A stretch of DNA of 64,000 bases from an uncultured Thermoleophilia bacterium. Lineage in GTDB: Bacteria; Actinomycetota; Thermoleophilia; UBA2241. The translations under genes were made by a program, and so were the position numbers. This document shows positions 1 through 64,000 of this stretch, piece after piece (within the stretch, counting starts at the first letter, position 1; every line of letters begins with the position of its first letter). A model generated the notes under the pieces. The model searched no databases and was not told the origin of the DNA. It saw only the letters and a program-made list of their open reading frames with translations. The DNA lies in contig CAVPCT010000003.1 in assembly GCA_963702475.1 (NCBI GenBank), positions 608,001 to 672,000 of the forward strand, written 5' to 3'.

Positions 1-570
1 CTCACCGGCTACGGCGCCGGCCGCCGCGAGGTGCCCGGCCGACCCAATGTGTTGCGCGCCGTGCTCGTCGACCCGTCGGCGGCCGCGCCGGCGGACGAGG
101 CCGCGCCTGCCGGCCACGGCGCCGGCGACCACGTACTGCTCGAGTGCACCGTCGACGACCAGAGCGCCGAGCTGCTCGCCCACGCCGCCGAGGCGCTGCG
201 TGAGGCCGGCGCCGTGGACGTGTGGATGACCCAGGCCTTCATGAAAAAGGGTCGCGTCGGCACCGTGCTGCACGTCCTGGCGGCCGCCGCGGACAGAGAG
301 CGCCTCGCCACTGTCGTCTTCACCGAAACGTCCACCTTCGGCCTTCGCGTTGTGCCATGCGGGCGCATGTATGCCGAGGAGCGTAGCGAAGAGGTCAAGA
401 TCGGCAAGCTGCGCGTCGGGGTCCGGCTCAGCTTCGTAGACGGCAGACTGGCCAGCGTGTCGCCTGAGTACGAGGACGTACGCCGGGTGGCGGCGGCCGT
501 CGAACGCCCGGCGCGGGTGGTCTACGAGGCCGCGCAGGCGGCCGCGCGGGCGCAGTTCAGCGGCTCCTGA
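1..570 (+). CDS. larC: Nickel-pincer cofactor biosynthesis protein LarC, C-terminal part (5' truncated by window)
   Basis: Frame 1 is open from base 1: GYGAG..PNVLR, E.TVDD, GAVDVW...MKKGR.G, TETSTFGLR, PEYED are LarC motifs. Confidence 0.85.
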   Translation, partial: LTGYGAGRREVPGRPNVLRAVLVDPSAAAPADEAAPAGHGAGDHVLLECTVDDQSAELLAHAAEALREAGAVDVWMTQAFMKKGRVGTVLHVLAAAADRERLATVVFTETSTFGLRVVPCGRMYAEERSEEVKIGKLRVGVRLSFVDGRLASVSPEYEDVRRVAAAVERPARVVYEAAQAAARAQFSGS

Positions 571-661
571 CGCACCGCGCGCGGTGCCCGGCCGGGAACG
601 CCGCGGCGTCCTCCGCTTCGTCCCGGCTTCGGCGCGTCGCTCCCCACGCGCGTTTTGACAA

Positions 662-690
662 TTGCTCGCGCTTGTTCGCACTTGTACAAT
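662..690 (+). promoter_or_regulatory. sigma70-type promoter for the fhs operon
   Basis: TTGCTC(662-667)-17 nt-TACAAT(685-690). Confidence 0.55.
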
Positions 691-779
691 CTCCGCGCTA
701 GGAGCCGCATCGTCGTGCAGCCCGACACGGGCCGCCGCAGATGCTTCGAGCGTGGGATCGAAGCCAAAAGGAGGACGCG

Positions 780-2486
780 TTGAGTATCGACCGCAAGTCC
801 CCGGTGCCGAGCGACATCGAGATCGCCCAGGCAGCCACCATGCAGCCCATCCAGGCCATCGCCGAGAAGGCAGGCATCCTGGAGGACGAACTCGAGTTGT
901 ACGGCAAGTACAAGGCGAAGATCGACTACATGGCCGTTCTGGAGCGCCTCAAGGACAAGCCGGACGGCAAGATCATCAACGTCACCGCCATCACGCCGAC
1001 GCCGCTCGGCGAGGGCAAGACCGTGACGGCCGTCGGCCTCTCCGAGAGCATGAACGCCATCGACATCGACACGATGCTGGTGCTCCGCGAGCCGTCCCTC
1101 GGCCCGGTGTTCGGCATCAAGGGCGGCGCGGCCGGTGGCGGCTACTCGCAGCTCCTCCCCATGGAGGACCTCAACCTCCACTTCACCGGCGACATCCACG
1201 CCGTCGGCGCGGCCAACAACCTGCTCGCCGCGATGGTCGACAGCCACCTCATGCACGGCAACGAGCTGGAGATCGACCCGCTGACCATCTCGTGGCGTCG
1301 CGTCGTCGACCTCAACGACCGCGCCATGCGCGAGATCGTCAACGGCCTCGGCGGCAAGCTCAACGGCGTGCCGCGCCAGACCGGCTACGACATCACCGTC
1401 GCCTCCGAGGTCATGGCCATCCTCGGCCTCGCCACCTCGCTCGCCGACCTGCGCAAGCGCCTCGGCCGCATCACCTTCGGCTACAACACGTCGGGCCAGC
1501 CGCTCACGGCCGACGACATCGGCGCCGGCGGCGCCATGACGGTGCTCATGAAGGACGCCCTCAAGCCGAACCTCATGCAGACCCTCGAGGGCAACGCGGC
1601 GCTCATCCACGCCGGCCCGTTCGCCAACATCGCCCAGGGCAACAACTCCATCATCGCCGACAAGGTCGGTATGAAGCTGTCCGACTACATCGTCACGGAG
1701 AGCGGCTTTGCCGCCGATCTGGGCTCCGAGAAGTTCATGGACATCATCTGCCGCTACGGCGGCTTCGAGCCCAGCGCCGTGGTCATCACCTGCACCATGC
1801 GCGCCCTCAAGATGCACGGCGGCCTGCCGGTGGATCCCGAGCTGCTCAAGGCCGAGAACAACGAGGCCCTCACCAAGGGCTGCGAGAACCTCGCCAAGCA
1901 GATCGAGAACATGAAGTACTTCGGTGTGCCGGTCGTGGTGACGATCAACCGGTTCGCTTTCGACCGCGACACCGAGGTCGAGATCGTGCGCAAGGAGGCC
2001 GTGGCGGCCGGCGCCGAGGACGCCGTGCCGATCAACGTGCACGCGCTGGGCGGCGACGGTGGCCAGGAGGCGGCGGAGGTCGTCAAGGCCGCGGCCGACA
2101 AGGGCGGCAAGTTCCAGTTCCTGTACCCGCTCGAGGCCTCCATCAAGGAGAAGATCGAGACCATCGCCACCAAGATCTACGGCGCCGACGGCGTGGACTA
2201 CCTGCCGGAGGCCGAGGCCAAGATCAAGAAGTTCACGGAGCAGGGCCTCGACAAGCTGCCGCTGTGCATGGCCAAGACGCACCTCTCGCTGAGCCACGAC
2301 CCGGCGCTCAAGGGCCGGCCGCGCGGCTTCCGCGTGCCGATCCGCGACATCCGTCCGGCCACCGGCGCCGGGTACCTGTACCCGCTCCTCGGCGAGATGC
2401 GCACCATGCCCGGCCTGTCCAAGCGGCCGGCCGCCGTCGACGTCGATATCGACGTCGAGACCGGCCGTATCATCGGCCTGTTCTGA
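780..2486 (+). CDS. fhs: Formate--tetrahydrofolate ligase
   Basis: TPTPLGEGKT, LREPSLGPVFGIKGGAAGGGYSQ, HFTGD, HAGPFANIA, TMPGL; AGGAGG RBS before TTG at 780. Confidence 0.97.
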   Translation: MSIDRKSPVPSDIEIAQAATMQPIQAIAEKAGILEDELELYGKYKAKIDYMAVLERLKDKPDGKIINVTAITPTPLGEGKTVTAVGLSESMNAIDIDTMLVLREPSLGPVFGIKGGAAGGGYSQLLPMEDLNLHFTGDIHAVGAANNLLAAMVDSHLMHGNELEIDPLTISWRRVVDLNDRAMREIVNGLGGKLNGVPRQTGYDITVASEVMAILGLATSLADLRKRLGRITFGYNTSGQPLTADDIGAGGAMTVLMKDALKPNLMQTLEGNAALIHAGPFANIAQGNNSIIADKVGMKLSDYIVTESGFAADLGSEKFMDIICRYGGFEPSAVVITCTMRALKMHGGLPVDPELLKAENNEALTKGCENLAKQIENMKYFGVPVVVTINRFAFDRDTEVEIVRKEAVAAGAEDAVPINVHALGGDGGQEAAEVVKAAADKGGKFQFLYPLEASIKEKIETIATKIYGADGVDYLPEAEAKIKKFTEQGLDKLPLCMAKTHLSLSHDPALKGRPRGFRVPIRDIRPATGAGYLYPLLGEMRTMPGLSKRPAAVDVDIDVETGRIIGLF

Positions 2487-2620
2487 GAACCTGATCGGCG
2501 GGTGATGCCCCGGGGCGGGCCCGGCTTCGGCCGGCCCGCCCCGCGGCGCCGCCGGGGACGGCCGCGGCGCGGCCTTCGCCGGCGCCGCCGCACCGCACCC
2601 GCCCCACCCGGAGGTACACG

Positions 2621-3262
2621 GTGAGCGACGGTCCCACCATCTACGCGTCCGAACCACTGCAGACCTACCTGGACCACGCCGCCAGCAACCGCCCGGCGCC
2701 CGGCGGCGGCAGTGTCTCGGCCTGCGTCGGCGCCCTTGGCGCGGCGCTCGTCTCCATGGTGTGCAACCTCACGCTCGGCAAGGAGAAGTTCGCCGACGTC
2801 GAGGCCGACATCCAGAAGGTCGTCGAGGGCACCGAGTCCTGCCGGGCGCGCCTTGAGAAGCTGCTGCAGGAGGACACCACGGCCTACAGCGGCGTCATCC
2901 AGGCATACAAGCTCCCCAAGGAGACCGACGAGGAGCAGAGGGCGCGCAAGGCGGCCGTGCAGGCCGGCCTCATCATCGCCGCCAACGTCCCGCTCGACAT
3001 CTGCAGGGTCGCCGTGGAGGTCTGCCGCTGGTCGAAGACCGCGGCCGAGCTCGGCAACCCCGGCGCCGTGACCGACGCCGGCATCGGCGCCATCCTGGGT
3101 GAGGCCGCCGTGGTGGGCGGCGCGCTCAACGTGAAGATCAACCTCGGCTCCATCGAGGACTGCGACTACGTCGAGACCGCCCAGAAGGCCATCGACGAGA
3201 TGCAGGCGGAGGCCAAGGCCCTGCGCGAAGAGGTGCTGGCCATCACGCTCGCCAAGCTCTGA
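2621..3262 (+). CDS. fchA: Methenyl-THF cyclohydrolase (cyclodeaminase/cyclohydrolase family)
   Basis: PAPGGGSVSA..GALG..L.SMV.NLT and NVKINL motifs; lies between fhs and folD. Confidence 0.9.
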   Translation: MSDGPTIYASEPLQTYLDHAASNRPAPGGGSVSACVGALGAALVSMVCNLTLGKEKFADVEADIQKVVEGTESCRARLEKLLQEDTTAYSGVIQAYKLPKETDEEQRARKAAVQAGLIIAANVPLDICRVAVEVCRWSKTAAELGNPGAVTDAGIGAILGEAAVVGGALNVKINLGSIEDCDYVETAQKAIDEMQAEAKALREEVLAITLAKL

Positions 3263-3290
3263 TCAACCACCCACACACGAGAGGGAAGCC

Positions 3291-4157
3291 ATGGCAGCTC
3301 AGATCATCGACGGCAAGGCCATCGCCGCGCAGATCCGCGAGGAGATCAGGGCCGAGGTCGCCAGACTGGCCACCTGCGGCGTGAAGCCCGGCGTCGCCAC
3401 CATCCTGGTCGGCGAGGACGGCGGCGCGCAGTTCTACCGCGGCCAGATCGAGAAGAACACCGGCGACGTGGGGTTCAACTACTTCAACCACACCCTGCCG
3501 GCCGGCGCGAGTGAGGCCGAGATCCTCGACCTCATCGCCAAGCTCAACGCCGACGAGGCGGTGCACGGCATCCTCGCGCTCCAGCCGATGGCGGCCGAGA
3601 TCGACCAGACCACCGTGTTCAACGCCATCGCCCCGGTCAAGGACCTGGACTGTGTGAACCCGGCCAACATCGGCCACGTGCTGCTCGGCGACCAGCTCTT
3701 CGCGCCGGCCACGCCGAGCGCGTGCATCGAGATCCTCGACCGCGAGGGCGTGGAGCTGTGCCCCGACGGCAAGGCCCTCAACGTGACCATCGTCAACCAC
3801 TCGAACATCGTCGGGAAGCCGGTGGCCCTGCTCTGCCTCAACCGCAACGCCTCCGTGCACGTGGTGCACGTGTTCACCAGGGACGTCCCGGCCGCCTGCC
3901 GCGAGGCCGACGTGCTCATCTGCGCCGCCCCCGTGCAGAACCTCATCAAGGGCGACATGGTCAAGCCGGGCGCGGTCGTCATCGACGTGACGACCATCCG
4001 CGTGGAGGGCAAGCAGGTCGGCTCGCTCGACTGGGACGCCGTGTGCGAGGTCGCCGGCAAGGCCACTCCTGTGCCGGGCGGCGTCGGCCCTGTGACCAAC
4101 GTCATCCTGCTGCAGAACGCCATCAAGGCCTGCAAGGCCCAGACGGGCGTCAAATAG
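3291..4157 (+). CDS. folD: Methylene-THF dehydrogenase, FolD family (ends in TAG)
   Basis: IIDGKAIA, KDLD, SNIVGKP, TPVPGGVGPVT. Confidence 0.93.
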   Translation: MAAQIIDGKAIAAQIREEIRAEVARLATCGVKPGVATILVGEDGGAQFYRGQIEKNTGDVGFNYFNHTLPAGASEAEILDLIAKLNADEAVHGILALQPMAAEIDQTTVFNAIAPVKDLDCVNPANIGHVLLGDQLFAPATPSACIEILDREGVELCPDGKALNVTIVNHSNIVGKPVALLCLNRNASVHVVHVFTRDVPAACREADVLICAAPVQNLIKGDMVKPGAVVIDVTTIRVEGKQVGSLDWDAVCEVAGKATPVPGGVGPVTNVILLQNAIKACKAQTGVK

Positions 4158-4270
4158 GGACGCGGACGAGCGTCCACGGCCCGCGGCGTACGGCTTCGAA
4201 AGGAGCGCGCCGCGGGCCGCGACGTGGTTCAATAGTGGCCCACCCAGCAACGCGACACGGAGTACAGCCC

Positions 4271-4828
4271 ATGCCCGCTCCAAGCGACCCGGTCGCAGCC
4301 GGCGAGGTCCAGCCGGGCTGCGACCTCGAGAAGGTCGCCCTCATCGTCGAAGAGGGCGGCGCGCACGGAAACCTCATCGCGCTCCTGCAGCGCACGCAGA
4401 ACGAGTTCGGGTACGTGCCTGAGGACGCGGTCAGGGAGATCTCGCGCCTCACGCGCGTGCCGACGTCGCGCATCTACGGCATCCTCACCTTCTACGCGCA
4501 GTTCTCCACCGTGCCCAGCGGCCGGCACAAGATCTTCGTGTGCCACGGCACGGCCTGCCACGTGGCAGGCGCCCCGCGCCTGACGCAGGCCCTCGCGGAG
4601 GAGCTGGGCGTGGCCGACGGCGAGTCCACGCCGGACATGGAGTTCAAGCTCGACTCGGTGGCCTGCATGGGCGCCTGCTCGCAGGCGCCGGTCATGCGCA
4701 TCGACGAGGAGACGTTCGGCAACCTCACGGCCGACAAGACGCGTGCGGCCATCCGCACGCTCATCAAGGACTACGGCCTCGAGGAGAACTACGCCACGTC
4801 CGTTGCGGGGGGTGACGGCGATGACTGA
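4271..4828 (+). CDS. NuoE/HydC-like 2Fe-2S subunit
   Basis: LIALLQ..Q..FGY, TFYAQF, CHGTAC...CMGAC. Confidence 0.9.
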   Translation: MPAPSDPVAAGEVQPGCDLEKVALIVEEGGAHGNLIALLQRTQNEFGYVPEDAVREISRLTRVPTSRIYGILTFYAQFSTVPSGRHKIFVCHGTACHVAGAPRLTQALAEELGVADGESTPDMEFKLDSVACMGACSQAPVMRIDEETFGNLTADKTRAAIRTLIKDYGLEENYATSVAGGDGDD

Positions 4829-6729
4829 CGCCGGCGGCGTCAAGGTCGGCGTCTCGGCCGGCGGCAACGGCAAGACGCGCGTGTCGGTGTGCGCCGGCAC
4901 CGCCTGTGTGTTCGCCGGCTCCATGAAGGTCCGCGACGCCTTCGATGAGGAGGTGGCGGCCGCCGGCCTGCACGACACGGTGGAGGTCCGGATCATCGGC
5001 TGCCACGGTCTCTGTTCCCAGGGTCCGCTCGCCGTGGTCTCCGGCGGGGACACGTACTACCCCCGCCTCAAGGTCAAAGACGTCAAGACGGTGGTCGAGC
5101 AGCACCTGGCCGGCGGAGAGGTCGTCGAGAAGCTCCTCTACGTGGACCCGAGCACAGGCGAGCGTATCGCCTGCGCCCACGACATCCCGTTCTACAAGGG
5201 GCAGACCCGAATCGCCCTTCGTGACGTGGGTGTCATCGACCCCGAGCAGATCGACGAGTACCTCGCGCGCGGCGGCTACGAGGCCGCGCGCAAGGCGCTC
5301 ACCGCCATGCAGCCCGACGAGATCGTGGAAGAGGTCCTCGCCTCCGGCCTGCGCGGCCGCGGCGGCGCCGGCTTTCCGACCGGCCAGAAGTGGCGCTTCG
5401 CGCGCAGCTCGCCGGGAGACGTCAAGTACGTGATCTGCAACGGCGACGAGGGCGACCCCGGCGCGTTCATGGACGCCTCCATCATGGACGGCGACCCGCA
5501 CGCCGTGCTCGAGGGCATGCTCATCGCCTCCTACGCGATCGGCGCGCGTGAAGGCTTCATCTACGTGCGCGCTGAGTATCCGCTGGCCGTCAAACGCCTG
5601 CGCCTGGCCATCGCAGACGCCGAGGAACGCGGCTACCTCGGTGACGACATCTTCGGCAGCGGCTGGGACTTCCACCTCAAGATCAAGGAAGGCGCCGGCG
5701 CCTTCGTGTGCGGCGAGGAGACCGCGCTCATCGCCAGCATCATGGGCGAGCGCGGCATGCCGCGAAAGCGCCCGCCGTTCCCGGCCGTCTCCGGCCTCTG
5801 GGGCAAGCCCACCAACATCAACAACGTCGAGACCTTACGCCTCGGTGCCGTGGATCATCGCCCACGGGGCGGCCGAGTACGCCGCCGTCGGCTCCGAGTC
5901 GTGCAAGGGCACCAAGGCGTTCAGCCTGGCCGGCAAGATCGTCAACGGCGGTCTCGCCGAGGTGCCCATGGGCTCCACCCTGCGGCACGTCATCTTCGAG
6001 GTCGGCGGCGGCATCAAGGACGGTCGCGAGTTCAAGGCCGTCCAGCTCGGCGGCCCCTCCGGTGGCTGCGTACCGGCCGCCCTGCTCGACACGCCGGTCG
6101 ACTACGAGAGCCTCAACGCGACCGGCGCCATCATGGGCTCCGGCGGCATGGTCGTCGCCGACGACCAGACCTGTATGGTCGACCTGGCCAAGTACTTCCT
6201 GCAGTTCACGCAGAACGAGAGCTGCGGCAAGTGCGTGCCCTGCCGCCTGGGCACCAAGCGCATGCTCGAGATCCTCGAGCGCATCACCGCCGGCAACGGC
6301 CGGCACAGCGACATCGAGACGCTCGAGAGCCTGGCGCTGTCGGTCAAGAAGACGAGCCTGTGCGGGCTCGGCCAGACGGCGCCCAACCCGGTGCTCACCA
6401 CGTTGCGCTACTTCCGTGACGAGTACGAGGCGCACATCGACGGGCAGGAGTGTCCCGCGCACGCCTGCACGGCCCTCATCGCGTACACCATCGACGCCGA
6501 CGCCTGCACCGGCTGCATGCTGTGTGCCAAGAAGTGCCCCACCGGGGCGGCGCGCGGCCCCAAGAAGCTCACGCACGTCATCGACCAGGAGACGTGCATC
6601 AAGTGCGACGCCTGCAGCGCCGCGTGCAAGTTCGACGCCGTGAAGATCGTGAGCGGCCCCGAGGAGATCGCCGTCGCCGTCGCTGCCCAGCGCGAGGGCC
6701 ACGAGGCTGCGAAGGCGAAGAAGCGCTGA
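4821..6729 (+). CDS. NuoF/HydB-like NADH-binding flavo-Fe-S subunit, split by a +1 frameshift at ~5836
   Basis: N-terminal 2Fe-2S Cys, [37 protein letters not shown]; after an extra T (acc-T-tac) it continues with [18 protein letters not shown] and two C-terminal 4Fe-4S motifs. Confidence 0.9.
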
Positions 6730-6910
6730 CGCGCCCCGCCTGGCGGCCGCCGGCGGGAAGCGCGTCTGAGCGCCGGGGCCGGCCGGTCGCGCCGCGCCCG
6801 GGCGCCGTCCGCCGCGCCGGTCTTGCTGCGGTGACAGCGCCACGGCGGGAGGCCCTTCCGGCCTCCCGCCGCGGCGCTCTTTCGTGCGCAGTGACTTGCG
6901 CGCGATCCCG

Positions 6911-6975
6911 TTCACAAGCCGTACCCGCTGCGGTATCGTATGATGGCACGCGTGTTGGTTGGTCAGCTAACTAAC
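6911..6975 (+). promoter_or_regulatory. Candidate promoter and operator upstream of the permease remnant
   Basis: TTCACA-17-TATCGT (overlapping TATGAT), followed by imperfect inverted repeat GTTGGTTGG-TCAG-CTAACTAAC. Confidence 0.4.
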
Positions 6976-7073
6976 TCGCGTGTCGCGACCGTTCTGGGAA
7001 CGAGGTCACGCGTCGCCGGCACACACGGTCTCCGTGCAGTCCGTGCCGGGCCGACGCTTCGGGGGAGCCCCCC

Positions 7074-7331
7074 TCGTCCCCCTACAAGGCGTGGAAGTTC
7101 CTGGGCATCCCGCTGGTCAGCTGGGGCGCCGTGGTCTCGCTCGTCTACTTCGGCATCCTCTTCTACTACCTCATCTTCACGGGGGAGCTTGGAGGACTCC
7201 AACGGCCAGTCGTGGATCCTGTACGTCATCGTCTGGGTCCTGGCATCGTTTGGTACTTCTTCTGGGCGGCGCGCAGCAAGCGCGTCGGCGTGGACGTCAG
7301 CATGACCTACGGGGAGCTGCCGCCGGAGTGA
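7074..7331 (+). pseudogene. C-terminal remnant of an APC amino-acid permease paralog
   Basis: SSPYKAWKFLGIP...WYFFW...VGVDVSMTYGELPPE* matches the C-terminus of 8113-9711; internal compensating indels; no N-terminal part. Confidence 0.85.
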
Positions 7332-7402
7332 GCCGCGTCCGCGTGACCGCGGCCGCCCCGGCGGGTGACCGCGGCCGGCCACGACGGCTCGCCGGCCCCC
7401 TG

Positions 7403-7468
7403 TCGGTTTCGGAATCACGAAAATTCCGCGTGTTGCCGAAACCGAATCATCTCGGTGCGGCCTTGACA
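7403..7468 (+). promoter_or_regulatory. Inverted repeat and -35 element upstream of the Lrp gene
   Basis: TCGGTTTCGG(7403-7412)...CCGAAACCGA(7436-7445); TTGACA at 7463-7468. Confidence 0.4.
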
Positions 7469-7531
7469 TTTTCCGACGTCGGGTATCGAAATAGACAACT
7501 GGGAATCAGACGCTTACCCGGGGGGGTCCCG

Positions 7532-8023
7532 TTGGCGTTCACTCTGGATTCCATCGACCGGCGCATCGTGTCGCTGCTCATCGAGGACGGCCGCATCTCG
7601 TCGGCCGAGATCACGCGGCGCATAGGGCACGTCTCGGAGCGGGCCGTGCGGTACCGCATCGACAGGCTGGTCCGCAACGGGGTGATCCGCGTCAGCGCCA
7701 TCGTCATGCCTCAGGCCGTCGGCTTCCCCATCATCGGTGACGTCCTCGTCGACGTGGCTCCCGGCAAGCTGCAGGACGTGGCCGCTCAGCTCGTCGACTT
7801 CCCCACCGTCAGCTACGTGGCGGGGTCGGTCGGCGAAGGAGACCTCAGCGTGCAGGTGTACGCGCGCGACACGGAAGAGCTGCTGCGCTTCGTCAATGAG
7901 GTCATAGGCAAGGTCGCCGGTGTGACACGCACCAAGCTCGCCATGGTGCCGTGGAAGCTCAAGGACGTCTATCAGTGGCAGGTGCCCGTCGACGCCGCTG
8001 AAGAAGGGAGGACGATCGTCTGA
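7532..8023 (+). CDS. Lrp/AsnC family transcriptional regulator
   Basis: LDSIDRRIVSLLIEDGR.S, VSERAVRYRIDRL HTH, C-terminal RAM domain. Confidence 0.9.
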   Translation: MAFTLDSIDRRIVSLLIEDGRISSAEITRRIGHVSERAVRYRIDRLVRNGVIRVSAIVMPQAVGFPIIGDVLVDVAPGKLQDVAAQLVDFPTVSYVAGSVGEGDLSVQVYARDTEELLRFVNEVIGKVAGVTRTKLAMVPWKLKDVYQWQVPVDAAEEGRTIV

Positions 8024-8112
8024 GTGCACCTGTCCCTGTGTGTCCTGACCATCAATCCGGACCGCGCCGCAGCTGCTCACAGGCGCCGGTCTGTACGTAG
8101 CGAGGGGGAAGT

Positions 8113-9711
8113 ATGGCCGAAGAACTAGCATTCGCCCGCAAAGCCAGCGGCCTCGTCCGCGGCCTCTCCATGTGGGACGCCTTCGGCGTCGGCTTCATGA
8201 ACCAGGGGCTCACGCCGAGCATCGTGGTGCTGACCAGCCTCGGTGTGGGGGTGTACACCGGCGGCAACATGATCATCGCCATCACGCTCTCCATCATCCT
8301 GGCCGGCATCGGCATGCCGATCGTGTGGGGCGTGCTCGGCGGGTCCATGCCGCGCTCCGGCGGGGAGTACATCTACAACTCACGTATCATCCACCCGGTG
8401 ATCGGCATCGCCGAGAGCTTCGGCAACGCCTTCGTGTGGATCATGTGGATCTACGTCCTGGCGCCCTGGGTCGCCGACCCCGGCGTCGCCATGGTCGCCC
8501 AGTTCACCGGCTGGACCGGGCTTTCGGATTTCGCGACGAGCACGTGGGGCATGTTCGCCATCGCGACCGTCGCGAACGTGGTCGCGTTCCTGTTCGTGGT
8601 GTTCGGCATCAAAGTGTTCGCGCGTGTCCAGAAGGTCGTCATGGCCGTCGGTATCGGCGGCTGTATCGTGCTCTGCATCATGCTCACCTGGAAGGCCGGT
8701 GCCTTCCAGGCGGCGTGGGATGCGATGGCGCTACAGTACGACTCGCTCAAGTACAACGAGTTCCTGGCGGGCGTCGAGGGCCTGGCCGGCGAGAAGATGC
8801 CGACCACCTGGAACTGGTTCGACAGCATCGGCGTGATGGTCGCGGCGTCGTGGGCCTTCGCCTACGCGTACTGCATGGCATTCATCGCCGGAGAGGTCAA
8901 GCGCCCCGACAAGACCATCATCCTCGCGAACCTGTTCGCCGTCCTGGTGCCCGGCGTCTTCTGCCTGTGGACGGCCTTCGCCCTCTACCAGATCGACTTC
9001 AACTTCCTCTCGGCGGCGTTCTGGTTCGACAACTCCGGCGAGACGCTCACGGGGTACAATCTGCCGTTCTCGACCAACTACGTGGCGCTCGGCTTCATCA
9101 TGGAGCCGCAGGCCTGGCTGGGGGTCATCTACGCCCTCTCCTACATCGCCTTCGGGCTGTGGTGGGTCGCGCTCTCGTACCTGGCGTTCCCCCGCATCAT
9201 CTTCGCCTGGGGCATGGACCGCATGGGCCCCAAGTGGTTCACAGACATCAACCCGCGCTTCGCCAGCCCGGTGAAGAACCACGTTCTCTGCCTCATCCTG
9301 GGGCAGATCGGCATCGCCCTGTACGTCTTCTGGACGAACAGCCCGCTTCAGGGCCTCGCCGTCACCGGTCTTGAGGTCGTCACGGTGTTCGGTGTGACTG
9401 CGGTCGCGGCGCTCATGTTCCCGTACGTCAAGCGCTCGCGCGGCGTGTGGGAGTCATCTCCGTACCGCAACTGGAAGCTGCTCGGCATACCGGTCATCAC
9501 GATCGGCGCGGTGGTGAACCTCATCTACCTCGCCATCCTGTTCGTGTTCTTCTTCATCATGCCGGATCTCCGTAGCTTCACGACGACCGGTATCATCTTC
9601 TTCGCGTGCATCTGGGCAGCAGGTATCGCCTGGTACTTCTTCTGGAAGCAGCGCAGCAGGACCGTAGGGGTCGACGTCTCCATGACCTACGGGGAGTTGC
9701 CGCCCGAGTGA
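8113..9711 (+). CDS. APC family amino acid/amine permease
   Basis: FARKASGLVR, MPRSGGEY, AGEVK, R..FAWGMDR; many transmembrane segments. Confidence 0.9.
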   Translation: MAEELAFARKASGLVRGLSMWDAFGVGFMNQGLTPSIVVLTSLGVGVYTGGNMIIAITLSIILAGIGMPIVWGVLGGSMPRSGGEYIYNSRIIHPVIGIAESFGNAFVWIMWIYVLAPWVADPGVAMVAQFTGWTGLSDFATSTWGMFAIATVANVVAFLFVVFGIKVFARVQKVVMAVGIGGCIVLCIMLTWKAGAFQAAWDAMALQYDSLKYNEFLAGVEGLAGEKMPTTWNWFDSIGVMVAASWAFAYAYCMAFIAGEVKRPDKTIILANLFAVLVPGVFCLWTAFALYQIDFNFLSAAFWFDNSGETLTGYNLPFSTNYVALGFIMEPQAWLGVIYALSYIAFGLWWVALSYLAFPRIIFAWGMDRMGPKWFTDINPRFASPVKNHVLCLILGQIGIALYVFWTNSPLQGLAVTGLEVVTVFGVTAVAALMFPYVKRSRGVWESSPYRNWKLLGIPVITIGAVVNLIYLAILFVFFFIMPDLRSFTTTGIIFFACIWAAGIAWYFFWKQRSRTVGVDVSMTYGELPPE

Positions 9712-9723
9712 TAGCGAGCTAAC

Positions 9724-9757
9724 GTGACGGGCGGGGGCGACCGCCCCCGCCCGTCAC
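9724..9757 (+). repeat. Perfect intra-operonic hairpin without U-tract
   Basis: GTGACGGGCGGGGGCG-AC-CGCCCCCGCCCGTCAC. Confidence 0.7.
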
Positions 9758-9775
9758 TGTCTCTGGAGAGTGCAG

Positions 9776-10708
9776 ATGATCAAGCTGTTCTTCGTCACCG
9801 ACATCCACGGCTCCAACGTCTGTTACCGGAAGTTCCTCAACGCTCTTCCGATCTACGGCGTGGACGTGGCCGTGCTGCTCGGTGACCTCACGGGCAAGGT
9901 CCTGGTGCCGCTCGTCGACAAGGGCAACGACTCGTGGGAGTGCACCCTCATGGGGCAGCACCGCGACATCGCCACCAAGGACGAGCTCGCCGACATCAAG
10001 AAGACCATCGAGAACGCCGGCTACTACTGGGTCCATCAGTCGCGTGAGGAGTTCGACGACACGCGCAGTGACCCGGCGAAGATCGACGCGCTCTTCAAGG
10101 AACTCGTCTTCAAGCGCGTGCAGGAGTGGCTCGACCTCGCCGACGAGCGTCTCGAGGGCAAGCCCTTCCAGATGTACATGGCCCCGGGCAACGACGACTG
10201 GTTCGTCATCGACGACATGATCGACAACGCCAAGCTCGTGCACCCGTGCGACGCGCGCGTCGTCGAGATCGACAACCACGAGATGATCACGTCGTCGGAC
10301 TCCAACCCCACGCCGTGGCAGACGCCGCGTGAGCTGAGCGAGGAGGATCTCGAGAGCAAGCTCCGCGAGCTCTGCGGCAAGGTCAAGAACCAGGAGACGG
10401 CGATCTACAACTTCCACGTGCCGCCGTACGGGTACTCTCTCGACCTGTGCCCCAAGCTCGATGAGAACCTCACCATGGCCGCCGACGAGAAGATCCACGC
10501 CGGCAGCATCGGCGCGAAGAAGGTCATCGAGGAGTACCAGCCGCTGCTCGGCCTGCACGGCCACATCCACGAGTCGCGCGGCGCCCAGAAGGCCGGCCGC
10601 ACCCTGCTCATCAACCCGGGCAGCGAGTACTCGGAGGGCATCCTCAAGGGCGTCATCATCATGCTCGACAAGAAGAAGGTGAAGGACTACGTGTTCACCT
10701 CCGGGTGA
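9776..10708 (+). CDS. Calcineurin-like metallophosphoesterase
   Basis: TDIHG, GDLTG, PGNDD, FHVPP, GHIHE motifs. Confidence 0.88.
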   Translation: MIKLFFVTDIHGSNVCYRKFLNALPIYGVDVAVLLGDLTGKVLVPLVDKGNDSWECTLMGQHRDIATKDELADIKKTIENAGYYWVHQSREEFDDTRSDPAKIDALFKELVFKRVQEWLDLADERLEGKPFQMYMAPGNDDWFVIDDMIDNAKLVHPCDARVVEIDNHEMITSSDSNPTPWQTPRELSEEDLESKLRELCGKVKNQETAIYNFHVPPYGYSLDLCPKLDENLTMAADEKIHAGSIGAKKVIEEYQPLLGLHGHIHESRGAQKAGRTLLINPGSEYSEGILKGVIIMLDKKKVKDYVFTSG

Positions 10709-10788
10709 GCCGCGCGTAGACTCAGCCACGCACCGACGACGCCGATACACGACGACGCCGAGAACCCGGAAGGGGGCGATACATAGCG

Positions 10789-11595
10789 ATGGGTCAGTTC
10801 ATTCTGCCGAAAGACATCCCGCTCGACAGGTATCCCAAGCCCGAGGTGTTCCTCGAGGAGGGCAAGAAGATCACCGCCGCTGCCCAGGCTCAGGGCGTCG
10901 TCATGCGCGTCATGGGTCCGCTGGCGCTGCACTACTACTTCCCGGACCAGATCGACCTCTACGCCAAGCTCGAGCGCCTCGGTGAGCGCTACTTCACCGA
11001 CATCGACTTCGCCTCGTACGGCAAGACCCGCAAGCAGATGGTCAAGCTCATGGAGGCCTGCGGCTACGAGTGCGACCTGCAGACCATGGCCATGACCGGC
11101 CAGACCCGCCAGATCTACTTCGGCGGGGCGGTCCCCATGATCGACGTGTTCTTCGACAAGCTCGACTACTGCCACGAAGTGAGCTACATCGGCCGGCTCG
11201 AGGCCGATCCCTGGAGCGTCTCGCTCGCCGACATCCTGCTGCAGAAGCTGCAGATCTGGGAGATCAACCACAAGGACCTCTGCGACATCGAGTATCTCTT
11301 CACGGTGGCCGCCTTCGGCGAGGACGACGACAAGAAGGTCAACGTCGCGTACATCGCCAAGCGCTTCGCCGACGACTGGGGCTTCTGGTACACAGGCACC
11401 ACCAACCTCGACCGCGTCAAGGAACACGTCGACGGCGTGGCTGCGCTGAGCGACGAGCAGAAGGCCCACATCAAGCAGGTGGCCGACCAGGTGCGGGCGC
11501 GCATCGACGCCGAGCCCAAGACCAAGGTCTGGGAGAAGCGCGCCAAGAAGGGCACCAAGAAGCTCTGGTACAACACCGGGTTCTCGGACTGGTGA
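10789..11595 (+). CDS. Hypothetical protein with nucleotidyltransferase-like motifs
   Basis: MGPLA...FTDIDF...IDVF pattern resembles the Pol-beta/NTase fold. Confidence 0.6.
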   Translation: MGQFILPKDIPLDRYPKPEVFLEEGKKITAAAQAQGVVMRVMGPLALHYYFPDQIDLYAKLERLGERYFTDIDFASYGKTRKQMVKLMEACGYECDLQTMAMTGQTRQIYFGGAVPMIDVFFDKLDYCHEVSYIGRLEADPWSVSLADILLQKLQIWEINHKDLCDIEYLFTVAAFGEDDDKKVNVAYIAKRFADDWGFWYTGTTNLDRVKEHVDGVAALSDEQKAHIKQVADQVRARIDAEPKTKVWEKRAKKGTKKLWYNTGFSDW

Positions 11596-11642
11596 GACGG
11601 ACGGGCGGCGCGGCGCAGCCTGCCGCCGCCTGAGTGTGTCCC

Positions 11643-11678
11643 GGAGGGCCGGGGCGCCACCGGGCGCCCCGGCCCTCC
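11643..11678 (+). terminator. GC-rich stem-loop after the permease operon
   Basis: GGAGGGCCGGGGCGCC-ACCG-GGCGCCCCGGCCCTCC; no U-tract. Confidence 0.5.
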
Positions 11679-11815
11679 GCGCGTACGGGCCGCCCGGGGT
11701 CGTGCCCTCGGGGATCCCGGCGGCCGCGGCGCCGGCGAGGCGCCTTGAGGTCGCGTGCACCCCCGCGTAGGCTCGCGGAGCACTTGATGAGCCCCGACCG
11801 CACTGGAGGCACGCC

Positions 11816-13927
11816 GTGCCACAGCCGCATGCGCAGCCACGCGACCCAGGCTCCCTCTTCGACCCCCGCTCGGTAGCGGTGATCGGGGCCTCCGCCGACG
11901 CCTCCAAGTGGGGCGGCGACCTGGCCTTGCGGCTGTCCCGCTCGGCGGGGGACCGCGATCTGTACTTCGTCAACCGCCGCGGTGGCGAGCTCTACGGGCG
12001 CCCGGTCTATGCGTCCGTGAGCGACATTCCGGAGGCGCCCGAGTTGGTGGTCGTCGCGACGCCGGCCGCCACCTTCGACGATGTGCTGGACGAGGCTCTC
12101 GCCCTGGGCAGCCGGGCCTTCGTCGGGATCTTCGCCGGCCTCGGCGAGGCCGGCGAAGAGGGGCGGCGCCGTGAGCGGGACGCGGTCCGTCGCCTGCGGG
12201 CCGCCGGCGCCGTCCTGCTCGGGCCCAACTGCATGGGCCTGGCCGACACCGCCGCCGGCTTCCACTGCGTCGCCTACCTCGACGTCCCGGCCGGCGACGT
12301 GGGCCTGGTGTCGCAGAGCGGGGCTATGGGTGAGGAGTTCGTGGCCCGTGCGCTGGCCTGGGGCTGCGGGTTCTCGCGCTACGTGACCCTCGGCAACCAG
12401 GCCGACCTGACGGCGGCCGACGTGCTCGCCGCTTTCGCCGACCACGAACCGACCCGGGTCGTCGCCCTGTACGTGGAGGACTTCGTGGACGGCCGCGAGT
12501 TGGGCGCCGCCGCGGCGGCCGTCACCGCCTCCGGGCGGCAGGTCGTGCTGCTGGCGCCGGGCCGCAGCGAGGCCGGGGCTCGTGCGGCGCGCTCTCACAC
12601 GGGAGCTCTCGTCTCGAGCTCCGCGGCAGTGGACGCGCTGTGCCGCGCCAGCGGCGTGGTGCGGGCCGCCACGCCGCGCGAGCTGTTCGAGCTGGCCGTG
12701 GCGCTGCGCGGCCGCCCTCTGCGCGCGCGCCGCGTGGCCGTGATCAGCGACGGCGGCGGCCCGGGAGGCATCGCCGCCGACGCTCTCCACGAGGCAGGCT
12801 TCGAGGTGCCCGCGCTGAGCGCCGCCGCGGTGCGCGACATGTGCGACGCAGTGCCCGGGTGCGCCGGCGTCAACCCCGTCGACTTCGCCCTTGCGACCAT
12901 CGAGCCCGACAACTTCGCCCGCGCCGTGCCCGTCCTGTCCGAGGCCGGCGAGGTGGACGCCGTGCTGGCCGTCGGGCAGATGGGGTACTGGTCGGCGCGG
13001 TTTCCGGAGTTCCCGCAGCACACGCAGGCGGAGGTCGAGGCGGCGGAGACGCTTGCCGCCGTCGCCGCGGAGCGCGGCATGCCCGTGGTGGCGTGCACCG
13101 TCTACCCGGGGGCGGCTCCTGCGGCGCGGCTCCGCGCCGGAGGTGTGCCTGTATACCGCGAGATCGACTCCGGGGTCGCGGCTCTGGGTGCGCTGGCGGC
13201 GGTGACCGAGCGGCCTGCCACCGGGGTGCCCCCCCTGCCGCCGGCCGCGGCGCCCCTGCCCGCCGGTCCGGACTACCTGGCCGTCCGGGACGCGCTCACC
13301 GCCGCCGGTCTGCGGTTCCCCGCGGCGCGGGCGGCCGCGGACGCCGGGCAGGCCGCCGCGGCCGCCGCGGAGCTGGGGTTCCCCGTGGTCCTCAAGGCCC
13401 TCGGCCTGCTGCACAAGTCCGAGGCCGGTGGTGTGGTGCTCGGCTTGGTGGATGAGGCCGCCGTGGCGGCCGCGGCTCGTGACCTGCTGGAGCGCCTGCG
13501 ACCGCCGGGCCTCGTCGTCGAGGTGCAGGCCCCCACAGACGCCGGGGTCGAGCTCATCGTGGGGTGCCGCCGCGACGTGCGCTGCGGCCCGCTGCTCATG
13601 GTCGGCATGGGAGGGGTGTTCGCGGAGCTCATCCGCGACGTGAGGACGGCGCTGGCCCCGGTCTCTGAGGCCGAAGCCGGCCGCCTGCTCGAGGAACTGC
13701 AGGGGGCGGCGTTGTTGCGCGGCTCCCGCGGGCGGCCGCGGCTCGATGTGGCGGCCGCCGCCGCGGCCGCCGCGGCCCTCTCGCGTTTCGCCGCCGCCCA
13801 CCCGGAGGTGGCCGAGGTGGAGGTGAACCCGCTGCTCGTGCTGCCGCGCGGTGCACTCGCGCTGGACGCGCGCTGCCTTGTCGGCACGAGTGGCGTCGGC
13901 GGGACGACTCAGGGAGGTATCTCATGA
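11816..13927 (+). CDS. Acyl-CoA synthetase (NDP-forming), fused alpha/beta (acetate-CoA ligase family)
   Basis: PRSVAVIGAS, GPNCMG, SQSG, ARSHTGAL (phospho-His), HKSE.GGV, EVNPL. Confidence 0.9.
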   Translation: MPQPHAQPRDPGSLFDPRSVAVIGASADASKWGGDLALRLSRSAGDRDLYFVNRRGGELYGRPVYASVSDIPEAPELVVVATPAATFDDVLDEALALGSRAFVGIFAGLGEAGEEGRRRERDAVRRLRAAGAVLLGPNCMGLADTAAGFHCVAYLDVPAGDVGLVSQSGAMGEEFVARALAWGCGFSRYVTLGNQADLTAADVLAAFADHEPTRVVALYVEDFVDGRELGAAAAAVTASGRQVVLLAPGRSEAGARAARSHTGALVSSSAAVDALCRASGVVRAATPRELFELAVALRGRPLRARRVAVISDGGGPGGIAADALHEAGFEVPALSAAAVRDMCDAVPGCAGVNPVDFALATIEPDNFARAVPVLSEAGEVDAVLAVGQMGYWSARFPEFPQHTQAEVEAAETLAAVAAERGMPVVACTVYPGAAPAARLRAGGVPVYREIDSGVAALGALAAVTERPATGVPPLPPAAAPLPAGPDYLAVRDALTAAGLRFPAARAAADAGQAAAAAAELGFPVVLKALGLLHKSEAGGVVLGLVDEAAVAAAARDLLERLRPPGLVVEVQAPTDAGVELIVGCRRDVRCGPLLMVGMGGVFAELIRDVRTALAPVSEAEAGRLLEELQGAALLRGSRGRPRLDVAAAAAAAAALSRFAAAHPEVAEVEVNPLLVLPRGALALDARCLVGTSGVGGTTQGGIS

Positions 13928-14712
13928 CGGCAGACGACGCACCCGCGACCATCCGCGGCAAGAGGGTGGTGGTCACTGCGGCCGCCACCGGCATCGGCGC
14001 CACCGTGGCGGCGCGCTTCGCCGCGGCGGGCGCCGCGGTGCACATCTGCGACCGCGAGCCCCGCGCGCTGGAGGCGTACCTCCACGCCCACCCGGGGATC
14101 CGCGGGACGGAGGCCGACGTGGCCGTGCCGGGCGACGTGGAGCGTCTGTTCGCCGAGGCGCGGGAGCGGCTCGGTGGACTCGACGCGCTCGTCAGCAACG
14201 CCGGCGTCGCCGGCCCGGCGGCGCCCGTCGACGAGATGGATCTCGAAGGCTGGCGCCGGACGCTCGACGTGAATCTCACCGGCGCCTTCCTCTGCGTGCG
14301 CGCCGCCGTGCCGCTGCTCAAGGAGGCCGGGGGCGGGTCGCTTGTGGTCATGTCCTCGAATGCAGGGACCATGGGGCTGCCGTACCGGTCCCCGTACGTG
14401 GCCACCAAGTGGGCGCTCATCGGCCTGGTCAAGACGCTGGCCATGGAGCTGGGACCGTTCCGCATCCGCGCCAACGCCATCTGCCCCGGCGATGTGGAGG
14501 GAGACCGCATCCGCCGCGTCATCGCCCTCGAGGCGGAGAACCGCGGCCTGAGCTACGACGAGGTGTACGCCGAGCGCGTGGAGGCCGTGTCGCTGCGCAC
14601 CATGGTCAGCGCCGACGACGTGGCCGCGCTCATCATGTTCGTGGTGTCGGACGCGGGGGCGAGGATCTCCGGCCAGGCGTTGCTCGTGGACGGGAACGCC
14701 GAGCGGGCTTGA
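13924..14712 (+). CDS. SDR family oxidoreductase
   Basis: TAAATGIG, SNAG, YVATK, ANAICPG. Confidence 0.92.
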   Translation: MTADDAPATIRGKRVVVTAAATGIGATVAARFAAAGAAVHICDREPRALEAYLHAHPGIRGTEADVAVPGDVERLFAEARERLGGLDALVSNAGVAGPAAPVDEMDLEGWRRTLDVNLTGAFLCVRAAVPLLKEAGGGSLVVMSSNAGTMGLPYRSPYVATKWALIGLVKTLAMELGPFRIRANAICPGDVEGDRIRRVIALEAENRGLSYDEVYAERVEAVSLRTMVSADDVAALIMFVVSDAGARISGQALLVDGNAERA

Positions 14713-14795
14713 GTGGGGCCCGGCCGGGCGCGATGAGGGCGGGGCGGCGGCCCTCAGGCCGCCGCCCCACCCTCCAGCTGACTCCGCTGCGCCGG

Positions 14796-16187
14796 TCAGT
14801 GCGCCGCGAGTGTCCCGTCGTGCAGCTGTGCGTCGACGCGGCTCATCACCAGGTCGAGCCGGCGGACGATCTCGTCCATCTGGTGCTGGGTCAGCGTCGC
14901 CGGCGGCTCGATGCGGAACGTCTTCGCGCTGAACAGCGTGCCCCCGGTGAGCACTCCCTCGCCGAAGAGGCCGGTGGCCACTGCGTAGCCGGCCTCCTCG
15001 CTGCTGTACTCCAGACCGATCAGCAACCCCAGGCCGCGGACCTCGTCGAGCAGGTCGGGGTACTTCTGCTGCAGCTCCTCGAAACGCGCCTTGAGCCAGG
15101 CGCCCTTCTCCGCCGCCTGCCTGGGAATGTCCTCGGTCAGCGTGGCGTGCAGCGCGCCGATCACGGCCGAGGTGGCCACCGGGTTCCCGCCGAACGTGGT
15201 GGTGTGCATGTACGGGTTCTCCATGAGCGGCTCGAAGACCTCGGGCGTGGAGATGAAGCAGCCCACGGGGATCACCGCGCCACCGAGCGCCTTGCCCAGG
15301 GTCATGATGTCGGGCGCCACGCCCCAGTGCTCGATGCCCCACAGGGTACCGGTGCGTCCCATGCCGGTCTGCACCTCGTCGGCGATGAACAGGATGCCCC
15401 ACTCGTCGCAGATCTCGCGGACCTTGGGGAAGAAGTCGTCGGGCGGCACGTGCGCGCCGGCCTCGCCCTGCACGGGCTCGGCGATGAAGGCGGAGATGTC
15501 CAGGCCGATGGTGTCGCAGACCTGGAGCTCCTTGTGCAGCGCGTCGGCGTCGCCGTAGGGGACGAAGCGCACGTTGGGCACGAGCGGGTAGAAGGGCTCG
15601 CGCCAGGCGGCCTTGCCGGTCACGCTGAGGCTGCCGAACGACTTGCCGTGAAAGCCTCGCAGGCAGCTTATGATGCCGTTGGTGTGGTTGGCCTTCTTGC
15701 GCTTGCCGTGGAGCTTGGCCAGCTTGAGGGCGCCCTCGTTGGCCTCGGTGCCGGAATTGCAGAAGAAGCTGTACTGCAGGTCGCCGGGCGTGAGCATGGC
15801 GAGCAGCTCGCTGGCGTAGCCGCGCATGGGGTCCAGCAGCTCTTGCGAGTGCAGGGCCTGGTGGCCGAGCTGGTCGATCACGGCCTTGACCACTGTGGGG
15901 TGGCGGTGCCCCAGCATGTAGATGCCGTAACCGCCGAGGCAGTCGATGAACTCCTTGCCGTGGATGTCGTAGAAGACGTTGCCCTCGTCGCGCCACTCCA
16001 CGGCCGTGTAGTCCGTGGAGCAGGACTTGCGGTACTCCAGGATGCCGGGGTTCACGTACGCCTGGAAGGTGCGCACGCAGTCGTCCACGACCGCCTGCTG
16101 CTCCCCCGCGTCCAGAGTGGGCTTCGCCATGAGCTCCAGCGCCTTCGTCGATTCGCGCAGAGCCTCCTGCCTGAGCCGCTCGTCCAT
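14796..16187 (-). CDS. patA: Putrescine aminotransferase-like class III PLP aminotransferase
   Basis: YVNPG.LEYRK, FIDCLGGYG, QALHSQELLDP, FHGK, DEVQTGMGRTG, LGKALG, RIEPP. Confidence 0.88.
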   Translation of the reverse strand: MDERLRQEALRESTKALELMAKPTLDAGEQQAVVDDCVRTFQAYVNPGILEYRKSCSTDYTAVEWRDEGNVFYDIHGKEFIDCLGGYGIYMLGHRHPTVVKAVIDQLGHQALHSQELLDPMRGYASELLAMLTPGDLQYSFFCNSGTEANEGALKLAKLHGKRKKANHTNGIISCLRGFHGKSFGSLSVTGKAAWREPFYPLVPNVRFVPYGDADALHKELQVCDTIGLDISAFIAEPVQGEAGAHVPPDDFFPKVREICDEWGILFIADEVQTGMGRTGTLWGIEHWGVAPDIMTLGKALGGAVIPVGCFISTPEVFEPLMENPYMHTTTFGGNPVATSAVIGALHATLTEDIPRQAAEKGAWLKARFEELQQKYPDLLDEVRGLGLLIGLEYSSEEAGYAVATGLFGEGVLTGGTLFSAKTFRIEPPATLTQHQMDEIVRRLDLVMSRVDAQLHDGTLAAH

Positions 16188-16280
16188 GACGCCCCCCTGA
16201 TTGTGACTGATTGACCAGCCGAATCTGCCGGTTTGCGGTATAGTTCGTATGTCCGACCGAATACAAGGAGACTCTATCTC

Positions 16281-17000
16281 GTGAAGGAGCAGACTGCAAC
16301 GACGGCAGCCGGCGAGCCAGGGGTGACCCCGCAGGATGGGCCGCCTTCGCGCGGGAAGCCGGGGGCGGCCGTCCGGGCGGCGGCGCCCGACCCCGGGCAG
16401 GCGCCGCCCGGCCCCGGCGGGGCGGTCGAGCTTTCGCCGGTCGCGGCGAAGCTGGTGGCCGCCGCGCGGGCGCTGCTTGCGCGCGGCGGCTTCCGGGCGC
16501 TCACCGTCGAGGCGGTGGCCGCAGAGGCCGGCGCCTACCGTGACGCGGTGCGCTACCACTTCGGCAGCAAGGCGGCGCTCGTGGCCGCGGTCGTCGACTC
16601 GCTGGCGCACGACCAGAGCCTCGCCGCGGTGGAGCAGACGCGCGACGTGCCCGCCGGTCCCGAGCGCGTCCGCGCCCTCGTGGCCGGCGACAGGCGGCTC
16701 CTGGACGACCGCGACGCGTTCCGGGACTTCTTCGCCCTGCTCCCTCACGTGGTGCAGGACGCCGAGCTGCGGGCGCGCGTCGCGGCACTCTACGACTGGT
16801 ACCGCGACCTCTACTCCGCCGGTATGGCCGGAGAGGCCGGAGGCACCACCGGCGACGTGCGGCGGCGCGACGTGGCCTCGCTCATGGTGGCCATGACCGA
16901 CGGGCTGGCGGTGCAGGAACTCCTCGAGCCGGACCCCGGGCGGCTGGACCGCCTCTTGCGCCTCTGGGAGGAGTTCCTGGACCGCGAGACGGGCGTCTGA
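16281..17000 (+). CDS. TetR family regulator, divergent from patA
   Basis: [25 protein letters not shown]; AAGGAG RBS; start uncertain. Confidence 0.88.
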
Positions 17001-17128
17001 GGGTCCTCCCGTACGTTCATTTACAGGTCTTGACCCAAGGTGTACGCTCGCCGCGCGCGTGCGGCGCCGCATGGGGGGCACCGACGGCCTACCGGCCAGC
17101 GCTCAGCTTTGAGGAGGAGGCAGCAGTC

Positions 17129-17329
17129 GTGGCGCAGGGGACCGTGAAGTGGTTCAGCAACGAGAAGGGGTACGGTTTCATCGAACGGGAAGACGGTGAC
17201 GACCTGTTCGTGCACTACTCCGAGATCACCATGGACGGCTACAAGACACTCGTCCAGGGTCAGAGCGTCGAGTTCGAGATCACCGAGGGCGACAAAGGGT
17301 TGCAGGCCTCCACGGTCCGCCCCATCTGA
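17129..17329 (+). CDS. Cold-shock protein
   Basis: [20 protein letters not shown]; promoter TTTACA-17-TACGCT at 17020-17048. Confidence 0.95.
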
Positions 17330-17344
17330 CGACTGACGAACGCG

Positions 17345-17383
17345 AGGGCCCGCCGGCTGCAGGCAGCCGGCGGGCCCTTTCTT
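17345..17383 (+). terminator. Rho-independent terminator
   Basis: 16-bp stem AGGGCCCGCCGGCTGC/GCAGCCGGCGGGCCCT followed by TTCTT. Confidence 0.85.
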
Positions 17384-17450
17384 GTCCCCTCCCGAGGGAT
17401 GCAGTACTCTAGCCGTCCCGCTTTTCGCGGACCCTCGCAGGAGGCCCACC

Positions 17451-17732
17451 ATGATCGGTGAAGACGACGTCCGCTACGTCGCGAAGCTCGCCCGTCTGCG
17501 TCTCGAACAGGACGAAGTGGCGCGCATGGCCGGGGAACTGGCCAAGATCCTCTCCCACATCGACCAGATGAGCGAGCTCGACATCGCCGCCGTGCCGCCC
17601 ACCGCGCACGTGCTCGACGTGGTCAACGTGGCGCGCGCCGACAGGCCTCGGCCGGGCCTGGAGCGCGCCGACGCGCTGCGCAACGCTCCGGCCGTGAGCG
17701 ACGACTGCTTCCGCGTGCCGAGGATGGGGTGA
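17451..17732 (+). CDS. gatC: Asp/Glu-tRNA amidotransferase subunit C
   Basis: DVRYVAKLARL...NAP...FRVPR; operon with gatA and gatB. Confidence 0.93.
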   Translation: MIGEDDVRYVAKLARLRLEQDEVARMAGELAKILSHIDQMSELDIAAVPPTAHVLDVVNVARADRPRPGLERADALRNAPAVSDDCFRVPRMG

Positions 17733-19261
17733 GCGGTGTGGACGCGCTGCGGCTGAGGGCCCGGGAGGCCAAGCGGCTGCTGGTCGACGGCGAGATCTCG
17801 GCCGCGGAGCTCGCCAAGGTCTACCTCGACCAGATCGACGGTGTCGAGGGCAAGGTGAAGGCGTACATCCGCCTCACCCCGGACAATACGGCGAAGTACT
17901 CCACCAAGGTCGACCGTGAGATGCAGGCGATGCGCGGCCCGCTCGCGGGGCTGCCGATCGCCATCAAGGACAACATGGTCACCGAGGGAGTCACCACCAC
18001 CTGCGCCTCGAAGATCCTGCACAACTACATGCCGGTGTACACCGCCACGGCGGTGCGCCAGGTGTGGGACGACCACGTGGTGATGCTGGGCAAGACCAAC
18101 ATGGACGAGTTCGCCATGGGCTCGTCCACGGAGAACTCGTCCTATCACCCCACGCACAACCCGTGGGACCTGAGCACCGTGCCCGGTGGGTCCAGCGGCG
18201 GCTCCGCCGCCGCCGTCGCCGCCGGGGAGGCCCTCTGGGCCCTGGGCAGCGACACGGGCGGCTCCATCCGCCAGCCGGCCGCGCTGTGCGGCATCGTCGG
18301 CATGAAGCCCACCTACGGCGCCGTGAGCCGCTACGGGCTCGTCGCCTTCGCCAGCTCGCTCGACCAGATCGGCCCGCTCACGCGCTCGGTGTACGACTGT
18401 GCGTTGCTGCTGCAGCACATCGTGGGCCACGACCGAAACGACGCCACCAGCGTGGCCCTGCCCGAGCCCATCGCCCTGCCGGCGGCGGAGCGCCTCGACG
18501 ACGTGCGCGTCGGCATCCCGCAGGAGTACCTGGGGGCCGGCATCGAGCCGGGCGTGCGCGCCCGCTTCGACGAGACGGTCGCGCTCGTGGAGCAGCTCGG
18601 CGGCACCTGCGTCGAGGTCAGCCTGCCGCACACCGAGTACGCGCTGCCGGCGTACTACATCATCGCGCCGGCCGAGGCGAGCGCGAACCTCGCGCGCTTC
18701 GACGGGGTCCGCTACGGCTACCGCTGCGCGGACCCCGAGGACCTGCTCGACATGTACGAGCGCACGCGCGGCGAGGGCTTCGGGCCCGAGGTCAAGCGCC
18801 GCATCATGATCGGCACCTACGCGCTCTCGGCGGGCTATTACGACGCGTACTACGGGCGCGCGCAGCGCGTGCGCACGCTCGTGCGCGACGACTTCGAGCG
18901 CGCCTTCGGTGCCGTCGACCTCATCGCCTCGCCCACCTCGCCCACGGTCGCCTTCAAGGCCGGTTCGCGCGTCGACGACCCGCTGGCGATGTACATGAGC
19001 GACATCTGCACGATCCCCACCAACCTGGCCGGCCTGCCCGCCATCAGCATCCCCTGCGGGCTCAGCGAGGGCCTGCCCGTGGGCTTCCAGCTCATCGGCC
19101 CGGCGTTCAGCGAGAACCGCATCCTCGACGCCGCCCACGCCCTGGAGGCGGCCCTCGGCTTCGACGCCGTGCCGACGTTCCGGGACTCCGGCACGACGGG
19201 GCCGGCCGGCTGGTGTCCCGAGGGCGCCATCACCTACCACCCCGAGGACGCGCAGTCATGA
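17729..19261 (+). CDS. gatA: Asp/Glu-tRNA amidotransferase subunit A
   Basis: GKTNMDEFAMGSSTE, PGGSSGGS, SDTGGSIRQP, SANLARFDG. Confidence 0.97.
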   Translation: MSGVDALRLRAREAKRLLVDGEISAAELAKVYLDQIDGVEGKVKAYIRLTPDNTAKYSTKVDREMQAMRGPLAGLPIAIKDNMVTEGVTTTCASKILHNYMPVYTATAVRQVWDDHVVMLGKTNMDEFAMGSSTENSSYHPTHNPWDLSTVPGGSSGGSAAAVAAGEALWALGSDTGGSIRQPAALCGIVGMKPTYGAVSRYGLVAFASSLDQIGPLTRSVYDCALLLQHIVGHDRNDATSVALPEPIALPAAERLDDVRVGIPQEYLGAGIEPGVRARFDETVALVEQLGGTCVEVSLPHTEYALPAYYIIAPAEASANLARFDGVRYGYRCADPEDLLDMYERTRGEGFGPEVKRRIMIGTYALSAGYYDAYYGRAQRVRTLVRDDFERAFGAVDLIASPTSPTVAFKAGSRVDDPLAMYMSDICTIPTNLAGLPAISIPCGLSEGLPVGFQLIGPAFSENRILDAAHALEAALGFDAVPTFRDSGTTGPAGWCPEGAITYHPEDAQS

Positions 19262-20766
19262 ACGACCGCCGCAGGCACGTCATCGAGGGGGGCGCCGGAG
19301 GCGCACCCCTCAGTACCCGTTGGGAACCCGTCATCGGGCTCGAGATGCACGTGGAGCTCGACACGCGCACGAAGATGTTCTGTGGCTGCGAGGTAACGAA
19401 GGGTGACGAGCCCAACGTGCACACCTGTCCCGTGTGCCTGGCGCATCCCGGCGCGCTGCCCGTCGTGAACCAGCGCGCCATCGAGTACGCCGCGCGCATC
19501 GCGCTGGCACTCAACTGCACGGTGCGTGCGCGCAGCATCTTCCATCGCAAGAACTACTTCTATCCGGACCTGCCCAAGGCATACCAGATCAGCCAGTTCG
19601 ACGAGCCGCTGGCCACGGAAGGCTGGTTCGAGTACTGGGCCGGAGGGGAGCTTCATCGCTGTCGCATCAACCGCGTGCACATGGAGGAGGACGCCGCCAA
19701 GCTCGTCCACGCCGGGGGCGAGACCGGGCGCATCGCCGGGTCCGACTACTCCATGGTCGACTTCAACCGCGGCGGCACGCCCCTCATCGAGATCGTCACC
19801 GAGCCGGACATCCCGTCGCCCGAGGCGGCCCGCGAGTTCCTCCAGCAGCTCCGCAACACAGTCGTCGAGCTGGGCGTGAGCGAGTGCAACATGGAGGAGG
19901 GGCAGGTCCGCTGGGACGCCAACGTCAGCGTGCGACCCGTCGACAGCAGCGAGCTGGGCACCCGCACCGAGCTCAAGAACATGAACAGCTTCCGCTACCT
20001 GCAGCAGGCGCTGGACGCGGAGATCCCGCGGCAGATCGAGATCATCGAGGCGGGCGGCACCATCGACCAGGAGACCCTGCACTTCGACCCCGACACAGGG
20101 ACGACCACGCCCCTCCGCAGCAAGGAAGAGGCGCACGACTACCGCTACTTCCCCGAGCCGGACCTCGTGCCGGTGCTGATCGAGCCGCTCTGGCTCGAGG
20201 AGCTGCGCGCGACCCAGCCGGAGCTGCCGGCAGCGCGCGTGGAGCGCTTCATCCAGCAGTACGGCCTCTCGCGACCGGACGCGCTCGTGCTGGGCAGCTC
20301 CCACGGGCTCTCCGAGTACTACGAGGCGGTCGTGGGGCTCGGGGCCGGCGCCAAGCCGGCGGCCAACTGGGTGATGGGCGAGTACCTCGCCCATCTCAAC
20401 GCCGCCGGCCTCGAGGCCGGCCACGGGCACGTCACGGCCGAGCGCCTCGCCAAGCTCGTCAAGCTCGTGGATGACGGCGTGGTCTCGACGAGCGCGGCCA
20501 AGGAGGTGTTCGCCGTGATCGTGGCGGAGCGGGCCGAGCCGGAGGACGTGGTGGAGCAGCGCGGGCTCGGCCAGATCAGCGACACGGCCGAGCTCGAGGC
20601 CGCCGTGGCCGCCGTGGTGGCCGGCAACCCGGCCCAGGTGGAGCAGTACCGCGGCGGCAAGCAGCAGGTGCTCGGCTTCTTCGTCGGCCAGGTGATGAAG
20701 GCCACGGGCGGGCGTGCCAACCCGCAGCTCGTCAACGAGCTGCTGCGGCGCGCCCTCGACGGCTGA
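19258..20766 (+). CDS. gatB: Asp/Glu-tRNA amidotransferase subunit B
   Basis: IGLEMHVEL, RKNYFYPDLPK, ELKNMNS, DYRYFPEPDL. Confidence 0.97.
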   Translation: MNDRRRHVIEGGAGGAPLSTRWEPVIGLEMHVELDTRTKMFCGCEVTKGDEPNVHTCPVCLAHPGALPVVNQRAIEYAARIALALNCTVRARSIFHRKNYFYPDLPKAYQISQFDEPLATEGWFEYWAGGELHRCRINRVHMEEDAAKLVHAGGETGRIAGSDYSMVDFNRGGTPLIEIVTEPDIPSPEAAREFLQQLRNTVVELGVSECNMEEGQVRWDANVSVRPVDSSELGTRTELKNMNSFRYLQQALDAEIPRQIEIIEAGGTIDQETLHFDPDTGTTTPLRSKEEAHDYRYFPEPDLVPVLIEPLWLEELRATQPELPAARVERFIQQYGLSRPDALVLGSSHGLSEYYEAVVGLGAGAKPAANWVMGEYLAHLNAAGLEAGHGHVTAERLAKLVKLVDDGVVSTSAAKEVFAVIVAERAEPEDVVEQRGLGQISDTAELEAAVAAVVAGNPAQVEQYRGGKQQVLGFFVGQVMKATGGRANPQLVNELLRRALDG

Positions 20767-20985
20767 GCGCTTATACGCCCCCGAAGCGTCTGTCAAGGGC
20801 TCACGAGCTTCGTCTGTCTCCACGGCCGCTTGTTGCCCGCCCTCCCGGCGCTGTGGGACAATGCCTGCGACGTCAAGCCGCGCGTGCGCCTGCGGCCGTC
20901 GCGCTCCCGGGTCTCGTCACACTACGTCCCCTCGAAGTGGTCGCGCCGTCCCCGGGGCGGGCGAGGCCGCGGCGCTGACAGGTAG

Positions 20986-22266
20986 GTGAGTATGACCAGC
21001 GACCTCTCAAGCTTCGTCATCGGTCGCCCGCGGCCGGCAGAGCCGGCCGTGCGCATCGACGACACCACGCTCCGCGACGGCGAGCAGACCGCCGGCGTGG
21101 TCTTCTCCAACCACGAGAAGATCCGCATCGCCAAGCTGCTCGACGAGGTGGGCGTCCACCAGATCGAGGTCGGCATCCCCGCCATGGGCGGCGACGAGAA
21201 GACCACCATCAAGCAGATCGTGAACCTTGGCCTCGACACGTCGGTACTGGCCTGGAACCGCGCCGTGATCGACGACGTGCGCCACTCCATCGACTGCGGC
21301 GTGGACGCCGTGGCCATCTCCATGTCGGCCAGCGACATCCACATCGAGCACAAGCTGCAGAAGAGCCGCCAGTGGGTGCTCGACCAGATCCGCGAGTGCG
21401 TGGCGTTCGCCAAGGACAAGAACCTGTACGTCTCGGTCAACGCCGAGGACGCCTCCCGCGCCGACCTCGAGTTCCTGCTGCGCTTCGCGCAGGCGGCGAG
21501 GGAGGAGGGCGCCGACCGGCTCCGCTTCTGCGACACCCTGGGCATCCTCGACCCGTTCGACACCTACAACGTGATCGCGTTCCTCAAGCGCGAGGGCGGC
21601 CTGGACATCGAGATGCACACGCACGACGACTTCGGCATGGCCACGGCCAACGCCCTCGCCGGCATCAAGGCCGGGGCCACCTACGTCAACACCACCGTCA
21701 ACGGCCTCGGGGAGCGCGCCGGCAACGCCGCCCTCGAAGAGGTGGTGATGGCGCTCAAGTATCTCGGCAAGGTCGACGTCGGCCTGCACACCAGCCGCTT
21801 CCGCGAGCTCAGCGAGTACGTGGCCGCGGCGTCGGCGCGCACCATCCCCGCGTGGAAGAGCATCGTTGGCACCAACGTGTTCGCCCACGAGAGCGGCATC
21901 CACGCCGACGGCGTCATCAAGAACCCCCTGAACTACGAGGCGTTCGCCCCCGAGGACGTCGGTCTGGAGCGGCAGATCGTGGTCGGCAAGCACTCCGGGT
22001 CGCGCACCATCTACCGCAAGTTCCAGGAGTTCGGCCTCGAGCTCAGCAGGCAGGACTGCGAGGGCATCCTCGAGCTCGTCCGCCAGACGGCCGTGGAGCT
22101 CAAGCGGGCGCTGTTCGACAAGGAGCTCATGTACATCTATCAGGACTACCTCGGGCGCCTCGGTGACGCGGTGCCTATCGGCAACGGCGCCGCCCCGGCC
22201 GCGGGCGCGGCAGACGCGGCCGGCGCGCCGCAGGCGGCGCCGGCCGGCAGGGCAGCCGGCTCGTGA
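20986..22266 (+). CDS. Homocitrate synthase / Re-citrate synthase family (DRE-TIM)
   Basis: DTTLRDGEQ, HTHDDFGMATAN, GERAGN, AHESGIH, GKHSG; start at 20986 or 20992. Confidence 0.88.
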   Translation: MSMTSDLSSFVIGRPRPAEPAVRIDDTTLRDGEQTAGVVFSNHEKIRIAKLLDEVGVHQIEVGIPAMGGDEKTTIKQIVNLGLDTSVLAWNRAVIDDVRHSIDCGVDAVAISMSASDIHIEHKLQKSRQWVLDQIRECVAFAKDKNLYVSVNAEDASRADLEFLLRFAQAAREEGADRLRFCDTLGILDPFDTYNVIAFLKREGGLDIEMHTHDDFGMATANALAGIKAGATYVNTTVNGLGERAGNAALEEVVMALKYLGKVDVGLHTSRFRELSEYVAAASARTIPAWKSIVGTNVFAHESGIHADGVIKNPLNYEAFAPEDVGLERQIVVGKHSGSRTIYRKFQEFGLELSRQDCEGILELVRQTAVELKRALFDKELMYIYQDYLGRLGDAVPIGNGAAPAAGAADAAGAPQAAPAGRAAGS

Positions 22267-23513
22267 GCACACTGGCCGAGAAGCTCCTTGCGCGGGCTGC
22301 GGGGCTGGATGTGGTCGTCCCCGGCCAGATCGTGGTCGCCGACGTGGACGTGGCCATCGCGCAGGACGGCACCGGCCCGCTGGCCATCCAGCAGATCGAG
22401 GAGCTGGGCGCCACCCGCGTCAAGGCGCCCATCTGCGTGTTCTTCATCGACCACGCGGCGCCGGCGCCGCGCAGCGAGCTGGCCAACGCGCAGCGGACCA
22501 TCCGCGCCTTCTGCGCCTCCTCGGGCGCCACGCTCAGCGACGTCGAGATGGGCGTGTGCCACCAGAACGTCGCCGAGAAGTACGCCAGGCCCGGAGACCT
22601 CGTCATCGGCGCCGACTCCCACACCTGCATGGCCGGCGCCCTGGGCGCCTTCGCCACCGGCATGGGCAGCACCGACGTGGCCATCGGGATGGCGACCGGC
22701 CGAACATGGCTGCGGGTGCCCGAGACGTTCCGCATCGAGGTGGAAGGCGTGCTCCGCGACGGTGTGGAGGCCAAGGACCTCATGCTCACGCTCATCGGGC
22801 GGCTCGGCGCTGACGGCGCCACCTACAGGGCGCTCGAGTTCGGGGGGGCGGGCATCGATGCCCTGCCCATGCCCGGCCGGCTCACCTTGAGCAACATGTC
22901 GGTGGAGGCCGGCGCCAAGTGCGGCCTCATGCCGAGCGACGAGGTCACGCGCGCGTTCCTCGCCGAGCTGGGGCGCGAGGCGGACTGGCGCCCGCTCGCG
23001 CCCGACCCCGGCGCCGCCTACGAGCGCGTCGTGTCCGTCGATGCGGCGGCCGTCGTGCCCACCGTGGCGAAGCCCCACACGGTGGACAACACCGCGGCGG
23101 CGGCCGATCTCGGCGTCGTCGCCGTCGACCAGGTGCTCATCGGCACCTGCACCAACGGCCGCCTGGCCGACCTGCGCTCGGCGGCGCGCGTGCTCAAGGG
23201 CCGCCGTCGCAGCCCCGGCACGCGCCTCGTCGTGACACCTGCGTCGCGCGCCGTGGCCCGCGCCGCCGCCGCAGAAGGCCTGCTCGACGTGTTCTGGGAG
23301 GCCGGCGCCGTGGTCACCAACCCCGGGTGCGGCGCCTGCGTCGGCATCCACGAGGGCATCCTCGGCGACGGGGAGGTCTGCCTGAGCACCGCCAACCGCA
23401 ACTTCCACGGGCGCATGGGCAACCCCGACGCCTTCATCTACCTCGGCTCGCCGGCCACCGCGGCCGCCACGGCCGTGGCCGGCGTCATCACAGACCCCCG
23501 CGAGCTTCTCTAG
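22263..23513 (+). CDS. Homoaconitase/3-isopropylmalate dehydratase large subunit (ends in TAG)
   Basis: DSHTC, GTCTNGR, PGCGAC, STANRNF.GRMG. Confidence 0.92.
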
Positions 23514-23527
23514 GAAAGGAGGTCGTC

Positions 23528-24049
23528 ATGGCCAAGCAGTACGACGCCCCGCCGCCGATGGTCATCGACACCACCAAGCACTACGTCGCCACCATCAGCA
23601 CCGACGAGGGCGACATCAGGATCGAGCTCTTCGCCGACAAGGCGCCCAGCACCGTGAACAACTTCGTGTACCTCGCCCGCGACGGCTACTACGACGGGGT
23701 CACGTTCCACCGCGTCATCAAGGGGTTCATGGCACAGGGCGGCGACCCCACCGGCTCGGGCCGCGGCGGCCCCGGCTACAAGTTCGCAGACGAGTTCCAC
23801 CCTGCGCTCAAGCACGACCAGCCCGGCATCCTCTCTATGGCGAACGCGGGGCCGAACACCAACGGCTCACAGTTCTTCATCACCTACAGCGAGACCCCGC
23901 ACCTGGACGGCAGGCACGCCGTGTTCGGGCGCGTGATCGAGGGCATGGACGTGCTGGAGGCGATCCCCGAGCGCGACCCCATGCGCGCCTCGCGGCCCGG
24001 CCTCGCGATGAACACCGTCACTGTGGTCGAGGAGGAATGGGTGACGTGA
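23528..24049 (+). CDS. Cyclophilin-type peptidyl-prolyl cis-trans isomerase
   Basis: [38 protein letters not shown]. Confidence 0.95.
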
Positions 24050-24612
24050 GTAGCCTCCAAAGGGATGCTACCGAGCGGGGCGCCGGAAGGTCACCGCTCC
24101 GCGAAGGGCACCTCCACGGGCGCGCCTGGCTGTTCGGAGACGACATCTCGACGGACCACATCGCTCCCGGCCGCCTCTTCCACCTGCGCACCGATCTGCC
24201 CGAGCTCGCCAAGCACGTGCTCGAGGACGCGCGTCCGGAGTTTGCCGGGCAGATGAAGCCCGGCGACTTCGTCGTGGGCGGGCGCAACTTCGGTCTGGGC
24301 TCCAGCCGCGAGCACGCACCCCGCATCATCCGGATCGCCGGCGTGGGCGCGGTGCTGGCTCAGAGCTTCGCGCGCATCTTCTTCCGCAACGCCATCAACG
24401 TCGGTCTCCCCGTGCTGCAGTGCGACACCTCGGGCATCGGCGAGCAGGACGAGCTCGAGGTCGATCTCACGGCCGGCGAGGTGCGGGACCTCACCACCGG
24501 CGCCGTGATCCCGTTTGTGCCGCTGCCGCCGGTGATGGTCACCATCCTGGACGACGGCGGCCTGGTGGACCACGTCAAGAAGCACGGCGGCTTCGCCCTG
24601 CCCGAGGGCTGA
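24046..24612 (+). CDS. Homoaconitase/3-isopropylmalate dehydratase small subunit
   Basis: [27 protein letters not shown]. Confidence 0.92.
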
Positions 24613-24668
24613 CCCGCTTCACCACATCGGCGGGCTTCACAGCCCGCGCCCAGATCCGGAGGAGCGTC

Positions 24669-25676
24669 GTGACCTACACAGTGACCCTGATCCCGGGTGA
24701 CGGCACCGGCCCCGAGCTCGCCGCCGCCCTCGAGACCGTCATCGGCGCCACCGGCGTACCCATCCTCTGGGAGGTGCACGACGCCGGCCTGGGCGTGATG
24801 GAGGAGTACGGCACGCCGCTGCCGGAACACGTGCTCGACTCCATACGGCGCACCAGGGTCGCCATCAAGGGCCCCATCACGACGCCGATTGGGACGGGCT
24901 TTCGCAGCGTCAACGTCGCGCTCCGCAAGGAGCTCGACCTGTACGCCTGCCTGCGCCCGTCCAAGACGATGAAGGGCGTGCGCTCGCGCTACGACGACAT
25001 CGACCTCGTGGTGGTCCGCGAGAACACCGAGGACCTGTACGCCGGCATCGAGCACATGGTCGGCGAAGATGCCGCCGAGAGCATCAAGATCATCACCCGC
25101 CGCGGCAGCGAGCGCATCGTACGCTTCGCCTTCGAGTACGCCCGCCGGCACGAGCGCAGCAAGGTGACGGCGGTGCACAAGGCCAACATCATGAAGTGCA
25201 CCGACGGCCTCTTCCTGGCCGTCGCGCGCGAAGTCGCCGAGCAGTACCCGGACATCGAGTTCGAGGACCGCATCGTCGACAACATGTGCATGCAGCTGGT
25301 GCAGAAGCCGGAGCTCTACGACGTGCTGGTCATGCCCAACCTGTACGGCGACATCGTGAGCGACCTGTGTGCGGGGCTCATCGGCGGGCTCGGCGTGGCG
25401 CCGGGGGCCAACATCGGCGACGGCGCCGCGGTGTTCGAGCCGGTGCACGGGAGTGCGCCCAAGTACGCCGGCATGGACAAGGTGAACCCCATGGCCCTGC
25501 TGCGCTCCGGCGTGCTGCTACTCGAGCACATCGGCGAAGCCGAGGCGGCGCGCCGCATGGAGGCGGCCATCGCCGCCGTGGTCGCCGAGGGCAAGGACGT
25601 CACGTACGACCTCGGCGGCACCGCGGGCACCAGCGGCATGGCTCAGGCCATCGCCGCCCGCATCGACGCCTGCTGA
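24669..25676 (+). CDS. Isocitrate/homoisocitrate/isopropylmalate dehydrogenase family
   Basis: [40 protein letters not shown]. Confidence 0.93.
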
Positions 25677-25738
25677 CCACCCGGCGCCGCACCCACGCCC
25701 GGCTCGCCCGGGCGCCGCGACCAGAGAAGGAGGCTCCC

Positions 25739-26032
25739 GTGGAGGAGCAAGAGAAGCGCATCAACCTGCACGCCACGCCCAAGAAGATGGCCGGCGTGTA
25801 CGCCAACTTCGCCAACGTGAGCCACTCGGAGTACGAGTTCTCCATCACCTTCGTGCGCCTCGACCACGAGGGAGAAGAGCCCGGCGAGATGAACGGCGTC
25901 GTGGTGAGCCGCGTGAACCTCTCGCCGAAGTTCATGAAGGAGCTGCTCGACGCCATGGCCGACAACCACAGCAAGTGGCAGGCGGCCGAGAACATCAAGA
26001 ACCTGCCCGAGGCGCCGCCCCGGGACATCTGA
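25739..26032 (+). CDS. Small conserved hypothetical protein (DUF3467-like)
   Basis: GVYANFANV.HS.YEF...F and SRVNLSP pattern; AGGAGG RBS. Confidence 0.7.
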   Translation: MEEQEKRINLHATPKKMAGVYANFANVSHSEYEFSITFVRLDHEGEEPGEMNGVVVSRVNLSPKFMKELLDAMADNHSKWQAAENIKNLPEAPPRDI

Positions 26033-26295
26033 ATGCGGTCCGGGGGCAGCGGCAACGGTGTCGCGGCTCTCCCGGCCCTTGCACCGCTCATCCCCCGGTC
26101 GGGCGGGCCGGAATGTCCAACAAGCCCGCTCTCTCGGCTCCGTTTCTGCCCGCTGAGCAGGCGGTTTGTTGCTGCCGTCGCGCGCCGCGGCTAGAATGGC
26201 CGGGCCTGTGATCCCACCGTTCCCGCGCATGCGAGGGGCACCTCGGCGCGGCCCGGCGAGCGGGGGAGACCCGTCATCGTTCCCAGGAGGACGCA

Positions 26296-28098
26296 GTGGA
26301 CTTCTACAAAGGCAGCGTGCTCAGGATCGACCTGAGCGCCGGCACCTCCACCGTGGAGCCGCTCAACATGGAGTGGGCCGAGAAGTACATCGGGGGCAAG
26401 GGCCTGCTGCTCCGCTACATGTGGGAGGAGGTCCCGGCAAAGGTCGACCCGTGGGCTCCCGACAGCCCTATCATCCTCATGACGGGTCCGTTCGCCGGCA
26501 CCAACGTGAGCACCGCCTCGCGCCTGGTGGTCGGCTGCAAGAGCCCGCAGACCGGCATCCTCAACGACAGCTACGTGGGCGGCTCGTTCGCGCCCGAGCT
26601 CAAGTTCGCCGGCTACGACGCCGTCATCATCCAGGGCGAGTCGCCCGAGCCGGTCGTCGTCACCATCAAGGATGACGTCGTCTCGTTCATCCCGGCCGAG
26701 GGCAGGTACTGGGGCCTCAAGACCTCCGAGATCGAAGAGGCCATGCGCAAGGACTTCGACGCCGGCGCCAAGACGCTCTCCATCGGCCCTGCCGGCGAGA
26801 AGGAGGTCCTCTGGGCCTGCCTCTCCACCGACCAGTACCACAAGGCCGGACGTGGCGGTCACGGCGCCCTCTGGGGCCGCAAGAAGCTCAAGGCCATCGC
26901 GGTGAGGGGCACCGGGTGCGTCGAGGTCGGCGACGCGAAGGAGTTTCTCGCCGACCTGTACCGCATCCACACCGACTACGTGCTCACCGAGGACAACCTG
27001 TGGGCCAACGAAGAGGGCACGCCGGTGCTCGCGCAGATCATGAGCGACGCCGGCGTCATCCCCACGCGCAACTGGTCCTCGGGCACGTTCGACCTCATCG
27101 AGAGCATCAACTCCGACGCTTTCGTCAGCGTGCGCACCAAGAACCGCGCCTGCTACCAGTGCGCCATCGGCTGCCGCCAGTTCCACGAGGTCGAGGGCGT
27201 CTACGGCGAGGGTCCCGAGTACGAGACGATCGCCCTGTGCGGCGCCAACTGCGGCATGGGCGACATCGCCGCCCTCGTCAAGTTCAACCACCTCTGCGAC
27301 GAGCTGGGCATCGATACCATCTCCAGCGGCAGCGTGGTGGGCCTGGCCATGGACCTCACGGAGAAGGGCATCCACGACTTCGGCATGCGCTTCGGTGAGG
27401 TCGACACGTACCTGCAGGCGCCGGCCCTCATCGCCAGCAAAGAAGGCGTCGGCGCCGAGCTGGCGCTCGGCGCCCGTGCACTGGCCGCCAAGTACGGCGT
27501 GCCCGAGCTCGCCATGGAGGTCAAGAACATGGAGCTGCCGGGGTACGACCCGCGCGGCTCGTTCGGCATGAGCCTCGGCTACGCCACGTCGGACCGCGGC
27601 GGCTGCCATATGCGCACCTACCCCATCGCCGACGAGATCGTCGGCGGCACGCTGCCGCCCGACAGCCTCGAGGGCAAGGCTCACAAGATCGTCTGGAGCA
27701 ACCCCGCTGAGGGCTTCATCGGCGAGAACTTCAGCGCCGTGAAGTTCGCCGGCATCTGGTGTGACTTCTGGGCCATCACGCCGGAGCAGGTCGGGCAGCT
27801 TCTCAGGCACGCGTGGAGGCGCGAGTTCACGGACGAAGAGGTATTCGAGATCGGCGAGCGCATCTGGAACCTCGGCCGGCTGTTCAACCTCCGGGAGGGC
27901 GTCGAGGCCGACACCATCCCGCACAAGCTGTACGCCGAGGAGCACGCCCACACTGAGGGCGCCTCGGCCGGCCGCGCCATCGGGACGGAGACGTTCAAGC
28001 AGGCGCTGCAGGACTTCTACAAGATCCGTGGATGGGATGAGAACGGCGTGCCCAGCGAAGCCAAGCTCGCCGAGCTCGGCGTCGACGTGCGCCTCTGA
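26296..28098 (+). CDS. Aldehyde:ferredoxin oxidoreductase (tungstopterin family)
   Basis: KSPQTG, IGPAGE, GRGG.G, C..C.IGC, GPEYET, DRGGCH, RGWD..G.P. Confidence 0.93.
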   Translation: MDFYKGSVLRIDLSAGTSTVEPLNMEWAEKYIGGKGLLLRYMWEEVPAKVDPWAPDSPIILMTGPFAGTNVSTASRLVVGCKSPQTGILNDSYVGGSFAPELKFAGYDAVIIQGESPEPVVVTIKDDVVSFIPAEGRYWGLKTSEIEEAMRKDFDAGAKTLSIGPAGEKEVLWACLSTDQYHKAGRGGHGALWGRKKLKAIAVRGTGCVEVGDAKEFLADLYRIHTDYVLTEDNLWANEEGTPVLAQIMSDAGVIPTRNWSSGTFDLIESINSDAFVSVRTKNRACYQCAIGCRQFHEVEGVYGEGPEYETIALCGANCGMGDIAALVKFNHLCDELGIDTISSGSVVGLAMDLTEKGIHDFGMRFGEVDTYLQAPALIASKEGVGAELALGARALAAKYGVPELAMEVKNMELPGYDPRGSFGMSLGYATSDRGGCHMRTYPIADEIVGGTLPPDSLEGKAHKIVWSNPAEGFIGENFSAVKFAGIWCDFWAITPEQVGQLLRHAWRREFTDEEVFEIGERIWNLGRLFNLREGVEADTIPHKLYAEEHAHTEGASAGRAIGTETFKQALQDFYKIRGWDENGVPSEAKLAELGVDVRL

Positions 28099-28126
28099 GG
28101 CGCGACGCCGGACGAAGGAGAGACAG

Positions 28127-28627
28127 ATGCCTCACGTGATGATCTCGAGCAAGAAGTGCACCGGTTGCCACATGTGCGAGCTGGCCTGTTCCGCCCAGCA
28201 CGAGGGCGTGTACCAGCCCACGCTGGCCCGGCTCTGGTCCGAGGTGAACCCCACCACCGGCGCCACCAAGGGCCACACCTGCCTGCAGACCGGCTGCGCC
28301 AAGTGCCAGAAGGCCTGCCCCAACGACGCCATCGTGACGAAGGAGATCACCCTGCACGTCAAGGGTGAGTTCGGCGCCAAGGAGAAGATCGGCGACACCG
28401 TCACGGGCTACGTGCTGGTCGTCGTGGACGAGCTCTGCACCAACTGCGGTGAGTGCTACGACGTCTGCCCCACGCAGACCATCCACGAGCACCCCACCAA
28501 AGAGGTGGCCTTCAAGTGCGACCTCTGCGGCGGCGAGCCCCAGTGCATCGCCTTCTGCCAGAACCCGCACGTGCTGGCCGTCGACCTCAAGGTCGACAAG
28601 ATGGACAAGGAACTGGCGCAGGTCTGA
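28127..28627 (+). CDS. 4Fe-4S polyferredoxin subunit
   Basis: CTGCHMCELAC, CAKCQKACP, CTNCGECYDVCP, KCDLC...C...C. Confidence 0.9.
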   Translation: MPHVMISSKKCTGCHMCELACSAQHEGVYQPTLARLWSEVNPTTGATKGHTCLQTGCAKCQKACPNDAIVTKEITLHVKGEFGAKEKIGDTVTGYVLVVVDELCTNCGECYDVCPTQTIHEHPTKEVAFKCDLCGGEPQCIAFCQNPHVLAVDLKVDKMDKELAQV

Positions 28628-28637
28628 GGACGTACGC

Positions 28638-28904
28638 GTGCCCGCCTACGTCAAGCTGCCGGTGGGGATGACCACCGTCGACGGCCGCAAGGAGGTCGCC
28701 TGCGACGGCGTCACGGTGCGCGAGGTCATCGAGCAGGCCATCAAGGCGGAACCGCGTATGCGCGCCCGCATCTTCCGCGAGGACGGCAGGCAGTACGCGG
28801 GGATCTTTCTGAACGGGCGCAACATCAGCGCCTTGCAGGGCATGGACACGCCGGTGGCGGACGGCGACAAGCTCAACGTGCTGCCGCCGCTGTCCGGCGG
28901 ATAA
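28638..28904 (+). CDS. MoaD/ThiS sulfur carrier
   Basis: Ubiquitin-like, C-terminal PPLSGG. Confidence 0.9.
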   Translation: MPAYVKLPVGMTTVDGRKEVACDGVTVREVIEQAIKAEPRMRARIFREDGRQYAGIFLNGRNISALQGMDTPVADGDKLNVLPPLSGG

Positions 28905-29033
28905 GCGACGAAGCGGGCTCATCGAGCGGGGCGCCGCAGGGGCACCGCTCATTGAGCGGCGCACGGAACAGGCAAGGCCGGGGGCCGGCGCTCGAAGGGG
29001 GCGCCGGCCCTCTGTCGTTGGTAGACTGTCGCC

Positions 29034-29696
29034 GTGAGCCCGACCCCGCCAGTCTCGGCCTTCGACGCCGCCAGCCTCGCCGCCGCCGTGCTGGGCCGCG
29101 CCAGCGTGCGGCGCTACCTGCCCGACCCGGTACCACGCGACGACGTCACGGCCATGGTCGACCTCGCCGTACACGCGGCGAACGCCGGCAACGCCCAGAT
29201 GTGGCGGTTCATCGCCGTCGACGACGAGCTCACGCAGGTGGCCATGCGCCAGGCGGTGGACGACGCCATCGACGAGATGGCGGCCTGGTCCGAGCTGGCC
29301 GGCAGGGAGAAGGAGATCAAGGCGCTGCGCGTGTACGCCACCTTCTTCGTGGAGGCGCCGCTCACGGTGGCCGTGTGCGGCGTCCCGTACGTGTCGCGCG
29401 CCGACGAGATGCTGGCCGCGCGCGGCGTGGGGCCCGAGGAGCGCGATCGGCTGCGCCAGAGGCCGGACCTGCAGAGCATCGGGGCGGCCGTCCAGCTCCT
29501 GTGCACGGCCGCCCACGTCCTCGGGTACGGCGCCTGCTGGATGACGGCGCCGGTGCTGGCCGCCGAGGCCATCGAGCAGATCCTCGGCGTCGAGCCGCCG
29601 GCCAGGCTCGTGGCGCTCGTGCCCATCGGCCGACCTGCGGGCGAGGTCAGGCCGTCGTCGCGGCGCCCGGTCGAGGACGTGCTCGAGTTCCGCTGA
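29034..29696 (+). CDS. Nitroreductase family protein (likely leaderless)
   Basis: R.SVRRY, A.NAGN.Q.WRF, GYGACW; TGGTAGACT 6 nt before GTG. Confidence 0.88.
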   Translation: MSPTPPVSAFDAASLAAAVLGRASVRRYLPDPVPRDDVTAMVDLAVHAANAGNAQMWRFIAVDDELTQVAMRQAVDDAIDEMAAWSELAGREKEIKALRVYATFFVEAPLTVAVCGVPYVSRADEMLAARGVGPEERDRLRQRPDLQSIGAAVQLLCTAAHVLGYGACWMTAPVLAAEAIEQILGVEPPARLVALVPIGRPAGEVRPSSRRPVEDVLEFR

Positions 29697-29869
29697 CTCG
29701 CGCGGGGCGTGGCCCTCCGTCCGGCCCTGGTGACTCCGCGCGCCGTTCCGCGCCGCAGTCGCGACGGGCCACGCTTGCCTCCGCGCGCCGGGCCTCGGTA
29801 CACTCGAGAGCACGGCGCTTCGCCCAGCCGCAGTCTCCGGTCCGCATCGCCCGTCAGAGAGGAACCCCC

Positions 29870-30949
29870 GTGGCAGACCCGACGCTCAGCATCGACGACC
29901 TGTGCACCCGTGCCCTGGCCGGCGAGACCTTGGAGGAGCGCGAGCTCGAGGCGATGCTGGCGGCCGGACCGGCCGACGCCGAGACCGTGTTCGCGGCGGC
30001 GCGAGAGGCGCGCAGCCGGGTCTCCGGCGACTGCATCTTCCTCTATGGCTTCATCTACTTCTCCACGTACTGCCGCAACGCGTGTGCGTTCTGCTTCTAT
30101 CGCGCCGACAACCTCGAGAGCCCGCGGTATCGCAAGTCCCTGGACGAGGTCGTGGCCATCTGCAACGACCTGGCGGGCTCCGGCGTCGTGCTGCTCGATC
30201 TCACCATGGGCGAGGACCCGGTCATCCACGACGAGCCGGGCTACCGGAGTCTCCTCGACCTGGTCTCGGCCGTGCGCCACGGTAGCGGTCTGCCGGTCAT
30301 GGTCTCGCCGGGAGTGGTGCCGGACGACGCGCTCGCCGGCCTCGCCGAACGCGGCGCGGACTGGTACGCGCTCTACCAGGAGACGCACACGCGGGAGCTC
30401 TACGACCGCCTGCGCGTGCACCAGCCGTTCGAGGAGCGTGTACACGCGCGTGACGCGGCGCGTGGGGCCGGTCTGCTGGTCGAGGACGGCATGCTCACCG
30501 GCATCGGCGACACGCCGGCCGATCGTGCCCGTGCTATCGCCTCCATGCGCGACGCCGCCTGGGAGCAGGTGCGCATCATGACGTTCGTGCCGCAGGCCGG
30601 CACGCCCCTGGAGGACGTGGTGCCGGCCGGCGATCTCGACGAGCTCCTCACCATCGCCGTGCTGCGCCTCGCCTGCCCGCAGGCGCTCATCCCGGCCTCC
30701 CTTGACGTGGACGGCATCGCCGGCCTCGAGCGGCGCCTCAACGCAGGCGCCAGCGTGGTCACGTCCATCGTGCCGCCGACGAAGGGGCTCGCCGGTGTGT
30801 CGCAGAGCGAGCTGGACATCGAAGAGGGCTACCGCACCGTGGAGGGCGTGCTGCCGCACCTCGCGCGTCTCGGCCTGCGCGCCGGCACCGTCGAGGAGTA
30901 CCGCGCCTGGCTGGCCACGGCACACGAGCGCGCGCTGGTGCGGGCGTGA
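29870..30949 (+). CDS. pylB: Methylornithine synthase PylB (radical SAM)
   Basis: FLYGFIYFSTYCRNACAFCFYR, DLTMGED, ALYQET, MTFVPQ.GTP, IPASLDVDG..GL..RLNAGA.VVTS. Confidence 0.95.
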   Translation: MADPTLSIDDLCTRALAGETLEERELEAMLAAGPADAETVFAAAREARSRVSGDCIFLYGFIYFSTYCRNACAFCFYRADNLESPRYRKSLDEVVAICNDLAGSGVVLLDLTMGEDPVIHDEPGYRSLLDLVSAVRHGSGLPVMVSPGVVPDDALAGLAERGADWYALYQETHTRELYDRLRVHQPFEERVHARDAARGAGLLVEDGMLTGIGDTPADRARAIASMRDAAWEQVRIMTFVPQAGTPLEDVVPAGDLDELLTIAVLRLACPQALIPASLDVDGIAGLERRLNAGASVVTSIVPPTKGLAGVSQSELDIEEGYRTVEGVLPHLARLGLRAGTVEEYRAWLATAHERALVRA

Positions 30950-32193
30950 GGCTCCTCGTCGTCGGCGGTAAGCTGCAGGGCACGGAGGCCGCGTATCTCG
31001 CCGGCAAGGCCGGATGGGACGTCGTGCTGGTCGACCGGCGGCCGGCCCCGCCGGCCGCCGGTCTGGTGTCGCGGCACATGGCGCTCGACATCACGGCGGA
31101 CGAGCAGACGGCGCGCGCGCTCGTCGCGTCGTGTGACGCCGTGCTGCCTGCGTGCGAGGATCTCGCCACGCTCGAGTGGCTGGCCGCCCGCGTCGAGACC
31201 TGGGGTGTGCCGCTGCTGTTCGACCTGGCAGCCTACGAGGTGACTCAATCCAAGGCGGCCTCCCGTGAGCTCTTCGCACGCCTCGACGTGCCGTTGCCGG
31301 CCCCGTGGCCGGCCTGCGGGTTCCCCGCCGTGGTCAAGCCGGACGCGGCGTCCGGCAGCGACGGCGTGGCGGTGGTCGGCGACGAGGCGGGTCTGGAGGC
31401 GGCCGTGGCGGTGTTGCGCGCGGCCGGCCACCGGCCCGTCGTCGAGGAGTACGTCTGTGGCCCCTCGCTGTCGTACGAGGTCCTTGCGGCCGGCGGCCGC
31501 GCCTGCGCGCTTCAGGTCACCGGCCTCGAGTTCGACGCCGTCTACGACTGCAAGCGCGTGGTAGCGCCGGTCGGGGAGACCGGCCGCGGCGCCGCGGCGG
31601 CGCCGGTGCGCGCCGACGGATCCACGGTCTGGGAGCGCGCCGTGCCCGAGGGCTCGCTGGCGCGCTTCGCCGCCGTCTCCGAGCACCTCGCCCTGGGCCT
31701 GGGTCTCAGCGGCCTGATGGACGTGGAGGTCATGGTCCGCGACGGCGAGCCGCTCCTGTTGGAGATCGACGCGCGCCTGCCCAGCCAGACGCCGACGGCG
31801 GTGTACTGGTCGAGCGGCCTCAACATCCTCGAGGAGCTGTGGCACACGGTCTCCGACGGCGCGCCCCCGTCGGGCGACGCCGTCCCGCGTCGCGCCTGCG
31901 TGTACCAGCATGTCCGCGTCCGCGACGGGCTGGCGGAGGTCTGCGGGGAGCACGTCATGGGCGGCTGCCGCCCGCTGCGCCTCGTATCGGGGTTCTACGA
32001 CGTCGACGAGGCACTCACCGACTACGAGCCCGGCGCCCGTGAGTGGTGTGCTACGCTCATCGTCTCCGCGGCGAGCGCCGCCGAGGCGCGTGCAGCCGCC
32101 GACACCGCGGCGCGCGAGCTCGCGCGTAGCCAGGGTCTCGAGCTCCTGCCCGAGAACGACCAGACCGTCCTTCCCCAGGAGGCGCGGACATGA
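30946..32193 (+). CDS. pylC: 3-methylornithine--L-lysine ligase PylC (ATP-grasp)
   Basis: VGGKLQGTEAAYL, MDVE, EIDARLPSQTPTAVY.SSGLN, GEHVM; GTGA overlap with pylB. Confidence 0.95.
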   Translation: MRLLVVGGKLQGTEAAYLAGKAGWDVVLVDRRPAPPAAGLVSRHMALDITADEQTARALVASCDAVLPACEDLATLEWLAARVETWGVPLLFDLAAYEVTQSKAASRELFARLDVPLPAPWPACGFPAVVKPDAASGSDGVAVVGDEAGLEAAVAVLRAAGHRPVVEEYVCGPSLSYEVLAAGGRACALQVTGLEFDAVYDCKRVVAPVGETGRGAAAAPVRADGSTVWERAVPEGSLARFAAVSEHLALGLGLSGLMDVEVMVRDGEPLLLEIDARLPSQTPTAVYWSSGLNILEELWHTVSDGAPPSGDAVPRRACVYQHVRVRDGLAEVCGEHVMGGCRPLRLVSGFYDVDEALTDYEPGAREWCATLIVSAASAAEARAAADTAARELARSQGLELLPENDQTVLPQEART

Positions 32194-32996
32194 CCAGGCT
32201 CACCGAGGACGACGTCCGCACCCTCACCGAAGACCTCACCGCGTTCGAGTCCGGTCTGCTCGAGGTCGCAGGCTTGGACCTGCGCACCCTCGCGCTGGCC
32301 ACCGTGGCCGACCCCCCGGTCTGCGTACCGTTGCACGGCGCCCGCATCGCCGCGGTGCCAGTGACGTCGGGTGAGGGGGTCATCTCCGGCTTCACGGAGT
32401 GCGTGGCGGTCATCCTGCGCCATCTCGGCTGCGAGGCGTGGGTGACCGGCCAGCCGGACGTGCGCGGCATCCAGCAGGCCGTTACCAGCCGCGCCGAGGT
32501 CGTGTTCCTCGCCGACGACCACCGCTTCATCGCCCTCGACCTGCGCAACGGCCGCTGTGTCGACGACGACCCTGCCACGGCGGACGGCTACGTCACAGCC
32601 CTCGAGGCCGCCGCCGGAGGGCTGTTCGGCAAACCCGTGCTCCTGCTCGGACTGGGCCCAGTGGGCCGCGCCGCCGCGCGTCGCCTCGTGCGCAGAGGGG
32701 CGAAGGTCGAGGTCGTCGAGCCCAACAGCGAGCGCCTGCAGGCCGCCCTCGACATCGGCCTGCACGTCAGGCCCACCACCCTCGACGAGGGCCTGGCGCG
32801 CTGTGACCTGGTCTTCGACGCCACACCGGCTCTCGACATCATCGACATCGCCGACGTGACCGAACGCACCATCGCCGCCGTGCCGGGTATCCCATCCGGG
32901 TTCACGGCCGCAGCGCGCGCGGCCATGGGCCGTCGGCACATCCACGAGCCGCTGGCCGTAGGCGTCGCCGTCATGGCGGCTCGGGCGCTCGCCTAG
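32190..32996 (+). CDS. pylD: Pyrrolysine synthase PylD (ends in TAG)
   Basis: VPVTSGEGVI.GF, DV.G, ADD.RF, AT..GYV.AL, GLGPVG, HEPL.VGV. Confidence 0.93.
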   Translation: MTRLTEDDVRTLTEDLTAFESGLLEVAGLDLRTLALATVADPPVCVPLHGARIAAVPVTSGEGVISGFTECVAVILRHLGCEAWVTGQPDVRGIQQAVTSRAEVVFLADDHRFIALDLRNGRCVDDDPATADGYVTALEAAAGGLFGKPVLLLGLGPVGRAAARRLVRRGAKVEVVEPNSERLQAALDIGLHVRPTTLDEGLARCDLVFDATPALDIIDIADVTERTIAAVPGIPSGFTAAARAAMGRRHIHEPLAVGVAVMAARALA

Positions 32997-33029
32997 ACGT
33001 CACATCGACGGGCGCCGGCGATGTCGTAG

Positions 33030-33035
33030 TACAAT
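33030..33035 (+). promoter_or_regulatory. -10 element for pylT
   Basis: TACAAT ends 10 nt upstream of the tRNA 5' end. Confidence 0.5.
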
Positions 33036-33045
33036 CCGGGTGCGC

Positions 33046-33118
33046 GGGGGGTCGATCGCAAGGATCAGCGTGGACTCTAAATCCACGTAGGCGGGTGTGA
33101 CTCCCGCACTCCCCGCCA
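33046..33118 (+). tRNA. pylT: tRNA-Pyl (anticodon CUA, amber suppressor)
   Basis: Acceptor GGGGGGT/ACTCCCC + G + encoded CCA; D-arm GATC-GCAAG-GATC; anticodon arm CGTGGA-CTCTAAA-TCCACG (CTA at 33077-33079); short variable loop; T-arm GCGGG-TGTGACT-CCCGC without TTC. Confidence 0.97.
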
Positions 33119-33169
33119 GTCTTTCTCTTCTCCGGCTTCTCCCCCCGCGTTGCGGCGGCGCTCCCCGCG

Positions 33170-34105
33170 TCAGGGCGCGAACGTGACCGGGATGCGCACC
33201 TCGTCCTGGCGGGAGCCGTCCTCCATCGACTGGGCGTAGACGATCAGGGTGCCGCGGGTAGCCGAGGTTGTGAACTGCACGGTCTTGCTGAAGTCGCCGC
33301 GCTCCGGCCCCCCGGCCGACGCCTGCACGGGCGTCCTCACGAGCTGCGAACCGCCGGCGTCCTCGAGCTCCGCCATGAACGAGCCCTCGAACACCATGGC
33401 CGTCCCCTCGAGGGCGAACGGGCTGCCGAGCACGGCGCCGACGCCCGGTCGTTCGACGAAGATCGCGGGCTCGAAGTCCCGCCAGTCGGCGCGCTTCTGG
33501 CTGGAGTCCAGCATGAGGCCCTCGCCTCCGAGCTCCGTGAGAGGCTCGCCGTCGATGCGGAAGTCCACCGCCTTCACAGTGGGGTACTGTGTCAGTGTGT
33601 AGACCACCTGCGCCACGCGGGCCTGCATCGCCAGCGAGCCTCCTCCTGAGGCGAACTCGCCTGACAGGTCGACGATGGCGACGCCCCCCTTGATGGTGAG
33701 GCCGAGGAGCCGAGTGCCGGCCGGCACGGCGGAGCTGAGGCCGGCCCCCTGGTCCTCCGCGTTCGGACCCAGGCACAGCGCCGACATCGCGGCGGTGGCG
33801 ACTGCCTCACTGCGCGGCGCCGGCCGCTCGGCCACGCCGAGCTTCTCGCCGCGCAGGAAGTAGACGCGCACGACCATCTCGTCCGCCGCCGCTGTCGCCG
33901 ACTCGCCGGGGGAGGGGGCCGTGGTGGCCGTGACCTGCGTCGGCGCTCCGGGCGAGGCGCTCTCACCGGCGCCCCCGTCCGACACGCCGCAGCCGGCCGC
34001 GAGGGCGGCGCCGAGCGCCACGGCCGCGAGCAGCGCGAGCGCGGCGGCCACGGACCGGCGGCGCTCGCGCCGGCCCTGGGTGCGGAAGCTGCAGAAGGCG
34101 GTCAT
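33170..34105 (-). CDS. Lipoprotein with GerMN and Gmad2 Ig-like domains
   Basis: Lipobox AAGC; VYF, L..GP, VDLS.EF, Q.VYTLTQ; C-terminal GTA.VFEG. Confidence 0.8.
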   Translation of the reverse strand: MTAFCSFRTQGRRERRRSVAAALALLAAVALGAALAAGCGVSDGGAGESASPGAPTQVTATTAPSPGESATAAADEMVVRVYFLRGEKLGVAERPAPRSEAVATAAMSALCLGPNAEDQGAGLSSAVPAGTRLLGLTIKGGVAIVDLSGEFASGGGSLAMQARVAQVVYTLTQYPTVKAVDFRIDGEPLTELGGEGLMLDSSQKRADWRDFEPAIFVERPGVGAVLGSPFALEGTAMVFEGSFMAELEDAGGSQLVRTPVQASAGGPERGDFSKTVQFTTSATRGTLIVYAQSMEDGSRQDEVRIPVTFAP

Positions 34106-34188
34106 GGGCACCTCACCCGATAGACGGAGTCCTTCCCTTCGGGACGCGCCAGCCTCCTCCTGCGCTCGGTGGTACACTTCACGTCCCC

Positions 34189-34515
34189 ATGCCGACCGAT
34201 CCCAACAAAGCGCGCTACTACCGCAAGCAGATCCCGCTTTTCAGGCTGCTTGAGAAGATGAAGCTGTGGCCCTCGCGGCGCGGCATCCTGCACGGCATCC
34301 GCGAGATCACCCTGCGCGGCGAGTACGCCATCATCGTGACCCACTGCGGCAAACACATGGTGGTGCGCGATTCCAAGACGAGCCGCGCCGCGCGATGGCT
34401 GCGCAACAAGTGGTACGCCGAGGCGTGTCCCAAGTGCCGCATCCCGGAGTGGAAGCTCCAGAAGTACGCCTCCACGCACTTCAATCGGGGCTACGGCTCT
34501 CACCTGAGGGACTGA
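34189..34515 (+). CDS. pylSn: Pyrrolysyl-tRNA synthetase N-terminal subunit PylSn
   Basis: KMKLWPSRRGILHGI, THCG, SRAARWLRNKW, CPKCRIPEWKL (Zn ligands). Confidence 0.96.
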   Translation: MPTDPNKARYYRKQIPLFRLLEKMKLWPSRRGILHGIREITLRGEYAIIVTHCGKHMVVRDSKTSRAARWLRNKWYAEACPKCRIPEWKLQKYASTHFNRGYGSHLRD

Positions 34516-34573
34516 ACGACGAAGGGGGCTCAGCGAGCGGTGCGTCGCAGGCGCGCCCGTCGATAGGCTCCGG

Positions 34574-35453
34574 CTACAGCAGCCGCCAGCTCTCCGGCCG
34601 CAGCCGCATCGATTCCGGAGCAGTGAGCACCCTGTCCAGCGTGGCCAGCATGGCCGCCTTTTCCTGCGGCAGGCGCCCTCCCACGGGCAGATAGTTGGAC
34701 GCGTGGTTGCTTCGGAAGAGGCAGTCGGTGACCTCAGTGGCCGCGACGATCTCGCGCAGTTCGCGGAGCATGCCGAGCGAGTCCGGCAGCACCACCTCGC
34801 CGCGCGCCACCTTGCGCTCCATGGCGGTGCCCGGCGTGAGCATGAGCGTGAGGATGCCGATGTACCGCGGGTCGATGGCCGAGAGAGCCACGCCCGTGGC
34901 TCGCGCGTGCACGAGCGAGCGCTCTGCGCCGGCGAGGCCGAGGATGGCCGTGACGGACAGGGCGATGCCGGCCGTCGAGGCCCGCACGCAGCCCTCGATC
35001 TGTTCGCTCACCGTCATGCCCTTGTGGATGTGGGCCAGGGTCTGGTCGTCGCCCGACTCGAGGCCCAGGTAGATGAGCTCGAGGCCGTTCGCGCGGAGTG
35101 TCACCAGGTCCTCGGACGCTCTTCGCCAGCAGGTTGCGGGCGTTGGCGTAGGTGCTCACGCGCTCCAGGTTCGGCAGAGCCCGGTGCAGCAGATCCAGGA
35201 TGTCGTGCAGTTTGTGCGGGCTCAGTGCCATGGCGTCGCCGTCGGCCAGAAAGACCCGGTCCACACGGTTGCGCACCGTGGAGGGGAGACCCAGGACGTC
35301 GTCGACCACCTCGTCGAACGGTCGCACGGCGAACGGCTTCTCCAGATAGGTGCCGCAGAAGTCGCAGGTGTTGTTGGAGCAGCCGTACGTGACCTGCACG
35401 ATAAGACTGCTGGCCTCGCTGGGGGGGCGGATGACGGCGCCGTGGTACCTCAC
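34574..35453 (-). CDS. Radical SAM protein of unknown function, split by a +1 frameshift at ~35114
   Basis: RPPSEA.SL..QVT.GCSNNTCDFC, FLADGDA, then Y.GLESGDD, FRSNHASNYL; extra base in gtc-C-gag. Confidence 0.85.
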
Positions 35454-35482
35454 GTTCCCGATGCTACCAGAGCGGTCGCTCT

Positions 35483-35527
35483 TGTGCGGTGCCGCACATT
35501 TACGCTCACACGCGCGACTGGTAGACT
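35483..35527 (+). promoter_or_regulatory. Palindromic operator and promoter between the divergent radical SAM and corrinoid genes
   Basis: TGTGCGG-TG-CCGCACA (35483-35498) abuts TTTACG-17-TAGACT. Confidence 0.55.
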
Positions 35528-35651
35528 GCAGCCGTCGCGGAAGGGGGTGGCGACGGCGCGCGTCTCGACACGGCCTGGGCGTGCACCGGGCGTGCGAAGC
35601 GCCCCTCGCCTCTCCGGTCCCACAACGGCCGTCACAGAAGGAGCCCCACGC

Positions 35652-36284
35652 ATGGCCACCATCTACGAAGAAGCAGCCCAGACCATCGTCGACGCCGACC
35701 GCGCCGCCGCCGAGGAGGTCGCGAAGCGCGCCCTCGGGCAGGGCCTCGCGCCCGCCGACATCATGCAGAACGGCTTCGTCAAGGGTATCCAGGAGGTCGG
35801 CGAGCTCTTCGAGAGCGGCGAGGTCTTCCTCCCCGAGCTGATGATGAGCGCCGACGCCATGGCCGGGGCCACCGAGGTCACCAACGCCGCCCTGGAGGGC
35901 GAGGCCGCCGCGGCCAAGGGCGTGATCGTGATCGGCACCGTGCAGGGCGACGTGCACGACATCGGCAAGGCCATCGTCATCGCCTACCTGAAGGCCAACG
36001 GCTACGAGGTCCACGACCTCGGCCGCGACGTGCCCGCCGACGCCTTCCTCACCAAGGCCGCCGAGGTCGGCGCGAACGTGATCGGCATGAGCGCCCTGCT
36101 CACCACCACGATGGAGGAGCAGAAGAAGGTCATCAAGCGCGTGCGCGAGGAGGGCCTCGCCTACAAGTGCGTCGTCGGCGGCGCCCCCGCGACGCAGCGC
36201 TGGGCCGACCAGATCGGCGCCGACGCCTACGCCGAGGACGCCTCCGACGGCGTCAAGAAGATCGACGAGCTGCTCGGCGTCTGA
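35652..36284 (+). CDS. Methyltransferase cognate corrinoid protein (MtbC/MttC family)
   Basis: GEVFLPEL cap, GTVQGDVHDIGK (DxHxxG), SALLTTTM, VGGAP, GADAYAEDA. Confidence 0.95.
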   Translation: MATIYEEAAQTIVDADRAAAEEVAKRALGQGLAPADIMQNGFVKGIQEVGELFESGEVFLPELMMSADAMAGATEVTNAALEGEAAAAKGVIVIGTVQGDVHDIGKAIVIAYLKANGYEVHDLGRDVPADAFLTKAAEVGANVIGMSALLTTTMEEQKKVIKRVREEGLAYKCVVGGAPATQRWADQIGADAYAEDASDGVKKIDELLGV

Positions 36285-36311
36285 GCGTCCCGGGAAGCCC
36301 CTGAGGGGCCG
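36256..36311 (+). repeat. Left copy of a 56-bp imperfect direct repeat
   Basis: 50/56 identical to 49482-49537, with a 23-bp exact core ACGAGCTGCTCGGCGTCTGAGCG. Confidence 0.9.
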
Positions 36312-36319
36312 CAGAAGCG

Positions 36320-36359
36320 CGCGACGAAGGGCGGGCCGGGAGGGCCGCCCTTCGTCGCG
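36320..36359 (+). terminator. Stem-loop after the corrinoid gene
   Basis: CGCGACGAAGGGCGG...CCGCCCTTCGTCGCG. Confidence 0.55.
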
Positions 36360-36389
36360 TACGCCATTCGTGCTGTGTACCATCGGCGC

Positions 36390-36569
36390 GTGAACGAGTG
36401 GGACGACCGGTTCGACTACTACCGTGACAGCCCGACCCATGCGCTCGGCGCCGACCTCGACCAAGTCGTGGCCTGGTGCGAGTCGGGACCCGGTGTGGCA
36501 GCGCTGGACGTGGCCTGCGGCGGCGCCCTCCTTGGACATGCGGCCGATGCGCGCCGGCGTGCTCCCTGA
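36390..36569 (+). pseudogene. N-terminal fragment of a class I SAM-dependent methyltransferase
   Basis: Y.DSPTHA.G.DL...ALDVACGG motif I, then truncation next to IS remnants. Confidence 0.6.
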
Positions 36570-36599
36570 CGGGCACTCCTGAGGATTGAGGCGAAAGTA

Positions 36600-37120
36600 G
36601 CCGACCGGCCGGCGCGCCGCGGCAAAGCGGCGCTAATCACGTTGACGCCGGAGACTGTCACCAGGCGGTGGGATCTCAGGTGAGTCCAGGGCTGCGCGGG
36701 CGCTGTCCCTCTCGAGAATACCGAGCTGGCCAGCGAGGAAGTCGAGCACGCGCAGACAGGCGTCTACCGTCTCGCGCTTGTCGCCGGGCAGCTCGAGGCC
36801 CGTGAGCCAGCAGCGCCCGTCCGCGCCGAACGGATCGCTCACTGGCGGGGCGCCCTTCAGGTTGTGGCAAAGGGTGGCGGAGATCTCGTTCTTGAGGCAC
36901 GTGCGCTGGCGGCGTAGGTTACGGGTCTTCTCGCCCGGCAGCAGGGCGCCTTGCAGCATGCCGGCCGCCAGCAGCTTCGCCAAGGCGCGCATCGAGGCGG
37001 TCGGTCTTCGCGTTGGCGACGGCGAAAGCGTGCGGCTCGCGCGCACCGGCCACTGCCACTCGTCTGACGTGAGGCGCGAGAATGCGCGCGATGGCGAGGG
37101 CGTTGCCGTTGGTCTCCTGG
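36600..37120 (-). mobile_element. IS110-family transposase remnant (frameshifted)
   Basis: Fragments in different frames: GNALAIARIL.PHV, TDRLDARALAKLLAAG, RT.LKNEI, L.TV.GV. Confidence 0.7.
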
Positions 37121-37128
37121 AAATCGTT

Positions 37129-37450
37129 TCACAATGACGCTCGCAGTCGCCGGAAGCAGATCAGGCAGCAAGCCAGTTCGAGGAAGGCCTCGTGTACGTC
37201 GGCGCGCCGCTCCTAGCGCACGAGCAGGCGGCGGAAGCCGTGCAGCCAGGCGATGGTGCGCTCGACGACCCAGCGCTGGGCACCGAGACCGGAGCCGCGA
37301 GAGGTGCCGCGCCGCGCGATTTGCGGGGTGATGCCGCGCGCTCGCAGCCTGCGGCGGTAGGCTTCGTGGTCGTAGCCGCGGTCGGCGAGCAGACGCCGGG
37401 GGCGCAGCGCAGCCGGGGCCGCACCCCTACCGCCGCCGGTGATGGCGGGC
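37129..37450 (-). mobile_element. IS5-family transposase C-terminal remnant
   Basis: LLADRGYDH...RARGITPQIARRG...RWVVERTIAWLHGFRRLLVR*ERRADVHEAFL; internal TAG at 37213-37215. Confidence 0.85.
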
Positions 37451-37916
37451 CGGCCCAGACACTGAGTCGAGCCCGGTGCTTTCTCTTATGGGTGAGGTTG
37501 GGGGCGATGCGCTGGCAATCGGCCTTCAGAGGTCCGGGCATTGGCGGGCGCGACCCTGTACGCAGTGCGCGACGCGAGGGTAGCCCAGGTGAGAAGCTGT
37601 CGAGCTTGCAACTTGGTGCACGCGCTCTGTAAGCATCCTCGTCTCACCCTCGGCCAAGATCCCGATCTCCGCCTGCTCGGCCGCCTCGCGGCTCTTCGGG
37701 ATGTGGAGACTGCCTCCCGGGGTGAATGTCCATCTCTCGGCCACAGATCCCACGCCCTTGACGCTCACAACTCCATGCGATTGGTGCACAGCAGCCGTCA
37801 ACTCGTGGAAGCATCGGTAGTCTGGGGCCAAGGGCGCGCAGGCACCTGGTGAACGTGGCCAGGACGATGATGAGAGACGGGGCCGACAATGGCTGCGCCG
37901 GCAGCGGAGCGACCCC

Positions 37917-37969
37917 TTGCGTCTCGCCGAGAGCTCTGTATGATGCCGGCATAACCGAACGGTTGGTTA
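37917..37969 (+). promoter_or_regulatory. Promoter and TetR-like operator of the island operon
   Basis: TTGCGT-16-TATGAT followed by palindromic TAACCGAACGGTTGGTTA. Confidence 0.55.
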
Positions 37970-38026
37970 CGCGCCGGCGTGGTCGGCAGGCCCCAGACCG
38001 CCCGCGCAGACAGCACAGGAGGATGT

Positions 38027-39253
38027 ATGCGAGTAGCTATTCTCGGAGCCGGCGCGCAGGGGTTCGTACTCACGTGGTACTTCGCTGCCTGCGCCGATGT
38101 GGACAGCATCGTCGTCGGCGACAACGAGCCGGAGCGGGCGCGGCAGGTCGTCGATCGCTGGGGTGCAGGCAAGTCAGAGGCCGTCATCGTCGACGCCACC
38201 GACATCGACGCCGTGGCACGCTTCGCTGCCGGCGCCGACATCCTTATCAACGCCGTGCTGCCGGAATGGGACGTTTCCTGCATGCAGGCGGCGCTGCAGG
38301 CCGGCGCACACTACATCGACATGGCCACGCGCAGGCCGGGCGGCACCGTCGACGACGGCTACATGGACCAGATGGACCTCGACGAGGCCTTCCGCTCGGC
38401 TGGTCTCACGGCTCTCATCACCACCGGCATGACACCCGGCGTCACCAACACTCTGGCGGCTATCGGCTACGAGGAAATGGACCGTTGCGAGGCTGTGCAC
38501 GTGCGCGCCACCTCCAACTTCCAGTCGGAGAAGCCCATACAGGTCTGGTCGCAGGAGACATGGTACATCGACTGCCAGACACCATGTCTCTACTTCTCAG
38601 AGGGCACCTTCCACCGCGCCGCGCCCTTCGGCGGACGCGAGTACTTCGACTTCCCGAGGCCGTACGGTCGCCGGCCCGTCACCTTCCACGAACACGAGGA
38701 AGCCACCACGCTGCCACGCTGGTTGCCCAGATTGGGCGAGAAGGGGCTGCAGTGCGTCGACTTCAAGATGGGTGCGAGCGACGCCGGCCTGGATGCGCTG
38801 AAGGCCGTCGTCGATAGCGGCATGGCCAGCCCGGAGCCGCGACAGGTGAAGGGTGTCACCGTGAGGCCCCTCGACGTGCTGGTCAGTAACCTGCCGCCCA
38901 GCCCGTCTCCCGACGAAGTGGCGGAGATGGCTCGGGCCGGCAAGATCGTGGACGAGGGTGTGTACGTCATCGACCTGCACGCAGAGCTCGACGACCCGCC
39001 CACCGAGTCGTTCTACGTCTACCCGCCGAGTATCCAGGAGCTCACCGAGATGTGCCCGGGCGCCAATCGCGTCAGCTATGGCACCTCGGTGCCCTGCGCC
39101 GCCTACGCCCGGTTCATCCTGGACGGCGTCATCGATACCCGTGGCGTCGTGCCGCCCGAAGGCCTGCCGCGCGAGGTGCGTCTGGCCTACGTGAAGGAGC
39201 TCGAGCACCGGGGTCTGCGCTTTGAGCGGCGCTCGCTCCGGTCGGTCTACTGA
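38027..39253 (+). CDS. Saccharopine dehydrogenase-like NAD(P)-dependent amine oxidoreductase
   Basis: ILGAGAQG, HYID, GMTPG.TN, HEHEE, GVVPPE. Confidence 0.85.
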   Translation: MRVAILGAGAQGFVLTWYFAACADVDSIVVGDNEPERARQVVDRWGAGKSEAVIVDATDIDAVARFAAGADILINAVLPEWDVSCMQAALQAGAHYIDMATRRPGGTVDDGYMDQMDLDEAFRSAGLTALITTGMTPGVTNTLAAIGYEEMDRCEAVHVRATSNFQSEKPIQVWSQETWYIDCQTPCLYFSEGTFHRAAPFGGREYFDFPRPYGRRPVTFHEHEEATTLPRWLPRLGEKGLQCVDFKMGASDAGLDALKAVVDSGMASPEPRQVKGVTVRPLDVLVSNLPPSPSPDEVAEMARAGKIVDEGVYVIDLHAELDDPPTESFYVYPPSIQELTEMCPGANRVSYGTSVPCAAYARFILDGVIDTRGVVPPEGLPREVRLAYVKELEHRGLRFERRSLRSVY

Positions 39254-39327
39254 GACCGCTCCGAGGAGCGGTCGGCCCTCTGACCGACGCAACGATTCCG
39301 ACTGTGTAGCCGAAAGAAAGGAAGAAC

Positions 39328-40821
39328 ATGGCCGTTGATGCCAAAGCGCTTGCGAGCATCGGGGACAACGCCAATCTCATCGGCGGGAAGTGGGTGTCTG
39401 CCATCTCAGGCGAGACGTTCGATGTGCTCAGCCCGGCCACGGGCGAGGTGCTCGCTTCCGTTCCGAAGTGCGGCAAGGCCGATGTGGACGCTGCTGTCGA
39501 CGCTGCCGCCAAGGCGTGGACCGTCTTCAAGGACGTGCCTCTCTACGTGAGAGCAGACGCGCTGCGTCGGATGGCGGAGCTGATCCGCGAGCGGACAGAG
39601 GAGATCGCGCTCGTACTGAGCATGGAGCAGGGCAAGCCGTACGAGACCGAAGCCTTCCCTGAGGTCGAGGAGACGGCCTTCAACTTCCAGATCTTCGCCG
39701 AAGGGGCGGCCTCTTGGGAGGGACCGACCATCCCCTTCCGCGACCCGAACATCCGGGCTCACGCGATCTACTCACCCTACGGCGTCGTGGCGATCATCTC
39801 GCCATGGAACTTCCCGGTCATGATCCCTGCCGAGTACATCGCTCCGGCATTGCTGACCGGCAACACGGTCATCAGCAAGCCGGCATCCACAACGCCCCTG
39901 TCCATGATCCTCACGGCCCAGTGCATTCAGCAGGCGCTTGACGAGTTCGGGTTTCCGGGTGGGGTGTTCAGCCTGCTGACCGGTCCAGGCGGTGTTGTGG
40001 GCGAGCAGCTGGTGACCCATCCTCAGGTGGACCTCATCGGTCTCACCGGGGAGACCATCACCGGTGAAGAGATCTGCTCCAAGGCGGGGATCAAGAAGAC
40101 CTTGATGGAGCTTGGCGGCAACGGGCCCCAGATCGTCTGCGATGACGCCGACCTCAGGGAGGCGGCGAAGGCCGCTGCGCTCGGCTGCTTCTACAACGCC
40201 GGTCAGGTCTGCTGCGCAACGGAGCGGATCCTTGTGCAGGAGAGTGTCCATGACGAGTTCGTCAAGCTGATGCTTGAAGAATTGGCGAACTGGAAGCTCG
40301 GCGATCCTCTCGACGCGGCAACGACCGTGGGGCCGATGAACAACGCGGCGACGGTCGCGAAGGTCGAGGAGCACCTCGCGGATGCGGTGAGCAAGGGAGC
40401 GACCGTTCTGGCGGGCGGCGGACTGGAAGATGGCCGTCCGACCAGGCTGTATTTCCAGCCGACAGTCGTGGACGGCGTCGGCCGCAATACCCTGCTCAAC
40501 ATGGAGGAGACGTTCGGCCCGGTCGCACCCATCTTCACGTTCAAGACAGACGCTGAAGCAGTCGAGATCGCGCACGAGAGCGGCTACGGTCTGGTCATGG
40601 CCGTGTTCACCTCCTCGCTCAAGAGGTCCCATTACTACGTTGACCAGCTGCGCACGGGCAACATCGTCGTGAACCAATCGACCGACTATTGGGAAGCACA
40701 CCTGCCGTTCGGCGGCGGAGGCGGCACCAAGAGCGGGCACGGCCGGTTGGGTATGCGCTTCGCTCTGGAAGACCTGACGTATCTCAAGATGGTGACCGTC
40801 GACATCGCCAAGTGCCACTGA
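39328..40821 (+). CDS. Aldehyde dehydrogenase
   Basis: PWNFP, MELGGN, NAGQVCC, EETFGP. Confidence 0.95.
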   Translation: MAVDAKALASIGDNANLIGGKWVSAISGETFDVLSPATGEVLASVPKCGKADVDAAVDAAAKAWTVFKDVPLYVRADALRRMAELIRERTEEIALVLSMEQGKPYETEAFPEVEETAFNFQIFAEGAASWEGPTIPFRDPNIRAHAIYSPYGVVAIISPWNFPVMIPAEYIAPALLTGNTVISKPASTTPLSMILTAQCIQQALDEFGFPGGVFSLLTGPGGVVGEQLVTHPQVDLIGLTGETITGEEICSKAGIKKTLMELGGNGPQIVCDDADLREAAKAAALGCFYNAGQVCCATERILVQESVHDEFVKLMLEELANWKLGDPLDAATTVGPMNNAATVAKVEEHLADAVSKGATVLAGGGLEDGRPTRLYFQPTVVDGVGRNTLLNMEETFGPVAPIFTFKTDAEAVEIAHESGYGLVMAVFTSSLKRSHYYVDQLRTGNIVVNQSTDYWEAHLPFGGGGGTKSGHGRLGMRFALEDLTYLKMVTVDIAKCH

Positions 40822-40861
40822 GGCCGGACCACCGAGTATGGAGCAAGGAGACGGGGGACTC

Positions 40862-42145
40862 ATGAAACGCATGAAGACGACTCGCCGGATGCTGCCGATA
40901 CTGGCCGTACTACTCCTGATAGCGGTTGGAGGTAGCGGCGCTGTACTTGCTGCATGCGGGGGGGACGAAACGACGAGCGACGACGCAACAGGCGGCGCTC
41001 CAATCAAGATCGGCGCACCCCTGCCGATCACGGGCTCGTACGCACTCGACGGCCAGCACATGCAGACCGGGATGCAGATGGCGATCGACGATCTCAATGC
41101 TCAGGGCGGTGTCCTGGGCCGCCAGCTCGAACTCGTCACGTTCGACATCGGGGAGTTGCTCGCCGAAGACATCAACGCCTCCGCGGAGTACCTTCTCGGG
41201 AAGGAGAAGGTCGACCTGGTCGTGGAGGGTTACGCGGACTACGGCACGGACTTCCTGGCCTACGGCGCCAGGAGCGACGTACCGTTCATCAACGGCACGG
41301 CCTCTTCCAAGGCGGCCGAGCTGGCTGCAGAGGATCCGGAGGCCTACTGGAACATGTTCGACGTGTTCCCGGTCGAGGCGGACTGGGGAAGACGAGCATG
41401 GGACGGCGTGGCCAAGTTCGAGAGTGACTACCAGATCCCGGCCAAGCGCATCGCGATCATCCATGGAGATCTCGAGTGGGATCTCAAGTACACCGCGTCG
41501 ATCGCCGAGGCGGCTGAGGCTGCAGGCTGGACCGTTGTCCTCAACGAGACCGTTCCCTATGGCACGACAGACTGGGGACCGGTCCTGACGAAGCTCCGGG
41601 CAGCCGAACCGACCGCGGTCTCGTGTTCGATCCTGTCGGTCAAGGACATCTCGGCCTTCGTCAACCAATTCATGGAGGATCCGCCCCCCGCGACGTTGGA
41701 CATCTCGTCGATGATTGTTCTGAAGGACGTACAGGACGCGTGCGGCGACAACCTCATTGGGGTCATGGGCTACGTGACCAGCTACTTGCCTCCGAGCGAA
41801 ACGAACGACGACTTCAAGACCAGGTACAAGGAGAAGTTCGGCTACGATCTGCCTCTCACCACTCCGCCGTCGACCTACGATTCGGTCATGATCTGGGCGC
41901 AGGCGGTTGAGGCGGTCGGTGACGTGAGCGACCACAAGGCGATTGCCGACAAGATCAGGGCCACTCCTTACCAGGGGCTCGGGGGTCTTTACGACTTCAA
42001 CAACCCCGGACAGACCGTGCTCTACGGTCCCGACTTCCCAATCGGGTACGCGCAATACGCTGGGAACAACGAACTGCTCTTCTTCGGCGTTGATGAGTTC
42101 TTCCTGCCGCCCTGGATCCAGCCTCCATGGCCCAAGGCCGAGTGA
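40862..42145 (+). CDS. ABC transporter substrate-binding lipoprotein (Liv/HAAT type)
   Basis: Lipobox LAAC, IKIG..LP.TG, NAQGGVLGR. Confidence 0.88.
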   Translation: MKRMKTTRRMLPILAVLLLIAVGGSGAVLAACGGDETTSDDATGGAPIKIGAPLPITGSYALDGQHMQTGMQMAIDDLNAQGGVLGRQLELVTFDIGELLAEDINASAEYLLGKEKVDLVVEGYADYGTDFLAYGARSDVPFINGTASSKAAELAAEDPEAYWNMFDVFPVEADWGRRAWDGVAKFESDYQIPAKRIAIIHGDLEWDLKYTASIAEAAEAAGWTVVLNETVPYGTTDWGPVLTKLRAAEPTAVSCSILSVKDISAFVNQFMEDPPPATLDISSMIVLKDVQDACGDNLIGVMGYVTSYLPPSETNDDFKTRYKEKFGYDLPLTTPPSTYDSVMIWAQAVEAVGDVSDHKAIADKIRATPYQGLGGLYDFNNPGQTVLYGPDFPIGYAQYAGNNELLFFGVDEFFLPPWIQPPWPKAE

Positions 42146-42230
42146 TCGCCAGGTTCTCGAGGCCACGGTCGAGCGGGTCCGATCCCCGCTCGACCAGCCC
42201 ATCGAAAGGGCCCATGGGGGCGGTGACGCT

Positions 42231-42941
42231 GTGTCCCTGAGTCTGCAGAACGTCACTCAGCGGTTCGGCGCACTGGCCGCGGTGGACGACGTCAGCTTCG
42301 ACGTGGAGAAGGGTGAAGCGCTGGGCATCGCCGGCCCCAACGGGGCCGGCAAGACGACGCTCTTCAACACGATCTGCGGCTTTCATCGCCCCGAGGGCAA
42401 GATACTTCTGGACGGGATCCGACTCGACAGTCTCCAACCGCACCGCGTCTGCCGGCTGGGCGTGGCCAGGACGTTCCAGATCCCTGCACCGTTCGATTCG
42501 ATGACTGTGCGGCAGAACGTTGAGGTCGGCGCCGTCTTCGGTGGTGGCAGCCATCGGAGAGAGGCCATGCACGCGCGAGTCGACGAGGCGCTGGACCGAG
42601 TGCACATGCTGGAGAAGGCTGAGTCGCCTGTCCGCACGCTCAAGCTCTACGACAAGAAGCTGGCGTTGCTGGCGGCAGCTCTCGCTACGGGTCCCAGCGT
42701 CCTTCTGCTTGACGAAGTGGCTGCTGGATTGAGCGCTGTGGAAATGAAGGAGTTGTTCGAGCTCATACAGCATCTCAACCGCGAGGCTGGCCTGACCCTG
42801 CTGGTCATCGAGCACATCATGAGCATCCTTACCGGGCTGTGCGATCGGATCCTCGTGATGAACGATGGAAAGGTGCTCGCCATCGGTGAGGCGGACGCGG
42901 TCATGGCCGATCCGGACGTGAAGGAGGCTCTGCTGGGATGA
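42231..42941 (+). CDS. ABC ATP-binding subunit (LivG-like)
   Basis: GPNGAGKTT, LLLDE, IEH. Confidence 0.9.
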   Translation: MSLSLQNVTQRFGALAAVDDVSFDVEKGEALGIAGPNGAGKTTLFNTICGFHRPEGKILLDGIRLDSLQPHRVCRLGVARTFQIPAPFDSMTVRQNVEVGAVFGGGSHRREAMHARVDEALDRVHMLEKAESPVRTLKLYDKKLALLAAALATGPSVLLLDEVAAGLSAVEMKELFELIQHLNREAGLTLLVIEHIMSILTGLCDRILVMNDGKVLAIGEADAVMADPDVKEALLG

Positions 42942-43666
42942 GCATGCTCGAAGTCGAGAGCCTCAACGTCAGCTACGGTGATATCCAGGTCATTCGCGAC
43001 ATCAACCTCACGGCAGAAGAGGGCCAACTGACGGCCATCTTCGGACCGAACGGGCACGGCAAGACCACGCTGCTGAAGACCATCTGCGGTCTGGTGACCC
43101 CGACGTCAGGCACCGTGCGCGTCGACGGCGAGGAGTTCCAGGGTCGCCCGTCGGACCAGCATGTTGATCGAGGCATTGTCCTTGTTGCCGAGGAACGCCA
43201 CCTCTTTTCGGAGATGACCGTGATGGAGAATCTCCAGCTTGGTGCGTTCTCGCGTGCCGCTCGCGCCGCCGAGGATGCCAATCTCACCCGCGTGTTCGAC
43301 ATGTTCCCAAAACTGGCCGATCTGCGTCGGCGGGAGGCCGCGACACTCAGCGGCGGAGAAGCGCGGATGCTCGCCATCGGAAGAGGGCTCATGTCGTGCC
43401 CGCGACTGTTCGCGGTCGACGAGCCGTCATTCGGGCTCGTTCCGAAGTTGCGCCACGTGGTCTTCGACTCCCTGCGCCAGTTGGCAGATGGCGGCTTGAC
43501 CGTGCTCGTCGTCGAGCAGTCGACGGCGCGGATCTCGGAACTCGCGGACCAGGTGTATCTGATCGAAGACGGGGCAGTCGTGTTTGGTGGCGATACAGCA
43601 GCGGCGCTGCAGAACGAAGAATTCAAGCGCGTCTACCTCGGCCAGGGGCCGGGAGGTGAGGAGTGA
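42938..43666 (+). CDS. ABC ATP-binding subunit (LivF-like)
   Basis: GPNGHGKTT, LSGGE, DEPS. Confidence 0.9.
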   Translation: MSMLEVESLNVSYGDIQVIRDINLTAEEGQLTAIFGPNGHGKTTLLKTICGLVTPTSGTVRVDGEEFQGRPSDQHVDRGIVLVAEERHLFSEMTVMENLQLGAFSRAARAAEDANLTRVFDMFPKLADLRRREAATLSGGEARMLAIGRGLMSCPRLFAVDEPSFGLVPKLRHVVFDSLRQLADGGLTVLVVEQSTARISELADQVYLIEDGAVVFGGDTAAALQNEEFKRVYLGQGPGGEE

Positions 43667-44547
43667 GCTGGCGATCCCTTGGTGACGTGTTGATCAGCGG
43701 TCTGACCATCGGCAGCGTGTACTACCTGATGGCTCTCGGATTCACGCTCGTATACGGCGTTGGCCGCGTGCTCAATCTGGCCTACGGGTCCTTCTTCGTG
43801 TGGGGAGCCTACGTGTGCTGGGTGTTCACGGTCGGCGTCGCCACCTTGCCCATAGTCGTGGGCGGCCTTATTGCAGTCCCCCTGCTCTTCTTGCTTGGCG
43901 TGGCCGTTGACCGGGGTGTGGTGAATCCGCTGCGGAAACGGCCGGAGTTCGACTTCAGCGTCCTCCTGGCGACCCTGGGCCTTGCCATGGTTCTGGACAA
44001 TCTGGCGCTCGTCATCTTCGGACCGCGGCCAAAGGCGCTGCCTGATTTCGGCAGCTGGAGCCTGGAGGTCGGAGGCTTCGTGCTCAGCGCGCAAGCACTC
44101 ATCATCATTGCGTTCGCCGGCGCCTTTGCCTTCGCACTGACGCTGTTTCTGCAGCGCACCAAGACGGGCATGAGCATCCGCGCGGTCGCCCAGGATCCGA
44201 CAGGGGCGCGCATGGTCGGCATTCGGCTCAACCACGTGTACGCCCTGACGTTCGGTCTGTCGGTCGCCTTGGCCGCTGCCGGAGGGATTCTCCTGGCGCA
44301 GCGGTTCTTCATCACGCCACTGGGCGGCTGGACCATTCTCATCAAGGCTCTCATCATTGCTGTAGCTGGAGGCATGGGGAGCCTGAAGGGGACCCTGGTG
44401 GCCGCCTTCGCTCTGGGCATGCTCGAAGCGTTCGTGGGCTGGCAGGCGGGGCTTCTGTGGGTGATGCCCTTCTGGTTCGGAGTCCTTCTCGCGATCCTGC
44501 TCACAAGGCCTCACGGACTGTTCGGGGCAGCGGGGAGGCGGGTGTGA
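43663..44547 (+). CDS. ABC permease (LivH-like)
   Basis: ALGFTLVYG..LNLA.G, IRAVAQD, GGMGS. Confidence 0.9.
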   Translation: MSWRSLGDVLISGLTIGSVYYLMALGFTLVYGVGRVLNLAYGSFFVWGAYVCWVFTVGVATLPIVVGGLIAVPLLFLLGVAVDRGVVNPLRKRPEFDFSVLLATLGLAMVLDNLALVIFGPRPKALPDFGSWSLEVGGFVLSAQALIIIAFAGAFAFALTLFLQRTKTGMSIRAVAQDPTGARMVGIRLNHVYALTFGLSVALAAAGGILLAQRFFITPLGGWTILIKALIIAVAGGMGSLKGTLVAAFALGMLEAFVGWQAGLLWVMPFWFGVLLAILLTRPHGLFGAAGRRV

Positions 44548-45551
44548 TACGCAGGCGCGCATACGTGCTCGCTGGTTGCATCGTTGCCATTCTGGCCGTG
44601 CTGCCGCTGATAGTGGGCAACGACTCGTACATGATGAGACTCCTTCTGATCAGCATGTTGTGGGGCGGACTGGCCCTGTCGTGGGATCTGCAGCTCGGGT
44701 ATGCAGGGATCTTCAACTTGGGCCAGATCGGCTTCTTCGTGTGTGGTGCGTACGCGTCTGCGATGCTGACCATGTACGTCGATATCTCCCCGTGGCTCGG
44801 CTTGGTTGTAGGGGCGGCGGTCGGCGGTCTCATCGCAGCTGCCATCGGCGTGGCGTGCCTTCGCCTGACGGGTATCTACATCGCTCTGCTCACGCTGGCT
44901 TTCTTTGAGGTGCTTGGCCCCCTGCTCACCCTGGGGAAGCCGTGGGGGACCGGGGGGAAGGCTGGGCTCCTGCCCATACCGCCTTTGAGTTGGGGCGGTC
45001 AGCCATTCTCGGTCTATGACCCGCTGCCGTGGTACTACTGTGCCCTTGGACTCCTCGTGGTCTGCATGGTCGTGGTGGTATGGGTCGTCAGGTCGCGACT
45101 GGGCCGTGGATTCATCGCCCTGCGCGACTCCGAGTCGCTGGCACAAGCCCTGGGAGTCGACCGCTTTCGCTCCTCGCTGGCGGTAGTAGGCATATCCGGC
45201 GCGCTGGCGGGGATGATGGGAGCTTTCTACGCCAGCTACCAGGGAGTCCTCTCGCCACGCCTGCTCGGACTCGACCTGTTCCTCTTCCTGATCATTGCGA
45301 TCCTCGCAGGCGGCGTGGGCAAGTTCCCAGGGGCAGTTCTGGGAGCGATAGCGGTGACGTTCGTCACGGACAGTCTGCGCCCCACCGGGACCTACCGTCT
45401 CTTGATCCTCGGGGGGCTCGTCGTCGTTCTGGTGCTGTTCCTTCCTGCCGGTGCGATGGGCGGTCTGGATTCGGTGATCCTGCGCATCAAGCGCTGGCGA
45501 AGAGGAGGCGTACAACCCCCGGTCGTGGATGTCGATCCGAAGGAGCCATGA
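44544..45551 (+). CDS. ABC permease (LivM-like)
   Basis: GYAG..NLG, GAYA, LRL.G.Y.AL.TL, SRLGR..ALRD. Confidence 0.9.
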   Translation: MIRRRAYVLAGCIVAILAVLPLIVGNDSYMMRLLLISMLWGGLALSWDLQLGYAGIFNLGQIGFFVCGAYASAMLTMYVDISPWLGLVVGAAVGGLIAAAIGVACLRLTGIYIALLTLAFFEVLGPLLTLGKPWGTGGKAGLLPIPPLSWGGQPFSVYDPLPWYYCALGLLVVCMVVVVWVVRSRLGRGFIALRDSESLAQALGVDRFRSSLAVVGISGALAGMMGAFYASYQGVLSPRLLGLDLFLFLIIAILAGGVGKFPGAVLGAIAVTFVTDSLRPTGTYRLLILGGLVVVLVLFLPAGAMGGLDSVILRIKRWRRGGVQPPVVDVDPKEP

Positions 45552-45734
45552 TGGCGCGGAGCGTACTGAGGCACGTGCGGCCCGCGCATCTGGGTGTCAT
45601 CTCATCCGCTCACGGCGACCGGTCGATACCGCGATGAGTCCGGAGCGTTTCACTCCCCGGCGTGAGCCTTGAACTGCCAGGGTCGGCGGGGAGTCTCGCC
45701 ATGGAGCAAATGTAGCCTTGGGGTGTGACGAGCG

Positions 45735-46688
45735 ATGCTCACCGTCACCCTTGGTCTGACGGCGGCGTTCTGCTACGCCCTCGTCGACCTTCTGATGGTG
45801 CGAGTCGTGCGCACGGTGCCCGTGGCATTGGCGTTGGTGTGGCTGGTCGGTGTCGGCGCGCTCATCAGTGTGCCGCTGGCGCTCTTCGTGGACGGGGTCC
45901 CGAGTGGCAGCGCGGAGTGGCGCGGGGTCGGCATCGCGGCCATCGGCGGAGTCACGTACATGGCCGCGTTGGGGGCGATGTTCCGCGGGCTGGCGGTAGG
46001 CCAGCTGTCCATCATGTCGCCGATCACCGCGCTTGAAGGCGCGTTCGCGGCGCTGGTGGCCATCGTGCTCGGCGAGCAGCTCGGCGGCCTGGCGGCCGTG
46101 GGTCTGCCGCTCGCCGTGATCGGCGCCGTTCTGGCGTCGATTGTGCGAGTGTCGGCCGAGCCGGCCGTCGCGATGACGTCTGCGGTCGAGGTCGCCCAAG
46201 CCGAAGGCGGCTCCTGCGGCGCGAACGCCGGCACCCGGGACGAGAAGGGCGGCCGTGCACCCGGTGCCTGGGAGGCCGCCCGCGGCGCCGGCTGGGCGTT
46301 ACTGGCGGCCACGGCGGGCGGAACCACCATTCTCATCTACGGGTGGGCCGCCGACCTGCCGCCGTTCTCGGCTGTGGCCATGTCCCGCCTGGTGAGCTTC
46401 CTCATTGTGCTTGCCTACGCGGCCACGCATCAGGGCCTGGCTCTGCCGCGGGTGTGGCGCCCGCGGGTCGTTTTCGCAGGCTGTGTCGAACTGGCAGCGT
46501 TCGTGGCGCTGGCGGCCTCCACCGCACGTGGCCCCGTGTCGGTGGCCGCGGTGACGACCGCTCAGTTCGCCACGTTTGGCGTCATTCTGGGAGTTCTGAT
46601 ACTGCACGAACGCCCGCTCCTACAGCAGCGTGTGGGCATCCTCGCCACCCTGGTGGCCGTGACGCTGCTCGCCCTCTCGGAGGTATAG
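45735..46688 (+). CDS. EamA/DMT family transporter (ends in TAG)
   Basis: Two 5-TM repeats, LGE and LHER ends. Confidence 0.8.
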   Translation: MLTVTLGLTAAFCYALVDLLMVRVVRTVPVALALVWLVGVGALISVPLALFVDGVPSGSAEWRGVGIAAIGGVTYMAALGAMFRGLAVGQLSIMSPITALEGAFAALVAIVLGEQLGGLAAVGLPLAVIGAVLASIVRVSAEPAVAMTSAVEVAQAEGGSCGANAGTRDEKGGRAPGAWEAARGAGWALLAATAGGTTILIYGWAADLPPFSAVAMSRLVSFLIVLAYAATHQGLALPRVWRPRVVFAGCVELAAFVALAASTARGPVSVAAVTTAQFATFGVILGVLILHERPLLQQRVGILATLVAVTLLALSEV

Positions 46689-46743
46689 GCCGCCCGGGAG
46701 AGGCCCCGGGGCGGCAGACAAGTCAACCACTGGAGAACTCTCT

Positions 46744-47439
46744 ATGTGCGCCGCAATCGACAAGAACCGGACAGCAGTGCTGGATTCCGAAGCGGGAGCG
46801 GTCCGGCACGCGCCGTTCGAGGATCCATCCCTCACCCTGCCTGAGCCTGCCAACGAGATCGTGCAGGCGGCGCGCCGCCTGCTGCTGCTCGGCGGTTGGG
46901 AGGCCCTGCGCGTCGACGCCATCGTTCGCGAGGCTGGCAGGAACAAGGCCTCGGTGAAGTACTACTTTGGCAATAAGCAGGGCCTCATCACCGCCCTCAT
47001 CGACTCGCTTGACCACGAGCAGTGCCTCGCCTTGGCCGAGCGCACCGCCGCAGCCGACGGGGAAGAGCGCCTCAGCCGCTACATCATCGGACAGACCGAG
47101 CTTGCCAGCGACGCCGAAGCGTTTCTCCTGTTCTTCGATGTCCTGCCGCACGTGATTCGCGACGAAGAGCTGCGCAGGCGAGTAGCGCCACTCTATGAGT
47201 GGTACCGGCATATGAACATGGTGTGGCTGGGCCTCACCGACAGGGTCACCGACGAGAACCGGGACCGCCTCAGGGCGTTCGTCGCACTGATGGTCGCGGT
47301 GGTGGACGGGCTGGCCATCCAGGCGTCGCTGCAGCCGGAGGATTTCGACGTGGCCGCCTCTTTTGACATCCTTGAGATCTTCCTCAAACGCTGCCTTGAC
47401 GAGGTGGTCACGGGAACTGCTGATGGCGCCGCAAGTTGA
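46744..47439 (+). CDS. TetR family regulator (paralog of 16281-17000)
   Basis: HTH ..VKYYFGNK; shared LPHV..D.ELR.RVA.LY.WYR motif. Confidence 0.88.
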   Translation: MCAAIDKNRTAVLDSEAGAVRHAPFEDPSLTLPEPANEIVQAARRLLLLGGWEALRVDAIVREAGRNKASVKYYFGNKQGLITALIDSLDHEQCLALAERTAAADGEERLSRYIIGQTELASDAEAFLLFFDVLPHVIRDEELRRRVAPLYEWYRHMNMVWLGLTDRVTDENRDRLRAFVALMVAVVDGLAIQASLQPEDFDVAASFDILEIFLKRCLDEVVTGTADGAAS

Positions 47440-47580
47440 CGTGACGCCTGAAGACGGTCTACTCGCGGGCCATGGTCCTGGATTGAGAAGGAGGAGGTCA
47501 GTCATGCCCAGAAGCGCTACCGCACCGAGGAGCTCTTCGCCAAGCTGGGCGAGGCCGAGCGGTCGGGATTGTCGCCTCAT
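47440..47580 (+). mobile_element. Possible IS3-like left-end remnant
   Basis: AGGAGGAGG RBS, then frameshifted MP.KRYRTEELFAKLGEAE resembling an IS3 orfA start. Confidence 0.3.
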
Positions 47581-47689
47581 GCGGTCGCGCCCGCCGACAC
47601 GGACGGGGCGACGAAGAGGATGGCCACCGTGCATCTCAATGAATCCCCTCTGTGGGTCTAGCGCCCCGCGCATGAGCAGACGCGGCCAG

Positions 47690-47941
47690 TCCCAGCCCAA
47701 GCTGATCGACCGCCGCGTGCTGGAGGAGTGGGCTGCCGCCGGCAGCACGGACCTCCACCAGCGCGCGCAGGAGGAGGCGCGTCGCATCCTCGCGACGCAC
47801 GCCCCGGAACCGCTGCCGGACGCCGTGGCGCGCGAGATTCGCGGCATCGTCGACGCGGCCGACCACGAGGCGGCGTCGACGATGAACAGGCGGCGCCAGA
47901 GGGCACCGAGGAGCCTCGCCACGCCCTGCCGTGCGCGCTGA
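47690..47941 (+). pseudogene. C-terminal remnant of a trimethylamine methyltransferase (MttB family)
   Basis: PKLIDRR..EEWAAAGSTDL..RA.EEARRILATH.PEPLPD is the typical MttB C-terminus; the rest is missing. Confidence 0.75.
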
Positions 47942-47976
47942 CCCAGCAAGGTAAGCCACCCAGGGAGAATCCGAAG

Positions 47977-49365
47977 ATGGAGAACAGCTACCCGACGCGT
48001 GACGGCGACGGATCGCTCGTGCGCATGACTCGCGGCCAGCTTCACTCAGAGCTGGAGGAGGGGACGCAGGCGGCGGCAGCGCGCGCCAAGGTCCCGCCCC
48101 TGACGACGGACGAGCTGGACCACCTGCTCGACATCTGGGCGTCTCCGGCTCGCTTCTCGTCCGTCGACATCGGTGACGAGGTCGTGCTCACGTACGACGG
48201 GTCGGGCTCGAAGACGGTCGGCACGCGCACGCAGGACCTGCTCATCTACGAGCAGATGATGGGCGCCGACTCCGTGGAGCTCGCGCACGTCGACTACTCG
48301 TTCAAGGCCGTCAAGACCATCCTTCCGCACGAAGCGCAGAACATGAAGGACGCCCAGCTCGTCCTGACGGCGCCGATGATGTACGGGGCGATGCCCAACC
48401 TGGGGCTGTACTCCCAGCCGGATGGGCCCGTGCCCAACTGGTCGGAGCTCCTGCCGATGACGAAGATCGCCGAGGCGCGTGCCGCCCAGGAAGAGGCGAT
48501 CGAGCACGCCGTCAAAGACATGGTCGCGGTCGCCGACGCTATGTGGGAGGCGGGCGCCGACGGGATCGACTTCGACACCGCCGGCGCCGCCGGCGACGGC
48601 GACCTCCTGGCGACGCTTCGCGCGGTCGAGAAGATTCGCGCAAAGCATCCCGACATGGGCATCGAGGTCGGCATGGCCGGCGAGTTCGTCCTCGGCGTGC
48701 ACGGTCAGCTCGAGTACGACGGCGTGCGCCTGGCCGGGCTCTGGCCTCGCGCCCAGATGGAGCTCGTGCGCCGGGCGGGCGCGACGATCTTCGGCCCCGC
48801 GGTCAACGTGAACACGCGCAAGTCGGGCGCCTGGAACATCGCCCGGGCGCTCACCCTGGTCAAGCCGTGCATGGATGTCGCCGAGATCCCCGTGCACATG
48901 AACGTCGGCATGGGCGTCGGCGGCGTCCCGATGAGTAGCTACCTGCCGCTGGACGCCGTGTCCCGAGCATCCCGTGCCTGCGTCGACATCCTGCGGCTGG
49001 ACGGTCTGTAGGTCGGCACGGGTGATCCTCTGGGCATGCCTTGTGCCCACGCGATCGCCTCGGGGATGTGCGGCATGCGCGCTGCTGGAGATCTGGTGGC
49101 GCGCATGCAGATCACTCGGGGGATGCGGATACATGAGGCCAAGGCCTACGTGGCCGAGCGGCTGGGGGTCGGTCCGTCCGACCTCTCCGACCCGCTCGCG
49201 ATGGCGGACGTGCGTAGGCACCATCAGCTGGGACGCATCACGACGTTCGAGATGAGCTACGCGAGCGAAAGTAGCGCGATGGAGTCGAAGTTCCGGATTG
49301 CCGAGCTGCTCGACCTCCCGATCAACTGCGTGCAGCGCTTCAGGCGGCACGCCGGGCTCGCGTGA
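47977..49365 (+). CDS. mtbB: Dimethylamine:corrinoid methyltransferase with pyrrolysine at codon 345 (TAG 49009-49011), 462 aa
   Basis: TRDGDG, DYSFKAVK, YGAMPNLGLY, DTAGAAGDGD, MGVGGVPM, DGL-[TAG]-VGTGDPLGM..AH..ASGM.GMRAAGDLVARMQ; homology continues in frame past the amber codon. Confidence 0.95.
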
Positions 49366-49481
49366 GCCCGGACGACCGGGGACCGGGAACGATCTGCTGA
49401 AAGGGATCGGCGTGCATACAGGCGCCGCGCGACCGCGGCTACTGAGAGCGGGATGTGGTATAGGCAGGAGGTGGAGACTCG

Positions 49482-49537
49482 AGAAGATCAACGAGCTGCT
49501 CGGCGTCTGAGCGGCCCGGCAGGCCCGTAAGGGGCCG
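49482..49537 (+). repeat. Right copy of the 56-bp repeat (orphan corrinoid-gene 3' end, KINELLGV*)
   Basis: 50/56 identical to 36256-36311. Confidence 0.9.
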
Positions 49538-49643
49538 GCCGCCCGCCCGGCCTGTCAGATGCAGAGCGGCGCTCCTGCGGCGCTCCGCTCAAGACCCCCA
49601 CTCGCGCCGCTCGGCCGGGCTGCGCCGCCCTTGACGCGCTGCG

Positions 49644-50501
49644 TCAGATATTGAGGCGGACGCCGTCGAAGTACGACAGGCTACGGCCGGCGCGCTCGAT
49701 GTTGGGAAAGCCCTCGCGGACCATGATGAGCCTCTCCAGGCCGAAGCCCAGGCCCACCCACGGGTCCATGACGCCCCAGTTGCCGTCCAGTGGGTGCGGG
49801 CCCATGCCGGCCGAGCACACCTCGATGCCGCCGACCTCGACGTCGATCATCTGGCCGTACACCTCGGACTCGGTCCTGACCAGGTCGTACGTCTTCACGC
49901 CGGCGGCGTCCATGACCACGGCCGCGAGCTCCGTCATCCGCTCGCGGCATCTCTCCTCCGGCGTGCCGAGTTCGACCAGGTTCAGCATGGTGAACTCGTT
50001 GAGGTGGCTGGACCCCTTGCTGTCACGGCGAAAGCACGGCCCGATCTCGTAGATGCCGAACGGACGGCCCCACATACGACCCAGGCGCCTCAGCATGGTG
50101 TACAGGTTGGGCGCCAGCATGGGTCGCAGGCAGCGGCCGTCCTCGAGCCAGAAGACCTGCTCGCGCAGGGGGTGACCGTGCTCGATGCCCATTCTCGTCA
50201 GCGATTCGGCGGCGATGATGAGCGGCGTGACCATGGGCACGAACCCGGCGGCGCCGAGTGCTTCGCGCAGCGCCGCCTCCAGCTCGAGCAAGCGAGGCGC
50301 CACTGCGCCCCCCTTCAGGTCTTTCAGGTGGCGCCGCCCGGCGCGCACGAGCTTGTCCTCGGCGGCGCGGAACGCGGTGTCGCGCTCCCCGGCGTCCGCG
50401 AAGGTGGCGTCGGCCAGCTGACTTGCACCGCCGAGCTCGCGCAGGCGCTGCACCTGGGTCGCCGAGAGGCGCACGCCTCCCGAGTCTGTCTGTTCACTCA
50501 C
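49644..50501 (-). CDS. pylSc: Pyrrolysyl-tRNA synthetase catalytic subunit PylSc
   Basis: QVFW, CLRPMLAPNLY, EIGPCFRRDS.G..HLNEFTMLN, VYG, GFGLERL, RSLSYFDG. Confidence 0.96.
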   Translation of the reverse strand: MSEQTDSGGVRLSATQVQRLRELGGASQLADATFADAGERDTAFRAAEDKLVRAGRRHLKDLKGGAVAPRLLELEAALREALGAAGFVPMVTPLIIAAESLTRMGIEHGHPLREQVFWLEDGRCLRPMLAPNLYTMLRRLGRMWGRPFGIYEIGPCFRRDSKGSSHLNEFTMLNLVELGTPEERCRERMTELAAVVMDAAGVKTYDLVRTESEVYGQMIDVEVGGIEVCSAGMGPHPLDGNWGVMDPWVGLGFGLERLIMVREGFPNIERAGRSLSYFDGVRLNI

Positions 50502-51583
50502 TCCTCACCTCCAGGGAGTGGGGCTCTCGTCAGATAGTCGCTCAGCCCGGCCACGAGCGCCCGCGCGAGCGACTCGACGCGGGCGGGGTCCGTCGCCGTC
50601 CGCGCCTCTTCCGGGTTGCTCAGGAAGAGCGGCTCGACGAGCACGGCGATGCCGCGCGTTTCACGCAGGAGCCCGTAGTTGCGCCCGAACACGCCCAGGC
50701 CGGGGAAGCCTACCGTCTCGAGGCGGGCGCCCAGGTACGTGGCGAGGCGCCGGCCGTGTTCGGAGTAGTAGTGGCTGCGCTGGAAGTAGTAGCAGGCCGC
50801 GCCGCGGGCTGCGGGGGAGCGGTCGGCATTGGCGTGCAACGAGAAGAACCAGTGCACACGCGCGGCATTGGCCAGCTCGGGGCGCGCGTACAGCGGCACG
50901 GTCTCGTCGCCTTCGCGCGTCAGCCACACGCGGCACCCTTCGGCGCGGAGCAGCTCGGCGAACCGCACGGCGAGAGCCAGCGTGAACTCCTTCTCGGTAC
51001 GACCCGTCGGAGAGACGGCTCCGGGGTCGGCGCCTCCGTGCCCCGGGTCGATGGCGATCACCTGGCCGGTGAGGCTCCGGGCGCCGACGTAGCCGCGGTC
51101 CCGCTCGGGGATCTTCTTGCCCTCGCGGCCCGACTCGGCTTTGCGCAGCGCCTCGAGCTTGCGGATCGTGCTCTCGCCGACGATGCCGTCGGGGATGAGC
51201 CCGGCGTTGTGCTGGAAGTCGAGTACGGCGCGCTCCACCTGGTCGTCGTGCACGCCGCGCTCGGCGCCGGCGTTGAAGCCCAGGAGGTTGAGCTTGACCT
51301 GCAGGGCCAGCACATCGTCGCCGCGAAAGGGCGGCTCCTTGAGGTAGAGCAGGCGGTCGCCGAGCGCGTAGCCGGCCTCCACGAGCTCGCGCCAGGTGGT
51401 GGCACCCACGACGCCGTCGGCCAGCAGCCCTCGCTGCTGCTGGAAGGTGCGAACGGCCAGCTCGGTGCCGGGGCCGAAGAAGCCGTCCACGCCCTCGCGG
51501 CCGAGCTCGTGGCCCTGGCCGCGCAGACGCGTCTGCACGTCGAGCACTTCTTTGCCGCGGTCGCCGCGGGAGAGGTTCCGCAC
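50498..51583 (-). CDS. N-acetylmuramoyl-L-alanine amidase with two peptidoglycan-binding domains (CwlM-like)
   Basis: DG.FG..T..AV..FQ...GL..DG.VG repeats; IDPGHGG, EK, SLHAN, LVEP. Confidence 0.9.
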   Translation of the reverse strand: MRNLSRGDRGKEVLDVQTRLRGQGHELGREGVDGFFGPGTELAVRTFQQQRGLLADGVVGATTWRELVEAGYALGDRLLYLKEPPFRGDDVLALQVKLNLLGFNAGAERGVHDDQVERAVLDFQHNAGLIPDGIVGESTIRKLEALRKAESGREGKKIPERDRGYVGARSLTGQVIAIDPGHGGADPGAVSPTGRTEKEFTLALAVRFAELLRAEGCRVWLTREGDETVPLYARPELANAARVHWFFSLHANADRSPAARGAACYYFQRSHYYSEHGRRLATYLGARLETVGFPGLGVFGRNYGLLRETRGIAVLVEPLFLSNPEEARTATDPARVESLARALVAGLSDYLTRAPLPGGEE

Positions 51584-51778
51584 TGCCGACTCCTGGAGAC
51601 ACGCCCTCGCACCATGCCGGGCCCGCCGGACTGGAGGATGGGCACGAGTCACTGCTCACTCACGTGGATCGAAGGCCGCCTTTCGCACACGCGGCGCTCG
51701 AGAGTGTAGGGTGACGGTATACCTGCGACCGCCCCGGCGTCGACCGCGGTCGGGCGGCGAAGAGGAACGGGGGAGTCG

Positions 51779-52195
51779 ATGGCGCGGAGCGAACCGGTCG
51801 TGGTCGGCTGGAAGAGGCGGGGGCTGCTGCTCGAGGGCGTCACACCTCACGGCCGAGTGGACCTCTCGTCTGCCCTCGACGAGGTCGGTGCGGGCGCGAC
51901 CCCCATGGAGCTGCTCGCCGTGGCTCTGGGCGGCTGCACCGCCATGGACGTCGTCTCCATCCTGCAGAAGATGCGGCAGCCCCTCGAGGACCTCCAGGTC
52001 GAGGTGAGCGGCGAGAAGGCCGACGAGCACCCCAAGCGGTATCTCACGCTGGAGATCGTCTACCGTCTGAAGGGCGACCTCGACGAGCACAGGGTCAAAC
52101 GCGCCATCGAGCTGTCCGAGAGCAGGTACTGTTCCGTGCAGGCCACGCTCAGGCCTGGCGTGCGCATCTCCTCGCGGTTCGTCATCGAGCGCTGA
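51779..52195 (+). CDS. OsmC family protein
   Basis: PMELL..ALGGCTAMDV, YCSV. Confidence 0.9.
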   Translation: MARSEPVVVGWKRRGLLLEGVTPHGRVDLSSALDEVGAGATPMELLAVALGGCTAMDVVSILQKMRQPLEDLQVEVSGEKADEHPKRYLTLEIVYRLKGDLDEHRVKRAIELSESRYCSVQATLRPGVRISSRFVIER

Positions 52196-52252
52196 GGCCG
52201 CGGTCGCGGGGCACACTGCCGCCGTGTCCGCTTTCACACTACTGACACGGTG

Positions 52253-52281
52253 TTTACAGGGAAAGGTGCTCCCTGTACTAT
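52253..52281 (+). promoter_or_regulatory. Promoter overlapped by an 8-bp inverted repeat
   Basis: TTTACA-17-TACTAT with TACAGGGA-N7-TCCCTGTA spanning both hexamers. Confidence 0.65.
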
Positions 52282-52310
52282 CGCGCGACAGGCTGCCTTG
52301 AGGGAGGTGC

Positions 52311-53039
52311 GTGGACCGCGATCACGAGCTGTCGGCCGTCCTTGCCGACGACACCCGCTACCACATCTACAGGAGCATCGCCGAGTGTCCCGGTGAGGAT
52401 GTGACCGTGGCGGACATCGCCGCGCGCTTCGGACTGCATCCCAACGTGGCCCGCATGCACCTCGCCAAGCTCGAGCAGGCAGGCTTCCTGGCCACTGACT
52501 TCCGCCGCAGCGCCGGCGGGGGCCGGCCGGCGAAGCTGTACCGGCTGAGCGATGTGGTGGTGACGTTCGGGTTCCCGCCGCGCCGGTACGAGCTTCTCTC
52601 GCGTCTCGCGCTGGAGGCTCTCTCCGCCGGCGGCTCGCGCGACGAGACGCTGCGTGCCTGCCGTGAGGCCGGCAGCGAGGAGGGACGGCGGTTGCTGGCG
52701 CAGGAGGGGCGCCCGCCGGCAGATGCCGCGCGTGCCGCGGAGCTCGTGCGTCGCGTCGCTGAAGAGCAGGGTCTGCTCCCGGCGGTGCAGTGGCGCGCCG
52801 ACGGCCTCGAGGTCGTCGTCAACAATTGCACGTTCAAGGAGCTGTCCGGAGCCGACCCCGACCTCGTGTGCGCCATGCACCGCGCCTTTCTCGAGGGCGT
52901 GCTCGAGATCGTCACGGCGGGGCTCGGGACGCTGCGCATAGAGTCCGGCGACTGCCGTATCAGCTGCGGCGACGCACGCTGCGAGCTTCTCTGCACGTTC
53001 TCGCCGAACGGCGAGGGCGGGGGCTCCGCAGCCGGGTGA
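52311..53039 (+). CDS. ArsR/SufR-like HTH regulator with Cys-rich C-terminus
   Basis: LHPNVARMHL.KL, GRPAKLY, NCTF, VCAMH, C..SC....C. Confidence 0.8.
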   Translation: MDRDHELSAVLADDTRYHIYRSIAECPGEDVTVADIAARFGLHPNVARMHLAKLEQAGFLATDFRRSAGGGRPAKLYRLSDVVVTFGFPPRRYELLSRLALEALSAGGSRDETLRACREAGSEEGRRLLAQEGRPPADAARAAELVRRVAEEQGLLPAVQWRADGLEVVVNNCTFKELSGADPDLVCAMHRAFLEGVLEIVTAGLGTLRIESGDCRISCGDARCELLCTFSPNGEGGGSAAG

Positions 53040-53072
53040 TACAGTAGCGGGACCGCACATGAGGAGGGCCCT

Positions 53073-53423
53073 GTGAGCGTCGACGAGGCGATCCACGATC
53101 TCCTGAACTTCTCCAGCGACATCCGCGGTGTCGCCGTACTCGGCGAGGCCGGCGACGTCGTGGCGGCGGCGCCGGCGGCTGACGCCGCCGCCCTGCAGGC
53201 CGCCTCCGCGGCGCTCTGGCAGGCGGCCCAGGCCTGCGCCTCAGGCACGTCCACAACGCCGCTCGAACACGTCGTCGTCCTGGACAAGGACGGCGTGGTC
53301 GCCATGCTCGCCGCCGACGGGCACAGCATCGTCGCGGTCACGGGGCCCAAGCCTGCGCTCGGCCTCCTGCTGTTCGACCTGCGCACCTGCCTCAGCGACG
53401 CGTACCCCGAGGAGGCCTCGTGA
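53073..53423 (+). CDS. Roadblock/LC7 domain-like protein
   Basis: 116 aa alpha/beta pattern, LGLLLFDLR C-terminal helix. Confidence 0.6.
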   Translation: MSVDEAIHDLLNFSSDIRGVAVLGEAGDVVAAAPAADAAALQAASAALWQAAQACASGTSTTPLEHVVVLDKDGVVAMLAADGHSIVAVTGPKPALGLLLFDLRTCLSDAYPEEAS

Positions 53424-53653
53424 AGAGACTTCGCCGGCGCATCCGGCTCTTCGTCATCGCCGTCGTCGCGCTGGCGCTGGTGCTCGCCGGCGCGGCCGTC
53501 TACGTCCGGCGCAAGCACGCCGCCCACGACTCGGCACCGGTGCAGCTCGGCGCGCGCGAGGGCGCCTCGCGCGACCTCTCCTCTTCCGACCCCGGGGTGG
53601 CGGCCGTGCGGGCGGCAGCCGCCCAGGTCCGCGCAGCCTTCCGGGACCTCTGA
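53420..53653 (+). CDS. Small single-TM protein
   Basis: Basic N-terminus plus hydrophobic stretch; overlaps both neighbours. Confidence 0.6.
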   Translation: MKRLRRRIRLFVIAVVALALVLAGAAVYVRRKHAAHDSAPVQLGAREGASRDLSSSDPGVAAVRAAAAQVRAAFRDL

Positions 53654-55053
53654 TGGACATCGCCGTCTTCGACAGGGGCCTCCTGGAGGCCACGCTGGAG
53701 CGTGCCCTGCGCCACGGCGGCGACTTCGCCGAGGTGTACGTGGAGGACCGCGACAGCATGGGCCTCCGCCTCGAGGACGGCCGCATCGAGCAGACGAGCG
53801 GCGGCCGCGAGGCGGGCGCCGCAGTGCGCCTGCTCTCCGGCGAGCACACGTACTACGCGTACAGCGACGCGCTCGACGAGGCGGGGCTGTCCGCGGCGGC
53901 CGACGCAGTGGCTGCCGCCGTTCGCGCCGGCGACGGTGGCGCTGAGGTCGTGCATCTGGGCGCGGTGCGGAGCCTTCCTGAGGCGCATCCGGTCGCGGTG
54001 CCGCCGGACGAGGTGGCCATCGCGCGCAAGGCGGAGCTCGTGCGTGCGGCCGATGAGGCGGCGCGTTCGGGCGGCGCCGAGATCGTGCAGGCCATCGTCG
54101 GGTACGGCGACACGCGGCAGAAGGTCCTCATCGCCAACTCGCTCGGCGACCTGGTCTTCGACGACCGCACACGTACGCGGTTCTCCGCGCAGGTCGTGGC
54201 GCGTCGCGGCGACGTCATCCAGACAGGCCACGAGACGGTGGGCGGCAGCGCCGGCTTCGAGCTGTTGGACGAGACGATCGCACGCGAGACGGCGGCGACC
54301 GCGGCGCAGAAGGCCGTCACCATGCTGGGTTCCCGGCCGGCCCCGGTGGGCGCCATGCCCGTGGTGCTGGCCAACGGCTTCGGCGGAACACTCTTCCACG
54401 AGGCCTGCGGTCACGGGCTCGAGGCAGACGCCATCGCCAAGGGGGCCAGCATCTACGCCGGCAAGATGGGCGAGGTGGTCGCGGCGTCGCACGTGAGCGC
54501 CTATGACGACGGCTCCATCCGCAACGGCTGGGGCTCCCAGGCGTTCGACGACGAGGGTGTGCCCACGCAGAAGACCTTGGTCATCGACGACGGTCGGCTC
54601 ACCGGGTACCTGTACGACCGCCTCCGTGCCCGTGAGGCCGGTGCCGCCCCTACGGGGAACGGCCGGCGCCAGTCCTTCCGTCACGTACCCATCCCGCGTA
54701 TGACCACCACGTACATCGCGCCGGGCGACCTCACTCCGGAGGACATCATCGCGGCGACGCCACGCGGCTTCTACGCCAAGAGCCTGGCCGGCGGTCAGGT
54801 GGAGCCGGCCAGCGGCGCGTTCGTGTTCGGCGTCGCCGAGGGCTACCTCATCGAGGACGGCCGCATCACGACGCCGCTGCGAGGTGCCACGCTCATCGGC
54901 AACGGCATCGACATCCTCATGAGGATCGACATGATCGCCGGCGACTTCGAGGTCAAGACCGGCATCTGCGGCAAGGACGGCCAGGGCGTCCCCGTGGGCA
55001 CAGGCCAGTCCACGCTGCGCATCTCCGAGATGACGGTGGGAGGGACGGGCTGA
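53653..55053 (+). CDS. tldD: TldD metalloprotease
   Basis: HEACGHGLEAD, DDEG, GNGRRQS...P.PRMT.T, CGKDGQ.VPV. Confidence 0.93.
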   Translation: MDIAVFDRGLLEATLERALRHGGDFAEVYVEDRDSMGLRLEDGRIEQTSGGREAGAAVRLLSGEHTYYAYSDALDEAGLSAAADAVAAAVRAGDGGAEVVHLGAVRSLPEAHPVAVPPDEVAIARKAELVRAADEAARSGGAEIVQAIVGYGDTRQKVLIANSLGDLVFDDRTRTRFSAQVVARRGDVIQTGHETVGGSAGFELLDETIARETAATAAQKAVTMLGSRPAPVGAMPVVLANGFGGTLFHEACGHGLEADAIAKGASIYAGKMGEVVAASHVSAYDDGSIRNGWGSQAFDDEGVPTQKTLVIDDGRLTGYLYDRLRAREAGAAPTGNGRRQSFRHVPIPRMTTTYIAPGDLTPEDIIAATPRGFYAKSLAGGQVEPASGAFVFGVAEGYLIEDGRITTPLRGATLIGNGIDILMRIDMIAGDFEVKTGICGKDGQGVPVGTGQSTLRISEMTVGGTG

Positions 55054-56396
55054 TGTTCGACGTCGTCGACGCCGCGCTCGAGCGGGCGCGGGCGCAGGGT
55101 CTGCGAGATGTGGAGGTCTATGCGGAGCGCAGCACCTCGCGCCGCATCAAGGTCTACAAGCAGGAGGTCGAGCAGCTCACCGCGGCAGAGCGCCGTGGTG
55201 TGGGGGTGCGCGTCTTTCGGGACGGTGCCGTCGGTCACGCGTACACGTCCGATGTGGGCGCCGAGTCGCTCGATCAGGTCGTGCGGCGCGCCGCCGACAA
55301 CGCGGCCGTGAGCGACGCCGACGAGTTCGTGGCGCTGCCGCAGCCCACCGGCGCGCCGGCCGACGTCGCTCCGTACGACGAGCGGCTCACGGCGGCCACC
55401 GACGAGCAGCGTATAGAGCTTGCGCTCGCCGTCGAAGCCGCGGCGCTGGCCGCCGATCCTCGCATCAAGACGGTCGAAGACGCCATGTACGCCGACGGCG
55501 AGGGCGAAGTCTTCCTCGCCAGCAGTGCCGGCGTGCGCGGCAGCTTCCGCGCCAACCAGTGCTACTGCTTCGCCTACGCGCTCGCGGAGCAGGACGGCCA
55601 GGTCGAGACGGGCTACTCCTTTTCGGTCGGTCGCGCGCTCGAAGACCTGGACCCGGCCGGCTGCGGCCGCGAGGCCGCCGAGCGCGCCGTGCGGCTGCTC
55701 GGCGCCAGGCCCTGCGCCTCGTTCAAGGGCCAGGTGCTGCTCGACCCGTTCGTGGCGGCGGCCTTCTTCGGTGTGCTGAGTTCGGCGCTCACGGCCGACG
55801 CCGTGCAGAAGGGCCGTTCGCTGTTCGCCGGTCGTGAGGGCCAGAAGGTCGCCGGCGAGCTGCTGGAGCTCGTGGACGACGGTACGCTGCCCGACGGCCT
55901 CGACAGCGCGCCGTTCGACGGCGAGGGGATCCCCACGCGACGCACGCCGCTCATCGGCAAAGGCGGCGTGCTGCAGGGCTTCCTGTACGACACGTACACG
56001 GCGCGCAAGGCCGCGCGCGAGTCCACCGGCAACGGCTTGCGCGGGTCCTACGCCGGGCTTCCGGGCGTGCGCCCCACCAACCTGGTGGTGAGCGGTCCCG
56101 CCACCCCGCTGGCCGACATCGTCGCAGGCGTCGAACGCGGCGTGCTGGTCACCGACGCCGTCGGCGTACACTCGGGAGCCAACCCCATCTCGGGTGAGTT
56201 CTCGGTGGGCATCTCCGGCATGCTCATAGCAGATGGCGAGCTTTCGACTCCCGTGCGCGAGGTCACGCTGGCGAGCGACATCATCAGCATGCTCACCAAC
56301 GTGAAGGCCCTGGGCGACGACGCCCGCTGGGTGCCGGGCGGAAGCATCCACACGCCCTCGGTGCTCATGGACGGCGTGGCCATCAGCGGTACCTGA
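55053..56396 (+). CDS. pmbA: PmbA/TldE protein
   Basis: FDGEG, STGN, N.ISGEFS; no HExxxH. Confidence 0.9.
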   Translation: MFDVVDAALERARAQGLRDVEVYAERSTSRRIKVYKQEVEQLTAAERRGVGVRVFRDGAVGHAYTSDVGAESLDQVVRRAADNAAVSDADEFVALPQPTGAPADVAPYDERLTAATDEQRIELALAVEAAALAADPRIKTVEDAMYADGEGEVFLASSAGVRGSFRANQCYCFAYALAEQDGQVETGYSFSVGRALEDLDPAGCGREAAERAVRLLGARPCASFKGQVLLDPFVAAAFFGVLSSALTADAVQKGRSLFAGREGQKVAGELLELVDDGTLPDGLDSAPFDGEGIPTRRTPLIGKGGVLQGFLYDTYTARKAARESTGNGLRGSYAGLPGVRPTNLVVSGPATPLADIVAGVERGVLVTDAVGVHSGANPISGEFSVGISGMLIADGELSTPVREVTLASDIISMLTNVKALGDDARWVPGGSIHTPSVLMDGVAISGT

Positions 56397-56509
56397 GTGA
56401 GCGCGGCGCCGGCTTCGCCCGGCCGCGCCTGGACCCCGGTTCCAGACCGGCTACAGTCGGCCGGCGGGCCCCCCGGCCCGCGCCGACGCACGACCGTGGA
56501 GGGAGTCTC

Positions 56510-57088
56510 GTGAACAGCGACCGCAGGCTGCCTGACGAGTGGGGCACAGAAGGGGCGCCGCTCAGTGATCTCGGCGCCCGCCTGCTCGCCGCCAGTTACC
56601 TGGAGGGCGACTTCGTCCTCCGCTCGGGGCGGCGCAGCAGGTTCTACCTGGACAAGTACCTGTTCTCCACCCAGCCCGACCTGCTGCGCGACATCGCCGC
56701 CGGTCTGGCCGAGAAGCTGCCGGCTCACGGCGACTTCGACCTCCTCGCGGGGCCGGAGCTCGGCGCCGTGGCCATCGTGGCAGCCACCTCACTGGCCTGC
56801 GGCAAGCCGTTCGTCATCGTGCGCAAGGGCGCCAAGGGTTACGGCACCGACAAGGCTCTGGAGGGCAAGGCCGGGCCCGGCCAGCGAGTCATCATGATCG
56901 AGGACGTCGTCACCTCGGGCGGCGCTGCGCTCATGGCGGTGGACAAGCTGCGCGAGGCCGGTCTCACGATCGACACGCTGCTCTGCGTGGTCGACCGCGA
57001 GGAGGGCGGTCGCGAGCAGATCGAGGCCAAAGGGCTCACCTTCGACCCGCTCTTCACCGCGACCTCTCTGGGCATCAAGAAGAGCTGA
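56510..57088 (+). CDS. pyrE: Orotate phosphoribosyltransferase
   Basis: GDFVLRSG..S.FYLDK, RK.AKGYGT, IEDVVTSGG, VVDR. Confidence 0.93.
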   Translation: MNSDRRLPDEWGTEGAPLSDLGARLLAASYLEGDFVLRSGRRSRFYLDKYLFSTQPDLLRDIAAGLAEKLPAHGDFDLLAGPELGAVAIVAATSLACGKPFVIVRKGAKGYGTDKALEGKAGPGQRVIMIEDVVTSGGAALMAVDKLREAGLTIDTLLCVVDREEGGREQIEAKGLTFDPLFTATSLGIKKS

Positions 57089-57090
57089 GC

Positions 57091-57756
57091 TCAGTCGACC
57101 GTGAACGAGGCCATCGCCGCCTCGAGCGTCGGCCGGAGCTCCTCCCAGTGCGCGGCGCGCGCCTGTCCCGTCACCTCGTACTGGTACTGCCCCGAGAACA
57201 GGAAGGTAGAGACGGCGGTGACGGGCACGCCGTCCGTCGCGAACGTGTACGAGACCGTGAACCCGGGCGTGCCGTTGACCGCGGTCCGGGCGAGTGGCTC
57301 GGTGACCTCGCCCGACGGCAGCTTCGCGAGCCTGTCGGCCACCAAGGCCTCGAGCTGGGGCTTGAGCCCGCGCACCTCTGACGTCTTCACCGCGCGGGCG
57401 AGCTCGAAGACCGACACCCGCACGCCGTCGACGTAGGCCTCACCGGCCTTGGGGCCGGTCTCATCGACGAACGAGATGCCGAAATCGGCTCCGGTGTCGC
57501 CTTCCTCGTCGGCCTCACCCTGCGTCAACAGCGCGTCGTAGGCGATGCTGAACCTGTAGGAGTCGTTTCTGTAGGTGTCCGTGGACCGGCCTTCGGCCGA
57601 CTCTTCGCCGGCGGGGGTGCCGCCGCCGCACGCCGTCGCGAGCGGCACCACGACGACGAGCGCCGCGAGCACGGTCGCGAGGATGCGTGACCCCCGAGGG
57701 GCGCCGGGTACTGCACGGCCGGGGCGTCTCTTGCCGCTGTGCGTCCTCGTTCTCAT
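57091..57756 (-). CDS. Putative lipoprotein
   Basis: Signal peptide with LATAC lipobox. Confidence 0.65.
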   Translation of the reverse strand: MRTRTHSGKRRPGRAVPGAPRGSRILATVLAALVVVVPLATACGGGTPAGEESAEGRSTDTYRNDSYRFSIAYDALLTQGEADEEGDTGADFGISFVDETGPKAGEAYVDGVRVSVFELARAVKTSEVRGLKPQLEALVADRLAKLPSGEVTEPLARTAVNGTPGFTVSYTFATDGVPVTAVSTFLFSGQYQYEVTGQARAAHWEELRPTLEAAMASFTVD

Positions 57757-57772
57757 CCGGCCGCGTCCTCCG

Positions 57773-59245
57773 TCAGCACACCACACGCAGCGTGGCGAGG
57801 GTGCGGTCCTCGGGCCCATGCACCTTGAGCTGGGTCGCCGCACCCTCCTGCAGGTAGGCGACGATCTCTTCGGAGATCTCCTCTCCCGGGCCGAGGACGG
57901 GGATACCGGGCGGGTAGGGTGTGACCATCTCGGCGCTCACGTGACTCGCGCATTCCGCGAGCGGCAGCGGACGTGACGGGGCGAAGAACGCCTCGCGTGG
58001 CGAGATCACCTGGCGCGTGAAGGCGGGGGTGACGGGCGGCGTGCCCCGGCGCGCGCGCTCGCCGCTCGCCGCATCCCTGTACCGGCCGGCGTAGTCGGCG
58101 AGCGCCGCCACAAGGCGCTCGAGGTCGGCGCGCGAATCGCCGTAGGTGACGTTGAGGACCACGTTGAGCGGGTCGGCCGCCTCAACGGCGATGCGGTAGT
58201 CGTCGCGCAGGATGGTCTCGAGCTCGTAACCGCTGTGCCCCAGGTCCGCGGTGGAGACCGTGAGCCGGGTGGGGTCGAACGACGCGACCCGCCAGCGCTC
58301 TACGACGTCGTGCGCGAGGCAACGGACGCCGGGCAGCTCGTTGAGACGGGCGCGGGCCCACTCCGCGAGCTCCACCGCGCCCGCCCAGAGCTCTTCACCG
58401 CGCGTGGCCATCTGCTGGCGCGCCGCGTCTATGCTCGCGTACATGAGCGCCTGCGGGCTGGTGCTCTGCGTCATGTGCACCATGCCGTCCAGGCGCGCCA
58501 GGTTGATGCGCGGGGACCGGGCCAGCAGCACCGAGGTCTGCGTGAGGCCGCTGATGAGCTTGTGCGTGCTCACCACCGCCGCGTCGGCGCCGGCGCTCAT
58601 GGCGTCGATCGGCAGGCGTGAGCAGAAGCGCAGGTGCGGGCCCCAGGCCTGGTCGGTGACGAACGGGATGCCGGCGGCGTGGGCGGCGGCGGCCACGGCG
58701 GCGAGGTCGGTGCCCAGGCCGTTGTAGGTCGGCGAGGTGACGAAGACGGCGGTAGCATCGGGGTGGGCGGCGAGCCTCGCCGCGACCTGCGCCGCGTCGA
58801 CGCTCAGCGGGATGCCCCACTCCGGGTCGACGGCCGGCTCGACGTAGACGGGCTCGGCCCCGGAGAAGATGAGGCCGGCCAACATGGACTTGTGCGCGTT
58901 GCGCGGGATGATGACCGTCCGCCCGGGGCCGCACAGGGCCAGGGTGAGCGCGTGGATGCCGCTGGTGGACCCGTTCACCAGGAACCACGCGCGCTCGGAA
59001 CCCCACGCTTCCGCCGCGTAGTCCTCGGCCAGGCGGATGAGATGGGTCGACTCGCGCGTGTCTTCCACGCCGCCGGCCATGGCGGTGTCGACGCCGAGAC
59101 ACGTCTCGCCGAGGAGCTCGCGCAGTCCGGGCGGCGCACCCTTGCCGTCCTTGTGCCCCGGCGTGTGGAACGGCGTGGCGTGACGGGCGCGGTACCGCAG
59201 CACGGCGTCGAGATAGGGGGTGTCACGCTGGTCGTGGGCGGTCAT
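57773..59245 (-). CDS. Orn/Lys/Arg decarboxylase family (PLP)
   Basis: FHTPGHK.G, LVNGSTSG, RNAHKS, STHK, STSP, YPPGIP. Confidence 0.92.
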   Translation of the reverse strand: MTAHDQRDTPYLDAVLRYRARHATPFHTPGHKDGKGAPPGLRELLGETCLGVDTAMAGGVEDTRESTHLIRLAEDYAAEAWGSERAWFLVNGSTSGIHALTLALCGPGRTVIIPRNAHKSMLAGLIFSGAEPVYVEPAVDPEWGIPLSVDAAQVAARLAAHPDATAVFVTSPTYNGLGTDLAAVAAAAHAAGIPFVTDQAWGPHLRFCSRLPIDAMSAGADAAVVSTHKLISGLTQTSVLLARSPRINLARLDGMVHMTQSTSPQALMYASIDAARQQMATRGEELWAGAVELAEWARARLNELPGVRCLAHDVVERWRVASFDPTRLTVSTADLGHSGYELETILRDDYRIAVEAADPLNVVLNVTYGDSRADLERLVAALADYAGRYRDAASGERARRGTPPVTPAFTRQVISPREAFFAPSRPLPLAECASHVSAEMVTPYPPGIPVLGPGEEISEEIVAYLQEGAATQLKVHGPEDRTLATLRVVC

Positions 59246-59364
59246 CGGCCCGACTCTATCCGAGCCCCTTTGGGCGGACAAGCCTGCGGCCGTCTGGTGA
59301 TAGACTGAGGGGGATTTGCAGGGAAAAGTTCGTTCGGGGAGATGCCATAACGCTCAACCAGACA

Positions 59365-60840
59365 GTGAGGGTACGCTTCGCGCCGAGCCCTACCGGCACG
59401 CTCCACATCGGCTCGGCGCGCACCGCTCTCTTCAACTACCTGTTCGCCCGTCACTGCGGCGGCAGCTTCGTGCTGCGCATCGACGACACCGACATCGCCC
59501 GTTCGGAGGAGCGGCATGAGGAGGCCATCCTCGCCGACCTGCGCTGGCTCGGCCTGGACTGGGACGAGGGACCCGGGGCCGAAGGCGCGTACGGGCCGTA
59601 CCGCCAGAGCGAGCGCTGGGACGGGTATCACGCCGCCGCGGAGCAGCTCGTCTTCGCCGGCGCCGCGTACCCGTGCTTCTGCTCGCAGGAGCGCCTCGAG
59701 GCGCTGAAGGCCGAGCAGCTGGCGGAGGGCCGCGCGCCGCGCTACGACCGCCGTTGCCTCGGACTGGAGCTGAGCGAGGTGGCGAGGCGCCTCTCGGCCG
59801 GCGAACCCTCCACGCTGCGGTTACGCGTCCCCGACGGCGACATCACCGTCGACGACCTCCTCCGCGGGCCCATCGTCGTCAAGGAGGGCGCCGTCGGCGA
59901 CTTCATCATCATCCGCTCCGACGGCGCCGCCGGCTACAACTTCGCCACGGTGGTGGACGATCGCGACATGCGCATCACCCACGTGATCCGCGGCGACGAC
60001 CACCTCACCAACACGGCGCGCCAGCTGCTGCTGTTCCGGGCACTGGGCGCGTCGGTCCCCGTGTTCGCCCACCACTCCATGGTGCTGGGCGCCGAGGGCG
60101 GCAAGCTCAGCAAGCGGCACGGCGCCACCTCGGTCGGTGACTTCCGCGAGCTCGGCTACCTGCCGCAGGCGCTGGTGAACTACCTCGCCCTGCTCAGCTG
60201 GTCGCACGGCGAGGACGAGGTGCTCGCCATGGACCGCCTCGTGGCCGACTTCCAGCTGGAGAAGTTGTCGCCTAGCGCCGTGGTCTTCGATCAGGCCAAG
60301 CTCGACTGGCTCGACCACGAGCACGTCATGGGCCTCGCGCCGGAGGTGCACGAGGCCCTGTTCGCGGAGCGCCTGCCGGCCGGCACGCCGGTCCCGGCCG
60401 CGGCGTCGCTGGCAGCCGCCTTCCAGCCGTCGCTGGTCGCCTACGGCCAGGCGCCGGATCTGGCGGCCTCCGTGCTCGACCGTCCCGTCCTCACCCCCGA
60501 GCTGGCGGCGGCGCTGCCGCCGGCCGCCGCCCAGCTGGCCGAGGTCCGCAGCCTGCGTGCCGAGGCGGCGGAGTGGCTGCCGCCCGCCGCCGCCCGCGAG
60601 CTTCTCGGCGCCTACCGCGCCTGGGGCAAGCAGGCCGGCATCGGCGCGCGCGACCTGCTCATGCCGCTGCGCATCGCGCTCACCGGGGCCGAGCACGGGC
60701 CCGAACTGCCGTTCGTGCTCGCCGCCCTCGATCGCGCCGAGACGCTGCGGCGTCTCGACCCCCACCTTTCGGGACTGACCGGTCCCGGCGCCGGGAATCC
60801 TGCCGGCGAAGCCACGACGACCCCGGGAGACACACCGTGA
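59365..60840 (+). CDS. gltX: Glutamate--tRNA ligase
   Basis: RFAPSPTG.LHIG, LRIDDTD, ITHVIRG.DH, KLSKR. Confidence 0.95.
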   Translation: MRVRFAPSPTGTLHIGSARTALFNYLFARHCGGSFVLRIDDTDIARSEERHEEAILADLRWLGLDWDEGPGAEGAYGPYRQSERWDGYHAAAEQLVFAGAAYPCFCSQERLEALKAEQLAEGRAPRYDRRCLGLELSEVARRLSAGEPSTLRLRVPDGDITVDDLLRGPIVVKEGAVGDFIIIRSDGAAGYNFATVVDDRDMRITHVIRGDDHLTNTARQLLLFRALGASVPVFAHHSMVLGAEGGKLSKRHGATSVGDFRELGYLPQALVNYLALLSWSHGEDEVLAMDRLVADFQLEKLSPSAVVFDQAKLDWLDHEHVMGLAPEVHEALFAERLPAGTPVPAAASLAAAFQPSLVAYGQAPDLAASVLDRPVLTPELAAALPPAAAQLAEVRSLRAEAAEWLPPAAARELLGAYRAWGKQAGIGARDLLMPLRIALTGAEHGPELPFVLAALDRAETLRRLDPHLSGLTGPGAGNPAGEATTTPGDTP

Positions 60841-62387
60841 TCCGCCTCTTCAATTCACTCACCCAGCAGAAGGAGCAGTTCGAGCCCCGCGACCCCGGCA
60901 AGGCCGGCGTCTACTGCTGCGGCCCCACGGTCTACAACCTGGTGCACGTGGGCAACGCCCGCCCCTACGTGACCTTCGCCGTCCTGCGCTCCTGGCTGCG
61001 GCACCGGGGCCTTGACGTCACGCTGGTGACCAACATCACCGACGTGGACGACAAGATCATCATCAAGGCGAACGCCGAGGGACGCGACGCCGCCGCGGTA
61101 GCAGAGGAGTTCACGGCGGCGTACGTGGAGGACACCGGCCGCCTCGGCATCCCCCGGCCGGACGTCGAGCCCAAGGCCACCGAGACCATCCCCGAGATCA
61201 TCGACCTCGTCTGCCAGCTCGTCAGCGGGGGTCACGCCTACGAGGCCGACGGAAGCGTGTATTTCCGCGTGCGCGGCTTCGGCGAGTACGGCAAGCTCAG
61301 CGGCCAGCGCGTGGACGAGCTCGAGGAGGGCGTGCGCATCGACACCGAGCCTGGCAAGGAAGACCCGCTCGATTTCGCCGTGTGGAAGGCCGCCAAAGCG
61401 GGCGAACCGGCCTGGGAGAGCCCGTGGGGCATGGGCCGGCCGGGCTGGCATATCGAGTGCTCCGCCATGGGCCTGCGGTACCTGGGAGCCGGGTTCGACG
61501 TGCACGGCGGGGGGCGCGACCTCATCTTTCCGCACCACGAGAACGAGATCGCCCAGAGCGAGGCGGCGGGCCTGCCGTTCGCGCGGATCTGGATGCACAA
61601 CGGCATGATCCGCAGCGAGGGCGAGAAGATGGCCAAGAGCGTGGGCAACATCTTCCTGCTGCGCGAGGTGCTCGACCGCTACGAGCCGTCCACCGTGCTC
61701 ACGTACTTGCTCACCACGCACTACCGCAGCCCGCTCGAGTTCTCAGTCGAGAAGCTGGACGAGGCCAAGGCGGCGTACGGCCGCATCAGCGACGCGCTGG
61801 CCGACTTCGAGTTCCGCATCGAGAACGCCGCCCGCGCCACCCAGCAGGGCGAGTGGCCCGATCTCACCCTGCGCGCCGAGGCCGCGCGGCTGCGCTTCTC
61901 CGAGCACATGGACGACGACCTCAACACCGCCGGGGCCTTCGGCGAGCTGTTCGCGCTCATCGGCGAGGCGCGGCGCTATCTGGCCGCGGTGGACCGCGGC
62001 GAGGTGCCGCTGGACGCCGAGGCCCTTGTGACGGTGTGCGAGGTCGTCCGCGAGTCGCTCGGCGTGCTCCTGGTGCCGCTGCCGGCGCCTGCCGTGGCGG
62101 CGACCACGGCGGGCAACGTGTCCGGCGGCGATGCTGCGGCGTGCGCCACGGGCATGCTGGCGCTGGCACCGGCCGTGCGCCTGGCGGAGGAGGGGCGTTG
62201 GGCGGACGTCGAGCTGGTGTACGAGGACCGGCTCTCGTGCGGTGACGCCTCGTACGCCTGCGCCCTCAGGGACCACCTGCGGACTGAGAAGGACTGGGCC
62301 GGCGCCGACAGGATCCGGGACGCGCTGCAGGCCGCCGGCTTCGACGTGCGCGACACGCCGCAGGGCACCCAGGTGGTGCGCCGCTGA
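60837..62387 (+). CDS. cysS: Cysteine--tRNA ligase
   Basis: CGPTVY, HVGN, GRPGWHIECS, FPHHENE, KMAKS. Confidence 0.96.
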   Translation: MIRLFNSLTQQKEQFEPRDPGKAGVYCCGPTVYNLVHVGNARPYVTFAVLRSWLRHRGLDVTLVTNITDVDDKIIIKANAEGRDAAAVAEEFTAAYVEDTGRLGIPRPDVEPKATETIPEIIDLVCQLVSGGHAYEADGSVYFRVRGFGEYGKLSGQRVDELEEGVRIDTEPGKEDPLDFAVWKAAKAGEPAWESPWGMGRPGWHIECSAMGLRYLGAGFDVHGGGRDLIFPHHENEIAQSEAAGLPFARIWMHNGMIRSEGEKMAKSVGNIFLLREVLDRYEPSTVLTYLLTTHYRSPLEFSVEKLDEAKAAYGRISDALADFEFRIENAARATQQGEWPDLTLRAEAARLRFSEHMDDDLNTAGAFGELFALIGEARRYLAAVDRGEVPLDAEALVTVCEVVRESLGVLLVPLPAPAVAATTAGNVSGGDAAACATGMLALAPAVRLAEEGRWADVELVYEDRLSCGDASYACALRDHLRTEKDWAGADRIRDALQAAGFDVRDTPQGTQVVRR

Positions 62388-62399
62388 GCGCCGCAGCGC

Positions 62400-62840
62400 T
62401 CAGGAGAAGAGGGTGAGGAAGGCGAGCGACCCGACCATGCCTCCGGCAACTGCGCAGAACGCGGCGGCCCAGCCGAGCTTGGCGTGTCGCGCCGTCGGCA
62501 ACTCGGCGACCGCGTCTTCCCGGGCGGCTGCCGGGAGGGCGGGCCGCCGGTACGAGACCAGAGCGGCCAGCGACAGGATCACGGCGGCGATCTCGAGCGC
62601 CGCGGCGGCGCCGGCAGCGGCCGCTCCCGCGCCGCCGCGCATGACCGTCAGCGGCAGCAGCACCAGCAGGGGCGGCACGCACACGGCGAGCAGCAGCGCG
62701 TACCCTGTGCGTGGTCGCCGGGCGGTGAGCACGGCGACGCCGAGGACGGCGAGCGGCGAGGCGATGGTCCACCACACGAGCACGGTGATGCTCGTGGCCG
62801 CCAGCCAGGTGGGCCAGCCGGTTGTCTCCGCGAGCGACAT
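62400..62840 (-). CDS. Hypothetical membrane protein
   Basis: About 4 hydrophobic segments; TATGCT 6 nt before ATG. Confidence 0.55.
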   Translation of the reverse strand: MSLAETTGWPTWLAATSITVLVWWTIASPLAVLGVAVLTARRPRTGYALLLAVCVPPLLVLLPLTVMRGGAGAAAAGAAAALEIAAVILSLAALVSYRRPALPAAAREDAVAELPTARHAKLGWAAAFCAVAGGMVGSLAFLTLFS

Positions 62841-62896
62841 GCGGGGAGCATACCCGAGCGGTCTCGCCGGCACGCGCCCGGGCGGAGGCTGACCCG

Positions 62897-63640
62897 GTGG
62901 AGTGGATCTACGGACGCAATGTCGTGGAGCTTGCGCTGAGCCGCGGCGCGCGGCGTCGCGCGCACCGCGCGGCAGCCACCGCGCCGGCGCTTGCGAAGCT
63001 CCGCGGCGTGCTGCCGCACTCGCTGGCGGTCGAGACCGTCGACGGCAGGGCTCTCGAAGCGCTCACCGGCAGCAGGGAACATCAAGGCGTCGCCCTGCAG
63101 GTCGACGCGTACCCCTACGTGCCCGCGGACGACCTGTTGGGCGCCGAGGTGCTCGTCGTCCTCGACGAGGTGAGCGACCCGCGGAACCTGGGGGCCGTCG
63201 CGCGCAGCGCGCTGGCGGCAGGCGCCGGCGGTCTGGTGGCGCCGCGTCATCGCGCGGCCGCCGTCACGCCGGCCGCCGTGAAAGCCTCGGCCGGCGCCCT
63301 CGAGCACCTGCGCGTGGCGCAGGTCACCAACGTCGTCGCCTTCCTCAAGGACGCGAAGAAGGCCGGCAGCTGGATCTACGGGGCCGCCGGAGAGGCCGGC
63401 CTCTCGTATCTCGAGCTCGACCTCACCGGCCCCGTCGTCCTGGTGTTCGGCGCCGAAGGCCGCGGCCTGCGCCCGCTTGTCGCCCGCACCTGCGACCGCC
63501 TGGCCGCCATCCCTGTGGAGGCTCCCGTGGAGAGCCTCAACGTCAGCGTGGCGGCCGCCCTGTTCCTGTACGAGGCCCGCAGGCAGCGGGTGGCGGACCG
63601 GCCGCAGGGGCCCGGCGCGCCGGGGAGCCGCGGCCGATGA
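62897..63640 (+). CDS. rlmB: 23S rRNA (Gm2251) methyltransferase
   Basis: IYGRN, HQGV, DPRNLGAV.RS, GAEGRG, ESLNVSVA. Confidence 0.92.
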   Translation: MEWIYGRNVVELALSRGARRRAHRAAATAPALAKLRGVLPHSLAVETVDGRALEALTGSREHQGVALQVDAYPYVPADDLLGAEVLVVLDEVSDPRNLGAVARSALAAGAGGLVAPRHRAAAVTPAAVKASAGALEHLRVAQVTNVVAFLKDAKKAGSWIYGAAGEAGLSYLELDLTGPVVLVFGAEGRGLRPLVARTCDRLAAIPVEAPVESLNVSVAAALFLYEARRQRVADRPQGPGAPGSRGR

Positions 63641-64000
63641 CGGCGACGCTGTACATCGTCGACGGCTACAACGTGCTGCACCACATCTTCCACGGCGCGC
63701 CCAAAGAGGAGATCTTCGCGCGCCGCGACTGGCTTGCCGACAGGCTCGCGGGGTTCGCCGCCCTGCGCGGCGCGCGGGCCGTGCTGGTCTTCGACGGGCA
63801 CGGCGCCGAGAGCACCAGCAACGAGCCGTTCAGAGGCGGGCCGCTCGAGGTCGTGTTCGCCGGCGGCAGATTCACGGCCGACACGCTCATCGCCCGCCGC
63901 ATCGCAGGACGGCAGGCAGACCAGCGGGTGGTCGTGGTCTCGGCCGACCAGGAAGTGCAGCGCACGGCCGCGCGAGCCGGTGTGAGCCGCATGACTCCAC
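63637..64000 (+). CDS. NYN-domain RNase (YacP-like), 3' truncated by window
   Basis: IVDGYN, VFDG, TAD..I, VVS.D; usual position after cysS-rlmB. Confidence 0.85.
   Translation, partial: MTATLYIVDGYNVLHHIFHGAPKEEIFARRDWLADRLAGFAALRGARAVLVFDGHGAESTSNEPFRGGPLEVVFAGGRFTADTLIARRIAGRQADQRVVVVSADQEVQRTAARAGVSRMTP

Follow-up and report, generated by a model that had tools for sequence, protein, structure and literature searches.

Does this genome hold a working system for genetically encoded pyrrolysine (Pyl), and if so, is that system an old or a recent part of it, why do its genes lie apart, and what does UAG signify to the host? The window, the 64,000-nt stretch analysed here (positions 608,001-672,000 of contig CAVPCT010000003.1, assembly GCA_963702475.1), comes from an uncultured Thermoleophilia bacterium of 70% GC, in keeping with the Actinomycetota-like host proposed in the initial annotation. 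The reading that we hold to be very probable is a working, vertically inherited, bacterial-type Pyl system in an anaerobic methylamine-demethylating bacterium, in which an ancestral cluster of ~8 kb was parted by a 13.2-kb insertion and UAG would be decoded ambiguously. As family membership suggests, PylB, PylC and PylD would convert two lysines to pyrrolysine, a split synthetase (catalytic PylSc and tRNA-binding PylSn) would charge tRNA-Pyl(CUA), and the charged tRNA would compete with release factor 1 (RF1) at UAG, the relevant codons being those within at least 21 methylamine methyltransferase genes. The core components and a putative client gene are as follows, with bit scores set against NCBIfam curated equivalog cut-offs, our criterion of protein identity:

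29870-30949, plus strand: pylB, radical-SAM methylornithine synthase (TIGR03910, 435.6 bits vs 348.2; profile positions 3-347 of 347)
30946-32193, plus strand: pylC, ATP-grasp 3-methylornithine--lysine ligase (TIGR03909, 323.8 vs 248.3; PF02655)
32190-32996, plus strand: pylD, dehydrogenase (TIGR03911, 209.6 vs 150.05; PF21455); its stop is TAG
33046-33118, plus strand: pylT, tRNA-Pyl with anticodon CUA (ARAGORN), discriminator G and encoded CCA
34189-34515, plus strand: pylSn, tRNA-binding small subunit of pyrrolysyl-tRNA synthetase (PylRS; TIGR03912, 126.5 vs 51.15)
47977-49365, plus strand: mtbB, dimethylamine:corrinoid methyltransferase, with an in-frame TAG at 49009-49011 (residue 345)
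49644-50501, minus strand: pylSc, catalytic subunit of PylRS (TIGR02367, 314.3 vs 178.15)

All six core components, which the initial annotation had described as intact, were found at or near the positions it gave, full-length and free of internal stops, and each of the five Pyl proteins exceeds its equivalog cut-off. The pylB gene starts with GTG, preceded by the ribosome-binding site GAGAGGAA. PylSn aligns with the PylRS N-terminal domain 5ud5 and retains the HCGKH...CPKC residues. The best solved relative of PylSc is the bacterial PylSc 3dsq/2zni (312 bits), presumably the Desulfitobacterium hafniense protein, followed by archaeal classes at 230 and 187 bits. In the predicted pylT cloverleaf (-34.8 kcal/mol), a single base separates the acceptor stem from the D stem, and the D loop (5 nt) and T loop lack GG and TTC, respectively; Rfam returned no tRNA match for pylT at the gathering score. 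Among 23 homologues, stem pairs 6:64 and 29:37 changed on both sides, as expected of compensatory substitutions, and three have an anticodon stem with a C26-A40 mismatch. The pyl gene set is complete and, to judge from its sequence, looks functional.

The window's mtbB bears out the Pyl client gene claimed earlier: with its TAG read through, the product scores 469.7 bits against TIGR02368 (cut-off 369.1) and 584 bits against PF09505, and this single in-frame TAG stands at the canonical site. An Rfam PYLIS_2 match (49009-49108; 75.5 bits, gathering score 36) starts exactly at the TAG, and such a match was present in 8/8 mtbB copies tested, one of them a fragment. Genome-wide there are seven near-full-length mtbB matches with exactly one TAG each, 75 MttB matches (13 of them near-full-length with one TAG) and five MtmB matches, one with TAG, although several mtbB and MttB matches outside the window are in pieces and some calls of intact genes rest on imperfect sequence. 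The genome would accordingly hold at least 21 methylamine methyltransferase genes with an internal UAG, the window's mtbB included, each with one TAG where it is expected and an otherwise open frame.

Is UAG then still a stop? Its full reassignment to pyrrolysine in the lineage, the equivalent in a bacterium of the archaeal code in which all TAG is Pyl (Kivenson et al., preprint 10.1101/2024.09.30.615893, as cited in the accessible text of PMC13695967), would fit the many Pyl genes of the genome and the TGA codons that end nearly all genes in the window. We nevertheless consider it very improbable: prfA, encoding RF1, is present (477 bits, cut-off 423), and TAG ends 445 of 2973 genes (~15%) as called by a crude GC3-based caller rather than a real annotation. 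Open frames do not extend further beyond TAG ends than beyond TGA ends (median 58 vs 57 codons), and within the genus TAG ends ~39% of genes (69/178) in a Pyl-positive genome against 24% (68/285) in a Pyl-negative one. TAG is also a frequent stop of the pyl genes, used by pylSc in 17/33 and by pylD in 8/24 loci of relatives. With RF1 encoded and ~15% of genes still ending in TAG, UAG is best described as ambiguous, not reassigned: it would serve as an ordinary stop for many genes.

The initial annotation gave the order as pylBCD-pylT-[GerMN lipoprotein]-pylSn with pylSc ~15 kb away on the other strand, which is correct, with the detail that the GerMN gene is on the minus strand; the gap between pylSn and pylSc measures 15.1 kb. 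The genes and repeats around and within this gap are:

33170-34177, minus strand: GerMN/Gmad2 lipoprotein, between pylT and pylSn (PF10646, 86.6 bits; PF10648, 68.5 bits)
34577-35453, minus strand: radical SAM gene of no named family, split in the window by a one-base frameshift near 35114
35652-36284, plus strand: methyltransferase-cognate corrinoid protein, MtbC/MtgC-like (TIGR02370, 217.8 vs 215.3; PF02310, PF02607)
36253-36311, plus strand: left copy of a 59-nt direct repeat (corrinoid gene 3' end and flank)
36285-36569, plus strand: class-I SAM methyltransferase, N-terminal remnant cut off by the insertion
36312-49478, plus strand: inserted block with saccharopine-dehydrogenase-like, aldehyde dehydrogenase, five-gene ABC transporter, EamA, TetR and mtbB genes (Pfam)
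49479-49537, plus strand: right copy of the repeat, all that is left of a second corrinoid-protein gene (its last 10 codons)
50498-51652, minus strand: N-acetylmuramoyl-L-alanine amidase (PF01520, PF01471), directly upstream of pylSc and co-oriented with it

The system had been called dispersed, but comparison of synteny with relatives does not support this as a trait of the lineage. Relatives have a single cluster of ~8 kb, pylBCD-pylT-[lipoprotein]-pylSn-[radical SAM]-[corrinoid protein]-pylSc, with pylSn and pylSc only 0.05-3.6 kb apart. The position of the lipoprotein gene, whose product has a signal peptide and LAAGC lipobox and which probably starts at the ATG at 34105, is conserved among them, as is the adjacency of the amidase gene and pylSc, whose start overlaps the amidase stop by 4 nt. 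The ancestral cluster of the family would have had this arrangement, with the lipoprotein gene and pylSc on the other strand and pylSc behind the amidase gene.

The 13.2-kb block was at this place in no relative's locus compared, and a search of the other 53 species genomes in the genus did not find it as a block, the best matches being single genes at paralogue level (64-69% identity). It has a GC content of 0.62-0.65 at 40-46 kb, below its surroundings, and is bounded by the direct repeat (88% identity, spacing 13226; repeat search, family D2). It truncates a SAM methyltransferase gene that relatives keep intact: a tblastn alignment with the intact copy of a relative (L049:9710-10489, with PF08241) ends at residue 92 of 259. 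A short-read contig of a near-identical strain (sequencing run X1; 10 differences across 959 nt at pylSc) joins 36354 directly to 49642; up to ~130 letters at the joint are unaligned, so that the contig attests a block-free strain and does not give the exact ancestral junction. The 15-kb gap is, on this comparison, a genome-specific insertion: in this genome alone, the lower-GC block, with its transporter, dehydrogenases, regulator and mtbB, would have recombined in at the corrinoid gene 3' end and displaced pylSc to 15 kb.

The truncated methyltransferase gene and the adjoining frameshifted radical SAM gene, together with mtbB and MttB fragments elsewhere in the genome, could instead point to a decaying or silent remnant with which this strain can no longer decode UAG. 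This is unlikely, however, as neither broken gene is a pyl gene, the six core components are full-length and above their cut-offs, and the client genes retain their single TAG in an otherwise open frame. The frameshift, moreover, is probably an assembly error, because base 35114 is missing from the contigs of all three independent sequencing runs that cover the position; the intact orthologue, at L049:7911-8789 of a relative, encodes 292 aa (PF04055, 56.8 bits). At least one probable single-base assembly error thus lies within the pyl cluster.

Could the pyl genes be foreign DNA joined to an actinobacterial contig by faulty binning or assembly? The draft genome (nine contigs, completeness 93.8%) does have an estimated contamination of 6.5%, but such an artefact is highly improbable: the window lies within a 1.14-Mb contig that also carries gltX, cysS, gatA and folate genes, short-read contigs from four runs cover the cluster, and more than 20 independently assembled relatives have the same layout.

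The distribution of PylSc bears on how long the system has been resident. It was found in 81/89 species genomes of the host's order, spanning all 11 genera (29/32 among high-quality genomes), and in the class sample in 72/79 genomes of the host's own family, 9/61 of a second family and 0/260 in ten other Thermoleophilia families. In a phylum sample of 401 genomes, only the host genome and one of the second family had PylSc, which was absent from all sampled genomes of other classes. A search of 41 genomes gave PylSn in 24, among them 22 of the 24 other species genomes of the genus, and a scan of 24 loci gave tRNA-Pyl in 22. Neither PylSc nor mtbB occurs in two small, near-closed genomes of the genus, whose MttB copies are all without TAG; another genome of the genus (G004, 93% complete) has mtbB and MttB genes with TAG and no pyl genes found, which may reflect an assembly gap.

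Recent horizontal acquisition, in which a Firmicute or Desulfobacterota donor supplied a compact cassette that is now breaking up in this genome, would accord with the similarity of PylSc to the solved bacterial PylSc and with the view, in the accessible text of PMC11764691 and PMC3941956, that bacteria gained Pyl by transfer. In the second Thermoleophilia family the genes are compactly arranged in another order (pylT-pylSn-pylSc-pylB-pylC-pylD, locus L051) and PylSc is only 49% identical, so the class may have acquired the system more than once. Yet the order-wide presence of PylSc leaves a recent transfer into this lineage improbable, and in more than 20 relatives, whose PylSc is 64-73% identical, host genes flank the system on both sides (AFOR and nitroreductase on one; amidase, OsmC and HTH on the other). 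The pyl genes are host-like in GC (0.72-0.73, against ~0.70 in adjoining DNA) and GC3, as the codon style noted in the initial annotation had implied, and the only recently moved DNA is the block with mtbB. We conclude, since the flanking host genes are syntenic in relatives, that the system is by all indications long-resident in the lineage, as that annotation had suggested.

It had also called the system poorly characterised in this lineage, but earlier records exist. Supplementary files 2 and 3 of Guo et al. 2022 (PMC9630628) list PylSc from a 'Thermoleophilia bacterium' and an 'Actinobacteria bacterium', the accessible text counting 'two Actinobacteria', and Ellenbogen et al. 2023 (PMC10805028, accessible text) report Actinobacteriota MAGs expressing Pyl-encoding mttB/mtbB. 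The lineage is therefore on record as pyrrolysine-encoding and the novelty modest, whereas the exact gene order of the host cluster was not found in the papers reached by our literature search. The two entries of Guo et al. belong to the same lineage and protein family, and the pocket residues N, V, Y, G and W given there agree by eye with the window's PylSc motifs. Both rows, however, have PylSc with an empty PylSn column, and their two actinobacteria compare with the PylSc-bearing majority of one order and the frequent PylSn found here.

Like the Desulfitobacterium hafniense type, the host has six components (separate PylSn and PylSc, PylBCD and tRNA-Pyl), PylSc aligning end to end; its tRNA-Pyl likewise combines discriminator G with a short D loop and lacks GG and TΨC, and UAG remains a stop alongside RF1. 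The type layout is pylT-pylSc-pylB-pylC-pylD-pylSn (Borrel et al. 2014, PMC3941956, accessible text), whereas in this 70%-GC actinobacterium pylT follows pylD instead of leading, pylSc follows a cell-wall amidase gene on the opposite strand, and unrelated lipoprotein, radical SAM and corrinoid protein genes are conserved inside the cluster. Acetohalobium arabaticum, described in the same text as having a pylSn-pylSc-pylB-pylC-pylD cluster and substrate-induced Pyl decoding, is a possible model for an amber suppressor tolerated alongside many TAG stops, and its compact order resembles that of the second Thermoleophilia family. In contrast to its induced system, the host's pylSc and a housekeeping-type amidase gene are paired as in an operon, which hints at constitutive expression of the synthetase. 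As in Methanosarcina MtbB/MtbC, mtbB exceeds its equivalog cut-off, has its TAG where the Rfam mtbB PYLIS model starts and lies near a gene for a cognate-type corrinoid protein. Unlike Methanosarcina, the host is a bacterium without methanogenesis, with folate C1 genes (formate-THF ligase and FolD) in the window, and its at least seven mtbB paralogues stand against the description, in the accessible text of Borrel et al. 2014 (PMC3941956), of mtbB as 'almost exclusively' found in Methanosarcinales.

All components of the pyrrolysine (Pyl) system claimed in the initial annotation are present in the window, with five proteins above the curated NCBIfam equivalog cut-offs and tRNA-Pyl recognized by ARAGORN. 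The window lies inside a 1.14-Mb contig of a draft genome of 4.3 Mb (9 contigs, 93.8% complete, 6.5% contamination). At its GC content of ~0.70, table-11 ORF lists contain many spurious frames, so frames were chosen by GC3 and then tested against family libraries.

Pyl genes and the tRNA in the window (NCBIfam equivalog scores and cut-offs in bits)
29870-30949, plus strand: pylB, TIGR03910, 435.6 (cut-off 348.2)
30946-32193, plus strand: pylC, TIGR03909, 323.8 (cut-off 248.3)
32190-32996, plus strand: pylD, TIGR03911, 209.6 (cut-off 150.05)
33046-33118, plus strand: tRNA-Pyl(CUA), pylT, found by ARAGORN, the sole tRNA in 64 kb
between pylT and pylSn, minus strand: GerMN/Gmad2 gene, PF10646 and PF10648, signal peptide and LAAGC lipobox
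34189-34515, plus strand: pylSn, TIGR03912, 126.5 (cut-off 51.15)
49644-50501, minus strand: pylSc, TIGR02367, 314.3 (cut-off 178.15)

PylSc, the class II catalytic subunit of PylRS, is encoded by a gene of its own and aligns over its full length with its best solved relative, bacterial PylSc 3dsq/2zni (312 bits), which we take to be that of Desulfitobacterium hafniense; the ΔPylSn archaeal class (~230 bits) and the Methanosarcina class (~187 bits) follow. PylSn is a separate gene with a Cys/His metal site, its HCGKH and CPKC motifs aligning with the 5ud5 N-terminal domain. In the tRNA-Pyl cloverleaf (-34.8 kcal/mol), a single base links the acceptor stem to the D stem, the 5-nt D loop lacks GG and the T loop lacks TTC; the variable region is 2-3 nt, the discriminator is G and CCA is encoded. 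The shape is conserved across 23 homologues, with two compensatory pairs. At the gathering score, the general Rfam tRNA model did not list this tRNA. It shares the atypical tRNA-Pyl shape described in Borrel et al. 2014 (PMC3941956): a lone base separating acceptor and D stems, a small D loop lacking G18G19, absence of TΨC and a very short variable loop. A promoter and terminator scan of 29.6-37.0 kb returned no promoter-like sites and one terminator-like site, not above shuffled sequences.

Gene order around these components is shared across the genus. When window proteins were compared with 33 related loci by tblastn, the arrangement AFOR - nitroreductase - pylB - pylC - pylD - pylT - GerMN(-) - pylSn - radical SAM(-) - corrinoid protein(+) - [SAM methyltransferase] - pylSc(-) - amidase(-) - OsmC - HTH was conserved wherever the related contig was long enough to judge, and tRNA-Pyl was found in 22 of the 24 loci scanned for tRNAs. 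The pylSn-pylSc distance is 2-3.6 kb in most genomes and 50-100 bp in three (G007, G010 and locus L031). The first 4 nt of pylSc overlap the end of a gene for an N-acetylmuramoyl-L-alanine amidase that carries two peptidoglycan-binding domains (window 49644-51652, minus strand), an adjacency kept in nearly all related loci, which suggests that pylSc may be transcribed together with this housekeeping-type gene.

In the window itself, approximately 13 kb separates the corrinoid-protein gene from pylSc, and this block has no counterpart at that place in any of the 33 related loci searched by tblastn.

Inserted block
~36.3-49.5 kb: saccharopine-dehydrogenase-like gene, aldehyde dehydrogenase, five-gene ABC transporter, EamA, TetR and mtbB

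GC content drops to 0.62-0.65 within the block, whose left edge interrupts a SAM-methyltransferase gene at residue 92 of its 259. The block is flanked by two direct copies of a 59-nt repeat (88% identical, 13,226 nt apart); the left copy comprises the last ten codons of the corrinoid gene plus its 3' flank, and the right copy is a relic (...EKINELLGV-stop) directly after mtbB. The repeat is consistent with recombination involving another mtbB-corrinoid unit. When 9.5 kb of the block were searched at the DNA level in the 53 other species genomes of the genus, similarity stayed at paralogue level (64-69% over single genes). An independent short-read contig of 1692 nt from sequencing run X1, differing at 10 of 959 nt over pylSc, connects 36354 with 49642 and skips 13,287 nt; there is therefore a near-identical strain that lacks the block, although up to ~130 letters at the joint are unaligned and the exact ancestral junction lies outside this evidence. 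Contig joints with a short side (e.g. 31232 to 49143, side of 21 letters) were set aside as repeat or other-organism noise, and run X20, which may be RNA, was likewise left out of the evidence. Since pylSn and pylSc lie close together in relatives and the X1 contig skips the block, the 'dispersed' layout of the initial annotation is better described as a strain-level accident, and a caution follows for similar readings: one recent insertion can make the layout of a single genome look dispersed.

The system itself appears to be old in this lineage. Close PylSc relatives (64-73% identity) occur in uncultured Thermoleophilia and Actinomycetota, including 'Thermoleophilia bacterium UBA2241'; two carry other phylum names and are probably mislabelled. 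Across the order, which consists of a single family with 11 genera, PylSc was found in 81 of 89 genomes (29 of the 32 of high quality) and in all 11 genera. A class sample of 401 genomes yielded it in 72 of 79 members of this family, 9 of 61 members of a second family and none of 260 genomes from ten other Thermoleophilia families, and in a phylum sample of 401 genomes it was present only in the window's own genome (G000) and one genome of the second family. PylSn and PylB show a parallel distribution: each was detected in 24 genomes out of 41 searched, and 22 of these belong to the 24 other species genomes of the genus. The order-wide occurrence of PylSc (81/89) and the conserved locus layout in relatives bear out the long residence initially proposed. 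Two near-closed genomes of the same genus, G060 and G061 (1.7-1.8 Mb, 98% complete), have no PylSc, no mtbB and only MttB genes without TAG, a coherent pattern that looks like genome reduction, the code expansion having been lost together with its clients. A further genome, G004 (93% complete), contains TAG-bearing mtbB and mttB genes, yet no pyl genes were detected, which is most simply an assembly gap.

A genome of the second family differs in organization. Its locus L051 (G032:C12:42000-56000) carries a compact pylT-pylSn-pylSc-pylB-pylC-pylD cluster with two mtbB and corrinoid genes alongside, a PylSc only 49% identical to that of the window and a strongly diverged tRNA-Pyl of 72 nt. This cluster may be a separate acquisition; given its compact order and low PylSc identity, one or two acquisitions within the class are both possible.

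The gene between pylSn and the corrinoid-protein gene was a candidate for an additional Pyl component.

Radical SAM gene
34577-35453, minus strand: radical SAM gene, divided between two frames near 35114

An intact copy in a relative (L049:7911-8789, minus strand) encodes a 292-aa protein that belongs to no named family and carries PF04055 and the motif CSNNTCDFC. The base at 35114 is extra in the window, and contigs from all three runs that cover the site (X1, X2 and X3) lack it, so the frameshift probably reflects an assembly error or else is private to the strain. Several mtbB and MttB matches elsewhere in G000 are likewise in pieces, and the draft probably contains other single-base indel errors. 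The radical SAM gene is kept at 75-89% identity between pylSn and the divergently transcribed corrinoid-protein gene, and its protein has weak partial matches to B12-dependent methyltransferases, in their radical-SAM halves; it gave no PDB match, no NCBIfam model above cut-off and, in the Atlas, matches only to clusters named 'radical SAM protein'. Orthologues were found in 67/79 own-family genomes, 41/61 second-family genomes and 0/260 genomes from the other families. A role as a Pyl-specific accessory is ruled out, both because 41/61 second-family genomes have the orthologue versus 9/61 with PylSc and because it is absent from the Pyl-positive genomes G007, G010, G068 and G071.

The window holds a putative Pyl client gene, mtbB, and a corrinoid-protein gene.

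Client gene and corrinoid-protein gene in the window
35652-36284: corrinoid protein gene of the cognate type, TIGR02370, 217.8 bits (cut-off 215.3)
47977-49365: mtbB, in-frame TAG at 49009-49011 (residue 345), PF09505, 584 bits when read through

Read through its TAG, mtbB scores 469.7 bits against TIGR02368 (cut-off 369.1) over profile positions 4-464 of 466. The Rfam mtbB model 'PYLIS_2' begins exactly on this TAG (75.5 bits versus 36) and matches 8 of the 8 mtbB copies tested, one of them a fragment, a match taken only as a marker of TAG at the homologous codon and not as evidence of an insertion element. Genome-wide, there are seven near-full-length mtbB matches with exactly one TAG each, besides further fragments; 75 matches to the MttB superfamily, of which 13 are near-full-length with a single TAG and ~45 full-length without TAG; and five MtmB matches, one with TAG and four without. 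Together, the seven mtbB, 13 mttB and one mtmB genes with TAG indicate that at least 21 genes would require UAG to be read as an amino acid. The methyltransferase repertoire of G000 is very large, many copies being clustered on its contig C4. Formate-THF ligase, a cyclodeaminase-type domain protein and FolD are also encoded in the window, which fits methyl-group transfer to folate.

Other genes of the window touch on the origin of the amino acid and on the identity of the host. Within 20986-25676 (plus strand), 4-9 kb upstream of pylB, lie homocitrate synthase (TIGR02660, 534 bits versus 462.9), a homoaconitase-family large subunit (TIGR01343, 533 bits versus 385.7) and an isocitrate/homoisocitrate-type dehydrogenase scoring below cut-offs. 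These genes could represent 2-oxoacid elongation or an alpha-aminoadipate route supplying lysine, the precursor of pyrrolysine. Housekeeping translation genes occupy 17462-19261 and 59041-62387 (both plus strand): gatA (TIGR00132, 612.7 bits), a gltX-type gene and cysS. Of the three genes initially proposed for classifying the host, the gltX-type gene and cysS were thus found in the window; gatB was not, with gatA in the amidotransferase's place.

As to UAG use genome-wide, the genome encodes release factor RF1 (prfA, 477 bits versus a cut-off of 423), and a crude GC3-based caller returned 2973 ORFs in G000 ending in TGA (2430), TAG (445) or TAA (98), at least 21 of the 445 TAG ends being Pyl codons. 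The open frame past a TAG end is no longer than that past a TGA end (median 58 versus 57 codons), and of the 88 TAG-ended ORFs with a coding-like in-frame continuation, candidates for Pyl proteins beyond the methyltransferases, most simply run into the next gene in the same frame. In 0.4-Mb samples, the same crude caller gave TAG shares of 39% (69/178) in Pyl-positive G007, with one sample of low coding density under the filter used, 24% (68/285) in Pyl-negative G061 and 22% (65/292) in G004; G061 is the only clean Pyl-negative control, G004 being unclean owing to its TAG-containing mtbB and mttB genes. On these crude counts, TAG avoidance as an adaptation to Pyl is ruled out. Even pyl genes stop at TAG: pylD does so in the window and in 8 of 24 loci overall, compared with 17 of 33 for pylSc and 2 of 24 for pylSn. 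With an active suppressor, such TAG-ended PylSc, PylD and PylSn in relatives would gain C-terminal extensions. Genome-wide reassignment of TAG to Pyl is likewise excluded, given the presence of RF1, the 445 of 2973 calls that end in TAG and the TAG end of pylD. Together with the TAG-stopped pyl genes of relatives, these observations indicate that UAG is ambiguous rather than reassigned, as in known Pyl bacteria.

A bolder reading, which we consider rather unlikely, is that the whole Actinomycetota order (at least 80 species genomes) consists of committed pyrrolysine users in which read-through is limited in a way undescribed for bacteria. Its basis is the minimum of 21 Pyl genes in G000, TAG ends that make up 15% to ~39% of crude gene calls in the two Pyl-positive genomes sampled, and the frequent TAG stops of pyl genes. 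As a candidate limit, methylamines might control pylT and pylBCD, with pylSc constitutive from the amidase operon; alternatively, selection might act on the sequence context around UAG. If this reading were true, no other bacterial clade would be as large or as tractable for research into how cells live with an ambiguous codon.

The initial expectation of very high novelty has to be lowered to modest, since PylSc of this lineage appears in Guo et al. 2022 and expression of Pyl-encoding mttB and mtbB in Ellenbogen et al. 2023. The former counts 'two Actinobacteria' among 81 bacterial PylRS genomes, and in its supplementary tables 'Thermoleophilia_bacterium' and 'Actinobacteria_bacterium_ADurb.BinA094' have a PylSc entry but nothing under PylSn. 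The latter reports this expression from Actinobacteriota MAGs in a thawing mire. McDaniel et al. 2020 described anaerobic Thermoleophilia of the provisional order UBA2241, and the accessible portion of that paper yielded no mention of pyrrolysine; nor is it one of the full-text papers in which both pyrrolysine and Thermoleophilia occur. The main texts retrieved on pyrrolysine in Thermoleophilia, Actinomycetota or Actinobacteriota, on MttB in Thermoleophilia and on UBA2241 yielded neither this gene order nor its order-wide spread. Our data add that PylSn is present and that the trait is order-wide. Whereas the Actinomycetota record in Guo et al. 2022 comprised two genomes with PylSc in which no PylSn had been detected, it now shows a complete, syntenic, order-wide Pyl system. 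A high-GC PylRS/tRNA-Pyl pair is also added to the pool for genetic code expansion. These uncultured anaerobic Thermoleophilia probably consume tri-, di- and monomethylamine in sediments and soils, where they would probably compete with methylotrophic methanogens for methane precursors.

On sequence grounds, the system in the window is a bacterial split-PylRS pyrrolysine system with a lineage-typical gene order. In bacteria, the usual orders given in Borrel et al. 2014 (PMC3941956) are pylTScBCDSn or pylSnScBCD, interrupted at times; these orders, typical rather than defining, are absent from the window and the genus, which differ in having pylBCD-pylT-[x]-pylSn-[x,x]-pylSc(-) instead.

Follow-up and report, generated by a model that had tools for sequence, protein, structure and literature searches.

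In M. barkeri, the pyrrolysine (Pyl) residue of MtbB has been demonstrated by mass spectrometry, and the enzyme methylates MtbC from dimethylamine (DMA), according to the available parts of two articles (PMC2933860, PMC9842639). Among bacteria, Actinobacteriota MAGs from Stordalen Mire express Pyl mttB and mtbB (PMC10805028). The accessible part of the supplement to that study lists several MtbB hits per MAG, including forms of 343-344 aa, with nine rows for one MAG classed as Thermoleophilia UBA2241; in the accessible sections, all Pyl MtbBs are treated as DMA-specific, and a paralog clade, the pyl locus and family-wide spread are not discussed. The word 'actino' is absent from the available text of PMC12626013 and from the first 300,000 characters of PMC11467909. 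Multiple Pyl methyltransferases have been described, in the portions of these reports at hand, for 'Ca. Formimonas warabiya' DCMF (23 of 96; PMC6778437), the Olavius delta-1 symbiont (six MtbB and two MttB; PMC1976440) and marine Deltaproteobacteria (PMC8318568). Pyl-dependent MtbB has thus long been known and is published for Actinobacteriota, and the gene described here is a further case. Its value lies in scale and divergence: PylSc occurs in 54 of 58 genomes of the family, single genomes hold several MtbB paralogs, and the loops of one MtbB clade are altered.

Like M. barkeri MtbB (O93661; PF09505, TIGR02368, EC 2.1.1.249), the protein encoded in the window (the whole stretch of 64,000 nucleotides that was analyzed) shows a full-length family match, a homologous amber codon and the core motifs. 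In contrast to the M. barkeri system, the host is a bacterium, an uncultured member of the Thermoleophilia, with predicted tetrahydrofolate/Wood-Ljungdahl acceptors instead of coenzyme M, the synthetase is split into PylSn and PylSc, no cognate corrinoid gene is adjacent, and the protein has a deletion of ~11 residues and an insertion of 4 residues in loops. The supplement rows available from PMC10805028 give identities to O93661 of 40-47% for relatives of this type, and the Stordalen Mire MAGs belong to the same phylum as the host. Similar to DCMF, the Olavius symbiont and the marine Deltaproteobacteria, as far as the available text on these organisms goes, the host has pylT, pylSn, pylSc, pylBCD and Pyl paralogs, and also uses TAG as a stop. 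The 26 TAG-bearing loci of the source genome are similar in total to those of DCMF and include more MtbB than the Olavius symbiont, in a different phylum.

The frame of the mtbB-family gene (Table 1) begins with ATG at 47977, preceded by an RBS-like GGGAGA at 47963-47968, runs for 344 codons to the TAG in the context DGL-TAG-VGTGDPLGM, and continues for 117 more codons to a TGA at 49363-49365. Standard gene calling splits it into a 344-aa ORF and a 109-aa ORF from ATG 49036, as the sequence-only reading of this DNA had expected. Query coverage was at most 74% in all 120 database homologs among the matches listed, so public collections hold the truncated form. That the two ORFs constitute one frame, also proposed in that reading, is borne out by the 462-aa read-through product, on which both PF09505 (584.9 bits, cut-off 25, aa 4-457) and TIGR02368 (470.2 bits, cut-off 369.1, aa 2-457) span the TAG. 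The sequence after the TAG is as conserved as the sequence before it, with dN/dS values against three orthologs of 0.15-0.19 and 0.17-0.23, respectively. Third-position G+C is 0.84 after the TAG and 0.92 before it, and the segment after the TAG lies below a crude coding-score filter that 20 other methylamine-methyltransferase sites exceed. Thus 47977-49365 is one MtbB-family gene with an internal TAG, and we consider it very probable that this codon is read as pyrrolysine.

Table 1. Features of the window that bear on the mtbB-family gene
Feature	Position	Strand	Remark
fhs, FTCD_C cyclodeaminase (fchA-like) and folD (predicted methyl branch)	741..4157	+	fhs is the sole copy found in the assembly
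pylB	29870..30949	+	TIGR03910 438.3 > 348.2
pylC	30946..32193	+	TIGR03909 323.8 > 248.3
pylD	32190..32996	+	TIGR03911 209.6 > 150.05
pylT, tRNA-Pyl, CUA anticodon	33046..33118	+	
pylSn	34189..34515	+	TIGR03912 126.5 > 51.15
Corrinoid protein of the pyl locus	35652..36284	+	TIGR02370 passed, MtbC model not
59-bp direct repeat, left copy	36253..36311	+	left boundary of the block, formed by the corrinoid gene's 3' end
IS5-family transposase fragment	37123..37423	.	72-74% DNA identity to plasmid copies
Other cargo: saccharopine-dehydrogenase-like, aldehyde dehydrogenase, Liv-type ABC transporter, EamA, TetR	38027..47439	+	
3' remnant of Pyl-type mttB	47681..47881	+	67 codons
mtbB-family gene	47977..49365	+	462 aa, predicted Pyl at codon 345, short-loop clade member
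In-frame TAG, putative pyrrolysine codon	49009..49011	+	strand 8 of the predicted TIM barrel
59-bp direct repeat, right copy	49479..49537	+	88% identical, right bound of the block
pylSc	49644..50501	-	TIGR02367 314.3 > 178.15

Several lines of evidence place the TAG at the conserved Pyl site of MtbB, as the earlier reading had claimed. The Rfam model PYLIS_2 (RF02509, mtbB) matches 49009-49108 (+) with 75.5 bits (gathering threshold 36). All 100 model positions are aligned, and the TAG occupies the first three of them, in a consensus that reads O-I-G-V-G-D-P-M-G-M. Homologs with methanogen names (the cluster of P0126/P0298, Methanomethylophilaceae) end at the column aligned to the TAG. Among the 30 rows examined, out of 115 in the supplement of PMC10805028, proteins of 343-344 aa can be aligned with M. 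barkeri O93661 through residue 354-355, and separate second fragments resume at residues 359-375; through these published BLAST rows, the TAG corresponds indirectly to about residue 355/356 of O93661. PYLIS_2 serves here to fix the position only, as the segment 49009-49100 folds no better than shuffled sequences (z 0.29), which does not support a functional PYLIS hairpin.

A nonsense mutation or a sequencing error that splits a pseudogene would give the same pair of ORFs, and three other mtbB loci of the assembly do carry frameshifts. This explanation is refuted by the conservation of the codon and can be given next to no credence: all 45 near-complete homologs, from several phyla, contain a single stop codon, and in each it is a TAG aligned with this one; the Rfam position falls on the TAG, and the Pyl system is complete. 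The 45 homologs are hits that span at least residues 35-400 in 29 loci (L001-L029), with shorter and frameshifted hits omitted, from named genome records of Thermoleophilia, other Actinomycetota, Bacillota, Desulfobacterota and Spirochaetota. Within the genus, 13 of 13 orthologs retain the TAG, with an identity of 84-89% after it and 82-86% before it; as the homolog and ortholog sets consist of kin and overlap, their counts are not independent. Selenocysteine in place of Pyl was considered and rejected, as two mttB matches have TGA, neither of them at the Pyl column. When residues 346-462 were searched among proteins of 254-809 aa, no full-length close homolog without Pyl scored. One protein of 463 aa, P0128, matches PF09505 over its full length (457 bits, 37% identity) and has Trp in place of Pyl; its core motifs are altered and it forms a single-member cluster on a long branch. 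It may represent a homolog of MtbB that lacks Pyl, or else an error.

The read-through product was modeled with AlphaFold2 on a 52-row alignment, with K in place of Pyl. The model (pLDDT 94.5) has eight alternating strands (69-73, 99-102, 134-139, 196-202, 228-233, 271-273, 306-309 and 343-346), and residue 345 is predicted to lie within the eighth, at its C-terminal end, with the next helix and ~100 residues encoded after the TAG. The 344-aa product would accordingly be an unfinished barrel. The best structural match is the N-terminal domain of methionine synthase (1q7m, Z 18.3, rmsd 3.4, 247 aligned), followed by 9ssp (Z 17.6) and the M. mazei methyltransferase 4ay7 (Z 17.4), which we take to be MtaA; the top matches are cobalamin-linked methyltransferase barrels. 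No MtbB relative was found by sequence in our copy of the PDB at E values up to 1, and MtmB and MttB are absent among the listed fold matches, which excludes nothing.

The pylB, C, D, T, Sn and Sc genes are each present once in the assembly. Within the genus, 47 of 54 genomes have a PylSc that scores above the cut-off; the 54 of 58 mentioned above are other genomes of the family, to be set beside 7 of 47 genomes of a second family and none in ten other sampled families of the class. PylD matches occur in 78 of 88 genomes of the family. Two small near-complete genomes of the genus (G048 and G049, 1.7-1.8 Mb) have no PylSc, PylD or MtbB match, and a third (G004, 93% complete) has a TAG-bearing mtbB and no PylSc or PylD match.

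In the source genome, TAG ends 470 of the 3431 called genes of at least 300 nt, and 21 of these are Pyl sites by motif. Reassignment of TAG to Pyl throughout the genome is thereby rejected, as TAG is still the stop in ~13-14% of called genes. Four genomes that lack a PylSc match were sampled over 100 kb each, and TAG makes up 20-22% of their stops (17/82, 14/70, 19/96 and 18/82) by a home-made caller trained on the source genome; TAG usage in the source genome shows mild depletion at most. Since TAG remains a normal stop, the codon is read ambiguously and has not been reassigned. A feedback loop that acts through a TAG stop codon at the end of pylD was also discarded, as only 8 of 30 loci have TAG there. 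Further observations concern the pyl locus itself. A tRNA-Pyl was found 28 times in 30 pylD loci. Shortly before pylT, a TACAAT/TAGAAT box recurs in many relatives (L108-L137), located at 33030-33036 in the window, which suggests that pylT has its own promoter. A GerMN + Gmad2 lipoprotein-like gene (33170-34177, -) lies between pylT and pylSn, and an apparently frameshift-split radical-SAM-like gene (34574-35460, -) between pylSn and the corrinoid gene, with a radical-SAM-like gene at the same position in relatives. A nitroreductase-family gene (29034-29696, +) is located directly upstream of pylB.

The window's mtbB is one paralog among many. The source genome contains seven intact and three frameshifted mtbB genes, all ten with the TAG in place, and two fragments. 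For MtmB there are five matches, one with TAG. The MttB family has 75 matches, and among the best 61 that were aligned, 15 have TAG at the Pyl column, so that the TAG-bearing loci comprise 10 mtbB (3 of them frameshifted), 15 mttB and 1 mtmB. The 46 MttB rows without TAG have at least 13 different residues at this column, which points to wide substrate diversification. In the 24 genus relatives first drawn, PF09505 is always present, with 2-20 matches each.

Five of the seven intact copies, including the window's, fall in a short-loop clade that comprises 13 of 31 rows and has an SH-aLRT of 100 and a long stem, in trees that were both quick searches with SH-aLRT only and midpoint rooting. The two intact copies outside it, on contigs C9 and C2, are of the canonical type: they keep the long loop of the methanogen-named sequences and are 46-48% identical to the window's copy. 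Compared with methanogen-type and canonical copies, the clade lacks ~11 residues in the loop that follows strand 1 (5-6 when compared with other bacterial copies), and 4 residues are added in the loop at 420-432. The model is least confident in these two loops, which vary among the paralog groups; their residues, as well as residues 104-105 and 319-323, differ between groups. The five intact short-loop paralogs are 54-62% identical to each other and form separate orthologous groups. The core motifs DYS, YG-MP, DT, H-N-G and O-x-G-x-G-D are kept in the window's MtbB. Identity to the methanogen-cluster protein P0126 is 43% for both the window's and the C2 copy, and 46% for the C9 copy. In other genera of the family, the window's mtbB has matches of 58-71% identity in 10 of 10 tested genomes, whereas four Pyl-positive genomes of the second family reach only 49-55%; judged by these comparisons, the clade is specific to the host family and does not occur in those four genomes. 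The C9 copy has a corrinoid gene of its own next to it, within an island that also contains Pyl mtmB and mttB (TMA/DMA/MMA), and may be the better candidate for the DMA enzyme of this genome. The proposal in the sequence-only reading of DMA demethylation by the window's copy is weakened by this, as the copy is one of ten TAG-bearing mtbB genes and falls in a diverged, family-specific clade, with canonical copies elsewhere.

The genomic context of the gene is not its native one. The window's mtbB is the last gene of a 13.2-kb block inserted at the 3' end of the corrinoid gene, with a cargo G+C of 62-66% over 38-46 kb, against ~70% for the genome. In locus L011, the ortholog is preceded by an intact mttB, and the mttB remnant of the window shares 69% identity with residues 423-489 of that gene. 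Between TetR and this remnant lies a short stretch (47440-47680), which to the eye resembles the start of what is presumably an IS3-type transposase gene. Of the 53 other genomes of the genus, 16 contain an ortholog of the window's mtbB, at 82-85% identity. In ten native loci, non-Pyl mttB is always adjacent, and the neighbors include TetR (8), Pyl-type mttB, class III aminotransferase, lysine 2,3-aminomutase and RACo activator (6 each), and an agmatine-deiminase-like gene and a Lys/Arg/Orn-type ABC transporter (3 each). This cluster is gone in the window, where only the mttB codons are left upstream of mtbB. By its sequence, the block was inserted into the pyl locus and carries mtbB as mobile cargo.

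As the block was inserted at the 3' end of the corrinoid gene, the closeness of mtbB to this gene is incidental. The proposed pairing with the corrinoid protein at 35652 is not supported: in 25 of 30 loci of relatives, this gene (81-89% identity) and pylSc are arranged tail to tail, no more than 1.5 kb apart, and four of the five other loci are cut by contig ends. It thus belongs to the pyl locus rather than to the native cluster of the window's mtbB. Within ~10 kb of the mtbB orthologs, corrinoid genes represent one family, in 3 of 10 loci. The corrinoid protein at 35652 scores 219.6 with the MtbC model NF041607 (cut-off 350), and the one beside the C9 copy is also below it (208.7), so the model does not discriminate. 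The gene at 35652 is one of ~25 corrinoid-like loci in the source genome. The conserved pyl-linked corrinoid protein may still act as a shared acceptor for the many paralogs without a nearby corrinoid gene. A stretch of 675 bp that includes this gene occurs twice (window 35637-36311 and C2:35971-36645, 99.85% identity), in C2 at 3.3 kb from the canonical-type mtbB; this is either a recent duplication or an assembly artifact.

Given the lost upstream mttB and native cluster, and since no sigma-70-type promoter was found in 45.5-49.7 kb by a scan that is poor for Actinomycetota, the window's copy may be weakly expressed. Taken further, the gene could be silent cargo, moved by insertion and cut off from its promoter, or yield mainly the truncated product. 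The truncated mttB, the repeat-bounded block with its IS5 fragment and the common use of TAG as a stop in this genome agree with such a fate, but it is improbable in view of the intact frame, the RBS-like site, a branch length of 0.065-0.075 like that of the orthologs, and the low dN/dS on either side of the TAG. In a search for expression, no run contained more than 13% of the sequence words. Two RNA libraries from a single study yielded short contigs of relatives that extend across the TAG (48802-49130 with 10 differences and 48910-49105 with 14); they stem from other strains and come with no silent control, and RNA cannot show read-through.

Our data are best explained by insertion of pyrrolysine at the TAG through the host's own pylTScSnBCD system, in competition with termination, which would yield a 462-aa TIM-barrel methyltransferase with Pyl at the end of strand 8. 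If the enzyme works like its methanogen counterparts, its Pyl residue would capture a secondary N-methylamine through the nitrogen atom and offer the methyl group, in trans, to the Co(I) form of a corrinoid protein. A pterin-binding methyltransferase would move the methyl group to tetrahydrofolate, to be oxidized through MetF/FolD/Fhs or used for acetyl-CoA synthesis. A methyl-THF:corrinoid methyltransferase scores above the cut-off at C3:503805, and a CODH/ACS cluster, MTHFR and three RACo loci are found elsewhere in the source genome. The gene set fits anaerobic methylotrophy through the Wood-Ljungdahl pathway. For the earlier suggestion that the methyl groups feed the fhs/fchA/folD branch, the route genes do exist and the single fhs lies in the window.

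The most probable role of the window's MtbB is the Pyl-dependent demethylation of some secondary N-methylamine. That this amine is DMA has a chance just short of even, and the same can be said of a larger R-NH-CH3 amine. The enzyme could be a plain DMA isoenzyme among paralogs that differ in regulation or partner rather than in substrate, which is plausible without being favored. The TIGR02368 equivalog cut-off is passed, the core motifs are kept, the distance to P0126 equals that of the C2 copy and is near that of the C9 copy, and orthologs stand beside Pyl-type mttB. Pyl-type MttB produces DMA from TMA. However, a canonical-type copy with its own corrinoid gene is already present in the C9 Pyl mttB/mtbB/mtmB island, and the five short-loop paralogs persist as separate groups with group-specific loop residues.

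The short-loop clade may instead have radiated onto larger secondary amines, such as N-methylated lysine, ornithine, diamines or sarcosine-like compounds, a reading we hold tentatively and rate somewhat below an even chance. The enzyme would then act at the last-but-one step of a stepwise demethylation, after non-Pyl MttB (quaternary amines) and Pyl-MttB (tertiary amines). The strong support and long stem of the clade, the altered loops that vary by paralog group, the similar multiplication of the MttB family in this genome, and the native cluster of the orthologs, with its two mttB types, aminotransferase, lysine 2,3-aminomutase and Lys/Arg/Orn-type transporter, all agree with such a radiation, each indirectly. 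Conversely, the pocket residues are deduced from barrel topology without a solved MtbB structure, the neighboring deiminases or MttBs could simply release DMA, and our literature search found no paper on a non-DMA Pyl-MtbB or a diverged Thermoleophilia MtbB clade, with subscription journals and preprint supplements outside its range. It is conceivable, if short of probable, that this family of anaerobic Thermoleophilia has radiated Pyl-dependent MtbB into several stable subfamilies that demethylate larger secondary amines, namely N-methylated amino acids or diamines. If true, pyrrolysine would have a role in catalysis that goes beyond mono-, di- and trimethylamine, in a lineage that is widespread in soils and sediments, and this radiation would be hidden from annotation because each gene is cut at the amber codon.

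These genes make it testable whether pyrrolysine catalyzes anything other than methylamine activation, and the window's gene and its kin are targets for a first MtbB structure. They also bear on the competition of bacteria with methanogens for methylated amines in wetlands.

No new Pyl protein family was found among 56 TAG-ended calls with a coding-like continuation, of which 20 are methylamine methyltransferases, by a filter that is not sensitive, as it missed the window's own Pyl site; most of the others look like adjacent in-frame genes, for which TGA gives 88 such cases. In-frame TAGs were also seen in a corrinoid-protein fragment (C9:221584-221958) and at two sites on C5, in an epimerase-like gene (near 869788, -) and in a unit of a repeat protein in which other units have Trp (near 891680, -). 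These three are probably point mutations or errors, which Pyl suppression could mask. The source genome further contains a tRNA-Sec (C3:167171-167268) and two short redoxin-like genes with an in-frame TGA and a coding continuation (C6 near 284042 and C1 near 14931), and it likely uses a 22-amino-acid code.
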